Shown here one piece after another: positions 1 through 64,000 of a DNA stretch of 64,000 nucleotides. Location of the stretch: positions 53,277 to 117,276 of the forward strand of contig DZAX01000002.1 of NCBI GenBank assembly GCA_022729705.1, given 5' to 3'. Position 1 is the first letter of the stretch; every line of letters starts with the position of its first letter. This stretch comes from Helicobacter cetorum (GTDB taxonomy: Bacteria; Campylobacterota; Campylobacteria; Campylobacterales; UBA6016). The notes beneath the pieces were generated by a model. It made no database searches. It had not been told where the DNA came from and saw nothing but the letters and a program-made list of their open reading frames with translations. Made by a program: the position numbers and the translations under genes.

Positions 1-956
1 ATATATGGCGTCCATTTTCCAATTGTTTTTAGCGCCGCCAAATAGCCGCCCTGTACGCTAAAACCGCTGCCCACATCCTTCATTGAGCGCGTTCCGTACT
101 CCGCCATAAGGTGGTATCCGTCGTCAAAACTTATATTTGCGCCAAGAGTGAAAGCTGTAAGCTCATTTTTGTCTTTGATGCTACCGCTTTTTGGCTGGTA
201 GCTATACATACCAGTCGGCGCTCCTCTCATATATAGCGGTTGTAATGCAAATTCGCTAGGTATTGGAAAATTATAAGTAGTCGCTTTATGTAGCCCGGCT
301 CTAAGTTTACCGCCCATATTTGTCTCAAATGTCGCTACGACGCCTTTTGACTCAAGCTTTATATTTTCAAAATCAACGCCTTTTTGTTTGCCGCCAAAAG
401 CGCTTAAATCATCGCGCGCATATATGCGCCAAGGAGTATCGGCCTTGCCCCAATATGCGTCCAAAAGTAGCTCGCCGGAGTCAAAAAAGAAACTCTTTGT
501 GACGCCGATACCTATGCCGTCGGCCATGGGAGTAAGAGAGTACATATCTAAAGGCAAGCGAGCCATATCGTATGTTACGCCAACGTCCATATTTTCATTA
601 TTGAGATAAACAGGGGCTCTGAGTTTGCCGACTCTTATGAGCCAATCATTAGTGGGGCGGTATGACAAAAAAGCCCACGCTAGAGTAGCGTCTACCCCTT
701 TGTCATTTTTTATCGACGGAGCCGCTTTACCCTGAATGGTGGCGCTCCACTTCTCATCAAGCGCCATATCTGCTTGCAAGCCAAACACGCTGTCTCTTTT
801 TAGGGTTCCATCGTTGTTGATAAAGCGTTGATAGTTGTATGGTTTATCGGAAATAGCGCCGCCAATCGTCGTAAAGCCGGACACTGAAACATCTACCGCC
901 AAAGCCGCCGATGCGGCAAATGCTGCAAAAAACAGTACCTTTAATAATGTACCCAT
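1..956 (-). CDS. outer-membrane beta-barrel (porin-like) protein; 3' end lies beyond the window edge
   Basis: Hand translation of the minus strand is open from ATG 956 to position 1 (MGTLLKVLFFAAFAASAALAVDVSVSGFTT...). It has a signal-peptide-like N-terminus and an alternating beta-strand-like pattern. It is absent from the ORF track because no stop lies inside the window. Confidence 0.6.
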   Translation of the reverse strand, partial: MGTLLKVLFFAAFAASAALAVDVSVSGFTTIGGAISDKPYNYQRFINNDGTLKRDSVFGLQADMALDEKWSATIQGKAAPSIKNDKGVDATLAWAFLSYRPTNDWLIRVGKLRAPVYLNNENMDVGVTYDMARLPLDMYSLTPMADGIGIGVTKSFFFDSGELLLDAYWGKADTPWRIYARDDLSAFGGKQKGVDFENIKLESKGVVATFETNMGGKLRAGLHKATTYNFPIPSEFALQPLYMRGAPTGMYSYQPKSGSIKDKNELTAFTLGANISFDDGYHLMAEYGTRSMKDVGSGFSVQGGYLAALKTIGKWTPY

Positions 957-968
957 ATTAGCTCCATC

Positions 969-3530
969 TTATACACATTTTTCTATATCGCCATCTTGCG
1001 TCTCAAGCGCATTTCTCATTTCATATATCAATTCTATAAAAGATAGCTTAAATTTACCCAAAAGTTCCTGTGTATTCTCATTTTTCAAAAAAGCTTTTTC
1101 AAGCTCTGAGGCGAGACCATATAGCTCTTTTGCCCCTATCGTCCCCAAAAGCCCGCGCAAGGAGTGCGAGAGCGCCGCCGCCGCACTTGTGTCTTTGTCT
1201 AGCGCAAAAGCGTCAAGCTTCTCTGGAGTATCGCTATAAAGAGTGATAAAATCAGCCAAAACCTCGATATAAACCTCGTCGCATCCAATGGTTTTTCTTA
1301 TATCTTCGACAACGTTGCACTTTTTGACGTTATCGCTTTTTGCGGCCAACCGGATGGTATCCGCCGCAATTATAGCCGCATCCGCCGATTTAGCGCCGCT
1401 TTTTATTTGACGCAAAATAGCATCATAAAGCAAGTTCGGCTCTATCGGTTTGCACACATAGTCTTGCATACCCAAAGATGTACACTTTTGCATCTCCTCA
1501 TTCATGGCGTGCGCCGTCATAGCGATAATCGGTAGGGCGTTGTACCTTGAGTCGCTCCGCACTCGCTTTGTAGCTTCGTAGCCATCCAAAACTGGCATTT
1601 GCAAATCCATCAAAACGGCGTCAAAATAATCGGCGGCGACGCTTGAGAGCTTATCTAAAGCGTCTTGCCCATTTTCCGCCGACTCTATGATTACCCCTTT
1701 TTTTTCAAGTAGTATTGTGGCTAGTTTTCTGTTTATCTTGTTGTCTTCAACCAGCAGTACATGCGCCCCTTGTAAGGCTTCCATGCCTTTTGTCGTCAAC
1801 GCAAAGAGAGCGCCATGTCTATCCGTTTCCTCGGCGCTTGCGAACTCAAAGGGTATGTCTATCCAGAATATGCTACCTTTACCAGGTTCGCTGCTAACGT
1901 CTATGGAGCCGCCCATGAGTTTTGCTAGATTTTTGCTGATAGCCAGTCCAAGCCCTGTTCCGCCGTATTTTCTACTAGTAGAGCTTTCGGCTTGCGTAAA
2001 CTCTTGAAACAAACCTGAAAGCTGCTCCTCGTTCATGCCTATACCGCTATCTTGTACGGCAATACGCACGTTTGCCGCATTTTCATCTTTTATATTTGAT
2101 GCGACTATGAGTTTTACAAAACCTTGCTCGGTAAATTTAATCGCATTTGAGAGCAGATTTGTGACTATCTGCCCAAGGCGTAACCTATCGCCCATAAGTA
2201 GCGGCGCACTTGATAAAAGAATAGTATCGTTTTCTTCAAAAACAAACCCTATCCCTTTCTCTTCTACACGGTAAAGTTGCATTTTGACGATACCGTCTAG
2301 CGTCTCTTTGAGATTAAACGGTATCTTTTCAAGCGTTATTTTTCCGGCTTCCACTTTTGAAAAATCAAGTATATCGTTTATGATGCCAAGTAGTGAATTT
2401 GCGGCAAAGTTGACGTGTTCTATATACTCTCTTTGCTGAGGCGTAAGCTCTGTTTGAAGCGCTAGGTACGACATACCAATCACAGCGTTCATCGGCGTTC
2501 TGATTTCATGACTCATATTCGCCAAAAATATCGACTTAGCTCTTGTAGCCTCTTCCGCCGTTTTTTTTGCCGATTCTAGTTCGGCGTTTATCTGTTCTCT
2601 ATGCGCAATATCATCCGCAATATCTTGCGCCATATCGTTAAATGTATTTGCGAGGAAAATTAGCTCTTCCGCCCCCTTTATTCCCTCTATGCGAAATCTA
2701 TAGTCGCCGCCGGCTACTTTTTTTGTCGCAAGAGTCAATTTTTCTATAGGCGACAACGCCATGCGTCTAATGGCGGGCAAAGCGCCGCCGACTATAATAA
2801 TCATAAATATGGTGGATAAAATCGAGAGCATAACCCACTGTTTTAGAGTTGATTCGGCTGTATGAATGACAGACATTGTACGTTCATCTGTTTGCATCAT
2901 AAGACGCTCCATGGACTCCGATAGTCTTGCGTTTAGTTTTCCATATTTTTCACCATAGACCAATTTTGCGGCAAACGTCAAATCCGGCTTTGCATCGTCG
3001 CTAAACGCTTGCGTTTTTGCGTCATACAACCCTTGCGTAGCCGCAAAAGCTAGTTGCTCTATATTTTTTATTCGCTCCGATACGCTAAAAATAGACTGCA
3101 ACGTCTCTAGCTCATCTTTTACGAAACCCTCATTTGTCATTTTTTCGCGCGTAGATAGCGTCTTGCCATCCGTAGGCATAACATGCGCTATTTCACCGGC
3201 TACGACCATATCCCAATAAGTCGACGCATTATAGTTTTTTGGAGGAGCTTTTGCGCCCTGTCTGATTGATAAAAGGTCGTAGTAATACATCAAATATCGC
3301 GGCTCGGCGGTGCTAATATACGCTTTTACAAGCTTGCTCAGTTGAAATGTTTGCAAGCGCAAGTTGTGAACCAAATGCATCGCTTTTTGACGATTTTCTT
3401 GCGCTTTTATGCTTACCTGATGAGCATTGTAGAGTTTGAAAAGAGAGTAGGAGTTGAGTAGTAATGTAAATATTATCATACCGGACGCAACAATAGAAGC
3501 TTGTTTTATTCTCATTATTTTATCCGCCAT
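969..3530 (-). CDS. hybrid sensor histidine kinase / response regulator with C-terminal HPt-like domain
   Basis: H-box SHEIRTPMN, HATPase [11 protein letters not shown], receiver [11 protein letters not shown], and an HPt-like [14 protein letters not shown] near the C-terminus. There is an N-terminal TM helix and a periplasmic-type sensor region. The ORF is open to 3584; the start at 3530 (MADKIMRIK) is preferred but uncertain. Confidence 0.9.
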
Positions 3531-3827
3531 TATTGATGTTGCACGCCAATATCGGCAAAGCCCGTATTGGCGGCAGGAACACAAGCGCCCCCTGCATCCC
3601 TCGGTCGGGTCCCATCGCCAACAGGCGATAGGCGGCTCTAGCTACCCTACTTGCGTGAGAGACATTGGTAGTTTGTATTTTTTGGAAATTATGCGCTTTT
3701 TTGTATACTAAAATTATAACGTATTTTATTTTTTTATTACAAAAAAGGGCAAAAAAGTACTGGGCGCCTAAGTGTTATACGGCGACGACGAGGATGAGCT
3801 CTATTGTTGCCAGTCTTACGCTATAGC

Positions 3828-3897
3828 CTCTATTCTCCCGCGAATGCGGGTAGCATAAGGAAGATACAGGGGCTTTGCTCGCGCATGTGCGTAACAT
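3828..3897 (-). repeat. R2 intergenic repeat, copy 1 (partly degenerate)
   Basis: The minus strand reads ATGTTACGC...CGAGCAAAGCCC...GCTACCCGCATTCGCGGGAGAAT. It starts about 19 nt after the stop of the WYL gene, in sense orientation. Confidence 0.7.
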
Positions 3898-3915
3898 CAG
3901 TGATTTAAAACGACT

Positions 3916-4791
3916 CTAAATTTGCAAATACTCTCTTAGCCCATTTTCTAGCTCTTGCTGTAGGCTTACCGGAGAGATTATTTTTAGATTTGGTATCCAG
4001 TATCTCGCCACGGCACAGACATGGTCCGGCATAGAGGTCGTAGACGAGACTATCAAGGCTCCGCTTGGGAGCTCTTCGACTATTTGCTGATTTGGAACAA
4101 GGGCGCGCCTACGAAAATATTGGGCGATAGTCGGAGAAACCTCCATCGTAATACAGATAGTCTCGCCGTACCATATACCATCATCCGACTCTATTTGGCG
4201 TAATACGCTTGTGTCGTGTTCAAAATTTTTGTCCGTTACGGCTACGTTTTTCATTTTTGCGAGAGAAAAGCTTTTTAATTTTGATTCGTCTGTGGCGGAT
4301 AGATACCAAACGCCCTTATTGTTTACGAGCTTATAACCACAAACGCTCCGTTTTTTGTCCGAATATACGAACTCTACTATATTTTTGTCGGCTATCGCTT
4401 TTTGCAGTTTTGAAAATAGCTCTTTTTTGTCGTCTACGTTTTCGTAGTGGTGACCTCTTACGGAGATTACGGCGTTATTTACCACATCTTCTAGTATTCT
4501 CTTTAAAAACCCATTTTCAAGCGATGGAAACAGCCCCTTAACGCCTGATATTGCCGCAAAGTTTTGTATATCTGACATTGTTAGTTTGCCTAGATGATAG
4601 GGGTCTAGCGAGTAGCTGCCGTCGTCTTTTTTGAGCGGTAGATAGTCAAATCTAACGTTTAGGTCTCTTTGGATTGTTCTTTTGTTTACATTGAACTCTT
4701 TGGCTAACTCGTCTATGCGTAGTTTTTCCCCAGAGTTTAGCTTCAGAAGTATTTGCGATAGCCTTCTGGCAAGTTTGTCTTTTTCAGTCAT
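3916..4791 (-). CDS. HTH-WYL-WCX transcriptional regulator (YafY/BrxR/CapW-like architecture)
   Basis: N-terminal HTH (IDELAKEFNVNKRTIQRDL) and a central WYL-type segment (IVEFVYSDKKRSVCGYKLVNNKGVWYLSA...SFSLAKMKNV). The length of 291 aa is typical of the family. Confidence 0.8.
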   Translation of the reverse strand: MTEKDKLARRLSQILLKLNSGEKLRIDELAKEFNVNKRTIQRDLNVRFDYLPLKKDDGSYSLDPYHLGKLTMSDIQNFAAISGVKGLFPSLENGFLKRILEDVVNNAVISVRGHHYENVDDKKELFSKLQKAIADKNIVEFVYSDKKRSVCGYKLVNNKGVWYLSATDESKLKSFSLAKMKNVAVTDKNFEHDTSVLRQIESDDGIWYGETICITMEVSPTIAQYFRRRALVPNQQIVEELPSGALIVSSTTSMPDHVCAVARYWIPNLKIISPVSLQQELENGLREYLQI

Positions 4792-4813
4792 TTTTTTCCT
4801 GTTTTAAAAAATT

Positions 4814-5302
4814 CTAGCCGTTAACTCTCAATATTCGGATTATACCCACACCCGCATTCTGCGCCGCCGGAGACGTGATGGCTTGCGGTGCTAGGCTATT
4901 TGCGGCGGCGGCGGTATGTGTTATCTTAAGAGCGTCGAGCGTATTCAGATCGTTAGAATCTATCTTAATAGCCCTACCGTCCAAACTACGCATAACCAGT
5001 CCACCCATAACGTCCGTATACGCCTCAACCCCCATCTGTAGTTTTGCGTCGTTTATCGCCCTTACCAGGCTCCCTTTTCTATCATAGTCTTCAAGCTCTA
5101 TAGCCCCTATAACTATATCGTTTATCGAAAAATCTATCGGGGTCGTACCGCCTTTCAGCGCTTCGTTTGGTTCGCTATATTTGTGCTCGACTACCCACGC
5201 CGCCCTTACTCCCGTTATATCGCTATAAGAGTTGATAAGGTTTGCCAACACCCCTATCCCCTCTCCGTTGTGATACCCCATTGGTACGGCGTGAAACTCC
5301 AT
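4814..5302 (-). CDS. hypothetical protein (probable C-terminal part of a frameshifted gene)
   Basis: 162-aa ORF immediately upstream of the WYL gene on the same strand. It overlaps the 87-aa ORF by 49 nt in another frame. No motif recognised. Confidence 0.45.
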   Translation of the reverse strand: MEFHAVPMGYHNGEGIGVLANLINSYSDITGVRAAWVVEHKYSEPNEALKGGTTPIDFSINDIVIGAIELEDYDRKGSLVRAINDAKLQMGVEAYTDVMGGLVMRSLDGRAIKIDSNDLNTLDALKITHTAAAANSLAPQAITSPAAQNAGVGIIRILRVNG

Positions 5303-5517
5303 AATTCATGCGTTCCGTCATAGTTTTTTAGGATAAGTCCCGCATCTCCAAACGGGTTTGCTTGGTCTATCGGAAGGAGTCTGCTCTGTTTGTAGCTTGT
5401 CGTTCCTAGTTTTGAGCCGTTAGATTGCCCGTCTTGCGCCGCTTGTATCGCTTGTATCGCTTGTATCGCTTTGGTCTTCATCGTATTTATGATTGTTACC
5501 TGCTCCTCTATAGCCAT
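5254..5517 (-). CDS. hypothetical protein (probable N-terminal part of a frameshifted gene)
   Basis: 87-aa ORF containing an (AIQ)3 repeat. Its reading frame runs into the downstream 162-aa ORF after a 1-nt shift near 5300. Confidence 0.4.
   Translation of the reverse strand: MAIEEQVTIINTMKTKAIQAIQAIQAAQDGQSNGSKLGTTSYKQSRLLPIDQANPFGDAGLILKNYDGTHELWSFTPYQWGITTERG
5442..5468. repeat. perfect 9-bp tandem repeat x3 (CTTGTATCG) encoding AIQAIQAIQ on the minus strand
   Basis: Read directly: cttgtatcg cttgtatcg cttgtatcg. Confidence 0.9.
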
Positions 5518-5767
5518 ATCCGCCGTTTGCAGTATCCCTTATAGCATCGTTTGCGTTTTTTATCGATTGATTTAGTGCGTTAGACGGGTTTTGAGGCTAT
5601 CCGCTATCGTTAGCCCTGATGAGTCGTCTGCCGAGGAGTTGATTAGAGTCTATTTACCGATTTATCTAGCTCTTGATTTGTTCTTAGGTTGTTTGTATAG
5701 GCGTTTTTTTGCCGTTATGTTTGTGTTTAGTTTGAAGCTCATAAGTCAGCCTTATCGTTTTAAAAAG

Positions 5768-5782
5768 TTTGTACTGTACAAA
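5768..5782. promoter_or_regulatory. 7-1-7 palindrome TTTGTAC-T-GTACAAA in the divergent control region (candidate operator)
   Basis: Perfect inverted repeat read directly. It lies between the minus-strand hypothetical/WYL operon and the plus-strand CsgG-like gene. Confidence 0.35.
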
Positions 5783-5834
5783 TTTAGCAACCGCTGTTCC
5801 TTTTTGCGTATAAAAACCAGAGCTTGGGCAAATA

Positions 5835-5894
5835 CGACACAACCTGTCGCAAAAAAATAAAAAACAAAATACAGGACGACACAACCTGTCGCAA
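5835..5894 (+). promoter_or_regulatory. two identical 18-bp direct repeats CGACACAACCTGTCGCAA, 42 bp apart, overlapping the promoter region of the CsgG-like gene
   Basis: Copies at 5835-5852 and 5877-5894. Each contains the inverted core GACA-N5-TGTC. A TATAAT lies at 5903-5908, just downstream of copy 2. Confidence 0.4.
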
Positions 5895-5933
5895 CCCACC
5901 TCTATAATACGTCTAAAACCAAAAGGAGATAAT

Positions 5934-6756
5934 ATGACTCTTAAAAAAATCAACGCTAGCGTTGGCGGCGGCTTTGTGTGCGGCTCTTGTGTTTTCTGGT
6001 TGCGCCTCATCTATGTAAACGGGCTCTACAAGGGCAAAGACCGAAGCGACCGGCTCCGCCGGAGGCTCTAACTCTCAAAACGCCAACTCAAAACTACAAA
6101 AATGCGAGCAGTCCATGGGAACTATCGCAATACAAGAAAATACAAATAGCGATTGGTACGGCGCTTTGATTAGAGAGTACAAGCTCACCTCTACGGTTCC
6201 GCTCTTAAAACTACTAGTGCAACAATCAAACTGCTTTGTCGTCGTAGAGAGAGGCAAGGGGCTAAGAAGTATAAATATGGAAAGAGAGCTTGCAAATAGC
6301 GGGGAGCTAAGAAGATCGTCAAATATCAGAAAAGGGCAAATGGTAGCCGCCGACTACACGATAGTTCCAAGTATAACCTTTAGCCAAAAAGGTACAAGCA
6401 AAAGCGGCGGAGTAGTGGGAGCCCTGCTAGGTCCCGTAGCCGGAGCCATAGCGGGCGGCATATCAAGCAGCGACGCTAGCGTACTACTAACCCTTGTAGA
6501 CAACAGATCAGGCGTTCAACTAGCCGCCGCCGAGGGAAGTGCTAGAAACTACGACTTAGCCCTTTTCGGCGGAGTAGGGCTAGCCGGACTAGGAGCGGGA
6601 GCGGGCGGATACTCAAATACGCCGGAGGGCAAGGTAATAGTAGCCGCTTTTACCGATTCGTTAAACAATTTGATAATATCTGTAAAAAATTATAAAACCC
6701 AAAACGTACGAGGCGGACTCGGTACAGGCGGGGGCTTGAGGGTGCAGGAGTATTGA
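5934..6756 (+). pseudogene. CsgG/HfaB-family lipoprotein gene, apparently disrupted (A7 frameshift plus in-frame TAA)
   Basis: ORF 6115-6756 has CsgG-like motifs (LLVQQSNCFVVVERGKGL..MERELA, then a Gly-rich segment and VLLTLVDNRSG). The same frame upstream encodes a lipobox signal KKSTLALAAALCAALVFSGC. That signal is cut by a TAA at 6016-6018, and the ATG at 5934 is one frame off across the A7 run at 5943-5949. Confidence 0.6.
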
Positions 6757-7027
6757 GGGGCGCATTATGTGTTTGATTAGTTTTTGTAGTATTTTTTAAT
6801 TAATATTTTACTTTTGATGTGGTATTGTAATTATACGGCAAGAGAAGTTTTTTAAGATTATTAAAATTTAAGGAAAGGGCGTTTTGAAGGAGCAACAAGC
6901 CGGATTTGCCGCCTCTCTTGAGCGTTTTGGGGATTTTATCGGCGGAGCTAAAGATTATAATGCCATCAGTTGCCTTGACGGATGGAGGCATTATAGTTGA
7001 ACATTAAATTATACAAAAGGAAATATT

Positions 7028-8152
7028 ATGAGTCAAGCACAGGATATGGAGCTATTTTCATCCGAAGAAAACGCCAAAAAAACTTTTGAAATTATCGAGG
7101 ACTTTGTTCAAAGCTATATTGAAAATAAAGAAAAAATGCCGCTAAAAGTGTGGTTAACGCAAAAGCTAACACAAAGCGGCGTTTGGGGCGACGAAGTTGA
7201 GAAAGTCGCAAATCTACTTATAGACCAAGCGCAAAAAAGAGCCGACATAAGAGAGGCTTACGACAAGCATATAAAAGAAGGCAAGAATGAAGAAACTTTT
7301 ATAGCAAGCTATGTAGAACAAAAGGCAAAAGAGCTTAACATATCAAACGAAGAAGCCGCAAAACAAATAGACGATTTGGCGGTTAGTTTTGATAAAAGAC
7401 TAGAAACGAAAAACGAAGATGGATGGAATGATTTTACGAGAATAGAAAATGCGGAATTAATCAGCGGCAAAGCCCATGCGATGGCGATGATTGGAATGAT
7501 AAGACAAGCAAAAGACGATGTAGTCAATAGAGTAAAAAATATGTTTAGCGGCAAAAAAAACCCAACTTTTCAAGAGTCGCTAGAAAAAATAATTATAAAT
7601 GCAAGTGCAACCGCAAGCGATAATGTCGGACTAAACGTGGCGATTGGCGCCGGCTTTATGACGGCGGCAAAAAGCGGATTTGTAAAATTTATGGATAGAC
7701 TAGCAGAGCACACAAGCGACATTTGGGGCGTGAAACACCTAACCGCCGCCGCAAGCGCGGTAACGCACGCCGGAGCGTTGGCTATAGATACCGCTAGAGC
7801 CGCGTATGATTTGGCGACAGGTAAAATGGATATAGAGCAAGCGATTAGTGCAATAAGAGCTAGCTCTACCACTCAAAACTTAGCCTCTTTGGGTGGCGGA
7901 GCCTTTGGAGCTATGGCTGGAACTATTTTGGGTCCGATTGGCGTTGTGGTAGGGGGCGCTATTGGTGCTTATATCGGCAAAAAAACGGCGGATTTACTAG
8001 AAGGCGGCATGGATAGGATTAAAAAAATAGTTGGCGAAGAAACCGTAGAAAGGGTTACAACCTTTGCCAAAGAAGCCATTAAGACCACTAAGAGTTTTAT
8101 TGGCGGCGTATTTAGCTGGGCAAAAAACAAAGTCTCTAAAGCTTTAGCGTAA
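7028..8152 (+). CDS. hypothetical helical protein with C-terminal glycine-zipper membrane segment
   Basis: 374-aa ORF. The C-terminal region reads LGGGAFGAMAGTILGPIGVVVGGAIGAYIGKK. It is the first gene of a co-directional 5-gene cluster. Confidence 0.7.
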   Translation: MSQAQDMELFSSEENAKKTFEIIEDFVQSYIENKEKMPLKVWLTQKLTQSGVWGDEVEKVANLLIDQAQKRADIREAYDKHIKEGKNEETFIASYVEQKAKELNISNEEAAKQIDDLAVSFDKRLETKNEDGWNDFTRIENAELISGKAHAMAMIGMIRQAKDDVVNRVKNMFSGKKNPTFQESLEKIIINASATASDNVGLNVAIGAGFMTAAKSGFVKFMDRLAEHTSDIWGVKHLTAAASAVTHAGALAIDTARAAYDLATGKMDIEQAISAIRASSTTQNLASLGGGAFGAMAGTILGPIGVVVGGAIGAYIGKKTADLLEGGMDRIKKIVGEETVERVTTFAKEAIKTTKSFIGGVFSWAKNKVSKALA

Positions 8153-8273
8153 GCAACCAACTTTTTGCTTTACTTTACATATTAATGGCGGGGGAAAATC
8201 CCGCCCATCTCAAGCTACAAAAAGCTTTACTTTTTGAGAATTTTATTAGATAGAAGGAAAAAAGGAATAATAA

Positions 8274-11186
8274 ATGGCGGTAATTAAATTTAAGTTGACA
8301 ATAGGCGGTAAAGCTATAGATACGCTAGACGAGCTTCGCGAGTGTTGTAAAAACACAGCAAACAAATCTAGCATAATGGCAATATTTAAAGACGAGAGAC
8401 TACAAAAGTGGCTTGAAGTGCGAGATCATGATGAGTTGTCTGCGCGTATTAAAAAACTCCACGGCGACGACAATAAAATATACGACTATATTAAAGAGTT
8501 TATTGGCGAGGCTAAAACGTACGACGGCGCAAAAAAAATCTTTAAAATATCGTACAATCCGTATGTGCTGGATAAAACTACGATATTTTTAAACGGCGAG
8601 CAATGCGATATTAGCATAGGGAGGTTGCAACACAACCTAGACCAAGTGATAAAAGACTTAGAGAGTGCTTGTAAGCAAAAAGAATACACAATAGAATTTA
8701 CCGGAAGAGAGATAGATTTTGACGACCTAGAATTAGCGTGCGAACACGCAAATAAAGACGAGGGTTATAAAATTACGCTAGAGCACAAGCCCTCTTTTGA
8801 AGCGTCCGGCGTTTTGAGTAATATTAAGCGTCTTGAATCGACTCTTAAAGATTTGCCAATTCCCGACGAAGAAAAAACATATGCGCAAGAAGCACTACAA
8901 AAGGCACTTCATAGCGAGTTTGAAATAGCTGTAGTAGCCACTATGAGTTCTGGCAAATCTACGCTTATAAACGCCATGCTGCAAGTTGAACTTTTGCCTG
9001 CGCGCAACGAAGCGACTACGGCAAAAATATTTAGAATAAAAGATGTTGACGGAAGAGATAGGTTTCGCGTAAAGTCTAACGGACAATGGATTGATTGCAC
9101 GCAAGAGACGCTAGAGGGCTTAAACGGCGGCGACTCCGACGGCTTTATCGAGATAGAGGGAGATATTCCGGCTATTAAATCCGATATTATGAGCCTAGTA
9201 TTGCTTGACACGCCCGGACCAAATAATTCGCGAAATGAACAACACAAAGAAAAAACCTATAGTATTATTAAGGACAATCAAAAACGCCCAGTTATACTTT
9301 ATGTGCTAAACGCGCAACAAATTGGTATTAACGACGACTCTTTTTTGATTAACAGTATAGCCGCGCAAATGCAAGACGGCGACAAGCAAAACAAAGAGCG
9401 TTTTTTGTTTGTTTTGAATAAAGCGGACGCTTTTGATACCGAAAAAGGCGAAAAGATACAAGACGCCATGGATAAATGCAAGGCGTATTTGGAAGAGAAA
9501 GGCATAAAAGAGCCTCTTATTTTTCCAATAAGCGCAGAGTTGGCTAGGGTTATTAGAAAACAAAAAAAAGGCGATAAGCTTACATCGAATGAAAGAAAAG
9601 CGCTATTTGATTGCGATAGATTTAACGAAGACGCCACATTGCATTTAGAAAAGTATGCCCCACTGGATAAAGCAAGCAAAAAGAAAGTTCAAAATACCCT
9701 TGAAAACGTAAGTGATGATGAAGAAAAAGCGCTAATTCATACCGGAATAGTTACCTTGGAAATAGCTATTAACGATTATGTTTCCAAATACGCCTCCGCT
9801 GTTAAAATTGGCGAGGCTTTGTCGGCTATTCAAAACATATCCACAAAACAAGAAGGTTTTGCGAAAATGATTGAAGAAGCCAAAGCCGCCGCCGCCGAAG
9901 CCAAACTAAAAGGCGATGAGGCTGAAGCCGCGATAGAGGAGGCTAAAAAAAAAGTTAAAGAAATAGAAGAGGAGATAGCTAAGAATGAAGCTGAAAAACA
10001 AGCACTAGAAGACAACAAAGACAGCACAAGCAAAGAAGTTCAAGAGAAGCGAGAGCTAATCGAGCGTAGAAAAAAAGAATTAGCCGCAATGGAAAAAGAG
10101 CGTTTGCAAAAACAGGATGAGCTTCGCAAAAACGAAAGCGTCATAAATGAAAAAGAGCAAAAGATAAAAGCTCTTCAAGAAAAGTTTCGCAAATTAAAAG
10201 AAGCCCTAAAATATATTAGTCTTAAAGATTTGAGCGAATTTAAAGAAATGGATGCAAAAGTGCGCTCTTGGGCAATCAACAAGACGGAAAAATTTATAGA
10301 TGCCAAACTACCAAAACACGAAGTTATGACGCTGCTCGGCGTATTGCAAAAGGATATTTCCAATTTTATTGTAGATATTAAGACCGATTTGCGAAAAGTG
10401 TATGCCGACAAGATTGATAGTAGAATAAAATCTATAGTAGCGATGATTGAGATTGAAATTAAAAGCTCCCTAGACGGCGGAATGCGAGATATAGCCTGCG
10501 CCAATTTAAAAGACATAGCGTCTAAACATGTATTTCAACAAGACGTGGTAGTGGGTAAAAAAACTGTAAAAATAGAAAGATCGATGTGGAATCCATTTCA
10601 CTGGCCTGGTATGATGTTTGGCAATGACGAAGAAGTGGTTGACGATGTTCAAAGACAATCGTTTATAAATATGCGTTCCGTTGAGCCTAAACTTTCCGAA
10701 CTAACGAAAACTTTGATAGACACTATTGAAAAAACAAAAAATGAGCTTGCAATGCAACTAGATAAAGTACAAGAAGGTATTCTTGATGAGTTAGAGACCA
10801 TTCAAAAAACAATGGAAGATGCAGAAAACGAGCGAGACCGAATATATATGGCAATGGTCGCTATGGAAGATCAAGCAAGGGGGCTTGACTTTAAAGAGAA
10901 AAAAACCAAGGATGAATCTTCCACGGAAGAAGAAGAGCTAAATAAAAAGCTTGCCGAGTCTGATAAGCTAGAAAAAAGCTTGGACGAAAAACAGGACAAG
11001 ATAAAAGAGTTTGACAACGCCGTAAACCAAAAGACCCAAGAGATTGAAAACGCCAAAAACAGAGCTGAACAAGAGGCTCGAAACTCTGAAATCGCACAAA
11101 AAGTTGTTGACGAATATGCCCAAAAAGAAAAAGCGTTTGCGCGTTTGCGTATTGAACTTGAAAAATGTTATGGAGAATTAAAATGA
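8274..11186 (+). CDS. dynamin-like large GTPase with long C-terminal coiled coil
   Basis: G1 VVATMSSGKSTLINAM, G3 LLDTPGPN, G4 VLNKAD. It has about 210 aa of unknown N-terminal region and about 450 aa of E/K-rich heptad-like sequence. Confidence 0.85.
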   Translation: MAVIKFKLTIGGKAIDTLDELRECCKNTANKSSIMAIFKDERLQKWLEVRDHDELSARIKKLHGDDNKIYDYIKEFIGEAKTYDGAKKIFKISYNPYVLDKTTIFLNGEQCDISIGRLQHNLDQVIKDLESACKQKEYTIEFTGREIDFDDLELACEHANKDEGYKITLEHKPSFEASGVLSNIKRLESTLKDLPIPDEEKTYAQEALQKALHSEFEIAVVATMSSGKSTLINAMLQVELLPARNEATTAKIFRIKDVDGRDRFRVKSNGQWIDCTQETLEGLNGGDSDGFIEIEGDIPAIKSDIMSLVLLDTPGPNNSRNEQHKEKTYSIIKDNQKRPVILYVLNAQQIGINDDSFLINSIAAQMQDGDKQNKERFLFVLNKADAFDTEKGEKIQDAMDKCKAYLEEKGIKEPLIFPISAELARVIRKQKKGDKLTSNERKALFDCDRFNEDATLHLEKYAPLDKASKKKVQNTLENVSDDEEKALIHTGIVTLEIAINDYVSKYASAVKIGEALSAIQNISTKQEGFAKMIEEAKAAAAEAKLKGDEAEAAIEEAKKKVKEIEEEIAKNEAEKQALEDNKDSTSKEVQEKRELIERRKKELAAMEKERLQKQDELRKNESVINEKEQKIKALQEKFRKLKEALKYISLKDLSEFKEMDAKVRSWAINKTEKFIDAKLPKHEVMTLLGVLQKDISNFIVDIKTDLRKVYADKIDSRIKSIVAMIEIEIKSSLDGGMRDIACANLKDIASKHVFQQDVVVGKKTVKIERSMWNPFHWPGMMFGNDEEVVDDVQRQSFINMRSVEPKLSELTKTLIDTIEKTKNELAMQLDKVQEGILDELETIQKTMEDAENERDRIYMAMVAMEDQARGLDFKEKKTKDESSTEEEELNKKLAESDKLEKSLDEKQDKIKEFDNAVNQKTQEIENAKNRAEQEARNSEIAQKVVDEYAQKEKAFARLRIELEKCYGELK

Positions 11187-11647
11187 ACAATACTGGATTA
11201 GAAAAAGCAATAGGGACGGGCGATATTGGAGAGGTTAGATTAGGGTTTGTTAACTGTTTTATGGTTAGTAGCGATTGGGCAAAAAAATGCCTTGAATTTT
11301 ATCGCAATCAAATATCGCAAGACTTGTGGCAAGCGCACAATGGCAAAACATTTAAAAATAAAAGCGGTTGGAATAAGGAGTATTTCGTTGCTTTACAAAT
11401 GGAGTTACAAGATAATTTTTCCGAAGAGCGCTTTGCTCATACAATAGAAGTCGGTCAATATGTAATGAGGCAAAAGCAAGCGCCTGCGATTGATAAGCCA
11501 AAGCCAAACGCTCCAAACGCAAACGCCGCAAAACAAAAAAGTCAAGAAGCAAAGCAAGAGTCGCAACAAGCCAACTCTTCTCGTATTGTAGCTACGGTGG
11601 TAGTTGTTGGCGTTATTGTCGCTATCGCCGCAATCGCATTTTTGTGA
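11183..11647 (+). CDS. tail-anchored membrane protein (hypothetical)
   Basis: The start overlaps the GTPase stop (ATGA). It has a soluble N-domain, a Q/K/A/N-rich linker and a C-terminal TM helix IVATVVVVGVIVAIAAIAFL. Confidence 0.6.
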   Translation: MNNTGLEKAIGTGDIGEVRLGFVNCFMVSSDWAKKCLEFYRNQISQDLWQAHNGKTFKNKSGWNKEYFVALQMELQDNFSEERFAHTIEVGQYVMRQKQAPAIDKPKPNAPNANAAKQKSQEAKQESQQANSSRIVATVVVVGVIVAIAAIAFL

Positions 11648-11723
11648 CAAACAAAAAGAGATTTGATTGGCGTGCGCCGCTTGCGGATTAGCGTAGTCAA
11701 AAAATTTACTAGGATGGGAAAAA

Positions 11724-13235
11724 ATGGGAAGCTTAGTTGAAGAGATAAAAGAATATATAGATACATATCATCCGGTGATATATATTGAAAGCTTAGACGA
11801 GATAGAAGCCGATAGCGTTGTTAAAGAGCTTGCCGAAAAGTGCAATAAAAGAACCGTGTTTGAGTATTCGCATAAATATATGTTTGAATACAAGAATGGG
11901 ATCAAAATAAGATTACAAAAAGAAGTTGATGTGTCTAAGTTTTTAGACAATAGGCTTACAAGCGACACAAAAAAGCAATTTATTGTTTTAAAAGATATAC
12001 ACAAATATTTAATCGGCGATACGTCGGCGGAAAGCGCTAATTTGATTTTGAGCTTAAAAAATCTAGTGTATAAGATTGTTGAAGATGACGGCAAAAGTGA
12101 AAATACTATTTTTATAATATCGCCAATACTAGCCATACCGCCAGAAATTGCAAAATTTATTACTGTTTTTAAGCCAAAGTCGCCGGATGAACAAGTGATT
12201 GCTAGCGTTATTGACGCCTTTTGCAAAACCCAAGAAATACAAATACAACAAAGCGTCAAGCAAGAAATTATTAACAGACTAAAAGGTCTTAGCGGATACG
12301 AGATAAATAAGATATTGGCGCTTGCTCTTTATAGAGACGGACGCATTAATCAAGAAGATTTTGACTTAATATCAAAACAAAAAAGCCAAATGGTTATGAA
12401 AAATGGCGTGTTGGAGATGATAGAAGTCAAGGCAAAACCTGATTCTTTGGCGGGTCTTCAAAATCTAAAATATTGGATAGGGAAAAAAAGCAAAATTTTT
12501 GAAAGATTGGCGGAAGCGAAAACAAAAAAAATAGACCCGCCAAAAGGCGTTATGCTTGTTGGTTTGCCAGGGTGCGGCAAATCTCTTAGCGCCGAGGTTA
12601 TAGCCGCTATTATGAAAACTCCACTACTGCGCCTAGATATGGGCAAATTGCTTGGCAAATATGTCGGGGAGAGCGAAGAGAATATGAGGCGAGCCATACA
12701 TTTAGCCGAAGCCGTTAGCCCTTGCGTGCTTTGGATAGATGAAATAGAAAAAGCGTTTGTGGGCGTAAGCGGAGATAGCGGCGGTTCTGATGTTAGCAAA
12801 AGAATGTTTGGGAGCTTTTTGACTTGGATGCAAGAAAAAACATCTCCCGTATTTGTCGTAGCTACAGCAAACGACATAACAAGCTTGCCGCCGGAACTAC
12901 TTAGAAAAGGTAGATTTGATGAGCTATTTTCTGTTGCTTTGCCAAACAAAGACGAACGAGAGGGAATTTTTGCCGTCCATCTTAAAAAGCGTGACGCCGA
13001 TAGCGGTATTGATAAAAAAAGATTGGCTGAACTTTCAGAAGGATTTATTGGCGCCGAAATAGAATCTGTAGTAAAAGATGCTTTAGAAGAGGCATTTATT
13101 GACCAAAAGCAGTTTAATACGGCTTTACTAGAACGTATAACTAAAGAGTTAAAACCTATGTCTAAATCGCAAAAAGCCAAGATAGATTCCTATAATCAAA
13201 AGATTAAAGAGCTTGATATTAAATCGGCTTCGTGA
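11724..13235 (+). CDS. classical-clade AAA+ ATPase with degenerate N-terminal AAA-like domain
   Basis: Walker A GLPGCGKS, Walker B CVLWIDEIE, second region of homology ATANDITSLPPELLRKGRFD. The N-terminal 250 aa or so lack a P-loop. Confidence 0.85.
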   Translation: MGSLVEEIKEYIDTYHPVIYIESLDEIEADSVVKELAEKCNKRTVFEYSHKYMFEYKNGIKIRLQKEVDVSKFLDNRLTSDTKKQFIVLKDIHKYLIGDTSAESANLILSLKNLVYKIVEDDGKSENTIFIISPILAIPPEIAKFITVFKPKSPDEQVIASVIDAFCKTQEIQIQQSVKQEIINRLKGLSGYEINKILALALYRDGRINQEDFDLISKQKSQMVMKNGVLEMIEVKAKPDSLAGLQNLKYWIGKKSKIFERLAEAKTKKIDPPKGVMLVGLPGCGKSLSAEVIAAIMKTPLLRLDMGKLLGKYVGESEENMRRAIHLAEAVSPCVLWIDEIEKAFVGVSGDSGGSDVSKRMFGSFLTWMQEKTSPVFVVATANDITSLPPELLRKGRFDELFSVALPNKDEREGIFAVHLKKRDADSGIDKKRLAELSEGFIGAEIESVVKDALEEAFIDQKQFNTALLERITKELKPMSKSQKAKIDSYNQKIKELDIKSAS

Positions 13236-13273
13236 AAACACTTATTATATTATTTTGAAATAAGGTATTTAGA

Positions 13274-13543
13274 ATGTTTTGTTTTAAGTGTGGGAAAAAG
13301 CTTTTAGATGGGGAGTCGTACTGTCAAAACTGCGGAGCAAAAGCGCAAGACTATGATGTTTTAAAACAAGTCCAGAAATATCCATTGTTTAAAATCATAA
13401 CAACAATAACTATAGCCTTAGTTATCTTGTTTGCTATCTATGGCATAATTATCAGTTTGCCTTGGATACTTCTTGTATTGGGCATATCGATTGGAGTGGC
13501 GATTGCGATGTCGATCATGAAAAATCGGAAGAAACAATATTGA
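13274..13543 (+). CDS. zinc-ribbon membrane protein
   Basis: N-terminal CFKCGKK...CQNCG, followed by two hydrophobic helices. It is the last gene of the cluster. Confidence 0.6.
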   Translation: MFCFKCGKKLLDGESYCQNCGAKAQDYDVLKQVQKYPLFKIITTITIALVILFAIYGIIISLPWILLVLGISIGVAIAMSIMKNRKKQY

Positions 13544-13647
13544 CGAATTAAGAGATTTTTTGTAAAAATCTTAATGGTCTCATCCGCCCAAGCCTCTTTA
13601 ATATCTCCTCAACGGGGATATTTAGCTTGTCAAGTTTCACCACATTA

Positions 13648-13975
13648 CACCATCCCATTTAAAAGAGTAGCATAAAACGCATCAGGTGAAATCTTAAAAT
13701 TTTGCGGCTCTATTTCAAACCAACTTTTAACCGCTTCACACGGTGTTCTGACTTTTGACTCTTTTGTTAGTCCATCATGCCTTCTGTTTGTGTTGATGGT
13801 ACTATTTTTAATCGTTTTATTATACCATTAGTCTTTGGTGTTGCGGGTGCTGTTAGTCTATGCTCTGTATCATCTTTTTTGCATTCAATATCAAACTTAT
13901 GTTGGTCTTGAGCTTTTATCCTCTTGATACTCTCTGCTTTTCCACTTTGAGACTGTTTTGATATTTACACTATAT
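13648..13975 (-). pseudogene. IS481/IS3-type transposase C-terminal remnant (frameshifted)
   Basis: Minus-strand translation gives ...HKFDIECKKDDTEHRLTAPATPKTNGIIKRL... (compare the H-R-x-T-x-P-x-x-P-Q-T-N-G integrase-core tail). A shifted frame then gives ...TPCEAVKSWFEIEPQNF. Several stops interrupt it. Confidence 0.6.
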
Positions 13976-14040
13976 TTGGTCGCTAATTCAGTATTGGGTA
14001 AATTATACAAAAGTCTGATTTAACAAATGTTGAATTATCG

Positions 14041-14390
14041 ACACTATTTTGTCGGCGGGACGGCTTTGGTGCACTATTTAAATCATAGAGTTTCGTATGA
14101 TTTAGATTTTATTTCCATCGCAAAATTGAAGCCTAACACATTAAAGGCTTGGCGGTCTAATTAGAACGTTGCCGCTAAAAGCCATAGCCAAACCAAAGAT
14201 ACTGGCTTTTTTTAGAAGACGTAAAATTAGAGATTTATTTGACGTTTTTGCAATGCTTCAACAACAAAAAAATTGCAGTTGGTGATTTAGAAAGGCTCTA
14301 CGCAGTAGAGATAGGCAAAGGATGAACCTGGAATAAAAGAAAAAGTCTCTCGTCTAATAGATAAAATAGAAAACAGAGAAAACGGCTAAA
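14041..14390 (+). pseudogene. AbiEii/nucleotidyltransferase toxin-family remnant
   Basis: Fragments HYFVGGTALVHYLNHRVSYDLDFISI (the GGTAL..R.S.D.DF motif) and ...RRRKIRDLFDVFAML, separated by stops and deletions. Confidence 0.55.
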
Positions 14391-14412
14391 TTTTATTTGA
14401 AATTTAGCCCGA

Positions 14413-14799
14413 TTATAGATACAAATTCAAATAACTACCATATCCGCTAAGTCTAACGCTCATTTGATACTCATCTGCTTTTGCGGCTTGTTCTTGTCTT
14501 GCCATTTGTGCGATTTTATTTTTTAGTTCGCCCTCTAATGCGGCTCTGTACATTTCGGCACTTGTTTGTGAGGCGTGTTTTGCGTTATCTTTGCTTTCAT
14601 CGCCGTATCCCGCTAACATAAGCTCTACGCTTTTTTGTTTTTCGTCGATTTTTCTTTCTATCGCTATTTTTTCAAAGACGGTGTTTATAATTATGTCGCC
14701 GCTTGGCGGTGTGTAAGAAGACGCTATAGATGATATTGGTTTTTTTGCCAGCGCCGCATATGATTTGTAGGCTGAGGCGTGAATTGGATTGGCTTGCAT
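14413..14799 (-). CDS. hypothetical protein
   Basis: 128-aa ORF; no motif recognised. Confidence 0.45.
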   Translation of the reverse strand: MQANPIHASAYKSYAALAKKPISSIASSYTPPSGDIIINTVFEKIAIERKIDEKQKSVELMLAGYGDESKDNAKHASQTSAEMYRAALEGELKNKIAQMARQEQAAKADEYQMSVRLSGYGSYLNLYL

Positions 14800-14864
14800 A
14801 ATCGCTCTCCCTGCTTTTTAAAGCAAAAAGAGCAAACGCCATTCCAAGTTTTATAAGCGCAACA

Positions 14865-15167
14865 TTAACCTTCTGTAAGTAGGTTTTCCATGAGGGCTTT
14901 TTGTACGCTATCCATAAGCTTGTAGTCCCTATCTGTTAGCCTTACAACGGGTCTTGGGTCCTCTTCTAATAGTTTGCCATATAGTGAGAGAGCCTCTTTT
15001 GAAAATGTTACTCTATAGGCGTCTGAAAACTCATAATACGTCGAATCAGCCGATACGCCTTTGTGCGTTGTCTGACTCTGAAAATCATTGTTTTGCGGCT
15101 CTTGCGCACGCGCAGGTCGCCAATCTTTGTATCTACCAGATCCGCTACCAACCCCTATTTGGTTCAT
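14865..15167 (-). CDS. hypothetical protein
   Basis: 100-aa ORF; no motif recognised. Confidence 0.45.
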   Translation of the reverse strand: MNQIGVGSGSGRYKDWRPARAQEPQNNDFQSQTTHKGVSADSTYYEFSDAYRVTFSKEALSLYGKLLEEDPRPVVRLTDRDYKLMDSVQKALMENLLTEG

Positions 15168-15197
15168 GGGCTACCCCTCCCGCTACTCTTTAATTTT

Positions 15198-15404
15198 CTA
15201 TTCTTCTTTCGGTTTTATCTTGCAGCTTGTATCAATGCCTAGCAACGTGTAAAGCCCGCAAAACCTAAAGACGCCTGTGCCCATCACAATAAGACCAATA
15301 ATGTTAACTATAAGGTTATGAATGCCTACAGTACCGATAATAACAAGCGCCGTGCCAACCCCGATTCTGATATACCTATCAATTCCGCCTATATTCTGTT
15401 TCAT
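15198..15404 (-). CDS. DUF2892/YgaP-like small membrane protein
   Basis: MKQNIGGIDRYIRIGVG... with two TM helices; typical N-terminal signature as I recall it. Confidence 0.65.
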   Translation of the reverse strand: MKQNIGGIDRYIRIGVGTALVIIGTVGIHNLIVNIIGLIVMGTGVFRFCGLYTLLGIDTSCKIKPKEE

Positions 15405-15436
15405 TCGGCTTTTCCTTTGGTTTAAGATGAATCCTA

Positions 15437-16075
15437 TTATAACAAAATTGAAAGTAAAAGATATGCCGGAAGCATAAAAATTTTTGACAAAGGGGTGGCT
15501 AAGATAACAACCAAGATTATCATTCCGTAACCACCGACTTTGGCGTTAAAATTGTCTATAGCGTTTACGCCAAACTTTCTGCCAAGATAGCCAAGAGCGT
15601 TTGAACCGTCAAGCGGCGGAATGGGCCAAAGATTGAAAACCGCCAAAATAATGTTGTAAATAACCAAATAATAGAGTATTTGCGCAAGAATAGTGTCTGC
15701 GTCTACAAATCCAATAAGGACAGAAGAGATTACCGCCACAAAAAGATTGTAGGCGATACCGGCCATCGAAACAGCGATAGCGCCGTTGTAGCCGCCGTTT
15801 CTAATAACCGTCCACATATTGACCGGAACAGGCTTTGCCCATCCAAACAAAAAAGGCGATCCGGAGATAAAAAGCATTAGCGGAACGACTATTGTGCCTA
15901 TTGGGTCTACGTGTATGAGCGGATTAATACTAAGTCTGCCCTCATGTTTTGCCGTTGTATCGCCATATCTATATGCTACATATCCGTGCATTATCTCATG
16001 CCCGACGATAGCCACTACAAGCGCGGCAATAATACTAAGCGCTTTTACAATATCAAATCCGCCAAAATCAAACAC
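15437..16075 (-). CDS. site-2 protease family (M50) membrane metalloprotease
   Basis: HEIMHG (HExxH) in the first TM region; polytopic membrane protein. Confidence 0.75.
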   Translation of the reverse strand: MFDFGGFDIVKALSIIAALVVAIVGHEIMHGYVAYRYGDTTAKHEGRLSINPLIHVDPIGTIVVPLMLFISGSPFLFGWAKPVPVNMWTVIRNGGYNGAIAVSMAGIAYNLFVAVISSVLIGFVDADTILAQILYYLVIYNIILAVFNLWPIPPLDGSNALGYLGRKFGVNAIDNFNAKVGGYGMIILVVILATPLSKIFMLPAYLLLSILL

Positions 16076-16936
16076 TTATTTAAGCTCTTTTTCTAGGGAG
16101 TCTACTGTTTGTCCGATTCTATTCCATCTAATTAGATAGTCGTCATCCCAGCTAAAGTATATAAACCACGGTTTGCCGACAACTTGTGAGTAACTGACCG
16201 GACCCCAATATCTACTATCCGCCGAGTTGTCCCTATTGTCGCCCATCATAAAAAACTTATCATCTCCAAGGGTGATGGGGCCAAAGAAGTATTTTCTAAA
16301 TCGCACATCATCGCCCCCTAGCGTAGAAAACGGAGTCTCATATACAGCCTCCGACCCAGCTCTTGCGGCGTAATACAAAGACGGGTCATAAAACGCCTCT
16401 TCTTCTTTGGAGCCTCCCACTTGAAATGAGAGTCTTGGATTGTCGTAGTGAATTCCTTTGTGCTCTTTTTGGTATGGATTTTTTATCCACAGTTTGCCGC
16501 CAATTGATACTGTTTCATACCCTGTAAAAGCGGTTTTTGCGTACTCGTCACCCTCTTTTGGGTGTAGATACAAATCTTGGTTGTGAAAAAATAGCTCGTC
16601 GCCGCTTGCGGCTACGCATCTTTTGACAAAGTGTATTTTTTCGTTAAGTGGGTAGCGAAAAATCACCACGTCGCCTCTTTGCGGTCTATTCCCCTCTACC
16701 AAATGCCCGTCATGATTTGGCACAAGAGGAATTTCCAAAAACGGAATATGCGGCGTAGGCACGCCGTAAGCAAACTTTTTGACAAAGAGGTGGTCGCCTA
16801 TCAAAAGCGTCCTTATCATGGAGCCCGATGGTATTACAAACGCTTGAGCAACAAAAAATATCACCAGTAAAACGATAATAATAGTTCCCGTCCAGCTATT
16901 TGAAAATCTATATAGTTTTAGTAAATTCTCTTTCAT
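16076..16936 (-). CDS. lepB: signal peptidase I
   Basis: S26 motifs IPSGSM and GDNRDNSADSRYWG. Confidence 0.92.
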   Translation of the reverse strand: MKENLLKLYRFSNSWTGTIIIVLLVIFFVAQAFVIPSGSMIRTLLIGDHLFVKKFAYGVPTPHIPFLEIPLVPNHDGHLVEGNRPQRGDVVIFRYPLNEKIHFVKRCVAASGDELFFHNQDLYLHPKEGDEYAKTAFTGYETVSIGGKLWIKNPYQKEHKGIHYDNPRLSFQVGGSKEEEAFYDPSLYYAARAGSEAVYETPFSTLGGDDVRFRKYFFGPITLGDDKFFMMGDNRDNSADSRYWGPVSYSQVVGKPWFIYFSWDDDYLIRWNRIGQTVDSLEKELK

Positions 16937-17772
16937 ATTGATTTAGCCGCCTTTAGCGTGTTGCTTAGCAGTATTGCAATCGTCATGGGACCTACTCCGC
17001 CCGGTACCGGCGTGATATACGAGCATTTTGGCGCAATGGAGTCAAAATCAGCGTCTCCTACAAGCTTGTCGCCCACTCTGTTAATCCCTATATCCACTAC
17101 GACGACCCCCTCTTTTACCATGTCGGCTGTTATTAGGTTCGGTTTTCCTACGCCTACAAATATCATATCCGCTTTTTTTGTATGCTCTTTTAGATCTTTT
17201 GTGAAGATATGGCATATATCCACGGTAGCCCCGGCGTTTAAAAGCAGACTTGCCATCGGTTTGCCGACTATATTGCTAGCCCCTACGACAACGCAATCTT
17301 TACCTTTGACATCAACGCCGTACTCGGCTAAAAGCTCCATAACGCCAAGCGGCGTACAAGGGGCAAAAGTATCAAGTCCGGCGACTAGCTTGCCTAGATT
17401 AAAAGGGTGAAAGCCATCCACGTCTTTTTTTGGAAAGACGGCTTCTAATATCTTGGTTGAGTCTATATGCCCCGGCAATGGAAGTTGCACCAAAAGTCCG
17501 TGTATTTTAGGATTTTCGTTTATCATGCGTATTGTAGATAAAACGTCCTCTTCTTTGACCGTGCTAGGCATTTCATGTAAAACGCTATATATGCCGACCT
17601 CTTTACAAGCCCTTGCTTTCATGGAGACATATGCATGACTTGCGGGGTCGTCTCCCACGAGTATTACCGCAAGACCGGGCGTAACGCCGTTTTTTTCTAC
17701 AAACTCTGCCGTCTCTTTTTTGAGATTTTCTTTTATTTTTGAGGAGAGTTTTTTACCATCCAAAAGCTCCAC
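16933..17772 (-). CDS. folD: bifunctional methylenetetrahydrofolate dehydrogenase/cyclohydrolase
   Basis: Full-length FolD-like sequence (LAVILVGDDPASHAYV, VVGASNIVGKPMA, PVPGGVGPMT). Confidence 0.93.
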   Translation of the reverse strand: MELLDGKKLSSKIKENLKKETAEFVEKNGVTPGLAVILVGDDPASHAYVSMKARACKEVGIYSVLHEMPSTVKEEDVLSTIRMINENPKIHGLLVQLPLPGHIDSTKILEAVFPKKDVDGFHPFNLGKLVAGLDTFAPCTPLGVMELLAEYGVDVKGKDCVVVGASNIVGKPMASLLLNAGATVDICHIFTKDLKEHTKKADMIFVGVGKPNLITADMVKEGVVVVDIGINRVGDKLVGDADFDSIAPKCSYITPVPGGVGPMTIAILLSNTLKAAKSI

Positions 17773-17834
17773 GAAACTCCTTTAAATCAAGCGAAATTGG
17801 GGTATTATAAGACAATTTTGCTTTGAAGGCGCAG

Positions 17835-18179
17835 ATGAAAAAGTCGTTTTTTGCCATTGTTTTGGCTTCTAGTTTTGGTTATGCGGAGTCTTTTATCAGT
17901 TCTTACGAGTACGGCGAGATGTTATACAAAAACCCAAGAGGAATAGGTTGCGATAAGTGTCACGGAAAAAAAGGGGAGGGCATGGAGCTTGGCAGTTATA
18001 AAAAAAATGACAAGAGAATAAAAATAACCGCCCCTCAAATCTCTACACACTCTTTTATGGATCTCAAAAACGCTCTAATGCAAAATAGAAAAAAAAGCGT
18101 TATGCCTAAGTATTTTTTGACGAATGGTGAGATAGAAGTTTTAAGTCAGTATCTTAAAAAGGTAAATGAGAAAAAGTAG
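17835..18179 (+). CDS. small c-type cytochrome
   Basis: Signal peptide MKKSFFAIVLASS and haem-binding motif CDKCHG. The ATG at 17835 is preferred over the track start. Confidence 0.8.
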   Translation: MKKSFFAIVLASSFGYAESFISSYEYGEMLYKNPRGIGCDKCHGKKGEGMELGSYKKNDKRIKITAPQISTHSFMDLKNALMQNRKKSVMPKYFLTNGEIEVLSQYLKKVNEKK

Positions 18180-18227
18180 AGTTTTGTACTTTGATTTGCT
18201 TCAGGGTTATTTGACCCCAAAACAATT

Positions 18228-18323
18228 GTCGCCACTTCTCCGGCGAAGTCGGTAGCTTTAGAGGGTTGTAGGGACATTTGTCCCTGCCGCTAAAACGAAT
18301 GTATTCGTTTTAGCGCATAACAT
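18228..18323 (-). repeat. R2 intergenic repeat, copy 2
   Basis: The minus strand reads ATGTTATGCGCTAAAACGAATACATTCGTTTTAGCGGCAGGGACAAATGTCCCTACAACCCTCTAAAGCTACC.... It starts 8 nt after the hup stop, in sense orientation. Confidence 0.8.
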
Positions 18324-18330
18324 CATAACT

Positions 18331-18636
18331 TTAAGCTTTAGCGCCCTCTTCGGGAGCTTTTTTGCCTGTTACGGCTTCTTTAAGTTTTGCGCCTACCTTA
18401 AAGGAAACAGCTGCACTCTCAGGTATCTCGATAGTTTGACCTGTTCCAGGGTTTCTGCCTGTTCTCGCAGGTCTCTTTACGGCTTTAAAAGTGCCAAATC
18501 CTATAAAAGGAACATCCTGTCCTTTCGCTAAACTTTCAGTAATCACAGCAAGCATAGCGTTAAGATTTGCCTCGGAATCCTTTTTTGATGTGCCCGCTTT
18601 TGCAGCGACCATAGAGATAAACTCCGCCTTATTCAT
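18331..18636 (-). CDS. hup: HU-type DNA-binding protein
   Basis: MNKAEFI...GFGTFKAVKRPARTGRNPGTGQTIEIP; classic HU/IHF fold signature. Confidence 0.93.
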   Translation of the reverse strand: MNKAEFISMVAAKAGTSKKDSEANLNAMLAVITESLAKGQDVPFIGFGTFKAVKRPARTGRNPGTGQTIEIPESAAVSFKVGAKLKEAVTGKKAPEEGAKA

Positions 18637-18784
18637 TGGCTTCTCCCCTTTAAGTTAATGTAATGCACCTATATTCTAGCATAAAAACCAATGAAATCAA
18701 TGGTTCGCGCCCACAAAAAAAATAAAAATCACCAAATAACAAAGCTATATAAGCCATTATTAAGCTTAAAATATATGTTTTGCG

Positions 18785-18970
18785 CTACTTTTTACCACCA
18801 GTTTTGGTTTTTTTATTTAAAAAAGCTTTAATGGCGTTTGAGCCTTTATACATGGGCTCCAGTTTTTTTAAGCTGTCAAGATCGTCTACGCTCTCCTCTC
18901 TCTCCGCTTTTTTTTCTTTTTGTGGCTTAATAGCCTCGCCTTTTGCGTACTCTTCATCGTTTTCTATCAT
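18785..18970 (-). CDS. small Lys/Glu-rich hypothetical protein
   Basis: 61-aa ORF from ATG 18970, preceded by GGAGGGG at appropriate spacing. Function unknown. Confidence 0.45.
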   Translation of the reverse strand: MIENDEEYAKGEAIKPQKEKKAEREESVDDLDSLKKLEPMYKGSNAIKAFLNKKTKTGGKK

Positions 18971-19041
18971 AGCCAAACCCCTCCGGTGGTCTTAAGTTGT
19001 CGCTATCGCTGTTTTATTTAGCCTTATCTACAATTTCCTTA

Positions 19042-19383
19042 TTATTCAATTTCTAAACTTAAAAGTAAGAGTTCATCCCCGCTAATTAATTTTGTATTCA
19101 AAGAGCCGCACTTTTGGCATAGAAAATTTGACATTGTCGGGGTAAAACTACACCCGCAATCAAGGCACTCAGCCTTGAGGGCTATTCTCTGTATCTCCAT
19201 GACGGCTTCGGATGCGATTGTGTCAAATTTAAATGTGTCAAAAGCTGTTTTTAGAAGAGTCGGCTCAACCGAACTCATCTCTCCTATGCCAACCACAATT
19301 TTAAACACTTTTGAGGCGTTGTTTGCAACTGCGTTTTGTTCGCAAAGGTCAAGCAGACTTTGAACTATCGAGTATTCGTGCAT
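19042..19383 (-). CDS. hypA: hydrogenase nickel-insertion protein HypA
   Basis: MHEYSIVQSLL... and C-terminal CxxC...CxxC (CLDCG, CQKCG). The TGATG overlaps the hypE stop. Confidence 0.9.
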   Translation of the reverse strand: MHEYSIVQSLLDLCEQNAVANNASKVFKIVVGIGEMSSVEPTLLKTAFDTFKFDTIASEAVMEIQRIALKAECLDCGCSFTPTMSNFLCQKCGSLNTKLISGDELLLLSLEIE

Positions 19384-20378
19384 CAGCAAATCCTAGGCAA
19401 CAGTTCACCGCTTGGATACTCCATAATCCGTCTTGCGCCATATTTATTATTTATAACTACTCTATTTTTTCCATCATTCACAATCTCGCCGACGCATGCC
19501 GCATCTTTTGTAAACTCTTCACTTCTCAATATATCCAAAATCTCCTCTTCTCCGTCTCTGACCGCCAAAACAAAAGTTCCTTCGTTTGCAAGGCTAAAAG
19601 GCTCAAAACCCAAAAGTTCGCATACGCCCATAACTTCCGGCAAAACTGTAAAAGAGTCTTCGTTTGCGTTTATAGATACGTCGGAAGAGAGACACCATTC
19701 GTTTAAAACAGCTGCGATACCACCCCTTGTCGCATCTCTCATAGCTATTATTTTTGCTTTTGAGGCAAGCAATTTTTCTACTATCGGCCACATAGAGGCA
19801 CAATCGCTCTTAAGTGAGCTTTTTAACTCCATTCCCTCTCTCGCCGAAAATATAGCGGCTCCATGCTCTCCTATACTCCTTGATACTATTATCTTATCGC
19901 CAGCTTTTAAGTTTTTACAACTCAGTCCATCGCACACGACTTCTCCAACTGCGGAGGTGTTGATAAATATTTTGTCCAAACTACCGCGCGGAGCTATCTT
20001 TGTATCTCCGGTTACCACCATGGCGCCGTTTTTTGCAAGCTCTGTGGCTATCGAATCCGCTATAGTTTTTAGACTCTCTATGCTAAAACCCTCTTCTATG
20101 ATGAGAGAGAGCGAAAGATATTTTGGCTTTGCCCCCATCATAGCAAGGTCGTTACAGCTCCCGCATACGGCTATTTTGCCTATATCGCCGCCCGCAAAAA
20201 ATATCGGGCTAACTATAAAACTGTCGGTCGTAAAAGCGGTTTTACCATCTATTTTAAATACCGCAGCATCTTCCGCTGAAAGTAAAATATCATTTTTTAA
20301 CCTTGAAAAAAATACTTCATTTATCAACTTATTTGACTCTATTCCACCGCTTCCATGCGCTAAAGTAACACCGCTCAT
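19383..20378 (-). CDS. hypE: hydrogenase maturation protein HypE
   Basis: AIR-synthase-like sequence ending in PRIC. Confidence 0.92.
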   Translation of the reverse strand: MSGVTLAHGSGGIESNKLINEVFFSRLKNDILLSAEDAAVFKIDGKTAFTTDSFIVSPIFFAGGDIGKIAVCGSCNDLAMMGAKPKYLSLSLIIEEGFSIESLKTIADSIATELAKNGAMVVTGDTKIAPRGSLDKIFINTSAVGEVVCDGLSCKNLKAGDKIIVSRSIGEHGAAIFSAREGMELKSSLKSDCASMWPIVEKLLASKAKIIAMRDATRGGIAAVLNEWCLSSDVSINANEDSFTVLPEVMGVCELLGFEPFSLANEGTFVLAVRDGEEEILDILRSEEFTKDAACVGEIVNDGKNRVVINNKYGARRIMEYPSGELLPRIC

Positions 20379-21502
20379 ATAGACTTCCCGTATTTAAAAT
20401 ATGCGGCGCAAGCGCCTTCTGAACTAACCATACACGAACCAAGAGGCGAAGAGGGCGTACAAGCTGTTCCAAACACCTTACAATCATACGGCTTCGCCTT
20501 ACCTTTTAACACGTCTCCGCAAATGCAAAGCTTATGATCGCTCGCTTGCTCGGTCGGCAAAAAATCACTAAAAACTTTATACGCATCAAGATGTGAATAC
20601 TCACTCTTTAACCTAAGAGAACTCTTCTCGATTGCGCCTATGCCTCTCCATACAAACAAATCATCAACTTCCATATATTTGCCTATAAGCTCGGCGGCTT
20701 TGAGGTTTGGCTCCTCTTTTACGCTTCTTATGTACTCTATCTCTGTTTCGCTCCTACCTTCTAGCTTTTGAGTAACAAGCATAGATATCGCCTGCATAAT
20801 ATCAACAGGCTCAAATCCAGCCGCCACTATCGGCACGCCATATTTTTCGCTTATCGGTTTGTATATTTTGGAACCCGTAATAACGCTTACATGCGCGGGA
20901 GCCAAAAAGGCGTTTACTTTTGTCTCAGGGTCATCCATGATGACGCACATTGGCTCCGGTACGGTGACATGATTGATTGCATAAAACAAATTGTTTAACT
21001 CCGCCTTAATCGCCCTATCAATAAGAGCCGCAGTCATAGGGGTGGTGGTTTCAAAACCTATCGCAAAGTATATTACTTTTTTTTGCGGATTTTGGGCGGC
21101 GATTTTTAGGATTTCGCTCGGGGAGTAGACAAAGCGCACATCGGCGCCCTCTCCTCTGATTTGAGAAAGAGATTTTTTGGAACCGGGTACTCTTATCATG
21201 TCGCCCAAAGTGACAACTATCGTGTCGTCCATTCCCGCAAGAGCTATGGCGGAGTCTATTCTGTTTTTTGGCATTATGCAGACGGGACATCCAGGACCGT
21301 GGACAAACTCAATATTCTCCGGCATCATTTGATTAATACCATACTTCATAATAGTATGAGTATGTCCGCCGCACACCTCCATAATAAACAGTTTTTCACT
21401 TAACGCTTTCGCCTCTTCGGTTATCTTGCGTTTTAGTGCAAATATAGTCCCCTTATCCCTAAATCCATCAAATAAGATATTAAAATCAATCGTTTTACTC
21501 AC
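20375..21502 (-). CDS. hypD: hydrogenase maturation protein HypD
   Basis: CGGHTH and GPGCPVC motifs. Confidence 0.93.
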   Translation of the reverse strand: MSKTIDFNILFDGFRDKGTIFALKRKITEEAKALSEKLFIMEVCGGHTHTIMKYGINQMMPENIEFVHGPGCPVCIMPKNRIDSAIALAGMDDTIVVTLGDMIRVPGSKKSLSQIRGEGADVRFVYSPSEILKIAAQNPQKKVIYFAIGFETTTPMTAALIDRAIKAELNNLFYAINHVTVPEPMCVIMDDPETKVNAFLAPAHVSVITGSKIYKPISEKYGVPIVAAGFEPVDIMQAISMLVTQKLEGRSETEIEYIRSVKEEPNLKAAELIGKYMEVDDLFVWRGIGAIEKSSLRLKSEYSHLDAYKVFSDFLPTEQASDHKLCICGDVLKGKAKPYDCKVFGTACTPSSPLGSCMVSSEGACAAYFKYGKSI

Positions 21503-21752
21503 CTATAGCTTCTCTTTTTTCCTCTTCATCCATTTGCGCTATTATCTCTTTGAATGTTTCTATACTAAGAAGTGCGCTCTCTTCATCTATTTTGTTTATT
21601 GCATACCCTATGTGTATTAGCACATAGTCGCCGATATTCAAGGACTCCGGCATCAAGTCGAGGCTTACAGATCTTTGAACGCCTAACGTATCAACCGTAG
21701 CCGTGTTGTCTGCATCAAGAGAGACTACTTTTGAGGGAATAGAAAGACACAT
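21495..21752 (-). CDS. hypC: hydrogenase maturation chaperone HypC
   Basis: MCLSIPSKV N-terminus; about 85 aa. Confidence 0.9.
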   Translation of the reverse strand: MCLSIPSKVVSLDADNTATVDTLGVQRSVSLDLMPESLNIGDYVLIHIGYAINKIDEESALLSIETFKEIIAQMDEEEKREAIGE

Positions 21753-21754
21753 AC

Positions 21755-22522
21755 TTAACTCCTAAGCTCTTTTTTAAATTTAAGGTAATTTACCCATTTT
21801 TGTATTGATTCTTCATCTTTTATCGAGAGTTCCAAAATATCCGCCTTTGGATTGAGCCTTCTTGCATCCTCTTTTGCGCTTTTGATGTCAAAATCAAAAT
21901 ACGGCGTCAAATCGCACTTTGTAAACACTATCAAATCCGCCGCACGAAACATCACGGGATATTTTTGTATCTTGTCGGCGCCCTCCGGAATAGACAAAAG
22001 CACGACGTTTAGGTGGGCTCCAAGGTCATAGCTAGCCGGACACACTAGATTTCCAACGTTTTCGATAAACACTATATCCATATCGTTTATCGGTAGCTCG
22101 TGAAGAGCGTGATGCACCATGTGTGCGTCGAGGTGACACGCCGTACCGGTTGTTATCTGGTATGCGGCGGCGCCTTTTGCTATTATGCGCTCAGCGTCTT
22201 TGTTTGTTTCAAGGTCGCCCTCTATTACGGCTATTTTTAAACCACCGTTTTCTATTGTTTTTTCTAGTAGGCTTGTTTTGCCGCTTCCCGGAGAGCTCAT
22301 TAGATTTACCGCCAACACTCCGGCTTCGTTGAAATGCTCTCTATTTCCAGCCGCTTCTTTATCATTTTCATCAAGTATTTTTGTTATTACGGCTATTGTT
22401 TTTTTATCATTTAGTTGCGGGTTTTGGTGTAAATGGTCGTGTTTGTGGTGATGGTCATGACCGTGGTCGTGATGGTGTCCCGCCCTAGCTCCCGCTATCG
22501 TACATCCGCAATCTTTGCACAT
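21755..22522 (-). CDS. hypB: hydrogenase nickel-incorporation GTPase HypB
   Basis: N-terminal CxxCGC plus a His-rich tract (GHHHDHGHDHHHKHDH) and P-loop SPGSGKTS. Confidence 0.92.
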   Translation of the reverse strand: MCKDCGCTIAGARAGHHHDHGHDHHHKHDHLHQNPQLNDKKTIAVITKILDENDKEAAGNREHFNEAGVLAVNLMSSPGSGKTSLLEKTIENGGLKIAVIEGDLETNKDAERIIAKGAAAYQITTGTACHLDAHMVHHALHELPINDMDIVFIENVGNLVCPASYDLGAHLNVVLLSIPEGADKIQKYPVMFRAADLIVFTKCDLTPYFDFDIKSAKEDARRLNPKADILELSIKDEESIQKWVNYLKFKKELRS

Positions 22523-22539
22523 TATAAATCCTTTATATC

Positions 22540-23331
22540 TTAATTCCAGTCGTGAGCGTGTAAATGCTCGTGTGTCTCGTCTTCGTGGGCATGCTTGTGA
22601 GAGTGCAAAAGTCCGGCTTTTAGCATAGCCTCTTTATCATTTAAGAACTCTTCGGTTTTTCCATCAAACACAACTCGACCATCTTTTAGCACAATCGCTC
22701 TTGCGCCAAGCTCGCACGCCAAAGATAGGTTGTGAGTTGCGCTAATCACGCACGCACCCAAAGCATCCAACAACTCCACAAGCCTAGCGCTCCAAAAAGG
22801 GTCAAGTGCGCTTGTCGGTTCATCGAGAAGAAAGGCTGATGGTTCAAGCGCAAAAAGACACGCAAGCGCCGCCCTCTGTTTCTCGCCTCCGCTAATAGCC
22901 AGCGCAAATTCGTCAAGCCTCTCTTTAAGCCCAAACATATTCGCCGCACGCACGACTTTGGCGTCTATATTGCTAAGCCCAAATCTTGTCGGTGAAAACG
23001 CAATATCTTCATATATGCTTTTGCAAAAAAACATCGCCTCGTAGTTTTGAAATAGCAAGACGCATTTTTGTCTAAAATCTTTTTCAAAGAGCTTATTAAA
23101 ACTTTTTTTAGCGACAATTTGACCATCAAAACTAAAATTTCCGCCGCTTGCAAAATAAAGAGCGTTTAATATCTTTAAAAGCGTGGTTTTGCCGCTTCCG
23201 TTTAGCCCCAGAAGAACAACTTTTTCACTCACCCCAATCTCAAACGATATATTGTCTAATATTGTTTTTCCGTCTTTTAAATATGTTAGGTTTGATATTT
23301 TAAACACTGTGCTCCTTTCCGTCATCTGCAT
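22540..23331 (-). CDS. ABC/ECF-type transporter ATP-binding protein with His-rich C-terminal tail
   Basis: Walker A GLNGSGKTT, signature ISGGEKQR, Walker B FLLDEP. The tail reads HSHKHAHEDETHEHLHAHDWN. The start is ambiguous (23343 TTG, or 23331/23325 ATG). Confidence 0.85.
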   Translation of the reverse strand: MQMTERSTVFKISNLTYLKDGKTILDNISFEIGVSEKVVLLGLNGSGKTTLLKILNALYFASGGNFSFDGQIVAKKSFNKLFEKDFRQKCVLLFQNYEAMFFCKSIYEDIAFSPTRFGLSNIDAKVVRAANMFGLKERLDEFALAISGGEKQRAALACLFALEPSAFLLDEPTSALDPFWSARLVELLDALGACVISATHNLSLACELGARAIVLKDGRVVFDGKTEEFLNDKEAMLKAGLLHSHKHAHEDETHEHLHAHDWN

Positions 23332-23342
23332 TATTATAATCA

Positions 23343-23358
23343 ATTGACCCTCTGATTA
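23343..23358 (-). repeat. R1 repeat terminal module, partial copy (ATTGA-CCCTCTGATTA)
   Basis: Matches ATTGAACCCTCTGATTA at 53234-53250 and the reverse complement of 59964-59980, with one base missing. Confidence 0.5.
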
Positions 23359-23595
23359 AATATGAAATTTTAAGAACAGCTAGCCGCAAGAGCCGTCGAT
23401 GAGAGAATCTCTTTTGGCTCTCATAATTTTTCTCCATTAAAACTTTTGGAAATATTCTGATTTTTTGACAAGTTATCTAAAATCTCATTTTCAACATTTT
23501 TACCAAAGATGATTACTTGGGAGGTTGTTTGGAAATTTAGGAGTATTTATATTTGTGAATTTTAAAAATATTGTATTATAATGAAAAGTAGTATT

Positions 23596-23640
<45 letters not shown>

Positions 23641-23701
23641 AGCGATGTTCTGCGTTTAGTTTCTTCCAGTATCTTTATATTTACGCCTCTGCTCTGCTTT
23701 C

Positions 23702-23729
23702 TTGACATTGCCCGAAAATATGCTAAAAT
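23702..23729 (+). promoter_or_regulatory. sigma70-like promoter (TTGACA-16-TAAAAT) 6 nt upstream of ATG 23736, implying a leaderless or near-leaderless mRNA
   Basis: Read directly: cTTGACAttgcccgaaaatatgcTAAAATatccccATG. Confidence 0.35.
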
Positions 23730-23735
23730 ATCCCC

Positions 23736-23966
23736 ATGAGCAAGATTGACGAAATAAAAGAAGATTTAAGTTTTTTGAGGACTGTTTTTAGTCTTCTATT
23801 TGGTGCTGTTCTTTTGATGATGGGCGGGTTGGTTGCTCGCTTTGACTCTCTTAAGATTGACGCCTTTTTTTGGGCTGGCTTCTTTTTGACCTCTGTATTT
23901 TTAATCGTCTTATTTCTTGTGTATCTTAGAATTAAAAAATCAACTTCTAGTTTGAGGGATTTATAA
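23736..23966 (+). CDS. small 2-TM membrane protein (module gene 1)
   Basis: MSKIDEIKEDLSFLRTVFSLLFGAVLL.... It is a paralogue of the disrupted gene at 62219-62638 (MGKIDEIKE...). Confidence 0.6.
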   Translation: MSKIDEIKEDLSFLRTVFSLLFGAVLLMMGGLVARFDSLKIDAFFWAGFFLTSVFLIVLFLVYLRIKKSTSSLRDL

Positions 23967-24064
23967 TGTCTCTTCCTGTCTTAGCTATTACTTTTCTTGG
24001 CTTGGCTCTTGCTGGTATTGTTCTTTATGCCGCTTATGATTTACCTAACGGGCGCAAGTCTTGA
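23966..24064 (+). CDS. 32-aa single-TM peptide (module gene 2)
   Basis: TAATG overlap with the upstream gene; MSLPVLAITFLGLALAGIVLYAAYDLPNGRKS. It matches the 62128-62226 ORF in length and position. Confidence 0.45.
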   Translation: MSLPVLAITFLGLALAGIVLYAAYDLPNGRKS

Positions 24065-24102
24065 ATTAAAATCTTTCTCTTTAATGCGCTTGTTTAGATC
24101 TT

Positions 24103-24705
24103 TTATTCGTCTCTCATCTCTATTATTATTCTTCTCTCACCCCTTATTGCATCGCCAATTATTTCTTCCATATTCTCATCCAGCTTATGATTATTGCTAT
24201 AAAACTTTATAAGCGTATCTGTATATAATCTGTTCTCTATTATTGCCTTGTATTCTTCAAATTCTTCTTTGCTGAGTTCTTTTTCCACGGCTCCATAAAA
24301 GTTCTCTTCTTCTTCTTTTTCTTTTTTCCCTTTTTTCCAAAGAAGCTTCTTTTCTGTTACCATCTTTGTAATCTTTTTTATACTTTCGTTTTTAACTATT
24401 TTTGTAAAATATTCTATCTCTTCTTTGCTCATGTCTTTTGTGGCGTTCTCAATTGTCGCTTTTATCATCTCTCTTATAAAAATTGGGTCATTCCCCATAT
24501 TTGTTATTCTGTCTTTTTCTTCTATCTTTTGTTTATCTGTAAGTTTGCTTTTATCTATTCTTTTCTCTACATTTTTTAAGCCTGTTTTCCAGCTTTTTTT
24601 AAAAACTTCATCCGCTCCTTGCCGCATCATCTCATCGACTATTTCTAGCCTGCCTGCATTTGCTATACTTAGCAATATCATCATAACTACAACAATCTTT
24701 TTCAT
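24103..24705 (-). CDS. secreted Lys/Glu-rich protein (possible lysogenic-conversion or exclusion gene)
   Basis: Signal-peptide-like MKKIVVVMMILLSIANAG. It is co-oriented with, and downstream of, the repressor gene. Confidence 0.6.
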   Translation of the reverse strand: MKKIVVVMMILLSIANAGRLEIVDEMMRQGADEVFKKSWKTGLKNVEKRIDKSKLTDKQKIEEKDRITNMGNDPIFIREMIKATIENATKDMSKEEIEYFTKIVKNESIKKITKMVTEKKLLWKKGKKEKEEEENFYGAVEKELSKEEFEEYKAIIENRLYTDTLIKFYSNNHKLDENMEEIIGDAIRGERRIIIEMRDE

Positions 24706-24750
24706 TTCTCTTTCTCCTTAGTTTTTATAGCTGTCAATCTGCCATCTTCA

Positions 24751-25158
24751 TCAAGCAAAAAGAGCGTCGTGCTCTTCTCTCGCTTGTGGGCTTTTTGTCT
24801 CGTCCTCTTCTCCTGACCTCTCCAGACTCTCTGCCATGATTTTATGATAGTAATATTTTTGCCTATCTGGTGTTAGCTTCTGTAGTGCTTTTATAGTTTC
24901 GTCAAAACCATCATCTTTCGGTTCTTTTGCTCTTTTTTCCTGATCCAAAAACATTTCACCGTTTCCAGCTATTAACCAATTGGTATTTATTTTAAAAACT
25001 TCTACCAGCTTGATTATGTAGTCTACCGTTGGCGTTCTTTCACCTGTTTCATACCTTGAAACTTGGACTTTGTTAGTTCCCATTCTTTCGGCAAAGTCCG
25101 CCTGAGACATATCTTGTTTTTTTCTTAATTCTGTTAATCTTTTTGAAATATTTACCAT
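24751..25158 (-). CDS. XRE/cI-like HTH repressor
   Basis: LRKKQDMSQADFAERMGTNKVQVSRYETGERTP; typical HTH_3. It is divergent from the rightward operon. Confidence 0.85.
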   Translation of the reverse strand: MVNISKRLTELRKKQDMSQADFAERMGTNKVQVSRYETGERTPTVDYIIKLVEVFKINTNWLIAGNGEMFLDQEKRAKEPKDDGFDETIKALQKLTPDRQKYYYHKIMAESLERSGEEDETKSPQAREEHDALFA

Positions 25159-25173
25159 TTGGTGTTTTTACCC

Positions 25174-25202
25174 TTGACTTTTGTACACCAATTGGTTATC
25201 AT
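25174..25202 (+). promoter_or_regulatory. rightward promoter TTGACT-17-TATCAT with embedded 10-bp palindrome ACCAATTGGT (candidate operator)
   Basis: -35 at 25174-25179, palindrome at 25187-25196, -10 at 25197-25202. A second identical palindrome lies at 24975-24984. Confidence 0.4.
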
Positions 25203-25452
25203 TCCCCCATAGCAAACTTGAATTACCCATTTTCGCCCTTGCTATAAAGTTCTTTAGTAGTTCTCCAGCTTATCAAATACTCTTTCAACACTTTTATCAT
25301 TTTTGTTTAGTTTCTTCCTTGTTCCTTGTTTGTTCGGTAGTTACGCCGTCTTCTTCGCCAAATTCTTCGTAACTACCGGCTTTAGCTTTTTATTTGCGCC
25401 CCACAGATAAAAAAGCTCTAATATTATACCCCCGTTTGATAAAGGAGTTGAT

Positions 25453-25956
25453 ATGGATTTTGAAAAAACCCGTTTTCAACCGCGCGACGCTGTCATGTAT
25501 ACGCTATTACGAGACGCTCTTTCGGCTTTTGCCAAAAAAGAGGGTTTTGGACGCTATGACTCACATTTTGCCACTGTTTTAGGCTATACAAGCAAAAACG
25601 GCAATATCCAGTTCCTTTCCAGTATCCAAGATGTTTCCGTTCGTAGATTTGGACTTGACGAGTTCTGCGTACTCATTCGTGAACTCGGTCTTGAGTCTAG
25701 CCCTATTATAAATCGTATGCTTGAGGGTTCAGGTCTTATTTGTGTTTCTGCCGATTCACCCACTCTTGATAGTATCTCGTCTTTTCCAGTTATCCATCTT
25801 ATAAAAAGCGGTGAGCTTGCAAGCTCTCTAGTCTCTGCACTTCAAGACGGGGCATTGACGAAAAAAGAAGAGGTTGAAATTTTTGAGCAAATAGACTCAA
25901 TCATTGGTTTTCTCTCTTCTCTAAGACATACAGTAAAGGAGTATGCGCCATGTTAG
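25453..25956 (+). CDS. hypothetical protein (early region)
   Basis: 167-aa ORF, first gene of the rightward operon, with T-rich third-position codon usage. Confidence 0.55.
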   Translation: MDFEKTRFQPRDAVMYTLLRDALSAFAKKEGFGRYDSHFATVLGYTSKNGNIQFLSSIQDVSVRRFGLDEFCVLIRELGLESSPIINRMLEGSGLICVSADSPTLDSISSFPVIHLIKSGELASSLVSALQDGALTKKEEVEIFEQIDSIIGFLSSLRHTVKEYAPC

Positions 25957-26237
25957 ATGATAAATTAGATACTAGTTCTGAGCAATCAGACGTCCCATCG
26001 GGGTTTTCCCTCTTTGATGGTGCCGATCCATTTGATATGACCATTTCTGTTTTTATCGAATATATCAATAATCATATGTTCGGCGAATCCGACAAACAGT
26101 TTTTATTAAATGTCGGCAACGGTTCTATTACTTACGGTGAGCATATTGCGTTTTCTGCTCTCGTAGAAACTGCACAAGCTAGACTTAAAGATTTTTCTGA
26201 CGCTCTCGCCAAATCGCCTTATTCTAAAAAACAGTAA
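25950..26237 (+). CDS. hypothetical protein
   Basis: 95-aa ORF, overlapping the previous gene by 7 nt. Confidence 0.5.
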   Translation: MLDDKLDTSSEQSDVPSGFSLFDGADPFDMTISVFIEYINNHMFGESDKQFLLNVGNGSITYGEHIAFSALVETAQARLKDFSDALAKSPYSKKQ

Positions 26238-26249
26238 AACGCCTCAAAA

Positions 26250-26507
26250 ATGAGTAAGCTAGAACAAAGAGAGTCTGAACTTTTAGCACTTCATTCAGAT
26301 ATTGCCGCTTCTCAGCCAATTTATATTAACCCTCCTTGTTCCATAAAAAACAAGGACGGCTCTATCTCTCATTTTGTTTGGGAATGCTCGTTTAGTCCTG
26401 ATGAATGCCATGAGTCCACTAGGCTCATGGAGATTTTAGAAACTCCATCGGGTCGCATTGGTTATTTTGAATCTGTTTTTACTCGCCCTGTCGACTTGGT
26501 GATTTGA
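26250..26507 (+). CDS. hypothetical protein
   Basis: 85-aa ORF; abuts the integrase gene. Confidence 0.5.
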   Translation: MSKLEQRESELLALHSDIAASQPIYINPPCSIKNKDGSISHFVWECSFSPDECHESTRLMEILETPSGRIGYFESVFTRPVDLVI

Positions 26508-26508
26508 T

Positions 26509-27375
26509 ATGAAATTTACAGCCGTCTTTAACGAGCTAATGGAAATTAAAGAGTTTGAATACAGTCCTCATACTCTAGTCGATAAAAAAGCAAGATATGG
26601 TAAACATCTAAAACCTGTTATTGGAGATATTGAGATAGGTTCTCTTCGCTATCCAATGCTTCAATCTATCCTAAACACTATGCTTAAAAACGGTTCTGCT
26701 GTCAAAAGCGTCGCTCACGTCCGTGATATTATCCGTACTGTGTTCGCTCATTCTATGCGGTGCGAATATATAGAGAAAGACCCCTCTCTTTATTTGACGC
26801 TTAAAAAAATAGATAATCGCCGCTTCCTCCGTCTTAGCAAAGCTGAAATAGTGGCTTTTGTATCTGCTATAAAAAATGAACCTGATTTATATACTCGGTG
26901 CCTGTTTATGTTTTTGCTCCACGGTAGGCGCCTCAATGAGGCTCGCAAGCTTCGTTGGGATTGGATAGATTTCGATAGAAAGACTGTTTTAATCCCCGCT
27001 CTGCATTCAAAAGATAGTTTCTCCCATGTTTACGCTTTGACTGATGATTTTTTGGAAGCTCTGCGCTTTCTTCCTCGTCTTAGCGCTTTGGTTTTTCCAT
27101 CAAAAGTAACCGGAGTTGAGTTTGTTGATGTAAGAAAATCATTTTGGCGTATTCTTTCCCGTGCTGATATTGATAGAAAAGATATGCGTATCCATGATAT
27201 TCGTCATCTTGTCGGAACTACCGCTATTTTATCAGGTATGAGTCTTGAAGATGTGAAATACACTCTCGGCCACAACTCCATAAGCACAACTATGCGTTAT
27301 GTGAGTGCTGATTCTTCTCACTCTCGCCGCGTCTCTGCCCTTATACTGTCTGTGTCTGTCGGGGGTCTAAAATGA
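26509..27375 (+). CDS. tyrosine recombinase / phage integrase
   Basis: C-terminal catalytic signature HDIRHLVGT...LGHNSISTTMRYV and an upstream Arg (LHGRRLNEA). Confidence 0.9.
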   Translation: MKFTAVFNELMEIKEFEYSPHTLVDKKARYGKHLKPVIGDIEIGSLRYPMLQSILNTMLKNGSAVKSVAHVRDIIRTVFAHSMRCEYIEKDPSLYLTLKKIDNRRFLRLSKAEIVAFVSAIKNEPDLYTRCLFMFLLHGRRLNEARKLRWDWIDFDRKTVLIPALHSKDSFSHVYALTDDFLEALRFLPRLSALVFPSKVTGVEFVDVRKSFWRILSRADIDRKDMRIHDIRHLVGTTAILSGMSLEDVKYTLGHNSISTTMRYVSADSSHSRRVSALILSVSVGGLK

Positions 27376-27530
27376 CTATCGAAGAGAAAATATTTGACGC
27401 TGTTTTAATTTGCCTATCTCTAGGCGAAAACATCACACCTACACGTCTTGCAAAATATAGCGGTTTGAGCCGTAACGCTCTTGGTTACCATGTAAAAAAG
27501 AAAAAAAACAACTTAAATAAAAAAGGATAA
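27372..27530 (+). CDS. small HTH protein (excisionase-like position)
   Basis: 52 aa with an ATGA overlap onto the integrase stop; ITPTRLAKYSGLSRNALGYHVKKKK. Not in the ORF track (under 60 aa). Confidence 0.45.
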   Translation: MTIEEKIFDAVLICLSLGENITPTRLAKYSGLSRNALGYHVKKKKNNLNKKG

Positions 27531-27534
27531 AAGT

Positions 27535-27969
27535 ATGTCAAAAGAAAAAAATAACGGACTCTCTCCAAACGACGACGAGCCTGCTTCTGAAATCGGTGGT
27601 AAACAAGTTGTTACTCATGATGCATTTTTAGATTTACAAATAGATAAAGCCGTTGCCGCCAAGCTTCGCTCAATGACTCTAAACGAAGTAAATGTTGGTT
27701 GTTCAATCACCGATAAAAGAACTTCTTCGGGTAAGCCAAAAAAAGACTCGCAAGGTAATGAGACTGGCGAGTTTTGGGCGGATAGTTACACTGTTGAACT
27801 AAGCTTTGAGGGCGGCAGATTTACTACTCGCGTCGACGCTCCTACTTACGCTTCTTTAGAGATGGGCGGTGTTCGCTATACGGCTAAAGGCGCTTTAGAG
27901 TCCAAGGTAAACGAGTATGGTTTTTCTATTCCAAGCGTTAAAATTCTTAGCTTTGCTAGGCTGCTTTAG
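27535..27969 (+). CDS. hypothetical protein immediately upstream of the Rep gene
   Basis: 144-aa ORF. Its position resembles that of ssDNA-binding genes in RCR phages, but no motif was recognised. Confidence 0.5.
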   Translation: MSKEKNNGLSPNDDEPASEIGGKQVVTHDAFLDLQIDKAVAAKLRSMTLNEVNVGCSITDKRTSSGKPKKDSQGNETGEFWADSYTVELSFEGGRFTTRVDAPTYASLEMGGVRYTAKGALESKVNEYGFSIPSVKILSFARLL

Positions 27970-28165
27970 TGCTCCCTATGTCTTCTTCTTGTTTTTGCTC
28001 GGAGGCTTGCTTATTGCAGTCTCCAGCGTTGCTTAAGAGCCTATTATTAAGGACTTCGCAAGTTTTTAAAAGTGGTCTTTTTCTTTTCGCCCCATCCTGT
28101 TTAACAAGGGGTGTATCCGTGACGCTCCCCTATATCTCTATATCTTTGAAGTTGAGGTTATTTTT

Positions 28166-29560
28166 ATGAAAGTCTTTTTTGAACCTGTGATTTTGTCTCA
28201 GCATATAGATACTTTAAAAACTACGCATAAATCAGTAAGCGAGTCCGATTTTAATGGTAAGTTTCAAAATTTTTGTGATCTTCTTGATGTATTAAAAGAT
28301 GATGCTCAAAATGTAAAAGGTTTTGCAAATAATGAGCGTTTTGTTGTTTCTGAGCTTTTGGCTCTCGGTCGTTTTCGTATTCACGCACAAGGTAATCAAG
28401 CTTATAAATATATAGTCTCAAATGATGACCTTTATATCAAAATTGGAAACATAGCTTTTGGCTCTGATAGACCTCAAATTTTGATTGAATATCGTCAAAG
28501 CTTCCTTTTTACTGTTGGTTATAAAAGAGCTTACGAGATAGCGCAAAAATTTGTTGATAAGGCTTTGGGCTCTACTATTGATAATATTTCTGAAGTACAT
28601 TTAGCGTCTGATGTTTGGGGTGTTGCTTATGATTTTTTTGACACTTGCCGCTTTCAAACAAATTTTAAAAAAAATGAGATTGCTTCTGGTGATGTTGATA
28701 TGTTTCGTGCCTCTATGAAGCGAAATATTGAAACTATTTCTTTCGGTAAAAATGCTTTTATGTTTCGTATATATGACAAATTAAAACAACTTGTTCATTA
28801 TCCTGAAAAGAAGGCGCTTATCCTTTCCAAATGGATTATAAATGGCTATGATGAAGCTAGCAAGGTTCCTGTTTATCGCCATGAAATACAGTTAAGAGAC
28901 GACCATTTAAAAAAGCATATTCCTAGGGATGTTGATGATAAAGTGGCTTATATCTTCGCGAATCTGCAGGCTCTTTGGGCGTATGCATTGACAAAAGTTC
29001 AATATGTTGACCTTAATGAAAACGAGCTGTTCCGCTCTATGAAAAGCACAAATTCTGATACTGTGCGCCAAATTTTTTATCGTGCAAAAGAGGACGATAA
29101 ACGCTTTCATTTTTGGGATACTCTTCGGTATTGGGATAATGAAAAAGTTTCACAAACCCTCACTTATAGGGATTATAAAGACTCAAAGTTAAAGACTGCT
29201 CAAAAAGCCGCAAAAATGTTTGTTTCTACCGTTTATAAATGCTTAGGTGATGACCCGCAAAATATGGTTAAAGTTTTAGAATCTGTTAACTCGGATACTT
29301 TGAAATTTAAAGGTCTCACTCTGCATCAGTACGGACAGTTAAAAATTGTCGATTCTTTTGTACAAAATGAGCGTTTATTAGTCAATCATGGCGTTGTTGT
29401 TCCCTCTGTTCATGAGGTTAATTTTTATCTTGCGCATAAGGCCTATTTTGAGGTTATTTCTAGTATTCCTGATGAGATTATGAAGTCGGTAAATAATCGC
29501 ACTTTTGAACTGGCTGTGGAGCGTCGTAATAAAATCGAAGCTAAGGAGTTATTTGGGTGA
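28166..29560 (+). CDS. rolling-circle replication initiator, Rep_trans-like
   Basis: GKNAFMFRIYDK and VYRHEIQLRD resemble the R-x-Y-D-K and R-x-E-x-q-l-r blocks of the Rep_trans family (recalled from memory, not searched). Confidence 0.65.
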   Translation: MKVFFEPVILSQHIDTLKTTHKSVSESDFNGKFQNFCDLLDVLKDDAQNVKGFANNERFVVSELLALGRFRIHAQGNQAYKYIVSNDDLYIKIGNIAFGSDRPQILIEYRQSFLFTVGYKRAYEIAQKFVDKALGSTIDNISEVHLASDVWGVAYDFFDTCRFQTNFKKNEIASGDVDMFRASMKRNIETISFGKNAFMFRIYDKLKQLVHYPEKKALILSKWIINGYDEASKVPVYRHEIQLRDDHLKKHIPRDVDDKVAYIFANLQALWAYALTKVQYVDLNENELFRSMKSTNSDTVRQIFYRAKEDDKRFHFWDTLRYWDNEKVSQTLTYRDYKDSKLKTAQKAAKMFVSTVYKCLGDDPQNMVKVLESVNSDTLKFKGLTLHQYGQLKIVDSFVQNERLLVNHGVVVPSVHEVNFYLAHKAYFEVISSIPDEIMKSVNNRTFELAVERRNKIEAKELFG

Positions 29561-29931
29561 TGCATGATTGGTCTGAAATAAAATACTTTACAAAAAGTGA
29601 GTTTTCTTGTAAATGTGGTTGCGGTCAAAATAATATAGATTTTGAGTTTGTCCGCCGTCTCGACGTTGCCCGTAAAGTCGCAGGCGTTCCTTTTGTAATC
29701 GTTTCCGGTTATAGATGTCCTGAGCACAATAAAAAAGTTGGTGGCGTTGATAACAGTGCACACGTTCGTGGTTTTGCGGCTGATATAAAAACCGAAGATG
29801 CTGCTTTTCGTTTTGCTCTGCTGGTTGGCTTTATTCGGGCTGGTTTTGTTCGCATTGGTCTTTATTCATCGTTTATTCACGTTGACGTTGACCCTCTAAA
29901 GCCTCAAAACCTTGCCTGGTCTGATAAATAA
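29557..29931 (+). CDS. peptidase M15A-type (D-alanyl-D-alanine carboxypeptidase-like) cell-wall hydrolase
   Basis: SGYRCPEHNKKVGGVDNSAHVRGFAADI...FIHVDVD (H/D/H zinc ligands). Confidence 0.8.
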   Translation: MMHDWSEIKYFTKSEFSCKCGCGQNNIDFEFVRRLDVARKVAGVPFVIVSGYRCPEHNKKVGGVDNSAHVRGFAADIKTEDAAFRFALLVGFIRAGFVRIGLYSSFIHVDVDPLKPQNLAWSDK

Positions 29932-29947
29932 AAAAAAGGATTTTTTC

Positions 29948-30241
29948 ATGATGGATTTTAAAGAAATAGTGCATTTTTTAGGTGTTGCCGGTTCTGTCGC
30001 TTCTACTATAAACCCCGCTGTTGGTGGCGGTATGGTTCTCGCCTCTAAAGCTCTTGAAAAATTTACGGATATGCCTGACGAGACTTTAGCATTTAGCTTT
30101 GGCGGTCTCTCTTCTTTATCTAATGATATTAGAAAAATGGTTAACTCTGATAATTACGACAAAGATAAACTAATACAGATAGCCGATAGCTTAGAGGCTT
30201 CTTCAATTATCCTACAAAAAATCACTAAGATGGTAGGTTAA
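29948..30241 (+). CDS. hypothetical small protein with one hydrophobic segment
   Basis: AAGGA about 9 nt upstream of ATG 29948; LGVAGSVASTINPAVGGGMVLA. Confidence 0.5.
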   Translation: MMDFKEIVHFLGVAGSVASTINPAVGGGMVLASKALEKFTDMPDETLAFSFGGLSSLSNDIRKMVNSDNYDKDKLIQIADSLEASSIILQKITKMVG

Positions 30242-30245
30242 AAAA

Positions 30246-31127
30246 ATGCCAAAAACTTTAGAGTTAAAAATTTCTCGAGTAACAGACTTTAGCGCCCCTT
30301 TCGGGAACGGTGAAGCAGGTATGGGGGCAGGTTGTTCTTTCACCCTTTTGAATCCTGTTACTGAAGAGCAATGGGGTTATAAGTTTAATTTAACTTTTAC
30401 TTCTGGTTCTTATGTTTTATCTGATTGCATAAATCTTGGTACTGGTCAAACAGTCACTTTTCCCTATTCTTACACTGACGAGCCTCTTCATTCTATGACG
30501 CTTGAGACTTCTTCCACTTATTATACTGTCACTGTTGAATTTCCTGATTCGCTTTTTCTTTGTAATTGTATAGGGCTTGTTGCTTCGCTTCCGTCTGGTT
30601 GTCCTGTTTCGCAGGTAAATTTTGATTTTTCGCCTCTCTTAACATCTGTCGCGACTTCTGCAAATCAGAATTTTTTACGTCTTGCCGCTGGCACAAAAGA
30701 GAGTTTAGCCTCAACTCTTGCCGATTTAGACATAGCTCTTTCTGATGCAACTTCAAAAGAGACTGCTTCAACCCCTATTATTGTTTCTCACTTTTCATCT
30801 TTTTTAACTGGTCTTAAAACTCTTTTAACCTCTATTTCGTCTGCTTCGGCTTTTAGTACTGGTTCTGCATCTAATTCTGATATTGTTGACGCAAATAATT
30901 TGTCTGGTAGTTATTGTAAATATGTTAATGGTCAAGTGGTTTATTATGGTACTTATGGTTTGTGGGTTGTAACTCGTGCTTTCTTGGTTCTTACATCGGA
31001 TAATGCCCTTACTCCTTTCTATGATTTGAGGGCTGATGATGGTCTCGATTCTTCCGGTGACCCAAAATATCGTTATTGTACGGTTCCGCAAGATTATGTT
31101 TTTCCTTTTATCCCTGTTGAGGTGTAA
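30246..31127 (+). CDS. hypothetical beta-rich protein (structural candidate)
   Basis: 293-aa ORF, S/T/V/Y/F-rich, with no nucleotide-binding motif. Confidence 0.55.
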   Translation: MPKTLELKISRVTDFSAPFGNGEAGMGAGCSFTLLNPVTEEQWGYKFNLTFTSGSYVLSDCINLGTGQTVTFPYSYTDEPLHSMTLETSSTYYTVTVEFPDSLFLCNCIGLVASLPSGCPVSQVNFDFSPLLTSVATSANQNFLRLAAGTKESLASTLADLDIALSDATSKETASTPIIVSHFSSFLTGLKTLLTSISSASAFSTGSASNSDIVDANNLSGSYCKYVNGQVVYYGTYGLWVVTRAFLVLTSDNALTPFYDLRADDGLDSSGDPKYRYCTVPQDYVFPFIPVEV

Positions 31128-31133
31128 ATTATT

Positions 31134-32909
31134 ATGGCTGAATCTCCTTATTACGTTCCTGATGGTAAGGGCGGTTATGCACGAATAAGTGTAGCTTGGC
31201 GCCCTACAAATGGTTTAACTCCGGCTGAGTTTGCTAAACGCGTTGGTCTCTCCTCGGGGTTCGCCGAATATACTGCAATTCTTGATCAAACCGTTTCCAG
31301 GATAACTTCTTCTGGTCAAACTCTGGCACAGTATTTTAAAAGTAACCCAATTAAGGTAGATAGTGCTTCATCTTCATCATCTTCATCATCATCTTCTTCT
31401 TCTGTCTTAACTACTGGTTCTAGCTTTTTACAATCTTCTGCAAAGCTTGCTGTTGGCAGTGTCGCTACTCTTGGTATTGGTTATGTTGGTTCTAAGGTAG
31501 TTGATTATCTTGCAAATAAAGCCGCTGATGCCGTTATTTCTCTTATTGACGGCTCAAGTGGTGATAAGTCTGGCGGTTCAAAAGCTTCAAAACCTGTTGA
31601 TTTGGCGGCTACTATTCCGACTCAACCAAAACTAGTTATTCCACCTAGTTCACCTGTTCCCGTAGTTGATACGCCGCCAGTAGCTTCTATGCCCGGTCAA
31701 ACTCCCACCGTAGCTTCATCTATCCCGTCGGATAGTTCAGGCTCTACGGGCTCTACGGGGGCTACAGGTTCCACTAATGCTTCTTCTCTAAATATAGGCT
31801 CTACTTATTCTGAACGAACCCGAGATGATGGTTCCCATGCTTATTCTATAGAGCCGGAGCAAATGTTTAAAAGAAAACTTGATGAATTTACGTTGATTTC
31901 TGTTATAGCTGCTTCTAGTGACCGCCGTGATTCTCTTTTTTGTGATTATTTAAATCTTATTCAAGGGGTGCCTACGGAGCAAAAAGCTTATTCTGATATT
32001 ATTGCTAAAAAATTGGAAGAAAAAAGGATTGCAGAAGAAGCTGCTAAAAATAAAGATTCTTCTGAGCAGGACTATACTACTGATTGTTCTAGTCCCGATT
32101 ATTACAAAAACTCTAATTTAGCTTGTTATGGCACTTATCAGCCTTTTGTTGGTGGTTTTGATAATAGTTTGGGTAATTCGTTAAATCGTTCTGCCTCTAG
32201 CATTTCTGCATCTCTTGCTAATAATAAAGCTTTTAGTAATGCTCTCTCTAATGGTGTTCCTCATCAAGAAGCTAGTCAAGTATATCAGTCAGTTTCTTCA
32301 GCTATATCCAGTGCTGTTTCTAAGTCTCTTATTGCTAATGAGCCCATGGTTTCTTTTGGTGAAATTGTTGATTCTGTTCTTGGTGGTGCATCTAGTTATT
32401 ACACTGGGGCAGTTCCTTATCCTGTAGATGGCAAATCTCCTTTTTCTTCTTTTGGTCCAACTCCTGAACCGTCAACAGATACTGCGTCTGACCCAAATAG
32501 TCAATATTTTTCTGCTTCAAATATTACGCCTGATAGTTCTCCTGAGGATATACAAAAGATAGTTTCAGGTCTACAGGCTCGAAATCTTGAGCTTCAAAAT
32601 GAACTTCTTGAATATAAGAGAACCCCTATTGAAATGCCGCTAATAAATGGTGAGCCGCCTGTTTTAATGTCTCCTCGCGACGCTGAATTTATCGCAGACG
32701 CAAACAGCGGTTTAAAAGACTCTGAAATAAACAATGAAACTTTTGACGATGACGACTTTGATTTTGAGAATTTGCTGATGCCATTTCTCCCTTTTTCTGG
32801 CATATCCTCTGATATTGATTCTGTATCGGGTAAGTTTGGTTCTTTTGCTGATTATGGTTCTGTTACGCACAGCTACGGTTCTTTAGTCACTGATGATGCG
32901 GAGGTCTAA
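31134..32909 (+). CDS. Ser/Pro/Gly-rich modular protein (adsorption or spike candidate)
   Basis: 591 aa with poly-Ser (12 codons, 31368-31403), a P-rich linker, GSTGSTGATGST and an acidic C-terminus. Confidence 0.6.
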   Translation: MAESPYYVPDGKGGYARISVAWRPTNGLTPAEFAKRVGLSSGFAEYTAILDQTVSRITSSGQTLAQYFKSNPIKVDSASSSSSSSSSSSSVLTTGSSFLQSSAKLAVGSVATLGIGYVGSKVVDYLANKAADAVISLIDGSSGDKSGGSKASKPVDLAATIPTQPKLVIPPSSPVPVVDTPPVASMPGQTPTVASSIPSDSSGSTGSTGATGSTNASSLNIGSTYSERTRDDGSHAYSIEPEQMFKRKLDEFTLISVIAASSDRRDSLFCDYLNLIQGVPTEQKAYSDIIAKKLEEKRIAEEAAKNKDSSEQDYTTDCSSPDYYKNSNLACYGTYQPFVGGFDNSLGNSLNRSASSISASLANNKAFSNALSNGVPHQEASQVYQSVSSAISSAVSKSLIANEPMVSFGEIVDSVLGGASSYYTGAVPYPVDGKSPFSSFGPTPEPSTDTASDPNSQYFSASNITPDSSPEDIQKIVSGLQARNLELQNELLEYKRTPIEMPLINGEPPVLMSPRDAEFIADANSGLKDSEINNETFDDDDFDFENLLMPFLPFSGISSDIDSVSGKFGSFADYGSVTHSYGSLVTDDAEV

Positions 32910-32911
32910 TA

Positions 32912-33721
32912 ATGCCATTAATGAGAAATGCCACTGAAGAATTTGCAGAAGAGATTTTATATGGTTCTTATTATGCTTATATCATGCCTGAGGTTCGGGA
33001 TTGGGTTGAGTCACATTTTCCCGATACTGTTGTAAATGGTAAGACTCAGCCTAATATTTTAAAAGAAGCTGTTGAGAGTTCAATCAACGTTCTTTTGATG
33101 GGTGCTTTATTTATGTTGTTGCGCTATCAGGAAGCTTTTCTTGAGAAACTTTTTAGTCTTTCCCGTGCTGGCTCTCTTGCTGTTCTCACTGGTGGTAAAG
33201 TTAGTTATGATAGGCTTAAGAATAAAATTAAAGGTCTTCGTGGTGTTCGTGCTACGAATCGTTTTAAAAAAGTCGGTGATACTATGCAACCGCGCGTAAT
33301 GCTTGCACAGCATATTCAATCTCAAACAGACACTATTATTAATGCACGAAATAGTCAATATAACAGCTCTTCTGTTTATACTCCTGCCGCTTCTGTTCAT
33401 AGTAGCGGTGTCCATAAAGAGCGTCTTTATAGAGAGCTTGGCGATTCTAAAGTAAATGCAAAACTTCAACTTGCTATGTTCAAGCTTCAATCTGGCACCT
33501 TTAGTGAAGCTGATAAAGAAACTCTTAAAGTTATTTTTAAGTCTGCAAATCCGGGTGTTGCATATGACCCCTCGAAAATAGATATTGAACAACTTAATAA
33601 AATATCGCATTATATGTTTACGGTTGATAGTGATGGTAAACTAATCGGTTTGACTGAAGCTATCCTGCATCTTCTTAATGGTCTCGGTTATCTACATAAA
33701 TCAAATTCAGGAGCTAATTAA
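32912..33721 (+). CDS. hypothetical protein
   Basis: 269-aa ORF with one hydrophobic helix (INVLLMGALFMLL). Confidence 0.55.
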   Translation: MPLMRNATEEFAEEILYGSYYAYIMPEVRDWVESHFPDTVVNGKTQPNILKEAVESSINVLLMGALFMLLRYQEAFLEKLFSLSRAGSLAVLTGGKVSYDRLKNKIKGLRGVRATNRFKKVGDTMQPRVMLAQHIQSQTDTIINARNSQYNSSSVYTPAASVHSSGVHKERLYRELGDSKVNAKLQLAMFKLQSGTFSEADKETLKVIFKSANPGVAYDPSKIDIEQLNKISHYMFTVDSDGKLIGLTEAILHLLNGLGYLHKSNSGAN

Positions 33722-33722
33722 A

Positions 33723-33854
33723 ATGGCTGATACGCCTGCGCCGGTTCTTACCGATTGTGAAAAAAAACAACAAACAGTAATAAATCTTTTAGTTTTACTT
33801 TTAAAAGTTCTTGGTGTTTTGTCTTCTGACGTTGACAAAGCTATAGTTAAATGA
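33723..33854 (+). CDS. 43-aa hydrophobic peptide
   Basis: MADTPAPVLTDCEKKQQTVINLLVLLLKVLGVL.... It is tightly packed between neighbours (overlapping ATGA at 33851). Not in the ORF track. Confidence 0.35.
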   Translation: MADTPAPVLTDCEKKQQTVINLLVLLLKVLGVLSSDVDKAIVK

Positions 33855-34324
33855 CTTTTTGTTGTTGCCCTACCAATCTTTATCTCTTTGATTTTTCCAA
33901 TGTGGGTACTCTACATCTTTATAATGAGCTTATTCCCCTTTATTTTTGGAAACGTTCTCTGATATACTGCCCCGTTCCTCTTCCAGCTTCTCATTCACAG
34001 AACTCGCGACCCCCAACCATACAAGAGCTTGAGGGGTTAAATTATAGTTATCGTACTTTTACTTCTTCTTTTAAGCCTTTATATTTTGAATATACTTTGC
34101 CTATTTTTAGCGATTTTGAATTTATAGAATCTGTGGCAGGTGCGGTTTCTATCGCTGGTTTTGAGGAAGCTCGCGCTCTTTGTCAAGACTTCTGTAGTCA
34201 TCGTACTACTGGAGCTGCTTATGATTTTCGTCCATATACATTTGACACTGGTGTTACCGATAGTAAGATTGCTGATTTATTGCGCATAACAAGTAATGGT
34301 ATTACAGTTCAACAATACCTTTAA
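33851..34324 (+). CDS. hypothetical protein
   Basis: 157-aa ORF; start uncertain. Confidence 0.45.
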   Translation: MTFCCCPTNLYLFDFSNVGTLHLYNELIPLYFWKRSLIYCPVPLPASHSQNSRPPTIQELEGLNYSYRTFTSSFKPLYFEYTLPIFSDFEFIESVAGAVSIAGFEEARALCQDFCSHRTTGAAYDFRPYTFDTGVTDSKIADLLRITSNGITVQQYL

Positions 34325-34347
34325 ATAGATTGGAGAAAATATATAAA

Positions 34348-34710
34348 ATGCCAAAATACAGAGTCCAACTAAAACAAGGTTCCCGCACAATAACGGAGCA
34401 TATAGAAGCAAAAAACCTACAATCAGTTTTAGACTTTTTCAACCTTTTATCAACTGCCAAGGTCACAGAAATTCTAAAGATAGAATACGAAAACAACACA
34501 ACCCCGCCCATCGACGACATGACCTATTTTCCATTTGCTAAAGTTGTAATAGGCAACTTGTCTGCAAAAACCAGTAAACAGGTTATGTTCCACAATATCA
34601 AGCCCTCAAAGAATACAAACGATATTATTTTAGCCTGCAAAACCTATCTTGACATCAACGGGCACGCTGTTGATAACTGCTACACCGCCCTTATCAAAAC
34701 TTCTTCTTAG
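34348..34710 (+). CDS. hypothetical protein with atypical (A/C-rich) composition for this element
   Basis: The ORF is open from TTG 34330; the ATG at 34348 is preferred. Its composition differs from the T-rich neighbours. Confidence 0.45.
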   Translation: MPKYRVQLKQGSRTITEHIEAKNLQSVLDFFNLLSTAKVTEILKIEYENNTTPPIDDMTYFPFAKVVIGNLSAKTSKQVMFHNIKPSKNTNDIILACKTYLDINGHAVDNCYTALIKTSS

Positions 34711-35292
34711 ATTATATTTTTTATAATTTAAAATGTTACACGTGAAACAATTAAATCTTATACTATCATCTCGTCAAAACTACTTTCTTTTTCTCTCTCC
34801 AGAGGGGGCTTCTAGCCCCCTTTGTCTCCCCCGCCTCTTCTCAAACCCGCCAACTTTCCGCCCTCCCTTTTTTTAACTTTCGTCGTGTCCGATTGGGGGT
34901 ATCGGGGGTCACTCCCCGATATAGCAAAGCCGATTAGCTTTGCGTAGCAACGTCGCTTGCGACAACCTCGCACACTGTGCCCCGTGGCTGGGCGATACGT
35001 TAGCGGCAGAAAACCCTACTTGTACCATTCCGCCCTTTGGTCGTTTATGCCTAATTGCGGTCAAGTCCTCTCCCCCTATTTTCCATCTCGCCCAAAACGC
35101 CCCACTTTCACATCTTTATTTTCCGCCTCTCCTCCTCTCTTCATTTTTTACCTTGCCCCAAACCCAAAAAACTTATTAAAATTTGTCGTCTCTTTTACAG
35201 AGCGGGTTTTATCGGGGTTTATCGGACGCTTTACCGCGTCCTCTTAAGCTCCCTACGGAGCTTTAGAAAATTACTTTAAAAAAAGGATTACT
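34711..35292 (+). other. 580-bp non-coding, C-rich/G-poor region with at least 6 stem-loops (candidate origin, packaging signal or ncRNA)
   Basis: Hairpins at 34803-34821, 34901-34920, 34924-34943, 34952-34963, 35224-35241 and 35246-35263. Three overlapping stop-free frames here reflect composition, not coding. Confidence 0.6.
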
Positions 35293-35643
35293 ATGGCTGG
35301 CAAACTTCTTTTGCAAACTGTCGGTGGTAAAAGCGGCGGTCTTTTAACTGTTGACTCTTCTGCTGGTGACTTGGCGGCTCTAACGGGGCTCATGGAGGGT
35401 AAATATGAACAGTATGACCAAAAAGCTAGCGGCGGCACTGCTACGGCTATGCCTGCTACTCTAAACAGAAAAAAGTTTTCTTGTGGTAAAAAATCAGATA
35501 ATTATAGATGTAGCTTTATAATTCCACATCTAAAAACTACTCAAAATAGTAACGATGTCGTGGCGGCCGTAAAGGCTGGATTTGACGCAAATTTTGACGT
35601 AACGACAAAAGCAGATTACTGCAATGTCTTGCTAGCCAAATAA
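35293..35643 (+). CDS. small protein, paralogue pair member A (structural candidate)
   Basis: AAAGGA RBS; MAGKLLLQTVGGKSG.... It is similar in length and N-terminus to the next gene. Confidence 0.6.
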   Translation: MAGKLLLQTVGGKSGGLLTVDSSAGDLAALTGLMEGKYEQYDQKASGGTATAMPATLNRKKFSCGKKSDNYRCSFIIPHLKTTQNSNDVVAAVKAGFDANFDVTTKADYCNVLLAK

Positions 35644-35653
35644 GGGGTAAATA

Positions 35654-35998
35654 ATGGCAAAATCACTTGTAATTAATACTCTTGGTGGCAAAAGAAAATT
35701 TGTTTTTCTTCCTTGCAACGACACAACGGCGGCGGCTTTCGCTTCTTCTTTCCTTGACGGTGAACATGCTGTCTACGCTAAAGAGTCCGAATCTGGCACA
35801 GATACCGGCATTCTTTCAGCTACAAAAGTTTCTGTTTTTGGAAGAGACACGACAACATTTAAGTCAACGACTCTAAGCTTTACCGCTAAGTCATCAAAAT
35901 CTGATGAGGACATCATCACCGCCCTCACAGGTAAAACCTATAACGGCGTTAAGTTTGACACTGTAGCGGTTTCAATGTATCCGGTAAATTTCTCATAG
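35654..35998 (+). CDS. small protein, paralogue pair member B (structural candidate)
   Basis: MAKSLVINTLGGKRK...; 114 aa, in tandem with the 116-aa gene. Confidence 0.6.
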   Translation: MAKSLVINTLGGKRKFVFLPCNDTTAAAFASSFLDGEHAVYAKESESGTDTGILSATKVSVFGRDTTTFKSTTLSFTAKSSKSDEDIITALTGKTYNGVKFDTVAVSMYPVNFS

Positions 35999-36144
35999 CC
36001 ACTCCGCCTACGGGTGCGGGTGGTTCGCCTGCTGGCACAACAGGGGCGGGGCTTTAAACTCCTCGCTTCTTCGTTCTTTCTTTTAGCTTTTGTCTCTCTT
36101 TTTTGCTTCCTCTCAAAAAAAAAGCCAAAAATAGAGATAACATA

Positions 36145-36744
36145 ATGGAAGTAACATATTTAGGTGTTAATTATCAAATTCCTGATAATACGCCTTTTAC
36201 AATATCCGGTTTAGAGTTCGTTGGTGATGGCTATTCAAAAACTGAAGCTATAGCCTCAGGTCAAGGCTCATGGAATGAAAAAAACATCAAAAATTTTCTA
36301 AAACTTCTCGAGCTTATCTCGTCATCTCCCACCTCTGTCGCCTCTGTGCCTGTCGGTATTATTTTAGCTTTTGCTGGAACCACTGCACCAGATGGCTTTA
36401 TTTTCTGTCATGGGCAATGGTTTGCGAAAACCGAACAACCTGCGCTTTATGCCGTTATTGGCGGCTCTTTCGGAATTTCTGATCTTAGCTTTAAGGTTCC
36501 TGACCTTAGAGGCGAATTTATCAGGGGTTATTCTGCCGGACGTGCAGATTTAGACGCTAACCGCGTCTTTGGTAGCGTTCAAACTGGTTTAGGCTCTCAC
36601 ACTCATGTTGTCGATGTCGTTACTACCAAAGTTGCCGCCGATGTCTCCGGTGTCTCTGTTGCTGTTTCTGCAACAACACGCGGTTCTTATAGCTCCTCTG
36701 CCGCTCCGCATAACTTGGCACTAAACTACATTATAAAGGTTTAA
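36145..36744 (+). CDS. phage tail-collar-domain protein (receptor-binding candidate)
   Basis: GIILAFAGTTAPDGFIFCHGQ...ALYAVIGGSFG...FKVPDLRGEFIRG matches the tail-collar (MdpB-like) consensus as I recall it. Confidence 0.7.
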   Translation: MEVTYLGVNYQIPDNTPFTISGLEFVGDGYSKTEAIASGQGSWNEKNIKNFLKLLELISSSPTSVASVPVGIILAFAGTTAPDGFIFCHGQWFAKTEQPALYAVIGGSFGISDLSFKVPDLRGEFIRGYSAGRADLDANRVFGSVQTGLGSHTHVVDVVTTKVAADVSGVSVAVSATTRGSYSSSAAPHNLALNYIIKV

Positions 36745-36746
36745 AA

Positions 36747-37112
36747 ATGTTAGATAAAACTCCTGAAAGCTATGGCATGATAACTTATCTATGGGTTCTC
36801 GCTCTTTCTGTTTGGGCTGGTATGGCTTCTCATCTGCACAGTTTTAGGTTACACAACAAAAGAGATTTTGACTTTATTGGTTTTTTCGTAGATATTTTAA
36901 TCAGCGCTTTTGTCGGCGTGCTTACTTTCTTTTTATGCGAGAGCGCAGAAATAGATCCTCTTCTTACCGCCGTTTTAGTTGGTGTAAGTTCCCACATGGG
37001 AGCTAGATCCATTTATCTATTTCAACACTTTTTGATTTGTAAATATGCCCCTGAATATTGTGACGATATAAAAGCACAACAAGATAACGATAGGGATAAT
37101 AAGAAAGATTAG
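36747..37112 (+). CDS. holin-like 3-TM membrane protein
   Basis: Three hydrophobic helices and a charged C-terminal tail (QQDNDRDNKKD). It is the last gene before attR. Confidence 0.55.
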   Translation: MLDKTPESYGMITYLWVLALSVWAGMASHLHSFRLHNKRDFDFIGFFVDILISAFVGVLTFFLCESAEIDPLLTAVLVGVSSHMGARSIYLFQHFLICKYAPEYCDDIKAQQDNDRDNKKD

Positions 37113-37173
37113 TTAGTTTTGTAGTGGAATTAATATTAAATTGTTAGCAAACCCCTAACATATAAGGGTTAAA

Positions 37174-37250
<77 letters not shown>

Positions 37251-37274
37251 ATGACCAAAAGAGAAAAAACAAGG

Positions 37275-37348
37275 TGGCTGGGGTACAAGGATTCGAACCT
37301 CGGTTAGCTGGACCAAAACCAGCTGTCCTACCGCTAGACGATACCCCA
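37275..37348 (-). tRNA. tRNA-Gln (UUG)
   Basis: TGGGGTATCGTCTAGCGGTAGGACAGCTGGTTTTGGTCCAGCTAACCGAGGTTCGAATCCTTGTACCCCAGCCA folds as a cloverleaf with anticodon TTG. Confidence 0.92.
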
Positions 37349-37442
37349 ATCACTTTTGAGAACGAAATTATAGCCAAACTTAACCGCTTTGTCAACTAAA
37401 AAACGGTAAATTTCTGATAAATTAATAAAATATGGGGAAAAT

Positions 37443-38465
37443 ATGCCAATTAACAGGGTGACGGATGCGATAGAGGAGATAAAAAAGGGCAATATGGTCA
37501 TTATGCTAGATGACGAGGATAGAGAAAACGAAGGGGATTTGGTGTTTGCCTCTATCTTTTCCACGCCCGAGAAGGTCAACTTTATGGCGAGCGAGGCAAA
37601 AGGGCTTATATGTGTGGCGATTACAAAAGAGGATGCCGCACGCATGAAGCTAGAGCCGATGGTCGCAAAAAATAGCTCTTCATACGAAACCGCCTTTACC
37701 GTGTCGGTAGACGCAAAAGGGTGTGCTACGGGTATCTCTGCATTTGAAAGACACGACACAATACAGCTTTTAGCGGGCGCAAACACCAAGCCTGACGATT
37801 TGGTGAGGCCTGGGCATATATTTCCCCTCATCGCAAAAGAGGGTGGCGTGTTGGTGCGTACAGGGCATACAGAGGGTTCTGTGGATTTGTGCCGCCTAGC
37901 GGGCGTATATCCTAGCGGCGTTATATGCGAGATTATGAAAGAAGACGGCACGATGGCAAGACGCAGCGACCTTGAATTGTTTGCGCTCAAGCACAATCTA
38001 AAGATAGTATTTGTATCAGACATCATAGAGTACAGACTAAAAAGCGAGACGCTTGTAAAAGAGATAGACGCTGGACAAACAAGCTTTATGGGCAGGGCGG
38101 CCATTAGAAGAAATTTTGAAGATCACACCGGCAGAGCGCATACGGCGTTTATCTTTGGGGAGTTGCAAGAGACGGCAAATGTACGTTTTAGCAACATCTC
38201 CACGGATATTGAACTACTCTCAAACGAAGCAAAATTCTCCTCTCTAACTAGAAGCGCGGATCTTTTGCACAGAGAGGGCGGCGTAATGGTTTTTGTAGAC
38301 GCAAGTCATCCCGAGAGCTCAGAGGTAAAAGAGTTTGGCGTAGGGGCGCAGATTTTGGGGCTTTTGGGGGTCAAAAAAATAAATCTGCTTACGCACTCAA
38401 AAAATAGAGAGTTTGTAGGAATATCGGGTTTTGGGCTTAGTATAGAGAATAGAGTAGATGTATAG
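37443..38465 (+). CDS. ribBA: 3,4-dihydroxy-2-butanone-4-phosphate synthase with GTP-cyclohydrolase-II-like C-terminal domain
   Basis: DDEDRENEGDLV and TGHTEGSVDL motifs of RibB, plus a 130-aa C-terminal extension. Confidence 0.88.
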   Translation: MPINRVTDAIEEIKKGNMVIMLDDEDRENEGDLVFASIFSTPEKVNFMASEAKGLICVAITKEDAARMKLEPMVAKNSSSYETAFTVSVDAKGCATGISAFERHDTIQLLAGANTKPDDLVRPGHIFPLIAKEGGVLVRTGHTEGSVDLCRLAGVYPSGVICEIMKEDGTMARRSDLELFALKHNLKIVFVSDIIEYRLKSETLVKEIDAGQTSFMGRAAIRRNFEDHTGRAHTAFIFGELQETANVRFSNISTDIELLSNEAKFSSLTRSADLLHREGGVMVFVDASHPESSEVKEFGVGAQILGLLGVKKINLLTHSKNREFVGISGFGLSIENRVDV

Positions 38466-38878
38466 CATCTATGAAGATTAGACCTTGAGAGAGCTGGAAT
38501 TTTATCTTTTAAGGCGATAAAACAATCATCTAGCGATAGTTTTGTTACTCGTCTAAACTCACAGACAATTTGTTGTTCTATGTCACTTAGCGATGATTTA
38601 ATCTTTTTAGCACCACTCTTTTTATCTTCCGGGCACCTCTAAAAACTCTTATTTTTCACTTTTTTAAATTATACAAAGCCTATAATCATTGGCTTTGCTA
38701 CTGAACGCATTATGAAAAAACATAGTTTTTAGAGGTGCCCTTCTGTGCTTGCATCTCTTTTCCATCTATGAACTGTTTTTGGATTAAGATTATATTTGAT
38801 TGCTAACTTTGCGATACTCTCACAAGAGTCTTGAATTTCTTTTCTGATTCTTGGCGTGGTTTTGGCGTTAGCGTGCAA
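38466..38878 (-). pseudogene. IS481-type transposase N-terminal remnant, truncated and interrupted
   Basis: The minus strand gives LHANAKTTPRIRKEIQDSCESIAKLAIKYNLNPKTVHRWKRDASTE. An IR-flanked insert follows, then EDKKSGAKKIKSSLSDIEQQIVCEFRRVTKLSLDDCFIALKDKIPALSRSNLHR. The remnant ends at the ribBA stop. Confidence 0.6.
38631..38740. repeat. about 110-bp insertion bounded by 17-bp inverted repeats GGGCACCTCTAAAAACT / AGTTTTTAGAGGTGCCC (MITE-like)
   Basis: IRs at 38631-38647 and 38724-38740. The insertion interrupts the transposase remnant, and the flanking reading frames match if 108 bp are removed. Confidence 0.55.
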
Positions 38879-39338
38879 TAAATTTCCCATAAATTAGCTT
38901 CCATAGGGTGTTTGTGTATTATGCCTGAAGAATGGGGGACTAAACAAAGATAACCGACCATAGCCATGGCAATATAAAAAATATTGTCATGCGTCCACAC
39001 TACTCAAAATAGAAGAAAACCCCTCCAAAATAGCTCCGCCAAAATCAAAAATAAATCCCCTTTTGTGGTTTTTAACAGTTTTAGTATAGTTTTGCTATCA
39101 TTCTTTCAAAATAGAACAAAATAATGAGTGTCTCAAACCTCATTTTAACTTTTTCAATTTGCGTAATGTCTATAATTGCAAGCTTTATTGGCGAATTATG
39201 AAAAAACGGTAGTTTTTTTATGTCGTCACAATGTTATATTCTAGCTATAATTACTCTATTGAAAAAAGAAGACTCGATTTTTATATTTTCAAAAAAACGC
39301 TTTGGCGACAAAGTGTATTCTACAAAAAAGGTATCGCA

Positions 39339-39557
39339 ATGGCAGATGTATTAAACGGAACTGTTAAATGGTTTAACAGTGAAAAAGGTTTTGGATTTAT
39401 TCAACAAGAAAATGGCGGTAAAGATATATTCGTACACTTTCGTCAAATAAACAGCAATGGTTACGGTCGTGTTTCACTTGATGAGGGTCAAAAAGTGACT
39501 TATACTGTTGGTCAAGGCGACAAAGGTCCTCAAGCGGAAAACGTTACGGCATTGTAG
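39339..39557 (+). CDS. cold-shock domain protein
   Basis: [34 protein letters not shown] (RNP1/RNP2 motifs). The ATG at 39339 is preferred over the track start. Confidence 0.92.
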
Positions 39558-39559
39558 AA

Positions 39560-39654
39560 ATGTTATGCGCTAATACGAGCAAAGCCCGTCTTAGCGGCAA
39601 AGGACATAAATGTCTCTTGTAACCCCCTAAAGCTCCCACTCGTGCAGGGGGAAT
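39560..39654 (+). repeat. R2 intergenic repeat, copy 3
   Basis: ATGTTATGCGCTAATACGAGCAAAGCCCGTCTTAGCGGCAAAGGACATAAATGTCTCTTGTAACCCCCTAAAGCTCCCACTCGTGCAGGGGGAAT. It starts 3 nt after the csp stop. Confidence 0.8.
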
Positions 39655-39680
39655 GGCTCATCTTAATGGTGGATGAGCTA

Positions 39681-39826
39681 CTACTCAAAAACTAGTTTTG
39701 AACGCACAATCTCATCACTTCTCTCAACGCTAAATTTCCAATCTATCTTTTTTGCTATCTCTTTACACAGCATCAACCCAAAACCGTAGCCGTTATTCCC
39801 CAATTTACTATCCGCCACTTGAGTGC
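39681..39826 (-). pseudogene. C-terminal remnant of a histidine-kinase ATPase domain
   Basis: The minus strand gives ...VADSKLGNNGYGFGLMLCKEIAKKIDWKFSVERSDEIVRSKLVFE* (G2 box plus C-terminal strands). No upstream ORF remains. Confidence 0.5.
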
Positions 39827-40119
39827 TGTTTTTTTATCTCTACGCTATTTTATCTATGTGTAAAACACTAGACGTTAAAGCAAACAACTATTACTACTAT
39901 AAGAAAAACGGCGTTATCTCTGAGTCTAAAAAACAACAAGAAGATACAGCTCTTTGTGACGTAATCAAAAAAGAGTTTATAAACTCTCGCACACACTCAG
40001 GAGCAAGAAGACTAAAGGCGAAGCTTTTACAGGGCGGTCTTGTCATATCTAGAAAACGCATAATAAAGCGTAACCCCCAAAGTAAACCCATCCCCGATCC
40101 CGTCCACTCCTTTGTGTAA
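39823..40119 (+). pseudogene. IS3-family transposase (OrfB N-terminal) remnant
   Basis: ...YYYYKKNGVISESKKQQEDTALCDVIKKEFINSRTHSGARRLKAKLLQGGLVISRKRI resembles the HTH_21 region of IS3 OrfB. No catalytic core follows. Confidence 0.5.
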
Positions 40120-40284
40120 ATTCCTCTAACTGACGATTTAGAGCTTTTGGTTTTTTAATCTTATTGATTCTTAACCTCCAAGCTCTTGCAATAAAAAGGA
40201 ATATTAATTATGGGAAAAGGCGGTAAGCAGATTGTTGGAAAATGGGTTGACATTTCAGTCTTTGGATTGTGTTAAATTAAGGGG

Positions 40285-40361
40285 TGGTGGGTTCTAGAGG
40301 ACTCGAACCTCTGACCAGCCGGTTATGAGCCGGCTGCTCTAACCAACTGAGCTAAGAACCC
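40285..40361 (-). tRNA. tRNA with CAU anticodon (elongator Met or Ile2)
   Basis: GGGTTCTTAGCTCAGTTGGTTAGAGCAGCCGGCTCATAACCGGCTGGTCAGAGGTTCGAGTCCTCTAGAACCCACCA forms a cloverleaf. Met versus lysidine-Ile cannot be decided by eye. Confidence 0.9.
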
Positions 40362-40385
40362 GTTAAGTGAAGAGCTTTTTTTGCT

Positions 40386-41504
40386 TTAGCGTTTCCGCTT
40401 CAAAAAAGAAACGTAATTATACAAGAAATTAAAACGAAAAGCAAGTAAATTTTCTAAAATTCCAAAAAGAATCATAAAAGTTACAAAGCTGGTGCCTCCA
40501 TAGCTGTACATCGGCAACGGAATGCCGACTACGGGAGCGAGTCCTATCGTCATGGCGATATTGACGGAGGAGTAGACAAAGATGAGGATTCCGACACCTC
40601 CGGCAAATACCACGCCAAAGTGGTCGTCGCGAAATTTTCTACGCAACCCTAAAATGTGTAGCGTAAGTAGCGCATATGCAAAAATGAGTACAAATGCGCC
40701 AAAAAATCCAAATCTCTCTACATGGTATGCGAAGACAAAATCCGTTGTGGCTATTGGTAGAAATTTTAGCTGTACTTGGGTGGCGTCCTCTTTGTCTTTG
40801 CCAAACATCCCGCCTGAGCCTATCGCAATGATGGATTGCTGGACATGATAGCTTGGCTTTTCGGCTAGAAAATCCTCTATTCTCTGTTTTTGATAGTCCC
40901 TGAGCCCAAACTCATAAATGAGCGTAGAGGTTGTCAGGAAAAGCGCTATTATCGCCACCCATATCTTCCATCTTACACCCGTCAAAAACAGAGCTCCAAA
41001 ACCAAGCATTAAAACGACGCTGGCACTTCCAAGATCCGGCTCAATGGCGATAAGAAAAAAGGGCAATAGGATATAAAAGGATATTTTTGCAAAAGATTTT
41101 AAATCATATCCGTCGCTAGGAGGCGGGTTTTTTTGGATTAAGTAGGCGAGCATTAGCAAAAGGGCGGGTTTGATTATCTCTGATGGCTGAATAGTCATTG
41201 ATGTAAACGGTATTTGGAGCCATCTTTGGGCGCCGAGTACGGATACGCCAAAAAACTTTACAGAAACCAGAAGGGAGATGTCTATCCAATATATAATTGG
41301 GATAAGCCACGATATTTTTCGTATCGGAATAATTGAAAAAGCGGCAAACAGTAAAAAGCCAACCACTATATACATAAACTCTTTTGCGGCAAGAGACTCG
41401 TTTACTTCGCTAATCAAAAAAAGCGAGCTAAGCGCAATCGGCGCAACCAAAAGCGGTATCAAAAAATCAAAATGCGTAATTATACGTCTATCTATTTGCA
41501 ACAT
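40386..41504 (-). CDS. FtsW/RodA/SpoVE (SEDS) family peptidoglycan polymerase
   Basis: Polytopic membrane protein with the family-typical C-terminal ...GLPLPMYSYGGTS motif. The start at 41504 (MLQIDRR) is preferred. Confidence 0.85.
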   Translation of the reverse strand: MLQIDRRIITHFDFLIPLLVAPIALSSLFLISEVNESLAAKEFMYIVVGFLLFAAFSIIPIRKISWLIPIIYWIDISLLVSVKFFGVSVLGAQRWLQIPFTSMTIQPSEIIKPALLLMLAYLIQKNPPPSDGYDLKSFAKISFYILLPFFLIAIEPDLGSASVVLMLGFGALFLTGVRWKIWVAIIALFLTTSTLIYEFGLRDYQKQRIEDFLAEKPSYHVQQSIIAIGSGGMFGKDKEDATQVQLKFLPIATTDFVFAYHVERFGFFGAFVLIFAYALLTLHILGLRRKFRDDHFGVVFAGGVGILIFVYSSVNIAMTIGLAPVVGIPLPMYSYGGTSFVTFMILFGILENLLAFRFNFLYNYVSFLKRKR

Positions 41505-41624
41505 TGCATAAATTTTAGCTAAGTTTGGCTTATGTCCCAAGCGACTAAGCCTGCGTTAAAGAGCTAAATCTTATACTAAAATTAGACTATTATGCAACAA
41601 TTAGTAAAAAGGCTGAATTAAGAT

Positions 41625-42650
41625 ATGAAACTTTTAGTGTCGGCTTTGGAGCCGTCTTCAAATTTGCATTTTGAAAATCTATTGCGAGAGTGTGGCGATA
41701 TAGAGTTTGTCGGAATATTTGACGAGAAATTTGGAGCTCCGCTATTTAGCCCAAAAGAGTTTAGTGTAATGGGGTTTGTGGATGCTCTTAAAAAGCTGTT
41801 TTTGGCTAAAAGAGCTATTAACGCTCTTGCAAGAGAGGCTGAGAGTTGTGACAAAGTCTTGTTGATAGACGCTCCTGCATTTAATATTTTGCTTGCAAAA
41901 GCAATCAAAAAACTTTATCCAAATAAAGAGATAATCTATTATATTTTGCCAAAAGTTTGGGCTTGGAAAAGCTCTCGCATAGCCGTAGTGGAGCGGTATA
42001 CGGATGTTCAGGCGTATATATTTGCTTTTGAAAAAGAGTTTTGGAAATGCGGCGTATTTGTCGGTAATCCGCTTATGGAGGAGATAAAAGAGAAAAAAAA
42101 CGCACCGACTCGTTCCAATATTACAGCGTTTTTACCAGGAAGTCGAAAAGCGGAGATAGTTAGGCTTATGCCGATTTTTAGAGAGGTTGCCGCAAAGCTA
42201 GACGGGGTTAAAATATTGGCTATTCCGGCTTTTTTTGATGAGAACGCAATAAAAGAGCTATATGGAGACATAAGCTCTTTTGAGATGGTAAGAGACGCTA
42301 AATACGCCTTGTTGCACGCCTCAAAAGCGGTTGTATGCTCCGGTACCGCTACGCTTGAGTCCGCTTTGATAGGCGCTCCGACCTTGCTTGTTTATATAGC
42401 AAAGCCGATTGACTATATGATAGCAAAAAGATTTGTGACAGGGTTAAAACATGTTGGTCTTGCGAATATCATAGCGGATTTTGACGGCGCTGAGGAGATA
42501 CATCCGGAGTTGTTGCAAGACGAGGTGACGGTTTCAAATGTGTTGGGCGAGCTTTATAGGATGGATGAGGCTGCATTTTTGCAAAAATCATTTTGGCTTC
42601 GAGAGAAGCTTGGCGGCAAAGAAAAAAGTTTAGCGCAATTTTTTGTTTAA
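41625..42650 (+). CDS. lpxB: lipid-A-disaccharide synthase
   Basis: MKLLVSALEPSSNLH..., with length and overall pattern typical of LpxB; synteny with greA. Confidence 0.85.
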   Translation: MKLLVSALEPSSNLHFENLLRECGDIEFVGIFDEKFGAPLFSPKEFSVMGFVDALKKLFLAKRAINALAREAESCDKVLLIDAPAFNILLAKAIKKLYPNKEIIYYILPKVWAWKSSRIAVVERYTDVQAYIFAFEKEFWKCGVFVGNPLMEEIKEKKNAPTRSNITAFLPGSRKAEIVRLMPIFREVAAKLDGVKILAIPAFFDENAIKELYGDISSFEMVRDAKYALLHASKAVVCSGTATLESALIGAPTLLVYIAKPIDYMIAKRFVTGLKHVGLANIIADFDGAEEIHPELLQDEVTVSNVLGELYRMDEAAFLQKSFWLREKLGGKEKSLAQFFV

Positions 42651-42667
42651 AAATTGCTATAATCCTA

Positions 42668-42768
42668 ATGTTATACGCTTAAACGAGCAAAGCTCATTTA
42701 AGCGGCAAAGGACACGAGCGTCCCTTGCACCCCCCCCCTTAAAGCTACCCGCATAAATGCGGGAGAAT
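42668..42768 (+). repeat. R2 intergenic repeat, copy 4 (contains a C9 tract at 42730-42738)
   Basis: ATGTTATACGCTTAAACGAGCAAAGCTCATTTAAGCGGCAAAGGACACGAGCGTCCCTTGCACCCCCCCCCTTAAAGCTACCCGCATAAATGCGGGAGAAT. It starts 18 nt after the lpxB stop. Confidence 0.8.
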
Positions 42769-42831
42769 GTTAGGATTTACACACTTTTTGATAAAGTGTC
42801 CAATATCTGTTAAAATTATAAAAAAAATTAT

Positions 42832-42910
42832 CTGCCGCCTACGGCGGCTAGCTTTAGCGGCTTAGCGCTTAGCGTAGCAAGGACGGGCTTTGCCCGTCCT
42901 TGCGTAATAT
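42832..42910 (-). repeat. R2 intergenic repeat, copy 5 (inverted relative to copy 4)
   Basis: The minus strand reads ATATTACGCAAGGACGGGCAAAGCCCGTCCTTGCTACGCTAAGCGCTAAGCCGCTAAAGCTAGCCGCCGTAGGCGGCAG. It lies about 25 nt upstream of the greA ATG. Confidence 0.7.
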
Positions 42911-42934
42911 GAAATAAAAAAGGATTTTCTTAAA

Positions 42935-43426
42935 ATGCAAAAAGAGCCTATGACGAAGTTTGGGTTTGACAAAATAGCAAAAGAGCTTGAACACCTAAAA
43001 ACAGTTGAAAGAGCCGTAATAGCTCAGGAGATAGCGGAGGCTAGAAGCCATGGCGATTTGTCGGAAAATTCCGAATACGACGCCGCAAAAGAGAAGCAAG
43101 CGCATCTTGAAAAAAGAATAGCTTATTTAAGCGATATGCTCTCTCGCGCGCAAGTGATTGACCCTACGACGCTTAAGCACAGCAGAGCGTGCTTTGGCTC
43201 CACCGTAAAGTTATGCGGAACAAAAGACGATAAAGAGGTGTGCTACACGATAGTAGGAGCTATAGAGTCAGATCCAAATAGAGGGCTTATATCTTTTAAC
43301 TCTCCGCTGTCCAAAGCTCTTTTGGGCAAAGAAGAGGGCGATGTGCTAACCATTGAGCTTGTCGGCGGCGCGGATGAGTTTGAGATAATAGAAGTATTTT
43401 ATGAAGAGATAAGTTTTAGAATATGA
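42935..43426 (+). CDS. greA: transcription elongation factor GreA
   Basis: GDLSENSEYDAAKEKQ motif; 163 aa. Confidence 0.93.
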   Translation: MQKEPMTKFGFDKIAKELEHLKTVERAVIAQEIAEARSHGDLSENSEYDAAKEKQAHLEKRIAYLSDMLSRAQVIDPTTLKHSRACFGSTVKLCGTKDDKEVCYTIVGAIESDPNRGLISFNSPLSKALLGKEEGDVLTIELVGGADEFEIIEVFYEEISFRI

Positions 43427-43860
43427 AAAAACTTAATGTAAGCGTAAAAATCATAAATAAGTTTGCCGTCGTTCCAAAGTATCAAACGGACGAGGCGGCT
43501 GGGTTTGATTTGCACTCTGTTGACGATAAGGTCATAAAAGCCGGTGAAAGAGGTGTTATAAAAACAGGGCTTGCAGTCGCTTTGCCAAAAGGGTATGAGC
43601 TTCAGGTGCGTCCAAGAAGCGGACTTGCTCTAAAAAACGGCATAACAGTGCTAAACGCCCCCGGAACTATTGACAGCGACTATAGAGGCGAGCTCATGGT
43701 AATACTGATTAATACCTCAAAAGATGATTTTTTTGTTAATAGTGGCGATAGAATAGCTCAGGCGGTAATAAAAGAGGTGTTGCAAGCCGACTTTTGCGTT
43801 GTGGAAGAGTTGGATGAGACTGTTAGAGGAAGTAATGGTTTTGGGAGTACTGGAAAATGA
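43423..43860 (+). CDS. dut: dUTP diphosphatase (trimeric type)
   Basis: AAGFDL, RPRSGLALK, GTIDSDYRGEL and GFGSTG motifs. Confidence 0.92.
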   Translation: MKKLNVSVKIINKFAVVPKYQTDEAAGFDLHSVDDKVIKAGERGVIKTGLAVALPKGYELQVRPRSGLALKNGITVLNAPGTIDSDYRGELMVILINTSKDDFFVNSGDRIAQAVIKEVLQADFCVVEELDETVRGSNGFGSTGK

Positions 43861-44870
43861 AAAAAATAAGAGCTGGCATTGTCGGTGTCAGCGGTTATAC
43901 TGGATTAGAGCTTACAAAAATACTTATTACGCATCCAAATTTTGAGCTCATATACGCCTCAAATACGCAAGGTGGCGTTTTGCTCTCACAGCTTCACCCA
44001 TGTCTTGAAGGCGTGTTTGATATTGAAGTGAAAAAAACAGAGATAGACGAAGTGGCAAAAAATTGCGACGTTGTGTTTTTGGCACTGCCGCATAAAGCCG
44101 CAATGGGGTTTGCAAAAGAGCTTGCGTCATCTGACGTGAAAATTGTGGATTTATCTGCGGATTATAGATTGAGCGCTTCAAACTATGAGCTAAACTACTG
44201 CGAACATATAGATAAAGAGGGTTTGGCGTCCGCTGTTTACGGTTTGCCGGAGCTGTTTGGCGAGCAGATAAAAAACGCTAAGTTGTTGGCAAATCCAGGG
44301 TGCTATCCAACCGCCACACTGCTTGCATTGGCGCCGTTTGCAAAATATATAGATGAGAAATCGCCTGTATTTGTGGATGCAAAAAGCGGAGTATCAGGGG
44401 CGGGCAAAAAATGCGTAGATAGAACGCATTTTGTCAGCGCAAACGAAAATCTCTTTGCATACGACCCGATAACGCATAGGCATTCGGTAGAGATAAGCGA
44501 AAAAATAGAGATTATCTCAGGCAAGCCTTTTCATATTACATTTGTGCCGCAACTTCTACCGATAACAAGAGGTATGCTTTCAAACGTCTACGCAACGCTA
44601 AAAGAAGATATAGAACCGCTTGAGGTAATGAGGGAGTTTTATAAGGATAGCTCTTTTGTAAGGGTAAAAGAGTCGGCTGTGCAGTTAAAATCAGTCTGCG
44701 GAACAAACTTTTGCGACCTATACGCCGCAAAAAACAAAAACGCCCTTTTTGTAAATAGCGCAATAGATAATCTATTGAGAGGTGCCAGTTCGCAAGCGGT
44801 TGTAAATGCAAATATTATGTTTGGTGTAAGCGAAGATGCGGGAGTTCCAAAAATAGCTTATGCCCCTTAA
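43857..44870 (+). CDS. argC: N-acetyl-gamma-glutamyl-phosphate reductase
   Basis: GVSGYTGLEL N-terminus and catalytic NPGCYPT. Confidence 0.92.
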   Translation: MKKIRAGIVGVSGYTGLELTKILITHPNFELIYASNTQGGVLLSQLHPCLEGVFDIEVKKTEIDEVAKNCDVVFLALPHKAAMGFAKELASSDVKIVDLSADYRLSASNYELNYCEHIDKEGLASAVYGLPELFGEQIKNAKLLANPGCYPTATLLALAPFAKYIDEKSPVFVDAKSGVSGAGKKCVDRTHFVSANENLFAYDPITHRHSVEISEKIEIISGKPFHITFVPQLLPITRGMLSNVYATLKEDIEPLEVMREFYKDSSFVRVKESAVQLKSVCGTNFCDLYAAKNKNALFVNSAIDNLLRGASSQAVVNANIMFGVSEDAGVPKIAYAP

Positions 44871-45597
44871 TCTAAAAGAGGGCGCCATATTTATTACGGA
44901 CGCCCACTATCCAAGAAACAAAAAGGAGCTTTTGGCTCTTTTTGATTTTCTTATCCATACACCCCCGCCGCAATGCTTTTTGCTTGGCGATATATTTGAG
45001 TTTGCCTGCCCAAAACTTCCTTACTCTCTTAGTTACAATGAAGAGTTAATAGTAAAGATAGAAGCCTTAAGTCTTAAAACGGAGCTTTTCTATCTTGAGG
45101 GCAATCATGACTATCTACTAAAAGGGCTATTTTTAAACGCCAAAGTCTACTCCATGCAAGAACAACCGCTTATTGTTGCTTATCCTAACGGCAAAGCGGC
45201 GATATTTCACGGCGACAAGTACGGCGGTTTTTTATATACACTCTACTCTAGGCTAATTAGAAGTCCGTTTGTAATCTCAATTTTAAGAGTTGTGACGCTG
45301 GATGTAAACGGTAGATTTATAAAAAGTTTATATAAAAAACTTCTTGCAAAAAATATTTGCGGAGAGTATGCGGACTTTGCAGGGCGAAAAAAAACGGCTC
45401 TTCTAAAATATGATGCCTGCGGCACCAACTTAATAATAGAGGGACATAGCCACCAAAGAGTCTCTTTGAACGTAAATGGCCTAAAGTACGAAGCCTTGGG
45501 GGCTTTTGCGTGCAATAAAAGTTTTTTTAAAGTAAAATTTGAACATAACGATATTCGCTTTGTAAAGATGAGTTTAGGAGCGTTAAAAGATGGCTAA
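44860..45597 (+). CDS. calcineurin-like metallophosphoesterase (LpxH-like)
   Basis: ITDAHY, LLGDIFEF, LEGNHD and FHGD motifs. Confidence 0.7.
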   Translation: MPLNLKEGAIFITDAHYPRNKKELLALFDFLIHTPPPQCFLLGDIFEFACPKLPYSLSYNEELIVKIEALSLKTELFYLEGNHDYLLKGLFLNAKVYSMQEQPLIVAYPNGKAAIFHGDKYGGFLYTLYSRLIRSPFVISILRVVTLDVNGRFIKSLYKKLLAKNICGEYADFAGRKKTALLKYDACGTNLIIEGHSHQRVSLNVNGLKYEALGAFACNKSFFKVKFEHNDIRFVKMSLGALKDG

Positions 45598-46534
45598 GCC
45601 TGATGATATTTTGCTGGTAGGCTCCAATGAGATGGAGCTTGTAGATTTTAGAATCTACAAACAAGATGGCGAAGTGGTGTATGAGGGGATTTATGGCGTA
45701 AACGTCGCCAAGGTGCGCGAGATAATAAATATCCCAAAATTAACAGAGTTGCCCGGCTCTCCCGATTATGTGGATGGTATATTTGACTTAAGGGGTATAG
45801 TGATTCCGGTTGTCAATTTGGCAAAATGGATGGGTATAAAAATGCCCGATTCAAAAGCCATAAAGCCGAGAGTTATTATTACTGAGTTTAACAATATTCT
45901 TATAGGTTTTATAGTTCACGAGGCAAAAAGAATTAGAAGAATCAATTGGAAAGATATTGAGACCGCAAGTTTTAGCGCAAGAAGCGGTGGGGCATTTGAT
46001 AAAACAAAAATAACAGGCGTCACAAAGATAGAAAACGGCGATGTTCTTTTGGTGCTTGATCTGGAGGCTATTGTCCAAGAGCTTGGATTGTTTGACGAGA
46101 GTATGGAGTATTCTGAAAAAATGGAGAAGTATTCTGGTGTGGCGCTAATACTTGACGATAGCCAAACAGCCAGAAAAATAGTCAGAGAGACAATGGGTAA
46201 AATGGGTTTTACGGTTGTAGAGGCAAAAGACGGAGAGGATGGGCTAGTTAAACTCGAAGAGCTGGCAAGACAGTACGGCGAAACACTTAAAGACAATCTA
46301 AAAATCATTATTTCAGACGTTGAAATGCCAAAAATGGATGGTTTTCATTTTGCATCTAGAGTGAAGCAAGACGAAAGATTTAAATATGTGCCTATAGTCT
46401 TTAGCTCATCTATCAGTGATGATTTTTCTGGTTTAAGAGGCTCTCAGGCAGGAGGAGAGGCGTATTTGGTCAAGTTTGACGCAAATAAGTTTCACAACGA
46501 AGTATCTAGAGTTCTAAAAGCGCATCTAGGTTAA
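45590..46534 (+). CDS. cheV: chemotaxis coupling protein CheV (CheW-like + receiver)
   Basis: N-terminal CheW-like domain and C-terminal receiver (ISDVEMPKMDG). Confidence 0.9.
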   Translation: MAKPDDILLVGSNEMELVDFRIYKQDGEVVYEGIYGVNVAKVREIINIPKLTELPGSPDYVDGIFDLRGIVIPVVNLAKWMGIKMPDSKAIKPRVIITEFNNILIGFIVHEAKRIRRINWKDIETASFSARSGGAFDKTKITGVTKIENGDVLLVLDLEAIVQELGLFDESMEYSEKMEKYSGVALILDDSQTARKIVRETMGKMGFTVVEAKDGEDGLVKLEELARQYGETLKDNLKIIISDVEMPKMDGFHFASRVKQDERFKYVPIVFSSSISDDFSGLRGSQAGGEAYLVKFDANKFHNEVSRVLKAHLG

Positions 46535-46555
46535 CGGGTAAAGAGGGGGTTTAAA

Positions 46556-48991
46556 ATGGATGAACTACAAGAGATACTTCAAGACTTTTTGATAGAGGCT
46601 TTTGAGATGATAGAGCAGCTTGACAAGGACTTGGTTGAGCTGGAACAAAGACCTGACGATTTGGATCTTTTGAATAGAATTTTTAGGGTTGCGCATACCA
46701 TCAAAGGTTCTTCGTCGTTTCTTAATTTTGACGTGTTGACAAAGCTTACTCACCACATGGAAGATGTACTTAATAAAGCTAGACATGGCGAGCTCAAAAT
46801 TACGCCTGAGATTATGGATATTGTCTTAGCCTCGATAGATCAGATGAAAGCTCTTTTAGTAAGTATTAGAGATACCGGCTCAGACGCTACGTCGGGTATA
46901 AATATAAAGCCTACGGTAGCTAGGCTAGACGCTGTGTCTTCAGGCAAAGTGATAGAGAGCGTAGCAGCCGAGCATGCCCCACAAGCCGCAAGTACGGAGG
47001 CGGAAACGCATGACAAAAAAGAAGAACCCGATTATGCTAATATGTCCGCCGAAGAGGTTGAAAAAGAGATAGAGCACCTTTTAAAGCAAAGACAAGAAGA
47101 GGACGAAAAGAGACGGGAAGCAAAAAAAGCGGGATCAAAATCAAAATCTGAGCCCAAAGCTCCAATCAAAGAGCCTAAAGAGTCCGCTGTTGAGCCTATC
47201 TTTGCAAAAGAGCAAGAGCCTCCAAAGCCAGTCTTAGTTGAACCGCAAGCCCCAAAGCCGACGCCGACACCGACGCCGACGCAGGTTTCGACTCCAAAAA
47301 CGACGCAGCCCGTCGCCGCTGCGGCAGACCAAGCCGCCGCAACCGCCGTGGAGCAAACTATTAGGGTTGACGTTAACAGACTAGATCACCTAATGAATCT
47401 AATTGGCGAACTTGTACTCGGTAAAAATAGACTTATCAAAATATATAGCGACGTTGAAGAGAGATATGAGGGCGAGCAGTTTTTGGAAGAGCTAAACCAG
47501 GTCGTATCCTCCGTCTCTACCGTTACGACTGATTTGCAAATAGCCGTTATGAAAACAAGAATGCTTCCTATCGGCAGGGTGTTTAATAAGTTCCCTAGAA
47601 TGATGAGGGATTTATCAAGAGAGCTTAACAAAAAAATAGAACTGGTAATCAAAGGCGAAGAGACCGAACTTGACAAGTCTATCGTCGAAGAGATAGGCGA
47701 CCCGCTGGTGCACATAATAAGAAATTCAGCGGATCACGGAATAGAGATGCCGGATGTGAGGGTCGGAGCGGGTAAGCTCGAAACCGGAACGGTTGAACTA
47801 AAGGCCTACCATGAGGGCAACTCCATTATTATCGAAATAGTAGACGACGGTAAAGGCTTGGATCCGTTGATGATAAAAGACAAAGCCGTCGAAAAAGGTC
47901 TAATTAGCGAAAAAGAAGCCGATACGATGAGCGACAAAGAGGCATATAATCTTATCTTTAAGCCGGGCTTTTCTACGGTATCTAAGATCACAAACGTCTC
48001 AGGCAGAGGCGTAGGTATGGACGTTGTAAAAACAAATATCGAAAAGTTAAACGGAATTATTGAAATGGATAGTATGGTTGGCAAGGGTACGACTATTAAG
48101 CTAAAAATTCCGTTGACGCTTGCGATTATTCAAGCTCTTTTGGTCGGCGTACAAGAAGAGTTTTTTGCAATACCGCTCTCTAGCGTTCTTGAGACGGTTA
48201 GAATTACGCAAGACGATATATTTTTGGTTGAGGGCAAAAGCGTACTGAGACTAAGAAGCGAAGTGCTTAGTCTTGTGAGGCTCTCTGATATTTTTGACAT
48301 TGAAGCCACAATGGAAGAAAACGTCAATCTATACGTCGTTATTATCGGTCTTGCAGACTCAAAAATAGGTCTTATTATAGATAGGCTTGTAGGGCAAGAG
48401 GAGATAGTTATCAAATCGCTTGGCTACTACCTCAAAGGCATAGAGGGTATAGCTGGAGCCACCATAAGGGGCGATGGAAAAGTAACTCTGATAGTCGATG
48501 TAACAGCTCTAATGCAAATGGCGAAAACATCGCACAAAAAAGTCGGCTCAAACAAAAAAGCCGCTGAATTAGCCGCCGTGAAGATAGCTAGAAAAACACT
48601 ACCGTCTGACTATAGAGTGCTTATAGTAGACGACTCTAAAACAGATAGAACGATTATGAAAAATGCGATTAGTCCGCTAGGCGTGACCATGGTTGAGGCT
48701 ATCGATGGTTCTGAGGCGTTGAATATCATAAAAAGCAACGATACGCCGTTTGACGCTTGCCTTATAGATATAGAGATGCCAAAAATTGACGGCTATACGC
48801 TAGCCAGCGAGATAAGAAAGTACAACAAATACAGAGCTATGCCGCTAATAGCCGTCACAAGTAGAACGGGTAAGACTGATAGAATGAGGGGTGCTGAGGT
48901 TGGAATGTCTGAATACGTTACAAAGCCTTACTCGCCTGACTATCTGATGAATATTGTTAAAAAACGCATTAATCTAGTGACGGAGGCTTAA
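46556..48991 (+). CDS. cheA: chemotaxis histidine kinase CheA with C-terminal receiver (CheAY)
   Basis: HPt AHTIKGSS, HATPase DDGKGL/GRGVGMD, CheW-like domain, C-terminal receiver (LIDIEMPKIDG). Confidence 0.95.
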   Translation: MDELQEILQDFLIEAFEMIEQLDKDLVELEQRPDDLDLLNRIFRVAHTIKGSSSFLNFDVLTKLTHHMEDVLNKARHGELKITPEIMDIVLASIDQMKALLVSIRDTGSDATSGINIKPTVARLDAVSSGKVIESVAAEHAPQAASTEAETHDKKEEPDYANMSAEEVEKEIEHLLKQRQEEDEKRREAKKAGSKSKSEPKAPIKEPKESAVEPIFAKEQEPPKPVLVEPQAPKPTPTPTPTQVSTPKTTQPVAAAADQAAATAVEQTIRVDVNRLDHLMNLIGELVLGKNRLIKIYSDVEERYEGEQFLEELNQVVSSVSTVTTDLQIAVMKTRMLPIGRVFNKFPRMMRDLSRELNKKIELVIKGEETELDKSIVEEIGDPLVHIIRNSADHGIEMPDVRVGAGKLETGTVELKAYHEGNSIIIEIVDDGKGLDPLMIKDKAVEKGLISEKEADTMSDKEAYNLIFKPGFSTVSKITNVSGRGVGMDVVKTNIEKLNGIIEMDSMVGKGTTIKLKIPLTLAIIQALLVGVQEEFFAIPLSSVLETVRITQDDIFLVEGKSVLRLRSEVLSLVRLSDIFDIEATMEENVNLYVVIIGLADSKIGLIIDRLVGQEEIVIKSLGYYLKGIEGIAGATIRGDGKVTLIVDVTALMQMAKTSHKKVGSNKKAAELAAVKIARKTLPSDYRVLIVDDSKTDRTIMKNAISPLGVTMVEAIDGSEALNIIKSNDTPFDACLIDIEMPKIDGYTLASEIRKYNKYRAMPLIAVTSRTGKTDRMRGAEVGMSEYVTKPYSPDYLMNIVKKRINLVTEA

Positions 48992-48992
48992 A

Positions 48993-49487
48993 ATGAGCGA
49001 AAGACTTCAAGACGTAGTTAAAAAGCAACAACAACAAAAAGTAAGACCTCTAAAAAAAGATGAAAATACGCTTCAAGTAGTGGGTTTTAATGTTGGGGAT
49101 GAAGAGTTTGCCGTCTCTATTTTAAATATCCAAGAGATTATTAAACCTATAGACTATACAAGGGTGCCGTGTACTCCGGGATATGTGCTTGGGGTTTTCA
49201 ATCTAAGAGGAAACGTATTGCCGCTTATTAGCCTAAGGTTAAAATTTGGCTTGCCTTTTCCAAGATACACCGAAAACACTAGATTTATCGTCGTCAAAAA
49301 CGGTGCGCAAACGGTTGGTTTTGTCATGGATAAGCTAACTCAAGCATTTACCCTCAAAGAGTCAGAAATCGACCATACGCTCGATATGCAGAGCGAACAA
49401 GAGGGGCTAATATACGGCATTGGTAAGAGAGAAGATAGAATTATTACTATTTTAAAAGCCGAGGGACTGTTAAAGCGAGAGTTTTAA
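48993..49487 (+). CDS. cheW: chemotaxis adaptor CheW
   Basis: 164-aa CheW-like sequence (GVFNLRGNVLPLISLR). Confidence 0.92.
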   Translation: MSERLQDVVKKQQQQKVRPLKKDENTLQVVGFNVGDEEFAVSILNIQEIIKPIDYTRVPCTPGYVLGVFNLRGNVLPLISLRLKFGLPFPRYTENTRFIVVKNGAQTVGFVMDKLTQAFTLKESEIDHTLDMQSEQEGLIYGIGKREDRIITILKAEGLLKREF

Positions 49488-49507
49488 AGGGCGCCCATAG
49501 CACGAAT

Positions 49508-49530
49508 CCTCATTTTGGGCTTTGCCCAAA
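49508..49530 (+). repeat. R1 hairpin module, degenerate copy
   Basis: CCTCATTTTGGGCTTTGCCCAAA; 7-bp stem. Confidence 0.6.
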
Positions 49531-49575
49531 TTAAACATGAATTTCTAAGAGCGGCAAGCCGCGAGAGCCGTCTGC

Positions 49576-49619
49576 TGAAGACCTCATTTTGGGCTTTGCC
49601 CAAAATGTGAGAATCAATC
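49576..49619 (+). repeat. R1 repeat copy (hairpin CATTTTGGGC-TTT-GCCCAAAATG)
   Basis: TGAAGACCTCATTTTGGGCTTTGCCCAAAATGTGAGAATCAATC matches 59925-59968 with 2 mismatches. Confidence 0.8.
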
Positions 49620-50522
49620 AAGTAGCTCGTCAAGTATCGAAAACTTATTTGCACACATGAGGTGAATTCTTGGATTTATCGCTTTTACTTTTGTGTAAAT
49701 ATCCTTTGAAATCTCCATTCCGACTTTATACTCCTCTTGCGGCGAAATTTTTGAAGCTTTAAACATAGCGTCGATAAAGCTCTCCGGCACAAATATACCT
49801 GGAACGTGTGCATACAAAAATTGCGCTGTTTTGAGGCTTGTTATTGGAAATACGCCAAATATTAGTTTTGCCTCTCTTCTTTCATCGTCAAACTCCATTC
49901 TTGTTTCATCAAAAATATTGAGTAGCTTTTGGGCTATCGCTTCGTCGAATACGGGCTGAGTGATTACTCCAAGACTATAGTTTTCTATTTTTTTATGTAG
50001 CTTTTTTTTGATGTTTGAAAAGTTTTTTGCATATGAATTTGTGACGCTAAAGGCGTACATTGGCGCGGGTTTTGGCGTTATGGCTTTGCCTGCAAAGTCT
50101 ACGCCCTCGTTAAAAAGCCTAATAGCTCTAAGAAGTTGCGAGCTATCGCACTCAAATACACCTTTTACATTTGGTTGGTCTGAAAGACGCGCAGGGTCTC
50201 CCGTAAGCGCCAAAACGCCCCTAACGCCAAAATCGTTTAACCCCAATAGCTCGGACTGCATAGCTAGCTTGTTTTTATCTCTCATCGACACCGTGCATAT
50301 TACCGGCTTGTTTAGTTCATTTTGCGCTTTTACCGAGGCTAGAACGCTTGAATATTTTAGTTTTGCCAAAGGATTATCGGTTATTGTTAGACCATCTATT
50401 TGCGACAACGCTTTTACCGCTTTTACCGCATCTAATGTTTTTGAAAAATCTGTTGATTTTGGCGGCGTAATTTCAAGTGTTAAAAATGAACTTTCAAGTT
50501 TTTCTACCAATGTTTCGGTCAT
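49614..50522 (-). CDS. methylenetetrahydrofolate reductase-like protein
   Basis: LEITPPKS..., TITDNPLA, ALTGDP blocks typical of the MTHFR family. The start at 50522 (MTETLV) is preferred. Confidence 0.7.
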   Translation of the reverse strand: MTETLVEKLESSFLTLEITPPKSTDFSKTLDAVKAVKALSQIDGLTITDNPLAKLKYSSVLASVKAQNELNKPVICTVSMRDKNKLAMQSELLGLNDFGVRGVLALTGDPARLSDQPNVKGVFECDSSQLLRAIRLFNEGVDFAGKAITPKPAPMYAFSVTNSYAKNFSNIKKKLHKKIENYSLGVITQPVFDEAIAQKLLNIFDETRMEFDDERREAKLIFGVFPITSLKTAQFLYAHVPGIFVPESFIDAMFKASKISPQEEYKVGMEISKDIYTKVKAINPRIHLMCANKFSILDELLD

Positions 50523-50644
50523 TAAGAGCCTTTTGCGTGCATAATGCGCTATTTTACTGTTTTTGTGCAAAATATTCTAGCCGAGCCTACCTGCCTATAA
50601 ACGCTAAAACGCTAAAATATTTAAAAAATTAAAAGGTATAACGT

Positions 50645-51265
50645 TTGAAGCTTTGCGTATTTGATTTTGACTCCACGCTAATGGATGGAGAGACTATAGA
50701 TATTTTGGCGTCCCTTGCGGGGTGTGAAGCGGAGGTGTCCCAGATTACTGAAGCGGCGATGGCTGGAGAGCTTGATTTTTTTGAGAGCCTCACAAGAAGA
50801 GTCGCTTTTTTAAAAGGGGTAGACGCACAAAAGGCAAAAGATAGATGCGCCGCTTTGCCTTTTATAAACGGGGCAAAAGAAATAATTAGCGCATTAAAGG
50901 CGAAAGAATACAGGGTGATAGTGTTTTCGGGCGGTTTTAGCATTGGCACCTCCCCGGCGCGTGAAAAGCTTGGCTTTGATATGGATTTTTCAAACAAGCT
51001 TCATGAAAAAGACGGGCTTCTTACAGGGCTTGTCGGCGGCGAAATGATGTATTCTGATTCTAAAGGGGTAATGCTTTCAAAGCTTCAATCACTTTTGGGG
51101 GTTTCGTATGAGGATACGATAGCGGTTGGAGACGGGGCAAATGACGCTTCTATGTTTGAGTTTGCCGCAAAAAAAATAGCCTTTTGCGCTAAGCCAAAGC
51201 TAAAAGAAAAAGCAAATATTATTATTGATACTAAAGATTTAAGAGAGATAGAAAAATATACATGA
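50645..51265 (+). CDS. serB: phosphoserine phosphatase (HAD family)
   Basis: DFDSTL motif I, SGGF motif II, GDGANDASM motif III. TTG start in the track. Confidence 0.8.
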   Translation: MKLCVFDFDSTLMDGETIDILASLAGCEAEVSQITEAAMAGELDFFESLTRRVAFLKGVDAQKAKDRCAALPFINGAKEIISALKAKEYRVIVFSGGFSIGTSPAREKLGFDMDFSNKLHEKDGLLTGLVGGEMMYSDSKGVMLSKLQSLLGVSYEDTIAVGDGANDASMFEFAAKKIAFCAKPKLKEKANIIIDTKDLREIEKYT

Positions 51266-51963
51266 ACGAAAAACAAAAAACTATAGTCACCATGTTTGAC
51301 AAAATAGCTCCGACTTACGATATAGCAAACAGAATTTTGAGCTTTGGAGCCGATGTGAGTTGGCGAAAAGAGGGGATAAAAAAAGCCCTTGAGTTGCGTA
51401 ACGTAAAAAATCCGCAGATACTAGACGTAGCCACGGGAACCGGCGATATGCTTGTCTTTTGGAAAAAAGCTATCGGCGAAGAGGGCGGCGTATATGCCGG
51501 CGTAGACCCGTCTGCTGGTATGCTTGAGGTTGCAAAGCAGAAAGTCTCTTTTGCCTTTTTTTATGAGGGGTATGCTCAAAAACTCCCTTTTGAAGAGTCA
51601 AAATTTGACTTTTTGTCTATCTCTTACGGCTTTAGAAACGTCACAGAAAAAGAGGAGGCGGTTTGCGAGTTTGCTAGGGTTTTAAAGCAAAACGGCAGAC
51701 TACTTATATTGGAATTTGCAAAAAACGAATCTACAAACCCGATTAGAATAGCGGCGCAGTGGTATGTCAAAAAGGTTTTGCCGTGGCTTGGCGGACTAAT
51801 AAGCGGCAATCTATCGGCATATAGATACCTGCCAAACTCTATAGAGGGATTTTTGACTAGAAACGAAATTGTCTCTTTGCTAGAACGCAATGGTTTTGAG
51901 GTTGAGGTTGCAAAAGATTTTAGCTTTGGCGTAAGCTCTTCTTTAATAGCTCGCAAAAAATGA
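51262..51963 (+). CDS. ubiE: demethylmenaquinone/ubiquinone methyltransferase
   Basis: MFDKIAPTYDIANRILSFG and the SAM motif LDVATGTGD. Confidence 0.9.
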   Translation: MNEKQKTIVTMFDKIAPTYDIANRILSFGADVSWRKEGIKKALELRNVKNPQILDVATGTGDMLVFWKKAIGEEGGVYAGVDPSAGMLEVAKQKVSFAFFYEGYAQKLPFEESKFDFLSISYGFRNVTEKEEAVCEFARVLKQNGRLLILEFAKNESTNPIRIAAQWYVKKVLPWLGGLISGNLSAYRYLPNSIEGFLTRNEIVSLLERNGFEVEVAKDFSFGVSSSLIARKK

Positions 51964-53144
51964 GGGAACTCTCGGTATCTGAGCTTAACCGTCAAATAAA
52001 AACTATTTTAGAGTCGCATTTTTTGAGCCTTTTTGTAACCGGAGAGATTTCAAATCTTGTGTCGCATACGTCGGGACACGTCTACTTTTCGTTAAAAGAC
52101 GAAGAAAGCTCTATTCGTTGCGTGCTCTTTAAAGGCAACGCTTCAAAGCTAAAATTTCGACTTGAAAACGGACAAAAAGTGATACTTGGTTGTGGTCTTA
52201 GCGTATACGCCCCAAGAGGCGAATATCAGCTGATGGTCTCCACGGTCGCGCCTAGCGGCAAAGGCTCGCTGGCTCTAGCTCTGGAACAGCTCAAAAAAAA
52301 GCTTTCCGAAAAAGGCTACTTTGAGCCGTCAATCAAAAAAACTCTACCAAAATTTCCAAAAAGAGCGGCTCTTATCACATCCGCAACAGGAGCGGCACTT
52401 CAGGATATGCTTAGAGTGGCGGAGAAAAGATGGTTGTTGTGTGAGTTTGTTCTTTTTAATACGCTTGTTCAGGGCGAAACGGCGGCGGCTCAAATCGCTC
52501 AAAATATCGCGCTTGCCGATAAAAACGGTTTTGACGTTATCGTACTGGCTAGAGGCGGCGGAAGTATAGAGGATTTGTGGGCGTTTAACGAAGAGATTGT
52601 GGCGGACGCAATACATGAGGCGACTACGCCGATACTCACGGGAATAGGGCATGAGATAGACTTTACGATAGCCGATTTTGCGGCGGACGTTCGCGCGCCT
52701 ACTCCATCCGCGGCGATGGAGACGTTGTTGCCTGATAAAAACGAAGTCTATATGTTTTTGGACGCTACGCTGGAGGGATACAAAAGCTCTTTGTCGCAAA
52801 GCGTGAGCAAAAAAGAGTCGGCGCTAAAGCACATAAGAGAACTTTTCGCCTCCTCTTCACCGTCCGCTAGACTCGCTTTTGCGCATAGTGAAATCTCGCT
52901 CTACGCAAAAAAGTTTGAAAACGCCATAAACGCCGTATTGTCGCAAAAAAGTGGAGTTATTTCCGTGCTAAAATCAAGCCTTGAAGTAAAAGAACCAGCC
53001 AAAATGTTTGATGCGTCTCTTGCAATGGTGGTAAAAGACGGCAAAAAGCTCACTCTCAAAAAGTTAAAGAAAGGCGATGAGTTTGAGCTTCAGAGTAAAG
53101 ATACGCTTATAACTGCGAATGTTGTAGGCAAAAAGGGTATTTGA
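51960..53144 (+). CDS. xseA: exodeoxyribonuclease VII large subunit
   Basis: LSVSELNRQIKTILE..VTGEISN...SGHVYFSLKD N-terminal OB region, and RGGGSIEDLWAFN. Confidence 0.92.
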   Translation: MRELSVSELNRQIKTILESHFLSLFVTGEISNLVSHTSGHVYFSLKDEESSIRCVLFKGNASKLKFRLENGQKVILGCGLSVYAPRGEYQLMVSTVAPSGKGSLALALEQLKKKLSEKGYFEPSIKKTLPKFPKRAALITSATGAALQDMLRVAEKRWLLCEFVLFNTLVQGETAAAQIAQNIALADKNGFDVIVLARGGGSIEDLWAFNEEIVADAIHEATTPILTGIGHEIDFTIADFAADVRAPTPSAAMETLLPDKNEVYMFLDATLEGYKSSLSQSVSKKESALKHIRELFASSSPSARLAFAHSEISLYAKKFENAINAVLSQKSGVISVLKSSLEVKEPAKMFDASLAMVVKDGKKLTLKKLKKGDEFELQSKDTLITANVVGKKGI

Positions 53145-53233
53145 CTCATAAAGCGTACGGGATGAGGCACTCTCCTGTGAGTGCGAGTAGCTTTCGCCAT
53201 TCGAGTCGAGAGATAGCGAAAACTAGAAATATA

Positions 53234-53272
53234 ATTGAACCCTCTGATTAGTTTTCACATTTTGGGCAAAGA
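53234..53272 (-). repeat. R1 repeat copy, inverted orientation (left arm of the inverted pair flanking the R-M segment)
   Basis: ATTGAACCCTCTGATTAGTTTTCACATTTTGGGCAAAGA matches the reverse complement of 59942-59980 with about 4 mismatches. Confidence 0.75.
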
Positions 53273-53375
53273 GCATATTAAGCCTAAAAATAATTGTTCA
53301 TTACAAAGATTTTTAGAAAAAATTAGAGAGTGTCGATAGGGCAAATAAATAATATGGCGACACTTTAGCGTTAGA

Positions 53376-54179
53376 ATGACAAAAAAAGAGAAAAAAATGC
53401 AAAACATATATACAAAAAATGGAGCCAAAAACCGCATCAAAGACGTAAAAGCCAACGATCCATGGAGCGTTTTTAGGATTATGGCAAACTTTGTGGACGG
53501 GTTTGACACGCTAAAAGATATTGGTCCATCTGTGACGTTTTTTGGAAGCGCTAGACTAAAGCCTGAGAGTAGGTATTATGAAGAGGCTAGGCGCCTAGCG
53601 TTTATGTTTGCCGAAAGTGGGTTTAACGTCGTAACCGGCGGTAGCAACGGCATTATGGAGGCGGCTAATCGCGGGGCTTTTGAGAGTGGAAAGACTGAGT
53701 CTATCGGGCTAAATATCTCTTTGCCGCACGAACAAAAGATGAATAGTTACACTACTCTTAGCGTTGAGTTTGACTACTTTTTTGTGCGTAAGGTAATGCT
53801 TGTAAAATACTCGTACGCTTATATCGTTTTTCCGGGCGGTTTTGGCACGTTTGACGAGCTTTTTGAAGCGCTTACGTTGGTTCAGACGGGCAAGATTTTC
53901 CCGATTAGTATCATTTTGGTGGGCGTAGATTTTTGGACTCCGCTGCTAGATTTTCTCAAAAAGAGTCCGCTTGAGCTTGGGACAATATCAGATTATGACT
54001 TAGGTCTCATCAGGGTGACGGATGACCCAAAAGAGGCGATAGAGATAACAAAACAAAATATTTTAAAAAAACTAGACGAGCTTGAAAGAGAGAATCTTCA
54101 GGCTAGCGAGCTATATCAAAAACTGCTTGATATATGCTCAAAAGAGGTTTGTTCGTTTGATGAAGTAATAAAAGAATGA
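53376..54179 (+). CDS. LOG-family (TIGR00730) nucleotide phosphoribohydrolase-like protein
   Basis: VTFFGSAR, VTGGSNGIMEAANRGA and PGGFGTFDELFE motifs. Confidence 0.85.
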   Translation: MTKKEKKMQNIYTKNGAKNRIKDVKANDPWSVFRIMANFVDGFDTLKDIGPSVTFFGSARLKPESRYYEEARRLAFMFAESGFNVVTGGSNGIMEAANRGAFESGKTESIGLNISLPHEQKMNSYTTLSVEFDYFFVRKVMLVKYSYAYIVFPGGFGTFDELFEALTLVQTGKIFPISIILVGVDFWTPLLDFLKKSPLELGTISDYDLGLIRVTDDPKEAIEITKQNILKKLDELERENLQASELYQKLLDICSKEVCSFDEVIKE

Positions 54180-54207
54180 TAGAAATGAAAATGAACAAGA
54201 AAATAAG

Positions 54208-56037
54208 ATGTTAAACGACGAATCATTTGATATACGAAAAGCAAAAATAGAAGAGTTAAAGAGACTATTTCCAGAGGTCGTTACGGAGGGTGGTATAGAC
54301 TTTGAAGCCCTCAAAGCGACTTTGGACGGTGACATCGACGCCGCAAAAGAGAAATACCGCTTTACATGGAACGGCAAATCGGAGCTTTTTTCTCTCATAA
54401 ACCGTAAAACAAAAGGTGCGTTAAAGCCAGATGTCAAAAAAAGCGGTGGTGAACAGGCTTTTGAGTCGGCTGAAAATATCATCATAGAAGCCGATAACCT
54501 TGAAGCCATGAAGCTACTGATGAGCGCATATCACCGTAAAGTGAAGATGATATACATAGATCCGCCCTACAACAAGCAAAAAGACTTCGTATATCCCGAT
54601 AACTGGTCTGACCCGCTGGAGAGCTATCTGATGCAAACAGGGCAAAAGGATGAATTTGGGCTAACGGCTAGCTATCAGGACAAGACGGGGCGATTGCATA
54701 CCAACTGGCTAAACATGATATATCCTAGACTCTATCTAGCTAGAAATCTACTAAGAGACGACGGCGTGATATTTGTCTCTATCGACGACGATGAGGTACA
54801 CAACCTGCGAAAAGTGATGGATGAGATATTTGGGGAGGAGAATTTTGTAGCCAATGTTATTTGGCACAAAAACTATGCTTCCGCAAACGATGCAAAAGGG
54901 TTTTCAAATGTGCATGACTATGTCATGGTCTATCAGAAAAGCTCATCATTTAATAGAAATTTACTACCAAGAACTGAAAAACAAAACTCACTATACAAGT
55001 ACGATTCTAATGACGGAAAGGGGCTGTGGCGTTCTGATAATCTAACAGTTAAAACATATTCCAAAGAATATGACTATCCAATAATAAATCCAAACACTGG
55101 GAAAAGCTATAATCCAACCAAAGGACGATGCTGGATTACTAATAAAAATACAATGCAGGAATGGATTGATACAGGAAGGGTTTTTTTTGGTCAGGATGGC
55201 AATGGCGCACCGCAATTAAAGCGTTATATTAACGAGGTACAGCAGGGTATTATCCCAATTACATACTGGTCATATGATGATTGTGGGCACAACGATGAGG
55301 CAAGAAAAGAAATTAAAGAACTGTTTGAGCACCCTCCGTTTGACACCCCAAAACCCGTTAAGCTTATCCGTCGAATGCTTGAAATTGGTACAAAGACAGA
55401 CGAGGACAACATCGTCTTAGACTTCTTCGCAGGTAGCGGCACAACTGCACACGCCGTAATGGCTCAAAACATTGAAGACGGTGGAAATAGAAAATATATC
55501 CTCGTCCAAATCCCAGAATACACGCCAGAAAATAGCGAAGCTAGAAAAGCTGGATATGAGACTATAGCCGACATCACCGCAGAGCGAGTGCGACGGGTGG
55601 CAAAAAAGTTAAATTACAAAAACGGCTTTCGCTACTTCCGTCTTGATAGAAGCCATTTTAGAGTTTTTGAGCAGATGATACACGAAAAAGGCAAGTCAAA
55701 AGAAGAAGTGCTAAAACTCCTACGCATGAGTATGTTTCATGACAATACTCTAATGGCAAACTGGACTCCGATAGGCGTAGCCTTTGAGATAGGACTCAAA
55801 AACGGTATGTCGCTGACAAGTAAATACAAGGTAGAGAAAAATGGCAAATACAATCTGCACTATCTGACAAGCGAGACAAGAACTTTTGTGTTTTGCTTTG
55901 ATGAGCAAATCAGCGAAGAGATAGCAAAACTACTACCGCAAAACGCAAAATTCGTCTGCCCGGACAAGTCGCTAACGGATAGCGTAAAGCTCAATATCGT
56001 AGCCCAAATCGGGCTGGAAAATGTAGAGACGATATAA
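54208..56037 (+). CDS. mod: type III restriction-modification DNA methyltransferase (Mod)
   Basis: Motif IV IYIDPPYN and motif I FFAGSGTTAHAV (beta-class order), with a central variable TRD-like region. Confidence 0.9.
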   Translation: MLNDESFDIRKAKIEELKRLFPEVVTEGGIDFEALKATLDGDIDAAKEKYRFTWNGKSELFSLINRKTKGALKPDVKKSGGEQAFESAENIIIEADNLEAMKLLMSAYHRKVKMIYIDPPYNKQKDFVYPDNWSDPLESYLMQTGQKDEFGLTASYQDKTGRLHTNWLNMIYPRLYLARNLLRDDGVIFVSIDDDEVHNLRKVMDEIFGEENFVANVIWHKNYASANDAKGFSNVHDYVMVYQKSSSFNRNLLPRTEKQNSLYKYDSNDGKGLWRSDNLTVKTYSKEYDYPIINPNTGKSYNPTKGRCWITNKNTMQEWIDTGRVFFGQDGNGAPQLKRYINEVQQGIIPITYWSYDDCGHNDEARKEIKELFEHPPFDTPKPVKLIRRMLEIGTKTDEDNIVLDFFAGSGTTAHAVMAQNIEDGGNRKYILVQIPEYTPENSEARKAGYETIADITAERVRRVAKKLNYKNGFRYFRLDRSHFRVFEQMIHEKGKSKEEVLKLLRMSMFHDNTLMANWTPIGVAFEIGLKNGMSLTSKYKVEKNGKYNLHYLTSETRTFVFCFDEQISEEIAKLLPQNAKFVCPDKSLTDSVKLNIVAQIGLENVETI

Positions 56038-56044
56038 GGAAAAT

Positions 56045-56611
56045 ATGATGAAAGCTCAGCATTTATTGGAAAAAGATATAGTTAAATCACTCATGCAAGT
56101 GCCAAAGTTTTATATGAACAAGGCAAAACCAAGAGATTTATCTTTTGGTGACATACAGGGAATGCTTAATAAGAAATCAAATAATGCCAATTATGACGCT
56201 ACTGAATTTGTTGTACATGATGGTAGTGGTGAGGAATATATTATTATTGTGCAGGTTGGCACCGATGATGATTTGGATGATTTTAGCACTAGTTTATTTT
56301 TAAAAAGAGATAAAGAGCGGGTTTTTATATGTAGACTTGACTATCATGCTAAACATTTAAGAAAGTGCCGAAGAAACAGTTTTGACGATACGCATGCTGA
56401 CAAATTTCATTTTCATATTCATTGCAAAGAGTGTTACGAAGCAATGGGTGAAAAAGGTATTTGGAATGTTGCTTTTAGTATCAAAAACAAAGAGGATATT
56501 AACCTTGCAAACTTCTTGCATTTTTTCTTTAACAAAATAAATTTAAAAACTAAACAGTATTTTCTTAAAGAGCAAACATTATTGGAGATAACAGATGAAA
56601 TCTCAAATTGA
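56045..56611 (+). CDS. hypothetical His/Cys-rich protein inserted between mod and res
   Basis: 188-aa ORF with HAKHLRKCRRNSFDDTHADKFHFHIHCKECY (possible metal site). It is AT-rich (about 28-30% GC by hand count, versus about 40-43% in mod and res). Confidence 0.6.
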   Translation: MMKAQHLLEKDIVKSLMQVPKFYMNKAKPRDLSFGDIQGMLNKKSNNANYDATEFVVHDGSGEEYIIIVQVGTDDDLDDFSTSLFLKRDKERVFICRLDYHAKHLRKCRRNSFDDTHADKFHFHIHCKECYEAMGEKGIWNVAFSIKNKEDINLANFLHFFFNKINLKTKQYFLKEQTLLEITDEISN

Positions 56612-57380
56612 AGAACTTTTGAAAAAGTTATGTAAAAACTTTACAATAGAAGAAACTAGAAACAAGTTTAAATATAAAATTACCACCCCATTTACACTTC
56701 CATGTGGTGAGCAAATAAGCTTTATAGCACAAATTATAAGCGATAAAGAAATTTTACTTGATGATAAAGCATTTATTTTTAGATATTTTGATCTTAATTT
56801 TTTTGAGCCAAAAAATAGTGCTATAGAGTCAATGGATGAAATTTGTAAAAACTTTGGAATTGCTAGTGGTGACAGTTTTCAGAAAATTATTACTATTGAT
56901 GATCGTTTTTGTGAGTACGATTTTTATGATTACATAAACGCACTTATACGACTATCGGATATTATTTTTTATAAACCAGAACAAAGAGAAAAAAATGATT
57001 TTATTGAGCAGTTGATTAATTATGTTAGGGATGGTTTTGATGTTAAAACAAAATTCTTTTCCTCTGGCGTTAAGCCTTATGATAGTAAGGATGATTTTAA
57101 GGTAGATATAGCTTTATCAACTGATGATAAAAAATGGGTTCTGATAAACGGTATATATAACCAAAATAGAATGTCAGAAATAAATCTTTCTTTGATGTAT
57201 TACAAATTTGAGCATAAATTAGAAATCGAAAGCATTTTGGTTTTTGATAACATGGATGCTTATGTGAAAAAGGGCGGCAAACTAAATAGGCTTTTAAAGT
57301 ATATAGATACTCCTGTTGCCACGTTTGATGATGATGGAAAAGCTAAAATTAAAGAAACATTAGAAAAAAGATTATATTAG
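56595..57380 (+). CDS. hypothetical protein (possibly DUF1828/DUF1829-like) inserted between mod and res
   Basis: 261-aa ORF that overlaps the previous gene by 17 nt and ends 1 nt before the res ATG. The N-terminus YKITTPFTLPCGEQISF...LLDD resembles DUF1828 from memory only. Confidence 0.6.
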   Translation: MKSQIEELLKKLCKNFTIEETRNKFKYKITTPFTLPCGEQISFIAQIISDKEILLDDKAFIFRYFDLNFFEPKNSAIESMDEICKNFGIASGDSFQKIITIDDRFCEYDFYDYINALIRLSDIIFYKPEQREKNDFIEQLINYVRDGFDVKTKFFSSGVKPYDSKDDFKVDIALSTDDKKWVLINGIYNQNRMSEINLSLMYYKFEHKLEIESILVFDNMDAYVKKGGKLNRLLKYIDTPVATFDDDGKAKIKETLEKRLY

Positions 57381-59927
57381 ATGACCCTCCGCTACTCCTC
57401 AAACCTCCCACACCAACAAAACGCCATAAACGCCGTTTTGTCGCTATTTGACGCTCAAATAGCACAAGAGGATAGTTTTGCCATCTTTGACGATGAGGCT
57501 GTTGTTGATAATAGGCTTACGATAGACGAAGAGCAGATACTATCAAATCTGCAAGCGGTGCAGAGCGCAAACAAGCTGCCGCCGAGCGAGAAGCTAGAGA
57601 GCCTTGATTTTAGCCTCGAAATGGAGACGGGGACTGGTAAGACATACGTGTATTTGCGCACGGCTTTGGAGCTTTATATCAGATACGGATGGAAAAAATT
57701 TGTCGTCGTAGTTCCGTCAATAGCTATCAAAGAAGGGGCTCTTTCAAGCTTAGAGGGGATGAGCGCTCACTTTTTGCAGGAGCTAAAAATACGCTACAAC
57801 TACTTTGAGTATAGCTCCGAGCGATTAACGGAACTACGGCACTTCATAAGAGATGACGAGCTTCAAATCATGGTAACGACTCTTGACGGCTTCAAGCGGC
57901 AAAATACAGTAATGCAGAGAGACGATTTGGAAAACTTCTCAGGCTCCCCGCTAGAGTCTCTTGCGCGCACTAGACCTATCGTGATACTGGATGAGCCGCA
58001 AAATATGGAGTCTGACTTGTCAAAGGAGGCTTTGGGGGCTTTAAATCCGCTTTTTGTCCTTAGATATTCGGCGACGCACAAAAATCTATACAACCTCATA
58101 TATAGCCTATCGCCAAAAGAGGCGTTAGAAGCCGGGCTAGTCAAAAAAGTATTCGTAGTGGGTATATCAGAGCAAAAAGTAGCTAGTGAAGCATACATAA
58201 GCGTAGCGGCAATAGAGCGTGACAAAAACAAAAAACTCTTTGCGTCGCTGGAGCTAATCGCAAATCAAAAAAACAGCTTTGTCAAAAAATTGTTTAATGT
58301 CAAAGTAGGCGACACTCTTGCGGACAGGGCAAAAAATAGCGTTTATGATGGTTTTGCGGTTAGCGAGATTAGCTATGCCGATGGATATATATCTTTTGAA
58401 AACGGCGTAAAATTAGTGCTTCATGAGACTAGTGGGCAGGTAAAAAAAGAGATACAAAAAGAGCAGATAAGAGAAGCGATAAAAAAACATTTTGAGACTA
58501 CGAAGGCGTTAAAGCCAAAAGGGATAAAGCCGCTTTGTCTTTTTTTTGTCGATAGGGTGGCAAACTTTTTGGCTGTTGAAGATGGTTGGATGGAAGCCTT
58601 TTTTTGCGAAGCGTTTGACGAGATGAAAGATAGTTTTGCGGAGTTTGCAAATATGGAGGCAAAAAGCGCTTATAAATACTATTTTGCAAAGCGTTCAAAA
58701 GGGTATGTGGACGAGCTAAAGAATAACGACGCCGATAGGAAGGCGGGGAAAGAGGCGTATGATCTGATACTAAAAGGCAAAGAACAGCTGATGAAACCAG
58801 ATGAACCTGTAAGCTTTATATTTAGTCATTCGGCGCTCAAAGAGGGGTGGGACAACCCAAACGTCTTTACCATAGCCACGCTCAACGAGACCAATAGCGA
58901 TTTAAAAAGAAGGCAAATAATCGGGCGCGGGCTCAGGCTATGTGTGGATGCAGAGGGGAAGAGGGTATATGATATAAATATCAATAGACTTAGCGTCGTG
59001 GCAAATGAGAGTTTTCAAAGTTTTACGGAGAGCCTGCAAAAAGAGTATGCACAGACGGGACAAACGGGCGGCGATGTCGGCGACGGTGGTCTTAAAAAGC
59101 AGAAAGCGACGCTAAAAAAAGATATTCTACTATCGGACGAATTTAAAAAACTATGGTCGTTGATAAGTCGAAAAACTGAGTATCATGTAAAACTGGAAAC
59201 CGAAAAATTTGTTACAGACGTTATCGAAAAGCTAAATGAGATTGAGGTTTGCAGACTTAAAATCAGAATAGAAGAAGGTGGTGTGGGCGAGGGAGTTGAT
59301 GAGGAGAGACAAAAGGTTATAAACATAATACCGCGCATTTCAGATATAGTAGGCGAGTTAACCACAAATACCGGACTTACGAGGGCTACTATAATTTCTA
59401 TTTTGGATAAAATAGATTTGGAGAGATTTGTTGATGATTTAGACAGTTTTGCAAAAAAGGCTAGCCTTATCATCAACGATGAGAAAGCCATGTGTCTAGC
59501 AAGCGGAATATCATATAAACAGCTTGATGAATGGTGGTTGCAAGAAAATATCTTTGATGATGAATTTGAAGATTTTGAGTTGGTTGAGATGAAAAAGAGT
59601 TTATATGACTATATCAAATGCGACTCAAGCACTGAGAAACTATTTGCAAAGTGTGCCGACAATAGATTTGGGCTTACTATTAAACTACCAAAACGATTTT
59701 ATATCCATACGCCGCTTGGCAAATATAGTCCGGATTGGGCGATAGTCGCAAACGATAAATCAAAAACGTGTTTTGTAGTAGAGACAAAAGCCGCTGAGCT
59801 AGATAGTGAATTAAGGGGTGTTGAGGGCGCCAAAATAAAATGCGGAAAGAAGCATTTTGGAGTGCTTGACGTTTTATATAGGCAAAATAAAAAATGCGAA
59901 GATATACTAACAGAGCCCTCACGCTGA
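57381..59927 (+). CDS. res: type III restriction endonuclease (Res) helicase-nuclease subunit
   Basis: Helicase motif I METGTGKTYVY, motif II ILDEPQNM, and a C-terminal PD-(D/E)xK-like SPDWAI...VVETKA. Confidence 0.9.
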   Translation: MTLRYSSNLPHQQNAINAVLSLFDAQIAQEDSFAIFDDEAVVDNRLTIDEEQILSNLQAVQSANKLPPSEKLESLDFSLEMETGTGKTYVYLRTALELYIRYGWKKFVVVVPSIAIKEGALSSLEGMSAHFLQELKIRYNYFEYSSERLTELRHFIRDDELQIMVTTLDGFKRQNTVMQRDDLENFSGSPLESLARTRPIVILDEPQNMESDLSKEALGALNPLFVLRYSATHKNLYNLIYSLSPKEALEAGLVKKVFVVGISEQKVASEAYISVAAIERDKNKKLFASLELIANQKNSFVKKLFNVKVGDTLADRAKNSVYDGFAVSEISYADGYISFENGVKLVLHETSGQVKKEIQKEQIREAIKKHFETTKALKPKGIKPLCLFFVDRVANFLAVEDGWMEAFFCEAFDEMKDSFAEFANMEAKSAYKYYFAKRSKGYVDELKNNDADRKAGKEAYDLILKGKEQLMKPDEPVSFIFSHSALKEGWDNPNVFTIATLNETNSDLKRRQIIGRGLRLCVDAEGKRVYDININRLSVVANESFQSFTESLQKEYAQTGQTGGDVGDGGLKKQKATLKKDILLSDEFKKLWSLISRKTEYHVKLETEKFVTDVIEKLNEIEVCRLKIRIEEGGVGEGVDEERQKVINIIPRISDIVGELTTNTGLTRATIISILDKIDLERFVDDLDSFAKKASLIINDEKAMCLASGISYKQLDEWWLQENIFDDEFEDFELVEMKKSLYDYIKCDSSTEKLFAKCADNRFGLTIKLPKRFYIHTPLGKYSPDWAIVANDKSKTCFVVETKAAELDSELRGVEGAKIKCGKKHFGVLDVLYRQNKKCEDILTEPSR

Positions 59928-59980
59928 AGACCTCATTTTGGGCTTTGCCAAAAATGTGAGAATTAATCAGAGGGTTCAAT
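59925..59980 (+). repeat. R1 repeat copy (right arm of the inverted pair)
   Basis: TGAAGACCTCATTTTGGGCTTTGCCAAAAATGTGAGAATTAATCAGAGGGTTCAAT. It overlaps the res stop codon. Confidence 0.8.
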
Positions 59981-60022
59981 CAAAACCGCATAGGTTCGTT
60001 TGTTGGATGGGGCAATAAAAGA

Positions 60023-61048
60023 ATGATAAAGAAAAAAGTAGTAGTAGCGATGAGCGGCGGTATAGACAGCTCAATGACTGCAAAAAGAGTTGTAGATGCA
60101 GGGTATGAGGCGTATGGCGTGTATCTGAAGCTTCACAATAATGAAGAGTTGCATGCGATAAATATAGCAAATATCGACAAAGTAGCAAATTTTCTTGGTA
60201 TAAAATATGAGGTTGTTTCGCTAGAAGAGAGCTTTCAAGAATTTGTCATAAACCCGTTTGTAGACTATTACAAAAAGGGTCTGACTCCAAATCCATGCAC
60301 TTTTTGCAATAGAGAGATAAAGTTTGGAGCCTTAGCTGAGTTTGCGGCGCAAAAAGGGTTTGACTATCTAGCTACCGGACACTACGTTAGATGTGACGGC
60401 GAGTTTTTTTATGAGGCGGTTGATAAATCTAAAGACCAAAGTTATTTTTTGTTTAACGTCAAAAAAGAGATTTTGAGCCACCTTATGTTTCCTTTGGGCG
60501 ACTCTATCAAGAGCACTCTTAAAGAAGAGGCTATACAGATACCCGTATTTGCATCGCTTGCAAAACAAAAAGAGAGTAGCGAAATATGTTTTGTAGAGGG
60601 TAGTTATATAGAGGCTCTAAGAGAGCTTGGCGCTTTGGCGGACAATGCGGGCAAGATAGTGGACGAAGAGGGCGTCGTTATTGGAACCCACAAAGGTTTT
60701 ATGCACTATACGATAGGTCAACGAAAAGGGTTTGACGCTCCGCTTTCGCATATACCGCTCTATGTAAAAAGCATAGATGCAGACAAAAACATTGTGAGCG
60801 TATGCGCAAAAGACGGCGTATTTGAGAACTCATTGTTGGTAGGCTCTCTAAATATGTTTGATGCGGCGACTACGTTTGAGTGCGAAGTAAAGGTGCGATA
60901 TAGAAGCGAAAAATGTCCGGCAACGGTAGAAATAAAAGATGGCGCGGCAAAAATAGAGCTAAAGGCACCTCAATTTGCAATAGCAAAAGGTCAAGCAGCT
61001 GTTTTTTATGACGGAGAAAAGGTTTTAGGGGGCGGGTATATAGCGTAG
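60023..61048 (+). CDS. mnmA: tRNA 2-thiouridine(34) synthase
   Basis: PP-loop VVVAMSGGIDSS and conserved CTFCN/ATGHY blocks. Confidence 0.93.
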   Translation: MIKKKVVVAMSGGIDSSMTAKRVVDAGYEAYGVYLKLHNNEELHAINIANIDKVANFLGIKYEVVSLEESFQEFVINPFVDYYKKGLTPNPCTFCNREIKFGALAEFAAQKGFDYLATGHYVRCDGEFFYEAVDKSKDQSYFLFNVKKEILSHLMFPLGDSIKSTLKEEAIQIPVFASLAKQKESSEICFVEGSYIEALRELGALADNAGKIVDEEGVVIGTHKGFMHYTIGQRKGFDAPLSHIPLYVKSIDADKNIVSVCAKDGVFENSLLVGSLNMFDAATTFECEVKVRYRSEKCPATVEIKDGAAKIELKAPQFAIAKGQAAVFYDGEKVLGGGYIA

Positions 61049-61094
61049 TGTCGTTAGAGGTTTTATAAAGAGGCGGAAAAACACGCTAAAATCT

Positions 61095-61133
61095 CTCGTA
61101 AATACGAGTTTTGCTCGTATTTACGCATAACAC
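61095..61133 (-). repeat. R2 repeat, hairpin-1 module only (copy 6); probable bidirectional terminator
   Basis: The minus strand reads GTGTTATGCGTAAATACGAGCAAAACTCGTATTTACG, with a perfect 12-bp stem. It starts 2 nt after the stop of the small secreted-protein gene. Confidence 0.7.
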
Positions 61134-61135
61134 GG

Positions 61136-61294
61136 TTATTTAGTAGCGTTCTTTTCAGTTTTAGTAGCGTTAGCTTCTTTTTTAACTTTTTTAACTTTTT
61201 TAGTAGTATTTTTTTCAGCTTTAGTAGCGTTAGCTTCAGCAGCAAATGCAGATGTAAGACCAAGAGCGATTAGAAGAGCGACAACTTTTTTCAT
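61136..61294 (-). CDS. 52-aa secreted Lys-rich repeat protein
   Basis: Hand translation: MKKVVALLIALGLTSAFA/AEANATKAEKNTTKKVKKVKKEANATKTEKNATK*. It has a signal peptide and an internal repeat. The ORF-track entry 61063..61263 is in another frame of the same strand. Confidence 0.6.
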   Translation of the reverse strand: MKKVVALLIALGLTSAFAAEANATKAEKNTTKKVKKVKKEANATKTEKNATK

Positions 61295-61440
61295 AGAGTT
61301 TCCTTGTGGTGTTTTTGGGTTGTATCGTTTGTTTGATACTTCGAGTAAAATTCTATCTCTTCTAAGTGAATTTTTTGTGAATTTTATTTTTTGGAATTTT
61401 TGACTAAAATTAGGGTAAATTTCAAAAGGCTAGTAAAAAA

Positions 61441-62076
61441 GTGAAAAATATCCTCAAAACCTCTGCGCTAACAGCCCCATATCTTACAAAGGCGGACAAA
61501 TACTTTAAATCAAGAAGTCCTCTTTTTGATGTATTTGACGAGTTTTTTTTACATCTTGGCTTTATAGTCAACAAAACTCACAAAACGCCGCAAGAGATGG
61601 TGGAGCTTGCCGTAGAAGACATTGTATTCGCTTCGCAAGACGGGCTAATGGGGCATGTGAGCCTCTATTTTGAGTTTCACAACAAGATAGTGAAATTCTT
61701 GGAGCTTTTGGAGGAGTCGGAAGACGAAGACGAGCTGATAAAAAAAATATCATCTGTTTCAAACGCACTTATCAAACTCTCAAACGCTCCAAAAGATAGG
61801 GTTTGCTCTATGATTTCAGATAGAGCCAAAGAGCTTATTATGTTGGTTTTTGAAGATTATGGAATATCATATGCGGATCAAAAAGCGATAAAAGCGGCGT
61901 TTAAAGATAGATTTTTGCAAGAAGCCGTATTGGACGCAGTGGCAAAAATAGAGAAGCTAGACAGAGAAGACGGAGCGCCAAAAGAGGCGCCGGAACTGCT
62001 TAAGCTTACGCTTCTTTTGGCAATGTTTTTTTATAGATTAAGAAAAGAGAATAAGGCTGATAAAAAGTGGAGTTAG
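61441..62076 (+). CDS. hypothetical protein
   Basis: 211-aa ORF (GTG start in the track); no motif recognised. Confidence 0.5.
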   Translation: MKNILKTSALTAPYLTKADKYFKSRSPLFDVFDEFFLHLGFIVNKTHKTPQEMVELAVEDIVFASQDGLMGHVSLYFEFHNKIVKFLELLEESEDEDELIKKISSVSNALIKLSNAPKDRVCSMISDRAKELIMLVFEDYGISYADQKAIKAAFKDRFLQEAVLDAVAKIEKLDREDGAPKEAPELLKLTLLLAMFFYRLRKENKADKKWS

Positions 62077-62127
62077 GGCAAAAGCCTACTCTGTTAGATA
62101 ATCGTTTTTTGATTGAGTTGATTTTTT

Positions 62128-62226
62128 TTATCGTTTATGGATACCGCCGACCAACTCTTTTCCAAGATAGCCGACTATTACCATTAATCCAATCAAAAAA
62201 ATAACGCTTATCGTATATTCAAGCAT
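62128..62226 (-). CDS. 32-aa single-TM peptide (module gene 2, second locus)
   Basis: MLEYTISVIFLIGLMVIVGYLGKELVGGIHKR. Its start overlaps the stop of the upstream gene (ATGCTTGA). It matches 23966-24064 in length and position. Confidence 0.45.
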   Translation of the reverse strand: MLEYTISVIFLIGLMVIVGYLGKELVGGIHKR

Positions 62227-62638
62227 CTTTAGCCTCCTTTGCTAGATTTTGTAATTCGTGCCAAAAGCGTACCAATAAAATAGTTACAAATAAAGAAAGA
62301 GTAAACCCAGCCGCCGCAAAGATTAGCATTGGTATTTTTGAGCTCCCTCCAGCTACGGCGTATATTAGACCTCTCCTAAAACCTATGTCAATTTCATTGA
62401 CATTCACCCGTTACGATATATGCTCACGCTAAAAATTTATAGTTACAATAAGTAGCTAAAAATTTTTAGCGTAAACATCTACCACAACGATGCAAACGCC
62501 ACTAAAAACGAATAGGTTTTAGGAGAGGTCTATTGTTGTGACCGTGCCAGAGAGAACCGCGACTAAAATAAGAAATAATCCCCTAAAAGCTTCACGCTGA
62601 TTGGCGGACGACTCTTTTATTTCGTCAATTTTACCCAT
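62219..62638 (-). pseudogene. small 2-TM membrane protein gene (module gene 1 paralogue) split by a MITE-like insertion
   Basis: The N-part is MGKIDEIKESSANQREAFRGLFLILVAVLSGTVTT and the C-part is ...IYAVAGGSSKIPMLIFAAAGFTLSLFVTILLVRFWHELQNLAKEAKDA. Removing 62368-62530 plus one TA restores a single 84-aa frame. Confidence 0.65.
62366..62532. mobile_element. 163-bp MITE-like element with 15-bp terminal inverted repeats and a TA target-site duplication
   Basis: TA|GACCTCTCCTAAAAC...GTTTTAGGAGAGGTC|TA. Internal hairpins include CGCTAAAAATTT/AAATTTTTAGCG and TGTCAAT/ATTGACA. Confidence 0.65.
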
Positions 62639-62648
62639 AAATTAAGCC

Positions 62649-63290
62649 TCACTCCACAAAAGTAGTCACTTCAGAAAGCGGCAGTCTTAGTTGTCTCGAC
62701 TGCTCTTGTGTGCGGTATCCGAAGGCTATCGCATACGCTATTGAGTATTTGTTGTCGTCAAACATCGCTATATTGTTCATCAAGGCTTCTTCAAGCTCCT
62801 CATAAGAAAACCCCTCTATGGGACAGCTATCTATTCCAATTGCAGCGGCTCCGGTCATCATGTTTGCGCTTGCAATGTAGGCTTGCATTTTTGACCAATC
62901 CTCTACGCTTGGTTTTAGTTGAGTCGCTTTGAAGTTTTCAAATACCGCCTCAATTTTTCTCACAGCATCCATATTGCCGCCTGTTTTTCTGCCAAACGAT
63001 ATATCAAGATATTCGCTTCCTTTTTCAAACCAGCAAGGTTTTTTGGCAAGTAGTACGACAAAATGCGAACAGTTTGTAACTTGCGGTTGATTCCAGCAAG
63101 CGAGTCTGAGGGCGGCTTTTACATGATCGTTTGTGATTACTAGAAAATACCAGTGTTCAAGACCAAAAGAGGAGGGGGATTTGCGTCCCGCTTCGAGGAT
63201 AAATCTAAAATCCTCTTTTGATATTTTTTTTGTTTCATCAAAACTCTTACATGCGTGACGAAAATTCATCGCCTCCATAAAGCTTTTCAT
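62649..63290 (-). CDS. nitroreductase-family NAD(P)H oxidoreductase
   Basis: FRHACKSFD...RKSPSSFGLEHWYF; typical nitroreductase N-terminal signature, 213 aa. Confidence 0.8.
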   Translation of the reverse strand: MKSFMEAMNFRHACKSFDETKKISKEDFRFILEAGRKSPSSFGLEHWYFLVITNDHVKAALRLACWNQPQVTNCSHFVVLLAKKPCWFEKGSEYLDISFGRKTGGNMDAVRKIEAVFENFKATQLKPSVEDWSKMQAYIASANMMTGAAAIGIDSCPIEGFSYEELEEALMNNIAMFDDNKYSIAYAIAFGYRTQEQSRQLRLPLSEVTTFVE

Positions 63291-63318
63291 CTTAAGTCCT
63301 TGAGATTTGGTTTGTAAT

Positions 63319-64000
63319 TTAGTGCAATAATGCGTTGAGCTTTATCTCTCTTTTACTTCTAAACGCCATTATTTTGCCGTTTACGCTGTTTTGTCTAAAG
63401 TGTACGCCCTTAAAGCCGCCTATGTCGGAGCCTTTTGTGATAAACTCTTCGCCAAATACCGTGCCCTTTGGAGTCTCGCCGCCGTTTGCCTCTTTGATTT
63501 TTTCTAGTTCCGCCAAAGGCACGCTGATTTTTGTGCCCTCTAGTATCGCTATTCCCGCATCAATGATAGAGCCGTCGCCCATATGAATGCCGCATACTGA
63601 GTTTGCGCCTACAAGGCAGTTTTCGCCTATCGTGATAGGGTTTCCGTTTGTGCCGCTGAGCACTCCAAGGATTGAGCCCCCGCCCCCAACGTCGCTACCC
63701 TCTCCGACTATCGCCGAGCTTGACACGCGCCCTTCTATCATTGATTTGCCAAGCGTTCCGGCGTTGAAGTTTACATAGCTAGCCCCAGGCATGATAGTTG
63801 TTCCGGCTCCTAGTTGCGCTCCGAATCTTACTTTTGTCGTGTCTAGTATTCTGGTATTATCCGCAGGTATGATGTGCTGTAAAAATCTAGGGAATTTATC
63901 CACAAAATCAACATGAGGAAACTCGTTTGATAGTTTCATCTCTATCTCGTTGGCTCTTAGGTAATCAAGCTCGTATGGTTTGCCGCCGACCCATGCGCAG
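63319..64000 (-). CDS. dapD: tetrahydrodipicolinate N-succinyltransferase-like hexapeptide-repeat acyltransferase; 5' end beyond the window
   Basis: Left-handed beta-helix hexapeptide repeats (GAQLGAGTTIMPGASYVNFNAGTLGKSMIEGRVSSSAIVGEGSDVGGG...). The frame stays open upstream of M63939 to the window edge. Confidence 0.7.
   Translation of the reverse strand, partial: CAWVGGKPYELDYLRANEIEMKLSNEFPHVDFVDKFPRFLQHIIPADNTRILDTTKVRFGAQLGAGTTIMPGASYVNFNAGTLGKSMIEGRVSSSAIVGEGSDVGGGGSILGVLSGTNGNPITIGENCLVGANSVCGIHMGDGSIIDAGIAILEGTKISVPLAELEKIKEANGGETPKGTVFGEEFITKGSDIGGFKGVHFRQNSVNGKIMAFRSKREIKLNALLH

Follow-up and report, generated by a model that had tools for sequence, protein, structure and literature searches.

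The DNA analysed here, a stretch of 64 kb referred to as the window, contains seven copies (c1 to c7) of an intergenic repeat, R2, which represents a real and previously undescribed repeat family of a few uncultured Campylobacterota. Pairing in R2 is selected on the strand opposite to the one assumed when the repeat was first noticed, and through gain or loss the presence of individual copies varies between close strains and species. The unit of about 91–105 nt, found singly or in inverted doublets, consists of near-invariant short blocks alternating with three hairpins whose stems covary, an architecture common to 11 further loci from Campylobacterota MAGs and metagenomes. Its 5' block RTGTTAYRCG occurs six times as compared to 0.66 expected occurrences; at least six occurrences were reached in none of 100 shuffles.

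The six copies of the original prediction were all located at their predicted positions, but a seventh, c7 (orientation + in the original reading), had been overlooked (Table 1). A stretch at 34998–35018 that had been taken as related gave no match to the covariance model, even with filters off. A scan of the window with Rfam gathering thresholds returned three tRNAs only and no match to R2, and E-value scans of the c3 and c4/c5 regions yielded at best 10–20 bits, as compared to thresholds of 50–134. The literature likewise provided no named family corresponding to R2, and nothing comparable for sulfur-oxidising Campylobacterota; detailed knowledge of dispersed hairpin repeats comes mainly from Proteobacteria, e.g. 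E. coli and Pseudomonas (REP/RAYT). R2 thus lies outside every known named family, as had been supposed, and its proposed nature as a REP/BIME-like dispersed intergenic repeat was borne out, including two inverted doublets. Copies are few outside this organism, about one per 8–10 kb locus, these loci having been fetched for having a copy. About 70 kb of DNA of relatives contained none, as against seven in the 64 kb of the window. Contig ends coincide with R2 copies, which in practice break metagenome assemblies.

Table 1. R2 copies and associated features in the window, with the strand on which R2' lies
Feature	Position	Strand	Basis
c7	3534..3665	R2' (-)	repeat search; covariance model 24.9 bits, E=0.0014
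c7/c1 spacer, AT-rich	3666..3827	.	pairwise alignment, promoter scan
c1, degraded	3828..3899	R2' (+)	covariance model 17.8 bits, E=0.066
c2, intact	18226..18325	R2' (+)	covariance model 60.9 bits; empty sites L029, L109-L115, L117, L118
c3	39558..39654	R2' (-)	covariance model 63.8 bits
Ancestral greA -10 element TGCTATAAT	42655..42663	+	comparison with L038, L119
c4, top-scoring copy	42666..42768	R2' (-)	covariance model 89.4 bits
c4/c5 spacer	42769..42827	+	promoter scan
c5, divergent, without helix 2	42828..42914	R2' (+)	covariance model, filters off, 19.3 bits, E=2.7e-5
c6, decayed full-length	61040..61135	R2' (+)	covariance model 23.5 bits, E=0.003

The copies differ in preservation. An additional hairpin of about 35 nt is inserted between helix 2 and the TAGCT block of c7, the tail of which stops 3 nt short of the first ATG (3530) of a gene for a hybrid histidine kinase (Pfam). 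Copy c1 retains the 5' block, helix 3 and GAGAAT; helix 1 lacks its 3' arm, and helix 2 is gone entirely. The tail of c1 faces the stop codon of a convergent WYL gene (WYL domain) at a distance of 16 nt. On R2', the complement of the originally read strand, c2 lies 55 nt downstream of a cytochrome c gene, with its tail 5 nt from the stop codon of convergent hup. In c3, located between csp (+) and an 87-aa gene (+) and antisense to both on R2', helix 3 is weak, the other two helices being intact. Copy c4 is flanked by an 8-bp inverted repeat (AATCCTAA / TTAGGATT) and includes the C9 tract reported for it (G9 on R2'); in strain GCA_974338125.1 its helix 1 is replaced, with compensation (alignment with L001). 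Copy c5 is in sense, 20 nt upstream of the start codon of greA (GreA Pfam). Copy c6 had been described as hairpin 1 only. That hairpin is intact and, together with the tail (61095–61135), forms the sole intact part of a full-length copy in decay. This copy follows mnmA at a distance of 46 nt, and a convergent 52-aa gene has its stop codon 2 nt from the tail.

The inverted doublets (n=2), c7/c1 and c4/c5, have homologous spacers with TAAAATTATAA and other stretches in common. Each spacer contains a promoter-like site, namely TTGTAA-18-TATAAT on the minus strand (3742 to 3713), aimed at c7' and the kinase gene, and TTGATA-17-TAAAAT with an upstream TG (42788–42816; 10/12 matches), which ends 11 nt before c5' and, judged by its sequence, would start the greA transcript a few nucleotides before c5'.

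Folding strand and covariation

Read on R2', the unit has the layout 5'-(A/C)UUCU, helix 3', a UAGCUUU bulge, AGGGG..., helix 2', helix 1', and a 10-nt 3' tail beyond helix 1' (CAUAACAUCA). The loops of helix 3' are rich in GAA or GAAA on this strand. For 14 full copies and 36 pairs, 95.9% of the cells are paired on R2', as compared to 34–52% in slid controls; 13 pairs are changed on both sides, a value reached by none of 500 shuffles. The claim that stems differ between copies while pairing is kept was therefore confirmed, the covariation being real. Of the near-invariant shared blocks regarded as single-stranded, GGCAAAGG is not so, being the 5' arm of hairpin 2.

The same pairs read on the original strand are formed in only 83.3% of the cells, the difference being seen in helix 1 (86.9% versus 97.1% on R2') as well as in helix 2 (89.3% versus 98.3%). 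In helices 1–3, G.U pairs valid only on R2', which are A.C mismatches on the original strand, outnumber the converse by 34 to 4, and of 17 copies, 16 reach a lower minimum free energy on R2' than on the original strand. G.U pairs make up 9% on R2' and occupy fixed positions; pair 86:96 is G.U in 9/14 copies. Hairpin 1 of c3 and c4, presented as a sound stem, contains A.C, C.A and T.C mismatches on the original strand, which turn into G.U or vanish on R2'. A candidate outer helix, UUCU/AGGG, is 84% paired on R2' and 47% on the original strand. Selection of pairing thus operates on R2', and because the folding strand is opposite to the assumed one, R2 is not simply a sense 3'-UTR element. The strand test overturns an annotation that looked plausible.

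Gain, loss and junctions of copies

Copy c2 is missing in the near-identical strain L029, the flanks being 99.4–100% identical, and the same empty sequence is present in seven sister-species contigs; in L117 and L118 the site is a 27-nt spacer. The module of c4, spacer and c5 (243 bp) is missing in L038 and L119, where lpxB and greA are separated by 47 nt and 45 nt, respectively. These R2-free relatives keep the greA -10 element, which in the window is parted from greA by the module. Relative to L038 and L119 the module was inserted whole; c2 was gained singly, and most copies are single. By sequence comparison, this insertion polymorphism points to a mobile or recently gained element. Since R2 is missing from orthologous leaders, and relatives have a short, ordinary greA leader, R2 is dispensable.

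TGAT precedes GTTAT in 12/16 copies, and both ancestral empty sites have TGAT at the junction (TTTGAT/GTTTT and GGTGAT/TTGTTTTG, with the slash at the junction). The similarity of right flanks to the 5' block exceeds that of shuffled flanks (P=0.0025). No clean target duplication was detected, and the junctions of c2 and c4/c5 are free of direct repeats. Insertion of c2 replaced 16 nucleotides of the ancestral site, and three alternative alignments imply 6–7 flank changes each; because the flanks are thus ambiguous to the nucleotide, import of a diverged allele by recombination would be as likely there as recent transposition. The placement of TGAT makes the originally read strand "top" in the IS200/IS605 scheme, whereas pairing favours the other strand; an IS91-like arrangement, with the target on the 3' side, would be the sole one to reconcile the two.

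Our tentative preference, held at somewhat less than an even chance, is that R2 is a lineage-restricted, REPIN/PATE-like non-autonomous repeat with a single-stranded fold that is passively co-transcribed. The intermediate of its spread would be single-stranded DNA, processed by an enzyme that reads structure and whose gene lies elsewhere in the genome, e.g. an HUH-type transposase; R2 would insert beside TGAT (ATCA on R2') with the target not duplicated. Once inserted, it would be co-transcribed with its neighbours, the R2' fold presumably being part of the transcript at 10/14 loci with readable context, as a 5' leader, intercistronic or 3' segment; there, the stable helices of the fold may have an incidental influence on how the mRNA decays or is processed. 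Neither the 64-kb window nor any examined locus yielded a transposase or recombinase partner, and the three helices, the near-invariant joiners and the 9% of G.U pairs at fixed positions count against a transposon end; these traits look more like those of a functional RNA. The small number of copies in other organisms likewise weighs against this reading.

Gene context and transcription

The tail end abuts a gene boundary, and at 13/14 loci the tail side is nearer to a gene than the 5' side. In other genomes, the element read on R2' lies just upstream of start codons or between co-directional genes. Distances of 10–33 nt to the start codon were found for c5' (greA), c7' (histidine kinase), L005/16, L008, L010/14 (pepA to ychF), L011/13 and L017, and four co-directional gene pairs leave no space for a promoter after R2' and before the ATG, which means that R2' must be transcribed.

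Such positions suggest that R2' might primarily be a cis-acting structured RNA of leaders or intercistronic regions, transcribed in the same sense as the downstream gene, a host factor binding or cutting its three helices and conserved single-stranded blocks, with spread at the DNA level being secondary; putative roles include protection from decay by RNase J or Y, an SD-like G-run masked by the UUCUC strand, or a site for RNase III. We regard this as rather unlikely, albeit a serious contender. It accords with selection of pairing on one strand, the fixed G.U positions, a candidate outer helix that pairs only as RNA, the GAA/GAAA-rich loops of helix 3', and the strong promoter-like site immediately before c5'. 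However, the downstream genes have no functional theme in common, the excess of sense over antisense R2' in co-directional contexts (4 versus 1) lacks significance, R2' runs antisense to all of the neighbouring genes at c1', c3', c4' and L018, and orthologous leaders in close relatives lack R2.

An improbable variant would make R2' a portable leader module, that is, a mobile element which, on insertion beside the start or stop of a gene, installs a three-helix RNA whose hypervariable stems and G tract tune the expression of that gene, moved by an undescribed single-strand recombinase acting at TGAT. Variable features of R2' are the helix 1 swapped between near-identical strains and a G tract of G9 versus G5. 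If true, R2' would be a cis-regulatory RNA able to transpose, with phase or allelic variation built in, and the TGAT sites of the recombinase would resemble R2's own end.

Still less credit is given to the interpretation put forward originally, a sense 3'-UTR element on the originally read strand that would stabilise mRNA 3' ends, exert translation-coupled effects or give rise to a 3'-derived sRNA. Its positional basis was confirmed, in that five window copies follow a stop codon (WYL gene, hup, csp, lpxB, the 52-aa gene) at 0–17 nt, and in E. coli, REPs that lie no more than about 15 nt from a stop codon are reported to affect translation. The strand in question folds at -22 to -44 kcal/mol, and at L012a R2 is followed in this orientation by a terminator made of a canonical hairpin plus a T7 run, which indicates that the strand is probably transcribed there. 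Nevertheless, sense orientation is a positional fact and does not carry the 3'-UTR function deduced from it, since it is the antisense strand that pairs better and accommodates the G.U pairs; moreover, the original strand is antisense to the adjacent downstream gene in other genomes, and c5 and c7 lie behind no gene in that orientation.

The statement that no copy is followed by a U-tract applies to all copies except c5, which has a terminator-like T8 run 6 nt past hairpin 3; apart from it, there is no T-run after helix 1' on R2' (tail CATAACATCA) or after helix 3 on the original strand. With the U-tract missing, intrinsic termination is unlikely, and the suggested role in termination was not upheld. 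R2 was accordingly rejected as a Rho-independent terminator, its hairpin having no directly adjoining U-tract and that of c5 starting only after 6 nt.

That the R2' copies are independent genes of trans-acting small RNAs with their own promoters is highly improbable: promoter-like sites lie just upstream of c5' and some distance from c7', and conserved single-stranded blocks could serve as seed regions, but among 15 copies there is no conserved promoter that precedes R2' with constant spacing, a terminator after helix 1' is missing, and several copies are squeezed between co-directional genes.

Comparison with known systems

R2 resembles REP/BIME/REPIN elements in being extragenic, multi-copy and hairpin-built, in occurring singly or as inverted doublets with a spacer, and in its strand-specific imperfect pairing, presence or absence among strains, and co-transcription with neighbours. 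RAYT-associated REPs and REPINs have a cognate RAYT (Y1 HUH) gene, which is usually REP-flanked; no RAYT gene was found among the ORFs of the 64-kb window or the locus gene calls examined. R2 also differs from them in size and build, comprising about 100 nt, three helices and long invariant joiners, in strong divergence of its stems within a genome, and in doublet units that cannot pair mutually. A REP, as characterised in part in PMC3733652, is one imperfect palindrome of 20–40 nt with a conserved terminal tetranucleotide tag, GTAG or CGTC. R2 has no such tag, GTAG being confined to the foot of helix 2' of two copies, c2 and L018 (2/14), and a classic tagged REP palindrome was rejected for this three-helix unit of 91–103 nt.

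With IS200/IS605 elements and PATEs, R2 shares the lack of terminal inverted repeats, subterminal hairpins on one strand, and the absence of a clean target duplication. The TnpA protein of IS608 recognises hairpin structure rather than sequence (PMC3201880), and a structure-reading enzyme of the IS200/IS605 kind would tolerate stem covariation. From the foot of helix 1', 10 nt lead up to and include ATCA, a spacing that matches that of IP_R to TCAA at the right end of IS608 (PMC3201880), and a fixed junction tetranucleotide is known from ISDra2 (TTGAT; TGAT/TTGAT in R2). In contrast to IS200/IS605, the strand of R2 with TGAT at its 5' side is not the best-pairing one, the left-end spacing is 0–6 nt instead of 19 nt, and there is a third, central helix. 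Hairpins on the IS200/IS605 top strand were rejected, as pairing is better with TGAT/ATCA on the 3' side (95.9 versus 83.3%; 34 to 4), and no full-length IS with tnpA or tnpB related to R2 was found in the window or the loci.

The Gram-positive/Neisseria group of BOX (boxA-B-C), ERIC and Correia/NEMIS sequences likewise consists of modular intergenic repeats of about 100–150 nt which are transcribed, predicted to fold, and able to alter the expression of neighbours. They show no sequence similarity to R2, and their stems are conserved or their ends form terminal inverted repeats (with TA duplication in Correia), whereas R2 has covarying stems and neither terminal inverted repeats nor a target duplication. 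A classical MITE was rejected because the ends of a single unit are unlike (TGATGTTATGCGC versus GAGAAT) and direct repeats are missing at the c2 and c4/c5 junctions. Integron attC sites share with R2 the location just 3' of ORFs, a folded active strand antisense to the ORF, conserved structure with variable sequence, and a GTT core (GTTATGC in R2, GTTRRRY in attC). R2 differs in lacking a closing RYYYAAC partner box (a chance one occurs at c4), L boxes and the pattern of extrahelical bases, and in having housekeeping genes rather than cassettes as neighbours; with a lone GTTRRRY-like core and no integrase or attI beside any copy, attC was rejected. By virtue of its three covarying helices, invariant single-stranded blocks, strand preference and insertion polymorphism, R2 is a tractable case in which to ask whether such repeats are relics of selfish single-strand transposons, host RNA elements, or both.

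Distribution and conservation of the R2 repeat

R2, an intergenic repeat of about 100 nt with three hairpins, is a real, unnamed and lineage-restricted family of structured repeats, as judged from 64 kb of host genome and about 20 independent copies. All six copies of the original prediction are present where it had placed them, and a repeat search of the window revealed a seventh, c7, which lies opposite c1 across an AT-rich spacer in the same layout as c4 opposite c5; the tally is two inverted doublets (c7/c1 and c4/c5) and three single copies (see table). The motif RTGTTAYRCG of the 5' block occurs six times in the window, as compared to 0.66 expected, and none of 100 shuffled sequences reached this number. 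Half of hairpin 1 and the whole of hairpin 2 are missing from c1, c5 has no hairpin 2 (19.3 bits in the covariance-model search with filters off; E-values of this model are rough), and in the decayed copy c6 hairpin 1 alone is intact. A stretch at 34998–35018, previously suggested to be related, gave no covariance-model signal. Copy c4 is bounded by a perfect 8-bp inverted repeat whose pairing would turn the complete element into a four-way junction; the other R2 copies showed nothing comparable.

A pattern scan of species-representative genomes identified four true R2 loci (one in a genome labelled Sulfuricurvum sp. MLSB, one in a Campylobacteraceae MAG, and two in a Helicobacteraceae MAG), and a metagenome scan yielded seven further loci, 7/7 true; a second copy in contig L012 was added by covariance-model search. 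The architecture is constant in every locus, reading, on the strand used in the original prediction (the reader's strand), TGATGTTATGCGC - hairpin 1 - GCGGCA... - hairpin 2 - C-run - CTAAAGCTW - hairpin 3 - AGAAT. The 70 pattern matches in the viral contigs scanned were all due to chance, the top covariance-model score of 21 bits falling inside a coding sequence. Rfam scans in gathering and E-value modes gave no family, in agreement with the view that R2 stands outside the named ones. Since GreA of the window organism shares only 59% identity with GreA of a named Sulfuricurvum, the host is an uncultured relative, not Sulfuricurvum proper.

R2 copies and other features of the window and of related contigs (window positions unless a contig is named; R2', complement of the reader's strand)
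Feature	Position	Strand	Remarks
c7	3534–3665	+ (reader's)	R2' (c7') in sense, 5' of hybrid histidine kinase gene
c1	3828–3899		R2' (c1') antisense to every neighbour
c2	18226–18325		Co-directional gene (cytochrome c) upstream of R2' (c2')
c3	39558–39654		R2' (c3') antisense to every neighbour
c4	42666–42768		R2' (c4') antisense to every neighbour
Inverted repeat around c4	42660–42667 / 42771–42778		AATCCTAA ... TTAGGATT
Poly-C tract of c4	42726–42734		Poly-G on the folding strand
c5	42828–42914		R2' (c5') in sense, 5' of greA
c6	61040–61135		Co-directional gene (mnmA) upstream of R2' (c6')
L005/L016	L005:5205–5301; L016:5040–5136		R2' in sense, 5' of phosphoglucosamine-mutase-like gene
L008			R2' in sense, 5' of start codon
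L010/L014			R2' in sense, between pepA and ychF
L011/L013			R2' in sense, between HAD hydrolase gene and epimerase gene
L017			R2' in sense, 5' of SLT gene
L018			R2' antisense to every neighbour
Intrinsic terminator	L012:254–300		Downstream of copy L012a on the reader's orientation
Second hairpin family	49500–49546; 49574–49620; 59923–59969	+	GACCTCATTTTGGGCTTTGCCCAAAATGTGAGAATYAATCA(GAGGGTTCAAT), intergenic
Second hairpin family	53234–53282	-	Intergenic
Repeat of tRNA-Met 3' end	23596–23645; 37174–37223		50-nt direct repeat
Transposase remnants	13550–14400		Long non-coding stretch
38-nt inverted repeat	62409–62489		5-nt gap, 79% complementary

The window contains several other features. The second hairpin family has the same hairpin top, GGGC-TTT-GCCC, as helix 1 of R2', and the AATCA end is also common to both. 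The direct repeat of the tRNA-Met 3' end bounds an integrated phage-like element of about 13.6 kb with holin, Collar and HTH genes; in strain GCA_974338125.1 (L001) an integrase gene adjoins the other tRNA-Met (40285–40361), and homology to the window ends at 40258. Apparent remnants of an rve-type (IS481/IS3-like) transposase, recognized by eye in several frames, are unrelated to R2. About 15 nt past the 38-nt inverted repeat, a contig of a sister assembly (L032) ends.

Covariation and the folding strand

Fourteen full copies, about ten of them independent because several rows are near-identical orthologues, were aligned by hand according to structure, with segments checked against the sequences and gaps padded with N. 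Standard pairing was found in 95.9% of the cells of 36 pairs, 13 of which are altered on both sides, and the covariation score of 0.342 was reached by none of 500 shuffles (0.150 ± 0.014); slid controls were 34–52% paired. For helix 3 alone, eight or more distinct sequences are represented, among them CCCGCA/TGCGGG, CAAAAAC/GTTTTTG, CTCGTATC/GATACGAG, and GCCGCC/GGCGGC. The proposal that the stems vary while pairing is kept is thus upheld; GGCAAAGG, described as a single-stranded block, is actually the 5' arm of hairpin 2. A fourth conserved hairpin was not found beyond GAGAAT, where flanks often fold, yet heterogeneously.

Mismatches on the reader's strand are mostly A.C or C.A, corresponding to G.U on the complement. 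In helices 1–3, 34 G.U pairs are valid on the complement only and four on the reader's strand only (61 versus 5 if the candidate outer helix P0 is included). In the mirrored alignment the reader's strand is paired in 83.3% of cells, against 95.9% for the complement, which is superior in helix 1 (97.1% versus 86.9%) as well as in helix 2 (98.3% versus 89.3%); in all but one of 17 copies its predicted MFE is also the lower, with differences reaching 14 kcal/mol. Since R2 copies occur in both genomic orientations, replication-strand mutation bias cannot account for this asymmetry; selection acts on the single-stranded fold of R2', be it RNA or ssDNA. R2' reads 5'-(A/C)UUCU / helix 3' / UAGCUUU bulge / AGGGG / helix 2' directly abutting helix 1' / 10-nt tail CAUAACAUCA. 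The better pairing of the complement leaves the sense 3'-UTR mechanism of the original prediction unsupported.

Our best account, quite possible but short of probable, is that R2 is a non-autonomous element which is spread and maintained via the single-stranded R2' fold and passively co-transcribed. The main rival, compatible with a mobile element, attributes to R2' primarily an RNA-level cis function, which we consider rather unlikely. It can draw on the sense copies, located 10–33 nt 5' of start codons, and on a strong promoter-like site (TTGATA-17-TAAAAT, preceded by TG) whose end is 11 nt before c5', so that greA mRNA probably begins with the R2' fold. On the other side stand the antisense copies; single copies between co-directional genes, where orientation is informative (4 sense, 1 antisense), show no significant preference. 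The one significant asymmetry of context concerns the tail end, which in 13 of 14 loci is nearer to a gene boundary than the 5' end is (binomial P ~0.001). A conserved promoter 5' of R2' was rejected, no -10 element recurring at a fixed distance across 15 copies. The genes 3' of R2' (greA, histidine kinase, ychF, epimerase, phosphoglucosamine-mutase-like, SLT) have no common theme, making a metabolite-sensing leader unlikely and ruling against a riboswitch or other specific leader. An outward promoter in the tail (CATAAC/TATAAC, a poor -10 element without the final T), a small ORF starting at the conserved ATG (by eye, neither frame nor stop is maintained, as hairpin 1 varies in length by 1 nt), and a hammerhead or other ribozyme, prompted by CUGAUG but without Rfam support, were rejected.

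The terminator in L012 is canonical, AGAGGGC-TTTATC-GCCCTCT followed by GTTTTTTT; the second copy on this contig is trailed by the same hairpin without the T-run.

Gain, loss and variation between strains

In the interval separating hup from the cytochrome c gene, c2 is unchanged in the window and five other assemblies. Strain L029 has only GCTTAAAAGCGGTGAT instead of the 105 nt, with flanks 99.4% and 100% identical, and its empty sequence is identical in seven contigs from a sister species (88–95% nucleotide identity); in two more distant relatives the spacer is 27 nt long. The site was therefore empty ancestrally. The lpxB-greA spacer, which holds c4 and c5, comprises only 47 nt in L038 (GreA 89% identical) and 45 nt in L119 (93%), both with the -10 element TGYTATAAT, then AAAACATCA and the Shine-Dalgarno sequence; the window retains this -10 element, with the 243-bp c4-spacer-c5 module 3' of it. 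About 70 kb of sequence from relatives contained no R2 copy. Independent metagenome contigs break exactly at R2 (L002 and L003 end at 42656, L026–L028 at 18276–18277, and L020 begins at 42833), and in L023 an N gap spans c2; R2 repeats thus fragment short-read assemblies.

The window differs from L001 at 23 positions in 12.4 kb, 20 of which fall within 42657–42915 and 16 in c4, where the middle of helix 1 has undergone a compensated replacement. In c4 the poly-C tract reads C9 in the window and GC5 in L001 (otherwise 99.8% identical); length polymorphisms of this kind cause phase variation in Campylobacterota. General hypermutation of R2 is contradicted by c2 and c3, which are invariant among strains 0.3–1% diverged, the c4/c5 region being the sole outlier; one conversion or replacement event accounts better for its differences. 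At 98–99.7% identity, the orthologous pairs L005/L016, L010/L014 and L011/L013 have diverged too little to inform on purifying selection. L005 and L016, 98.5% identical elsewhere, differ by an exact inversion of the helix 2 loop (GGAC-TAAA-GTCC versus GGAC-TTTA-GTCC), a hallmark of DNA-level template switching mediated by a hairpin.

Junctions and comparison with known elements

TGAT lies exactly at the junction in both ancestral sites: on the minus strand the greA leader reads TTTGAT/GTTTT, and the site following hup reads GGTGAT/TTGTTTTG. Of 16 copies, 12 have TGAT before GTTAT. Both target sites resemble the element's own 5' block, and the right flanks of 12 copies are closer to this block than shuffled flanks (P = 0.0025, under a weak null model). 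No clean target duplication was found at R2 junctions. At the c2 site every alignment tried requires 6–7 changes in the adjoining 15–30 nt, so that recombinational import of a diverged allele is as plausible as recent transposition.

The earlier label REP/BIME-like is fair as an analogy, while membership in REP/RAYT is not established, nor is membership in PATE, attC, MITE, terminator or any Rfam family, several defining features being refuted; membership tests rejected R2 as an attC, a classical MITE or an intrinsic terminator. The active strand of IS200/IS605 elements carries the target 5' of the element; in R2 that strand is the worse-pairing one, and on this test R2 thus falls outside the family. 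The right-end geometry of IS608, however, equals that of R2', in which 10 nt follow the foot of helix 1', the last four being the conserved ATCA, and IS608 TnpA recognises hairpin structure, not sequence (PMC3201880).

Follow-up and report, generated by a model that had tools for sequence, protein, structure and literature searches.

Putative hybrid of two widespread gene systems in a dynamin-AAA operon of Helicobacter cetorum

Introduction

Dynamin-like GTPases are encoded in bacterial accessory loci such as the anti-phage system Eleos and ETEC LeoABC, where they presumably act on membranes. Extraction of tail-anchored proteins is an established activity of classical AAA proteins such as Msp1, and we know of no function for the AAA family Ycf46. 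One report describes B. subtilis DynA as contributing to phage defense through membrane binding (PMC12998192). Here, we analyze an operon of Helicobacter cetorum (GenBank assembly GCA_022729705.1, contig DZAX01000002.1) in which a predicted dynamin-like GTPase and a predicted Ycf46-like AAA ATPase occur together. It lies in a 64,000-nucleotide stretch, the whole of which we refer to as the window. Homology and gene order indicate that the operon combines, in a rare arrangement, parts of two gene systems that are each widespread and that we refer to as systems A and B. Neither is named in PADLOC, NCBIfam, or Pfam, and we found no description of either in the literature.

Results

The operon comprises five ORFs on the plus strand: g1 (7028-8152, 374 aa), g2 (8274-11186, 970 aa), g3 (11183-11647, 154 aa), g4 (11724-13235, 503 aa), and g5 (13274-13543, 89 aa). 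Successive genes are spaced by 121, -4, 76, and 38 bp, the start of g3 overlapping the stop of g2 in an ATGA. These ORFs, their spacing, and the motifs quoted in the original prediction were all located in the window sequence. The locus is chromosomal and flanked by housekeeping genes (lepB, folD, and hyp genes), with a sensor kinase on one side and lepB/folD on the other. The predicted CsgG-like gene in the flank is indeed broken: this CsgG/HfaB gene shares 99% identity with relatives that are intact at 273 aa, yet it carries an extra A within an A-run after codon 5 and a TAA at 6016-6018. Flagellin fragments occupy 4817-5538. The IS481 and AbiEii remnants that had been proposed were not detected by Pfam within 13.6-15.4 kb.

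The expected HTH-WYL regulator is present 2.2 kb from the operon on the opposite strand (3916-4791, minus strand; Pfam WYL, WCX, and HTH_11). Its product is 32-35% identical over the full length (E 1e-48 to 1e-56) to WYL proteins of Pasteurellaceae and Psychrobacter, which are encoded immediately upstream of canonical dynamin systems. Rather than mere island context, as which it had been read, the gene is probably a member of the system, given its homology to the WYL regulators of system A, and probably regulates the module.

The protein encoded by g2 divides into three parts. Residues 1-90 (8274-8543, plus strand) form a putative N-terminal docking domain with the pattern IKFxLxLxGxxIxxLxxL...G+LxxWLxxR; residues 92-500 (8547-9773, plus strand) hold a family-specific N-domain (92-210) and the dynamin GTPase domain (215-500); and residues 501-970 (9774-11186, plus strand) hold a helical stalk, two coiled-coil insertions, and a beta-hairpin. 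The supposed 210-aa N terminus of unknown type thus consists of two separate parts, the docking domain and an N-domain typical of the family, and the supposed 450 aa of coiled coil reduces to a normal dynamin stalk with two insertions. The dynamin-like assignment itself is corroborated by Pfam Dynamin_N (2e-13, over the family cutoff, residues 218-384). Motifs G1 to G4 are invariant in an alignment of the g2 dynamin family (G227, K228, S229, T230; T249; D312, T313, P314, G315; N382, K383, D385). The AF2 model has a pLDDT of 80-97 over residues 92-500, and Foldseek matches to mitofusin, SynDLP, Cj-DLP1/2, BDLP, and IniA (E ~1e-9) assign g2 a predicted mitofusin/BDLP-like dynamin fold. In the alignment, the W-NPF-W motif of the stalk region is conserved, and the coiled-coil insertions (~530-655 and the C-terminal ~60-85 residues) are lineage specific. 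A beta-hairpin at 753-799 in the AF2 secondary structure, with the hydrophobic tip MWNPFHWPGMMF, is the presumed membrane paddle.

From residue 92 onward, g2 is 31-40% identical to the large dynamins of system A. The order in that system is an optional WYL gene, a small dynamin, a large dynamin, a tail-anchored g3-like protein, a HerA/FtsK-type (DUF87) ATPase of ~1080 aa with a Gly-zipper segment, a polymorphic nuclease toxin, and an immunity protein. The toxins share an N-terminal leader, end in WHH/colicin-DNase, LHH, or Gln-amidase domains, and are followed by SUKH immunity proteins. An alignment-based genome scan recovered at least 268 relatives in many phyla; dynamin, g3, and DUF87 ATPase occur jointly in 61 of the 80 species loci scanned, and a WYL gene accompanies 32 of the 80 canonical dynamin loci. 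Clustering placed g3 homologs, immediately downstream of the dynamin, in 73 loci and the DUF87 ATPase in 73. Examples of system A are found in Halonatronum (L013), Psychrobacter (L051), and Pseudomonas (L052). The dynamin family was not found in phage or IMG/VR records.

The canonical dynamins align with g2 only from residue ~92 and are devoid of the docking domain. This domain matches no Pfam or NCBIfam family, and nothing resembling it was detected in g1, g3, or the N-domain of g4; it is instead common to Lcl_C, Sel1, LRV, and uncharacterized proteins whose genes adjoin g1-like and AAA genes. Such triads constitute system B: a g1-family glycine-zipper protein, a Ycf46/Cdc48-like AAA protein, and at least one protein in which an N-terminal docking domain (~65-90 aa) precedes a variable module (Lcl_C, Sel1, LRV, or other). 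Each of the 14 loci whose AAA protein scores at least 692 bits has a g1-family member (E 1e-52 to 1e-116) and also a gene with the docking domain (E 1e-12 to 1e-33). With near-identical pairs and relatives of the window itself among them, these 14 are a small sample of ~8 distinct loci. Locus L102 (AAA 629 bits) ends at a contig edge and is not informative for this count. Neither gene was found at the 65 viral AAA loci scoring at most 460 bits. Triads are present on IMG/VR contigs and are surrounded by TA pairs (often interspersed), a serine recombinase, Cas1, and phage-like genes. We observed system B in Crenothrix (L097), Paraburkholderia (L095), and metagenomic loci (L008-L011 and L092). 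A dynamin and g3 accompany the triad only in the window lineage and on one metagenome contig, L007.

The L007 contig keeps the order g1-g2-g3-g4, with identities of 51, 45, 40, and 54%, respectively, and is without g5. The recurrence of g1 to g4 upholds that part of the proposed five-gene unit, but g5 drops out. Although g5 encodes a Zn-ribbon (Pfam Zn_Ribbon_1, 6.5e-7) and two TM segments, it is confined to close relatives of the window genome and missing from every other related locus compared; outside those relatives, it is not a co-conserved fifth gene, and its membership in the module is doubtful. The 38-aa leader ORF suggested upstream of the operon fared no better, six of seven substitutions against a 97%-identical relative being nonsynonymous; its region gave no Rfam match and no RNA structure above background.

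That g4 encodes a classical AAA ATPase was confirmed by Pfam AAA (3e-31). A degenerate, P-loop-less N-domain (1-205) precedes a Cdc48-D2-like AAA domain with its lid (270-460), and across 20 homologs there is no variation in the Walker A and Walker B motifs, the KYVG pore loop, sensor-1 N383, or R394/R397. The top PDB matches are VAT, Cdc48, and p97 D2 (1e-53). Homologs align over the full length at 43-47% identity, and one is called ycf46 by UniRef. By these matches, g4 is assigned to the Ycf46 family as a Cdc48-D2-like AAA protein. The description of g4 as a tandem AAA holds insofar as its N-domain and AAA domain align collinearly, without a P-loop in the former, but the hhalign probability is just 24%.

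Membrane features had been anticipated in g1, g3, and g5 and were recovered in all three. In g3, a soluble domain with the pattern W..Y...L..NFS.ER..H...V is followed by a linker and a C-terminal TM segment (135-153); a C-terminal hydrophobic segment recurs in 68 of 79 homologs, and position and homology mark g3 as the predicted tail-anchored partner of the g2 dynamin family. The all-helical g1 protein has a glycine zipper near its C terminus (~286-320) and one clear hydrophobic segment (294-312), and its Pfam signals are limited to Gly-zipper and C19orf12-like. An exhaustive search returned 79 representative g1 clusters at E<1e-3, and only four close clusters exist among 5.8e9 proteins. The gene evolves under purifying selection (dN/dS 0.24 versus L094). 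Because the AF2 prediction of g1 failed (pLDDT 37, unusable), a pore or effector role for it is suggested by the glycine zipper only.

Discussion

We consider it rather probable that the functional unit is g1 to g4, with g5 as a passenger, that it is WYL controlled, and that it is a chimera of systems A and B. The fusion of two recurrent systems accounts for each part: A supplies the dynamin with g3, and B supplies the AAA protein along with g1 and the docking domain. The original prediction that the locus matches no named system held after PADLOC, NCBIfam, Pfam, and literature searches; its composition is not a one-off. In system B, the variable Sel1, LRV, and Lcl_C modules resemble binders, and the window dynamin may be a sensor or an effector.

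A conflict role, i.e., defense against phages or competitors, is plausible from the context of the parent systems, and we lean slightly toward it, although no PADLOC model names g1-g5 as a defense system, and the housekeeping flanks and the lack of the dynamin family in phage and IMG/VR records speak against it. In the chimera, the large dynamin of system A occupies the variable slot of system B, having brought its g3 anchor along, and the small dynamin, HerA ATPase, toxin, and immunity genes are gone. As a tentative scheme, the g3 protein and the hydrophobic beta-hairpin could keep the dynamin at the inner membrane, and the docking domain could link it to the AAA hexamer and g1. Once triggered, assembly of the dynamin driven by GTP, together with unfolding or extraction powered by ATP through the KYVG pore loop, might alter the state of g1, whose Gly-zipper would then enter or leave the membrane, and the result would be either permeabilization (abortive defense) or resealing.

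A machine for protein export or surface display, with the AAA protein as motor, g1 as conduit, and the docking domain as an export signal on interchangeable cargo, strikes us as unlikely. Secreted polymorphic effectors are likewise built from a conserved N-terminal domain and a variable C terminus, Lcl_C domains are usually extracellular, and in system A the dynamin is accompanied by toxins with leaders, immunity genes, and a HerA/FtsK ATPase that resembles coupling proteins. Another report has ETEC LeoA enhancing toxin release, potentially via vesicles (PMC4159319), and a gene for an outer-membrane channel, CsgG/HfaB, adjoins g1 in the window lineage. However, that gene is a pseudogene in the window and absent from the L007 locus, g1 has a single clear hydrophobic segment, and the variable modules are Sel1, LRV, or HPr-type binders rather than toxins, with no neighboring immunity genes. 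A 970-aa dynamin is also improbable as cargo; in the window, it would instead aid membrane passage or vesicle release. Equally hard to favor is housekeeping membrane maintenance with no conflict role, in which the dynamin, in the manner of B. subtilis DynA, would repair or fuse membranes and the AAA protein would extract damaged or tail-anchored proteins. The very sporadic distribution (the four close g1 clusters; 45% identity to the closest g2 relative), the ties of the parent systems to toxins, TA pairs, recombinases, and viral contigs, and pseudogene neighbors as in variable islands weigh more against it than the chromosomal site between a sensor kinase and lepB/folD, the BDLP/mitofusin-like fold of g2, and the tail anchor of g3, a substrate type for Msp1-like AAA proteins, speak for it.

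Less probable still is a self-contained five-gene defense operon that includes g5 and the leader peptide and in which the AAA protein disassembles dynamin polymers. The genes are co-directional and tightly spaced and match no named system, but g5 is missing from L007 and all related loci, and the leader ORF shows no coding constraint. Moreover, the AAA and g1 pair occurs without a dynamin in most related loci, and the AAA protein is therefore not a dedicated dynamin disassemblase. We give very little credence to a nonfunctional, decaying remnant, meaning what is left of a canonical dynamin system after loss of the small dynamin, HerA ATPase, and toxin, lying beside an unrelated AAA cassette by chance. 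The neighboring pseudogenes (CsgG and flagellin fragments), the missing system A partners, and the displaced and inverted WYL gene speak for such a relic, but the g1-g4 ORFs are all intact, as are the catalytic residues of g2 and g4, the in-frame fusion of docking domain and dynamin is conserved in L007, and g1 is under constraint (dN/dS 0.24).

Comparison with named systems sets the chimera apart from each of them. Eleos has two dynamin genes and is without an AAA protein, g1, or g3; the PADLOC LeoA/LeoBC models, which are present in the library, gave no match to g2 down to E = 0.1. NCBIfam DynA, CrfC, and IteA scored far under their cutoffs (for DynA and g2, 27 bits versus 1600). DynA, Nostoc BDLP, C. 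jejuni DLP1/DLP2, and mitofusins share the fold class of g2 by Foldseek (E ~1e-9 to 1e-7) at 14-19% identity, but g2 is single-headed and carries an additional N-domain, the docking domain, and a beta-hairpin paddle, and its partners differ. The g4 protein resembles the D2 domain of Cdc48/p97/VAT (1e-53), with intact pore loop and arginine fingers, and aligns end to end with ycf46-annotated proteins; unlike Cdc48/p97/VAT, it has a single active ring and a degenerate N-domain, and neither a Cdc48 N-domain nor cofactors could be detected. The PADLOC IetA models of IetAS match its AAA domain at 5e-30, yet the locus differs from IetAS, the match being limited to that domain, NCBIfam IteA scoring 102 against a cutoff of 510, and no IetS protease gene being found.

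Among the closest systems are also the two unnamed parents. With system A, the window shares the homologous g2 (92-970), g3, and WYL regulator but has no small dynamin, DUF87 ATPase, toxin, or immunity genes, and it adds the docking domain, g1, and the Ycf46-like AAA protein. With system B, it shares all three components, whose homologs in the window are g1, g4, and residues 1-90 of g2, whereas the variable part elsewhere is Lcl_C, Sel1, LRV, or uncharacterized and not a dynamin.

Conserved organization of the dynamin operon

The operon consists of five plus-strand ORFs within 7028-13543, namely, g1 (7028-8152, 374 aa), g2 (8274-11186, 970 aa), g3 (11183-11647, 154 aa), g4 (11724-13235, 503 aa), and g5 (13274-13543, 89 aa), and the intergenic gaps of 121, -4 (an ATGA overlap), 76, and 38 bp are as originally predicted. 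Judging from the named relatives of its housekeeping genes, the host is an uncultured Campylobacterales bacterium represented by MAGs, and other contigs of the same lineage carry the same operon. We also identified L007, a 7.7-kb metagenome contig that encodes homologs of g1 (379 aa), g2 (840 aa), g3 (137 aa), and g4 (502 aa) in the identical order g1-g2-g3-g4, with 51, 45, 40, and 54% identity to the window, respectively. L007 also retains the first 90 residues of g2, which we refer to as the docking domain. Because both the gene order and this domain are kept, the dynamin fusion is an inherited and selected arrangement. The original prediction had proposed a five-gene system; the recurrence of g1 to g4 in L007 upholds four of its members, while g5 has no counterpart on that 7.7-kb contig and lies outside the conserved arrangement.

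Within the 121-bp g1-g2 gap, a GC-rich hairpin (GGCGGG-GGAAAATC-CCGCCC; 8187-8206, plus strand) with no T-run after it may function in RNA processing, in RNA stability, or in attenuation. A promoter and terminator scan returned no more sites than shuffled sequence. The predicted 38-aa leader ORF was not supported, as six of its seven substitutions relative to a 97%-identical relative are nonsynonymous; taken as an RNA element, the leader region has no match in Rfam and shows no more structure than its shuffled counterparts.

g2 is a dynamin of the BDLP/mitofusin class

The prediction of a dynamin-like GTPase is supported by the presence of the G1 to G4 motifs and by a match of g2 to Pfam Dynamin_N (PF00350; 2e-13, 51 bits) that exceeds the curated cutoff of 27. 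GKST, T249, DTPG, and NKxD are invariant among 55 homologs. PDB sequence searches with g2 yielded almost nothing, and its AF2 model (pLDDT 71 overall, 80-97 over the N-domain and GTPase, with a low-confidence stalk) matched mitofusin 1/2, SynDLP, Cj-DLP1/2, BDLP, and IniA in Foldseek (E of 1e-9 to 1e-7, probability 1.0). In this model, a helical neck and trunk come after the GTPase, and the fold resembles that of the solved BDLPs. g2 is thus a member of the dynamin superfamily, in the BDLP/mitofusin class. A beta-hairpin at residues 753-799, whose tip bears a family-conserved W-NPF-W, is a plausible membrane paddle, and this hydrophobic tip and the tail-anchored partner are the two predicted features that may point to membrane binding or remodeling by g2. 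Two coiled-coil insertions are peculiar to the window protein.

No relative of g2 from another lineage exceeds 45% identity; g2 nonetheless belongs to a large family. A genome scan with the single g2 protein as the query found nothing, but an alignment query succeeded and recovered at least 268 relatives, with one genome taken per species, in Firmicutes, Spirochaetes, Proteobacteria, Bacteroidota, Cloacimonadota, Fusobacteria, and others. A tblastn search of g2 against phages and a megablast search of the region against plasmids returned no match.

Relatives of g2 reside in a dynamin/HerA/toxin system

We called and clustered ORFs in 80 of these at least 268 loci (L012-L091), which define a canonical arrangement that we call system A. 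Its order is a WYL regulator, a small dynamin (300-500 aa), a large dynamin (~750 aa), a g3 homolog, a ~1080-aa DUF87 protein that is a HerA/FtsK-type ATPase, a ~200-aa protein, and a ~135-aa protein. One example of the seven-gene system, which is conserved over many phyla, lies at L013:8776-18528. Of the 80 loci, 61 combine dynamin, g3, and DUF87, and 32 have the WYL regulator, usually directly upstream. The ~200-aa proteins usually overlap the ATPase stop codon and have in common an N-terminal leader, 'MIE...ELDKP', followed by differing C-terminal toxin domains of nuclease or deamidase type (WHH/colicin-DNase, LHH, or Gln-amidase), and a SUKH/SMI1-type immunity protein is encoded directly after each leader-bearing toxin. 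A leader, a variable toxin C terminus, and an immunity gene together constitute a polymorphic toxin signature.

Members of the g3 family have in common a soluble core with the pattern W..Y...L..NFS.ER..H...V, and a hydropathy scan detects a C-terminal anchor in 68 of 79 of them; a search of the PDB with the g3 profile found nothing. In the window as in system A, the large dynamin is directly followed by such a tail-anchored protein. The canonical dynamins begin to align with g2 at approximately residue 92. The window and L007 contain no small dynamin, ~1080-aa DUF87 ATPase, leader-bearing toxin, or immunity gene.

Two Cloacimonadota loci (L057:9609-15161 and L038) display a third partner set, in which dynamin and g3 are followed by a 249-aa protein, an HDOD protein, and a GGDEF cyclase in place of the HerA ATPase and toxin. 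This set recalls an E. coli dynamin homolog for which a link to c-di-GMP synthesis is reported (PMC13463826).

g4 and the docking domain define an AAA triad

g4 is a classical AAA ATPase of the Ycf46 type and a full-length member of that family. In agreement with the original prediction, it matches Pfam AAA (PF00004; 3e-31, 109 bits), with a subthreshold AAA_lid_3, and its best PDB matches are the D2 rings of VAT, Cdc48, and p97 (1e-53). GLPGCGKS, DE339-340, K312-Y-V-G315, N383, R394, and R397 are invariant, and the feature set comprises Walker A and B, an aromatic pore loop (KYVG), sensor 1, and arginine fingers. Homologs share 43-47% identity over 100% coverage, and one of them carries the name ycf46 in UniRef. 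The N-domain is without a P-loop and looks like a degenerate AAA domain, with collinear Walker-B-like, sensor-1-like, and lid-like segments that align only weakly to the AAA domain (hhalign probability 24%).

The docking domain recurs as the N terminus of quite different proteins, with a pattern of ~65-90 aa ('M+xIKFxLxLNGxxIxTLxxLxxNL...G+LxxWLxxR'). Every examinable locus around a full-length g4-like AAA gene contains a g1-family gene, encoding 370-530 aa with a C-terminal Gly-zipper, and one or two docking-domain genes. We refer to this triad as system B. The window likewise brings together in one locus a member of the g1 family, a gene with the docking domain, and a Ycf46-like AAA gene with at least 43% identity, which score 1e-111, 2e-26, and 731 bits, respectively, against HMMs built here; the window sequences are inside the training alignments of these HMMs, and independent support comes from pairwise BLAST to the other loci. 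With the same HMMs, both partners were found in all 14 analyzed loci whose AAA scores at least 692 bits, which represent ~8 distinct loci after merging near-identical pairs and the window's own relatives. None of the 65 viral loci with an AAA score of at most 460 bits has a g1-family or docking-domain gene, and one IMG/VR contig of intermediate score (L102, 629 bits) ends at the contig edge and is uninformative for partner genes.

What follows the docking domain varies among Lcl_C/DUF1566, LRV repeats, Sel1 repeats (in one case together with HPr), and unassigned helical sequence; in the window and L007, it is a dynamin. The non-dynamin modules look like binders. Directly downstream of system A in a Selenomonadaceae MAG, a protein combines the docking domain, Sel1, and HPr (L049:18060-20237), on a contig that stops before any AAA gene could be seen. 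The docking domain has no similarity to g1, g3, or the g4 N-domain. Against the PDB, the docking domain gave a barstar-like motif at its N terminus that is too faint to count as evidence (E of 0.25-0.5; hhalign probability 20% over 19 columns).

Toxin-antitoxin (TA) pairs (VapBC, BrnTA, ParE-like, and DUF4160/DUF2442) often lie between triad genes, frequently just upstream of the AAA gene, and are either hitchhikers or functional parts. Examples within triads are found at L008:3502-4151, L009:7225-7982, L011:5162-7976, and L097:5326-8965. Serine recombinase, Cas1, and phage-like genes also occur near triads, and three triads reside on IMG/VR contigs. More than 200 Ycf46-like AAA genes are present on viral contigs in IMG/VR (L102-L178). 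Apart from the three most similar, these have no g1-family or docking-domain neighbors, indicating that phages carry a separate branch of the family.

g1 is a rare glycine-zipper protein

Membrane features had been predicted for g1, g3, and g5, and all three were recovered. Pfam gives weak Gly-zipper signals and nothing further for g1 and g3, and hydropathy scans place the one hydrophobic segment of g1 within the zipper and an anchor at the C terminus of g3. g5 combines Pfam Zn_Ribbon_1 with TM segments in the hydropathy scan. The g1 family is rare: 5.8e9 proteins yielded 4 close clusters, and an exhaustive search brought the number of representative clusters to 79. g1 is under purifying selection, as its dN/dS is 0.24. 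It is predicted to be all-helical, and an AF2 model from five sequences has a pLDDT of 37. Since the search patterns were too degenerate, a metagenome scan with the g1 alignment recovered a near-identical contig only.

Most DUF87 ATPases of system A (L012-L091) also carry a glycine-zipper segment at residues ~280-340, compared with 286-320 in the window g1; the zipper is located at about residue 290 in both. The PADLOC LeoBC model matches this segment of the DUF87 ATPases (2e-7). When g1 is compared with their N-terminal half, the zipper alone aligns (hhalign probability 36%, HMM E of 1e-3 to 1e-6), and we treat the resemblance as an analogy rather than homology.

Flanking genes and the WYL regulator

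The HTH-WYL-WCX regulator that had been noticed near the operon is present, inverted and 2.2 kb away. In full-length comparison, it shares 32-35% identity with the WYL genes located directly upstream of system A in Pasteurellaceae and Psychrobacter, and only ~22% with the others. The higher identity argues that the regulator is probably a retained component of the system. The predicted broken CsgG-like gene proved to be a CsgG/HfaB lipoprotein pseudogene (5934-6756, plus strand) that adjoins g1 and is 99% identical to 273-aa relatives, the gene being intact in close relatives. It has two lesions, a CAA-to-TAA change at 6016-6018 and a one-base insertion (A) in an A7 run that follows codon 5; the homopolymer may be phase variable or may stem from faulty assembly. 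Flanked by the WYL gene on one side and the CsgG pseudogene on the other, flagellin fragments (Flagellin_IN and part of Flagellin_N; 4817-5538, minus strand) are probably a further pseudogene. The anticipated IS481 and AbiEii remnants were not found with Pfam within 13.6-15.4 kb. A type III restriction-modification pair, consisting of a methyltransferase and a Res-like endonuclease, is located at 54208-59927 (plus strand).

Proposed mechanism and role

What the sequences show directly is the architecture of each parent system, the boundaries of the domains, and the conservation of the fusion. On this basis, we infer that g1 to g4 act jointly at the inner membrane. There, g3 and its own hairpin would keep the dynamin in place, and the docking domain would couple it to the AAA/g1 pair. 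This pair, in turn, may unfold or extract a partner or may gate insertion of the Gly-zipper. The g2 dynamin could be either a sensor of membrane damage or an effector.

Genomic context leans modestly toward a conflict role for the module, on account of the WYL control and the toxins and immunity proteins in system A, the TA pairs, recombinases, and viral contigs around system B, and the sporadic distribution and neighboring pseudogenes. Several other readings, each less likely, bear on the same observations. An export machine would suit the HerA/FtsK ATPase and toxins that accompany related dynamins, and the variable modules, which look like binders rather than toxins, speak against it. A housekeeping repair module would be compatible with the mitofusin-like fold and the tail anchor of g3, and has to be set against the sporadic distribution of the operon. 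The neighboring pseudogenes are what a decayed remnant might leave, and the low dN/dS of g1 and the invariant motifs of g2 and g4 weigh on the other side. The five-gene system of the original prediction has in its favor the compact spacing of all five ORFs and against it the lack of g5 in L007.

On a broader and more tentative reading, which may well prove incorrect, there are two undescribed, widespread modular systems, and the window operon is a natural experiment in which dynamin modules act as exchangeable immune or antagonistic parts. The first would be a Cdc48-like motor and glycine-zipper protein served by plug-ins that dock through their N termini, dynamin being one possible plug-in. 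The second would be a WYL-controlled dynamin pair with a HerA/FtsK ATPase that handles polymorphic nuclease toxins, and would represent a novel way of releasing or delivering toxins that depends on dynamin.

Comparison with known systems

Bacterial dynamin operons and NTPase-centered accessory modules are a known kind of locus. Consistent with the original prediction that no named system matches, PADLOC and NCBIfam profiles do not place the locus in Eleos, DynA, CrfC, or IetAS. A PADLOC scan assigned no Leo model to g2 down to an E of 0.1, and the LeoBC model, which is present in that library, matched another protein; Eleos has two dynamin-like genes, whereas the window and L007 each have one. 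DynA is a fused double GTPase, unlike the single GTPase domain of g2, which scores 26.9 bits against a cutoff of 1600 (NCBIfam NF052648). The profile scores thus rule out Eleos, DynA, and CrfC for g2, and likewise IetA for g4 (NF042959; 102 bits against a cutoff of 510). IetAS also has an adjacent IetS serine protease, whereas the window operon has no protease gene. The locus is most closely related to the unnamed systems A and B defined here. System A has no name in PADLOC, NCBIfam, or Pfam, a full-text literature search found no paper tying dynamins to DUF87, HerA, or polymorphic toxins, and neither system was described in the literature searched. There is a substantial chance that both are themselves new kinds.

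To our knowledge, the roles and partners of bacterial dynamins are largely unestablished, and the function of the Ycf46-type AAA family has never been established. This locus ties one dynamin family to two specific sets of partners. In many phyla, these are a HerA/FtsK ATPase and polymorphic toxins; in the window, they are a Cdc48-like AAA and a glycine-zipper protein. A small docking domain appears to recruit diverse proteins to the Ycf46-type AAA. If true, the role of Ycf46 becomes a testable question, and a dynamin-based branch is added to bacterial immunity or antagonism. The docking-domain plug-ins of the AAA system can be likened to the UBX-type cofactors that serve p97, and the system would then represent a prokaryotic analogue of cofactor-directed p97.

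Follow-up and report, generated by a model that had tools for sequence, protein, structure and literature searches.

The locus lies in a window of 64,000 nucleotides from Helicobacter cetorum (contig DZAX01000002.1) and comprises four co-oriented genes, mod, orfX, orfY and res, which form one tight operon on the + strand (Table 1). The original prediction had given the end of mod and the start of orfX, a 17-nt overlap between orfX and orfY, and the immediate succession of orfY and res in a four-gene operon, and the ORF coordinates agree with each of these. At the first junction, an AAGGA ribosome-binding site separates the mod stop codon TAA from ATGATG, so that orfX may start at 56045 or at 56048; gene callers on sister contigs picked the 187-aa form of OrfX. 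A GGAG motif is found 8 nt upstream of the orfY ATG, and the orfY stop codon TAG directly abuts the res ATG. A terminator scan found no + strand terminator-like site within the operon, and promoter and terminator scans of the operon region stayed at shuffle level. The two inserted genes (X-Y) are presumably co-transcribed with the type III operon. No tRNAs and no Rfam matches were found at the locus.

Table 1. Coordinates of the genes and features of the mod-X-Y-res operon (positions in the window).
Feature	Coordinates	Strand	Length or basis
mod, type III DNA methyltransferase, host operon gene 1	54208..56037	+	609 aa
Mod target-recognition domain, aa ~211-418, hypervariable	54838..55461	+	identity comparisons
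orfX, cassette gene 1, PDC-M24A-like	56045..56611 (alternative start 56048)	+	188 aa
OrfX invariant His/Cys cluster, aa 96-130, putative metal site	56330..56434	+	alignment A4
orfY, cassette gene 2, PDC-M24B-like	56595..57380	+	261 aa
OrfY N-terminal DUF1828-like domain, aa 31-119	56685..56951	+	Pfam PF08861, Foldseek
OrfY C-terminal alpha/beta domain, aa ~150-245	57042..57329	+	Foldseek, weak restriction-endonuclease-like resemblance
res, type III restriction helicase-nuclease, host operon gene 4	57381..59927	+	848 aa
Difference-free tract among same-species contigs	56376..57430	+	3' third of X, all Y, res start

Over the full genes, GC content is 0.310 in orfX and 0.275 in orfY, compared with 0.416 in mod, 0.418 in res and 0.406 across the whole window, and the 300-nt profile reaches a minimum of 0.26. 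The AT-rich insert that had been proposed from 60-nt samples (28–30% versus 40–43%) is therefore also seen at the level of whole genes (31% and 27.5% versus 42%). On sequence grounds, orfX and orfY are real genes, because long ORFs are unlikely to arise by chance in DNA of 27–31% GC and because intact homologues at 39–75% identity keep the gene order and the overlap. The very low GC content and the extreme rarity of the family would be compatible with a decaying or functionless insert, either selfish or made up of spurious ORFs. This reading is scarcely credible, as both ORFs are intact in every allele (39 to 100% identity) with order and overlap conserved, ribosome-binding sites are present, ORFs of this length are improbable by chance at 27% GC, and 46 residues of OrfX (alignment of 6 sequences) and 84 residues of OrfY are invariant.

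Mod matches Pfam N6_N4_Mtase (PF01555; 2.7e-36) and, over its full length, PADLOC MTase_III (5.7e-180); Res matches Pfam ResIII (PF04851; 8.6e-14) and RE_endonuc (PF19778; 4.5e-28), and PADLOC REase_III (5.3e-201). Taken together, these sequence matches identify the host operon as a type III R-M system, with Mod and with Res as an SF2 helicase carrying a C-terminal endonuclease domain. The Mod recognition domain shares 7–40% amino acid identity with its counterparts on the same-species contigs L004 and L005 and on L009, whereas the remainder of Mod is 90–100% identical to these proteins. At the nucleotide level, identity to L009 is ~45–55% in the recognition domain versus ~85% in its flanks. 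A search of mod revealed no simple-sequence repeat that would point to phase variation.

OrfX has no Pfam, NCBIfam or PHROG match. Its relatives form only 3 clusters among 5.8 G proteins, and at E ≤ 0.001 a search of 1.84 G representatives returned 8 matches, of which about 5 are real relatives. The AF2 model (pLDDT 75, pTM 0.77) has no structural neighbours by Foldseek, the best matches (E 0.36 in PDB and 0.16 in BFVD) being uninformative. A His/Cys cluster had been noticed in the original prediction, and it is real and conserved: residues H104, C108, H122, H124, C127 and C130 are invariant in all 8 OrfX-family sequences of alignment A4 (22–97% identity), down to 22% identity, within the pattern R97 L98 D99 Y100 H104 R106 C108 ... 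H122 x H124 x x C127 x x C130. This cluster is a putative metal site. Loop 105–117 has low confidence in the AF2 model, which is usual for metal sites modelled without their metal. The HFHIHC motif resembles the H-phi-H-phi-H-phi-phi signature of HIT hydrolases, and this candidate was rejected: hhalign against HINT1 and FHIT gave a probability below 1%, there was no Pfam match to HIT and no HIT structure among the best 50 Foldseek matches listed, and the third His of the motif is Tyr in distant relatives.

OrfY relatives form only 6 clusters among 5.8 G proteins, and a profile query built from the OrfY alignment found no further relatives in the same set. The OrfY N-terminus had been likened to DUF1828 in the original prediction, and this likeness is weakly borne out. 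DUF1828 (PF08861) aligns with the window OrfY over the whole of its 91-position profile (1–90/91), but at 17 bits (E 0.0075) the match falls below the Pfam gathering threshold of 22 bits, and neither DUF1829 nor any other C-terminal family was detected in OrfY. All 6 OrfY family members match DUF1828 at E ≤ 1 (best E 8.1e-5), and Foldseek pairs the predicted domain with 3cxj (probability 0.99) and with the chaperone-like fold of 3epu.

The C-terminal domain of the OrfY AF2 model (pLDDT 69, pTM 0.46) weakly resembles restriction-endonuclease-like folds. Its Foldseek matches are Kpn2I (probability 0.85), Shedu SduA, McrC, Hna and Mus81, all with E ≥ 0.01. A canonical D...(D/E)xK motif could not be identified in alignment A2; residue D171 is invariant on strand 169–175, and the next strand, 180–187 (W181 V182 .. 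N185 G186), carries no acid-x-Lys. A variant nuclease site may instead involve E195, K204 or E212. No effector chemistry is recognisable in either OrfX or OrfY, and searching the sequences of solved structures with the two profiles gave nothing meaningful, the matches being a designed 'CAP repeat' without a significant stretch and a 25-residue chance match.

The known system closest to the pair is PDC-M24, a phage-defence candidate of PADLOC (cassette CAS_00098, FAM_00129>>FAM_00065). Such candidates were defined by their location within BREX, DISARM and type I R-M operons, and the guilt-by-embedding screen drew on Hma, BREX, DISARM and type I systems. The nesting of defence genes invoked in the original prediction had already been described (Payne et al., bioRxiv 10.1101/2024.01.29.577857). 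The PADLOC model PDC-M24A matches the window OrfX with E 0.001 (17 bits, profile 7–159/166) and 6 of the 8 OrfX family members (best E 1.9e-6). Similarly, PDC-M24B matches the window OrfY with E 0.0076 (13.9 bits), over profile positions 1–157/256 only, and 5 of the 6 OrfY family members (best E 2.4e-8). OrfX matches only the A subunit and OrfY only the B subunit, in the right order. Like X-Y, PDC-M24 is a two-gene, co-oriented A>>B cassette embedded in defence operons, and its A model is covered to near full length by OrfX. The two differ in that the similarity is remote, in that no more than 157 of the 256 positions of the B model are aligned, in the systems from which PDC-M24 was derived (BREX, DISARM and type I R-M, as opposed to type III), and in abundance, with 153 listed instances of PDC-M24 and none of the X-Y branch in 185,579 species genomes. 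The profile matches therefore point to remote homology rather than clear membership, and a routine PADLOC run is not expected to call this locus, because of the E values of the window proteins (0.001 and 0.0076) and the partial coverage of the B model. The papers searched for PDC-M24 contained no mention of it.

The X-Y pair is exceptionally rare. It was found in none of the 185,579 species genomes, in no plasmids or phages (tblastn with X, Y and P0013) and in no viral contigs, and a search of metagenome contigs added one short contig. The known contexts are mostly short metagenome contigs and represent a small sample of about 6 independent alleles. Wherever a contig holds both genes, X lies immediately upstream of Y, overlapping or abutting it, and every informative context consists of R-M genes. 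The two genes always travel together. The arrangement mod-X-Y-res of a type III system occurs in three cassette alleles: that of the window, that of L009–L014 and L095, and that of L097. Furthermore, X-Y lies directly downstream of a Type ISP enzyme in L008, upstream of an ApaLI-like type II R-M system and behind an alpha/beta hydrolase gene in L007, and in L099 an HsdM-type methyltransferase begins 3 nt after the pair.

Comparison of the window with one related lineage reveals that divergence of the pair is decoupled from that of its flanks. The mod and res flanks are ~85–95% identical (Res 88–95%, Mod C-terminus 88–100%), whereas X is 45% and Y 56% identical, and the drop in identity has sharp edges at the cassette gene boundaries. 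Low cassette GC is seen in 3 of 4 allele groups. The lateral insertion of a two-gene cassette, as originally predicted, is supported by this decoupling, by the atypical GC content and by the absence of the pair from 80 related Res loci. No transposition signature was found at the cassette, with flanking direct and inverted repeats at chance level.

Within one population, X-Y is 99.3–99.9% identical despite a swapped Mod recognition domain. The difference-free tract has no differences to L002 and L004 and only 2 to L001 (56590 and 56591), while the res sequence flanking it is 2–3% different; relative to L001, res carries 36 synonymous and 9 nonsynonymous differences in 848 codons. At the res rate ~25 substitutions would be expected in orfY, and 0 are found. 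The 5' part of orfX carries 6–9 nonsynonymous and 3 synonymous differences within the population. The difference-free tract could be the result of recent recombination without selection. Judged from these sequence comparisons, X-Y is an exchangeable cassette and not a part of the enzyme.

The same junction was surveyed in 80 related Res loci, 54 of which have mod upstream. Mod and res are adjacent (gap ≤ 60 bp) in 31 of these 54 loci, which provide the orthologous arrangement without an insert, and co-oriented ORFs spanning at least 400 bp separate them in 19. The premise that type III mod and res genes are normally adjacent is thus not the rule in this Res subfamily. The cargo includes PD-T4-4 A and B (1e-154 and 1e-15), HEC-01B (3.7e-62), PDC-M19B (1e-60), an ApeA HEPN protein, Fic with an HTH protein, DUF3800, a DUF559 nuclease, a PHP-ATPase with Schlafen AlbA_2, a trypsin-like peptidase with AbiU2 HEPN, and the toxin–antitoxin (TA) pairs MNT-HepT (two loci) and BrnT-BrnA; 4 of the 19 cargo sets (L033, L047, L058 and L063) have no family match. 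PD-T4-4, HEC-01, ApeA, MNT-HepT and BrnTA share the slot, orientation and tight mod/res junctions of X-Y (in L015, the last cargo position is 6000 and res begins at 6001), and several have demonstrated or well-understood activity, but their sequences are unrelated to X and Y. No relatives of X or Y were found among the gap ORFs of the other type III loci by hmmsearch with the X and Y profiles (all E > 0.05). It is proposed that the mod-res junction would act as a cargo slot, in which cassettes are exchanged through recombination in the conserved mod 3' end and res 5' end.

These surveys bear on the possibility that X and Y are integral accessory subunits of the R-M enzyme, acting in specificity, assembly or regulation, for example by delaying Res relative to Mod during establishment. 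Tight packing between mod and res without a terminator links their expression to that of the enzyme, and three type III alleles carry the pair at this position. Nevertheless, such a role is highly improbable, as none of the 80 related Res loci contains the pair, with mod and res adjacent in 31 of the 54 that have mod upstream, unrelated cargo fills the same slot elsewhere, X-Y is also found beside Type ISP, type II and HsdM-type genes, and neither protein has an HTH or C-protein signature in Pfam. The accessory specificity subunit raised in the original prediction was rejected, because X-Y remains 99.3–99.9% identical while the Mod recognition domain is swapped, and because the pair accompanies four kinds of R-M genes. 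Of the functions raised there, a TA/Abi module or an independent defence system for which the R-M operon serves as carrier fits the observations best.

Favoured, with rather better than even confidence, is an explanation in which X-Y forms an autonomous accessory module, most likely a candidate for anti-phage defence or abortive infection that is remotely related to PDC-M24. The module sits in the type III mod-res junction and would be co-transcribed and co-transferred with the R-M genes. X and Y would probably act as a complex, as suggested by their translational coupling, strict co-occurrence and parallel divergence. Within it, OrfX may be the specificity or sensing subunit, since its N-terminal part evolves fast and it carries the invariant His/Cys putative metal site. 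OrfY, with its DUF1828-like protein-binding domain and restriction-endonuclease-like C-terminal fold, may be the more conserved scaffold or effector. BrxU/GmrSD, a nuclease nested in BREX, acts on its own and supplements the methylation-based system around it, and it would be a plausible functional analogue if the OrfY C-terminal domain is a nuclease; however, X and Y lack DUF262/DUF1524 homology, and their nuclease activity is putative.

PrrC, an anticodon nuclease embedded in the EcoprrI type IC R-M locus, is the classic case of an R-M system guarded by a second line of defence. Like X-Y, it is a non-R-M gene nested in an R-M operon, co-oriented and co-inherited. A sub-case of the favoured explanation, with a modest outside chance of being correct, is that X-Y would similarly be held inactive by the neighbouring ATP-dependent R-M enzyme and that a phage anti-restriction protein disabling the enzyme would unleash abortive infection. 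In every informative context X-Y is embedded in or abuts R-M genes, ATP-dependent enzymes that translocate or slide make up 3 of its 4 kinds of partner (type III, Type ISP and HsdM-type), the fast-evolving X N-terminus fits an arms-race sensor, and PrrC itself is a documented precedent of an embedded guardian. Yet PrrC combines ABC-ATPase and nuclease in one protein and belongs to a type I locus, and guarding by X-Y is hypothetical: X and Y have no detectable homology to PrrC, RloC or PARIS and no match to an ATPase, PrrC or RloC in Pfam, NCBIfam or PADLOC. The pair also lies beside the type II ApaLI-like system, behind the hydrolase gene, and its constancy across Mod recognition domains and unrelated R-M partners makes a specific physical partnership less than obvious.

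Another reading holds that X-Y is a TA or addiction pair that serves chiefly to stabilise its own cassette or the R-M operon and does not act against phages directly. The two genes form an overlapping, translationally coupled unit with a patchy, horizontally moving distribution, and bona fide BrnTA and MNT-HepT pairs occupy the same slot in relatives. Because plain TA pairs are found in this slot as well, defence and addiction cannot be told apart by position alone, and the boundary between TA and defence is itself blurred. Such a pair is nonetheless quite unlikely: the proteins (188 and 261 aa) are bigger than is usual for type II TA, neither matches a known toxin or antitoxin family or contains an antitoxin-type DNA-binding domain (Pfam, NCBIfam, PADLOC and PHROGs), and the sole PADLOC link of X-Y is to a defence candidate.

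A more specific form of the autonomous defence module can be put forward speculatively, with a small chance of being right. X-Y would be a previously unrecognised R-M-linked immune module, in which X senses and licenses Y to abort infection, and the type III mod-res junction would be a dedicated second-line cargo slot. OrfX would bind metal and adopt a fold without counterpart in PDB or BFVD, and its fast-evolving N-terminal part would sense phage anti-restriction factors or the state of ATP-dependent R-M motors (type III, ISP and I). OrfX would then license OrfY, with its DUF1828-like domain and degenerate nuclease fold, and infection would be aborted. The slot itself would be driven by recombination and would lie outside the scope of the published guilt-by-embedding screen.

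If X-Y is a working defence, it would add a two-protein system to the prokaryotic immune repertoire and provide a first functional handle on the PDC-M24 and DUF1828 families. Independently of X-Y, defence or TA genes occupy the mod-res junction in about one-third of this type III subfamily. With the survey of this cargo, guilt-by-embedding reaches type III systems as well, and the junction is a simple, well-bounded slot in which further candidates can be mined. The conserved flanks around swapped cassettes illustrate cleanly, in a natural setting, how modules are exchanged within an operon.

The genes mod, orfX, orfY and res were found where originally predicted and form one tight operon, in which orfX and orfY overlap by 17 nt and the res ATG directly abuts the orfY TAG, as had also been proposed. 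Downstream of the mod TAA come AAGGA and ATGATG, the latter providing the two possible orfX starts, and a GGAG lies 8 nt upstream of the orfY ATG. A scan of the operon revealed no terminator-like sites on the + strand, and no more promoter-like matches than in shuffled sequence. Their profile matches show Mod and Res to be a complete type III pair. The low GC content predicted for the insert was confirmed (orfX, 0.310; orfY, 0.275), compared with 0.416 in mod, 0.418 in res and 0.406 in the window. As the neighbours are housekeeping genes (xseA and a LOG-family gene upstream, mnmA downstream), the R-M operon is a solitary insertion outside any larger defence island. Within res, an A-rich tandem repeat encodes a Lys/Glu-rich stretch of the protein. 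A small ORF beyond the operon, for which a 52-aa gene is called in sister contigs, may encode a small secreted protein or lipoprotein.

Positions of features in and around the mod–res operon
Feature	Position	Strand	Description
mod	54208-56037	+	ORF; PADLOC MTase_III 5.7e-180; Pfam PF01555
Mod recognition domain	54838-55461		aa ~211-418
Second Mod hypervariable patch	55800-55950		aa ~539-598, near C-terminus
Inverted repeat	55919-55932 / 57473-57486		14 nt, 93% complementary; ~110 nt inside mod, ~95 nt inside res
orfX	56045-56611	+	ORF; alternative start 56048
Low-difference tract	~56376 to at least 57430		3′ third of orfX, whole orfY, res start
orfY	56595-57380	+	ORF
res	57381-59927	+	ORF; PADLOC REase_III 5.3e-201; Pfam PF04851, PF19778
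Tandem repeat in res	58436-58487		27-nt unit, 1.9 copies, score 69
Small ORF	61136-61294	-	Signal-peptide-like N-terminus, then Lys-rich 'ANATK/EKN' repeats

A survey of the pair elsewhere, mostly on short metagenome contigs, demonstrated that OrfX and OrfY travel together, always with R-M genes. The order mod–orfX–orfY–res is present on six contigs of the same species. In a second allele group (contigs L009–L014 and L095; OrfX 45% and OrfY 56% identity) and a third (L097/L098; 47% and 64%), the pair follows the Mod C-terminus and lies upstream of Res wherever the contig extends that far. In L008 (39% and 51%), a Type ISP R-M enzyme is encoded 120 bp upstream of the pair, and in L007 (61% and 75%) the pair precedes a 75-aa ORF, an ApaLI-like endonuclease and a methyltransferase. 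This 75-aa ORF (L007:1919-2146) has no family match and might encode a controller protein or be a third cassette gene. In L099 (OrfY 53%), a gene beginning with MSIGTVIKSIQRIMREDAGV starts 3 nt after orfY; all 15 of the 15 tblastn matches to this peptide fall at the N-terminus of genes annotated as type I M-subunits or N6-DNA-methylases, each with a marginal E-value but with unanimous annotation.

Sequence comparisons argue that orfX–orfY is a cassette and not part of the R-M enzyme. Neither gene occurs at any of the 80 loci with related Res proteins (L015–L094; 34–54% identity). Between the window and L009, nucleotide identity is ~85% across the conserved regions of mod and on into res, but 42–70% exactly from the mod stop to the res start, with a second drop over the Mod target-recognition domain. 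Correspondingly, Res (88–95%) and the Mod C-terminus (88–100%) of the second allele group are well conserved compared with OrfX (45%) and OrfY (56%). The Mod recognition domain shows only 7–40% identity to those of the same-species contigs L004 (122-2026) and L005 (3-1901), despite orfX–orfY being 99.3–99.9% identical to the window at the nucleotide level; target specificity thus changes without a matching change in the cassette. That OrfX and OrfY are integral accessory subunits of the R-M system is quite improbable.

Across the same-species contigs, the rest of Mod, OrfX–OrfY and Res are 97–100% identical, and type III specificity is thus shuffled allelically within one population. The second hypervariable patch of Mod carries 33–35 differences per 150 nt relative to L001 and L004, against 0–9 in neighbouring bins. 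Within this population res differs by 2–3% (36 synonymous and 9 nonsynonymous differences to L001), and the 5′ two-thirds of orfX contain 6–9 nonsynonymous and 3 synonymous changes. The low-difference tract is identical in nucleotide sequence to L002 and L004 and departs from L001 at just two positions (56590 and 56591); a ~1-kb tract so free of diversity points to a recent sweep of the cassette or to its recombination. From the allele, recognition-domain and population comparisons, the cassette has a genealogy that is uncoupled, in both directions, from that of its flanks. Such a pattern fits a cassette exchanged through recombination at the conserved 3′ end of mod and 5′ end of res, and possibly a recent sweep. 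Together with the absence of both genes from the related Res loci, the decoupling supports the original proposal of a laterally inserted two-gene cassette. The inverted repeat that brackets the cassette is, by rough estimate, about what chance would produce in so AT-rich a sequence.

Comparison with related loci lacking the insert was possible for the 54 of the 80 Res loci that have mod upstream of res. The mod–res gap is ≤ 60 bp in 31 loci, 60–400 bp in 4 and ≥ 400 bp in 19, and the last are filled with co-oriented ORFs. This cargo is predominantly defence or TA genes. It comprises PD-T4-4 A+B (L015), an ABC-ATPase with HEC-01B (L035), AAA_21 with DUF4276 (L017), Fic with HTH (L018), ApeA (L026), DUF3800 (L029), a PHP-ATPase with Schlafen AlbA_2 (L039), a trypsin-like peptidase with AbiU2-HEPN (L041), PDC-M19B (L053), MNT-HepT (L066 and L077), BrnT-BrnA (L019), a DUF559 nuclease (L057) and Schlafen AlbA_2 with unknowns (L074). 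ORFs without any family match occupy the junction in L033, L047, L058 and L063, and represent further candidates. The cargo proteins are mostly unrelated among themselves, and no relationship was found between them and OrfX or OrfY. Given this diverse, mainly defence or TA cargo, OrfX–OrfY sits in a recurrent slot for accessory immune genes. That the pair is itself a plain TA or addiction module is unlikely. Res homologues of ~35–41% identity were also observed in Nitrosopumilus (L020, L023 and L025), DPANN archaea (L021, L024 and L027) and Methanoculleus (L044). With homologues in archaea and many bacterial phyla, the Res subfamily has therefore spread widely by horizontal transfer.

Among 5.8 billion non-redundant proteins, OrfX is represented by 3 clusters and OrfY by 6, and a profile query with OrfY recovered no further clusters there. 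Exhaustive searching of 1.84 billion representatives with an OrfX profile gave 8 matches at E ≤ 0.001, of which ~5 are real. No relatives of the pair were detected in 185,579 species-representative genomes, or in 2.9 M viral contigs, PLSDB plasmids or GenBank phages; metagenome contigs contributed one additional contig with a relative. The sole PADLOC matches were PDC-M24A for OrfX (window protein E 0.001; 6 of 8 family members, best E 1.9e-6) and PDC-M24B for OrfY (window protein E 0.0076; 5 of 6, best E 2.4e-8). Two separate proteins are unlikely to match both PDC-M24 subunits in the right order by chance, and the relationship is read here as remote homology. The PDC families are phage defence candidates that Payne et al. 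obtained through 'guilt-by-embedding' with Hma, BREX, DISARM and type I R-M as the host systems, a screen in which type III systems were not included (bioRxiv 10.1101/2024.01.29.577857). PDC-M24 corresponds to cassette CAS_00098 (FAM_00129>>FAM_00065), for which a count of 153 is listed and no function is annotated, and a literature search found no paper on it.

OrfX has no match in Pfam, NCBIfam or PHROGs. The His/Cys cluster singled out in the original prediction proved invariant across 8 relatives down to 22% identity, in which the invariant residues are D74, L84, R97, L98, D99, Y100, H104, R106, C108, F113, H122, H124, C127, C130, F157, F161, I165 and N166. Its pattern, H-x3-C followed by H-x-H-x2-C-x2-C, suggests a putative metal site. 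It is scarcely credible that the pair is junk. Structure searching, proposed for both proteins, gave no significant neighbour for OrfX in PDB (best E 0.36) or BFVD (best E 0.16), with a usable AlphaFold2 model built on a shallow alignment (pLDDT 75, pTM 0.77). The OrfY model, also from a shallow alignment, is weaker (pLDDT 69, pTM 0.46). A likeness to 3cxj and to a secretion-chaperone-like fold is seen in its N-terminal half, and a weak one to restriction-endonuclease-like folds in its C-terminal half (Kpn2I, Shedu SduA, McrC, Hna and Mus81; all E ≥ 0.01); a canonical D...(D/E)xK motif was not identifiable in the family alignment. The resemblance of OrfY to DUF1828 (PF08861) suggested originally holds in part: the whole profile aligns and 6 of 6 family members match it (best E 8.1e-5), but the window protein scores 17 bits, under the Pfam cut-off of 22 bits.

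OrfX–OrfY is probably a candidate defence or abortive-infection module that is autonomous, hitchhikes on R-M systems and acts as a complex, and the TA or addiction, integral-subunit and junk readings are less likely. Sensing or specificity would fall to OrfX, since it evolves faster (39–61% identity across alleles, compared with 51–75% for OrfY) and has an excess of nonsynonymous changes in the population; a structural or catalytic metal centre would lie at its invariant His/Cys site, and OrfY may serve as a conserved scaffold or effector. For an embedded gene of known function, the classical precedent is PrrC, the R-M guardian in the EcoprrI type IC locus, and guarding in the manner of PrrC is an attractive, if rather doubtful, form of the defence reading. 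The nesting of genes in defence operons is already known and the pair appears to be a divergent relative of the catalogued PDC-M24 candidate, so it is not categorically new. Its moderate interest lies in its extreme rarity and clean cassette exchange. OrfX is without any functional or structural precedent, and the type III mod–res junction is a busy cargo slot.
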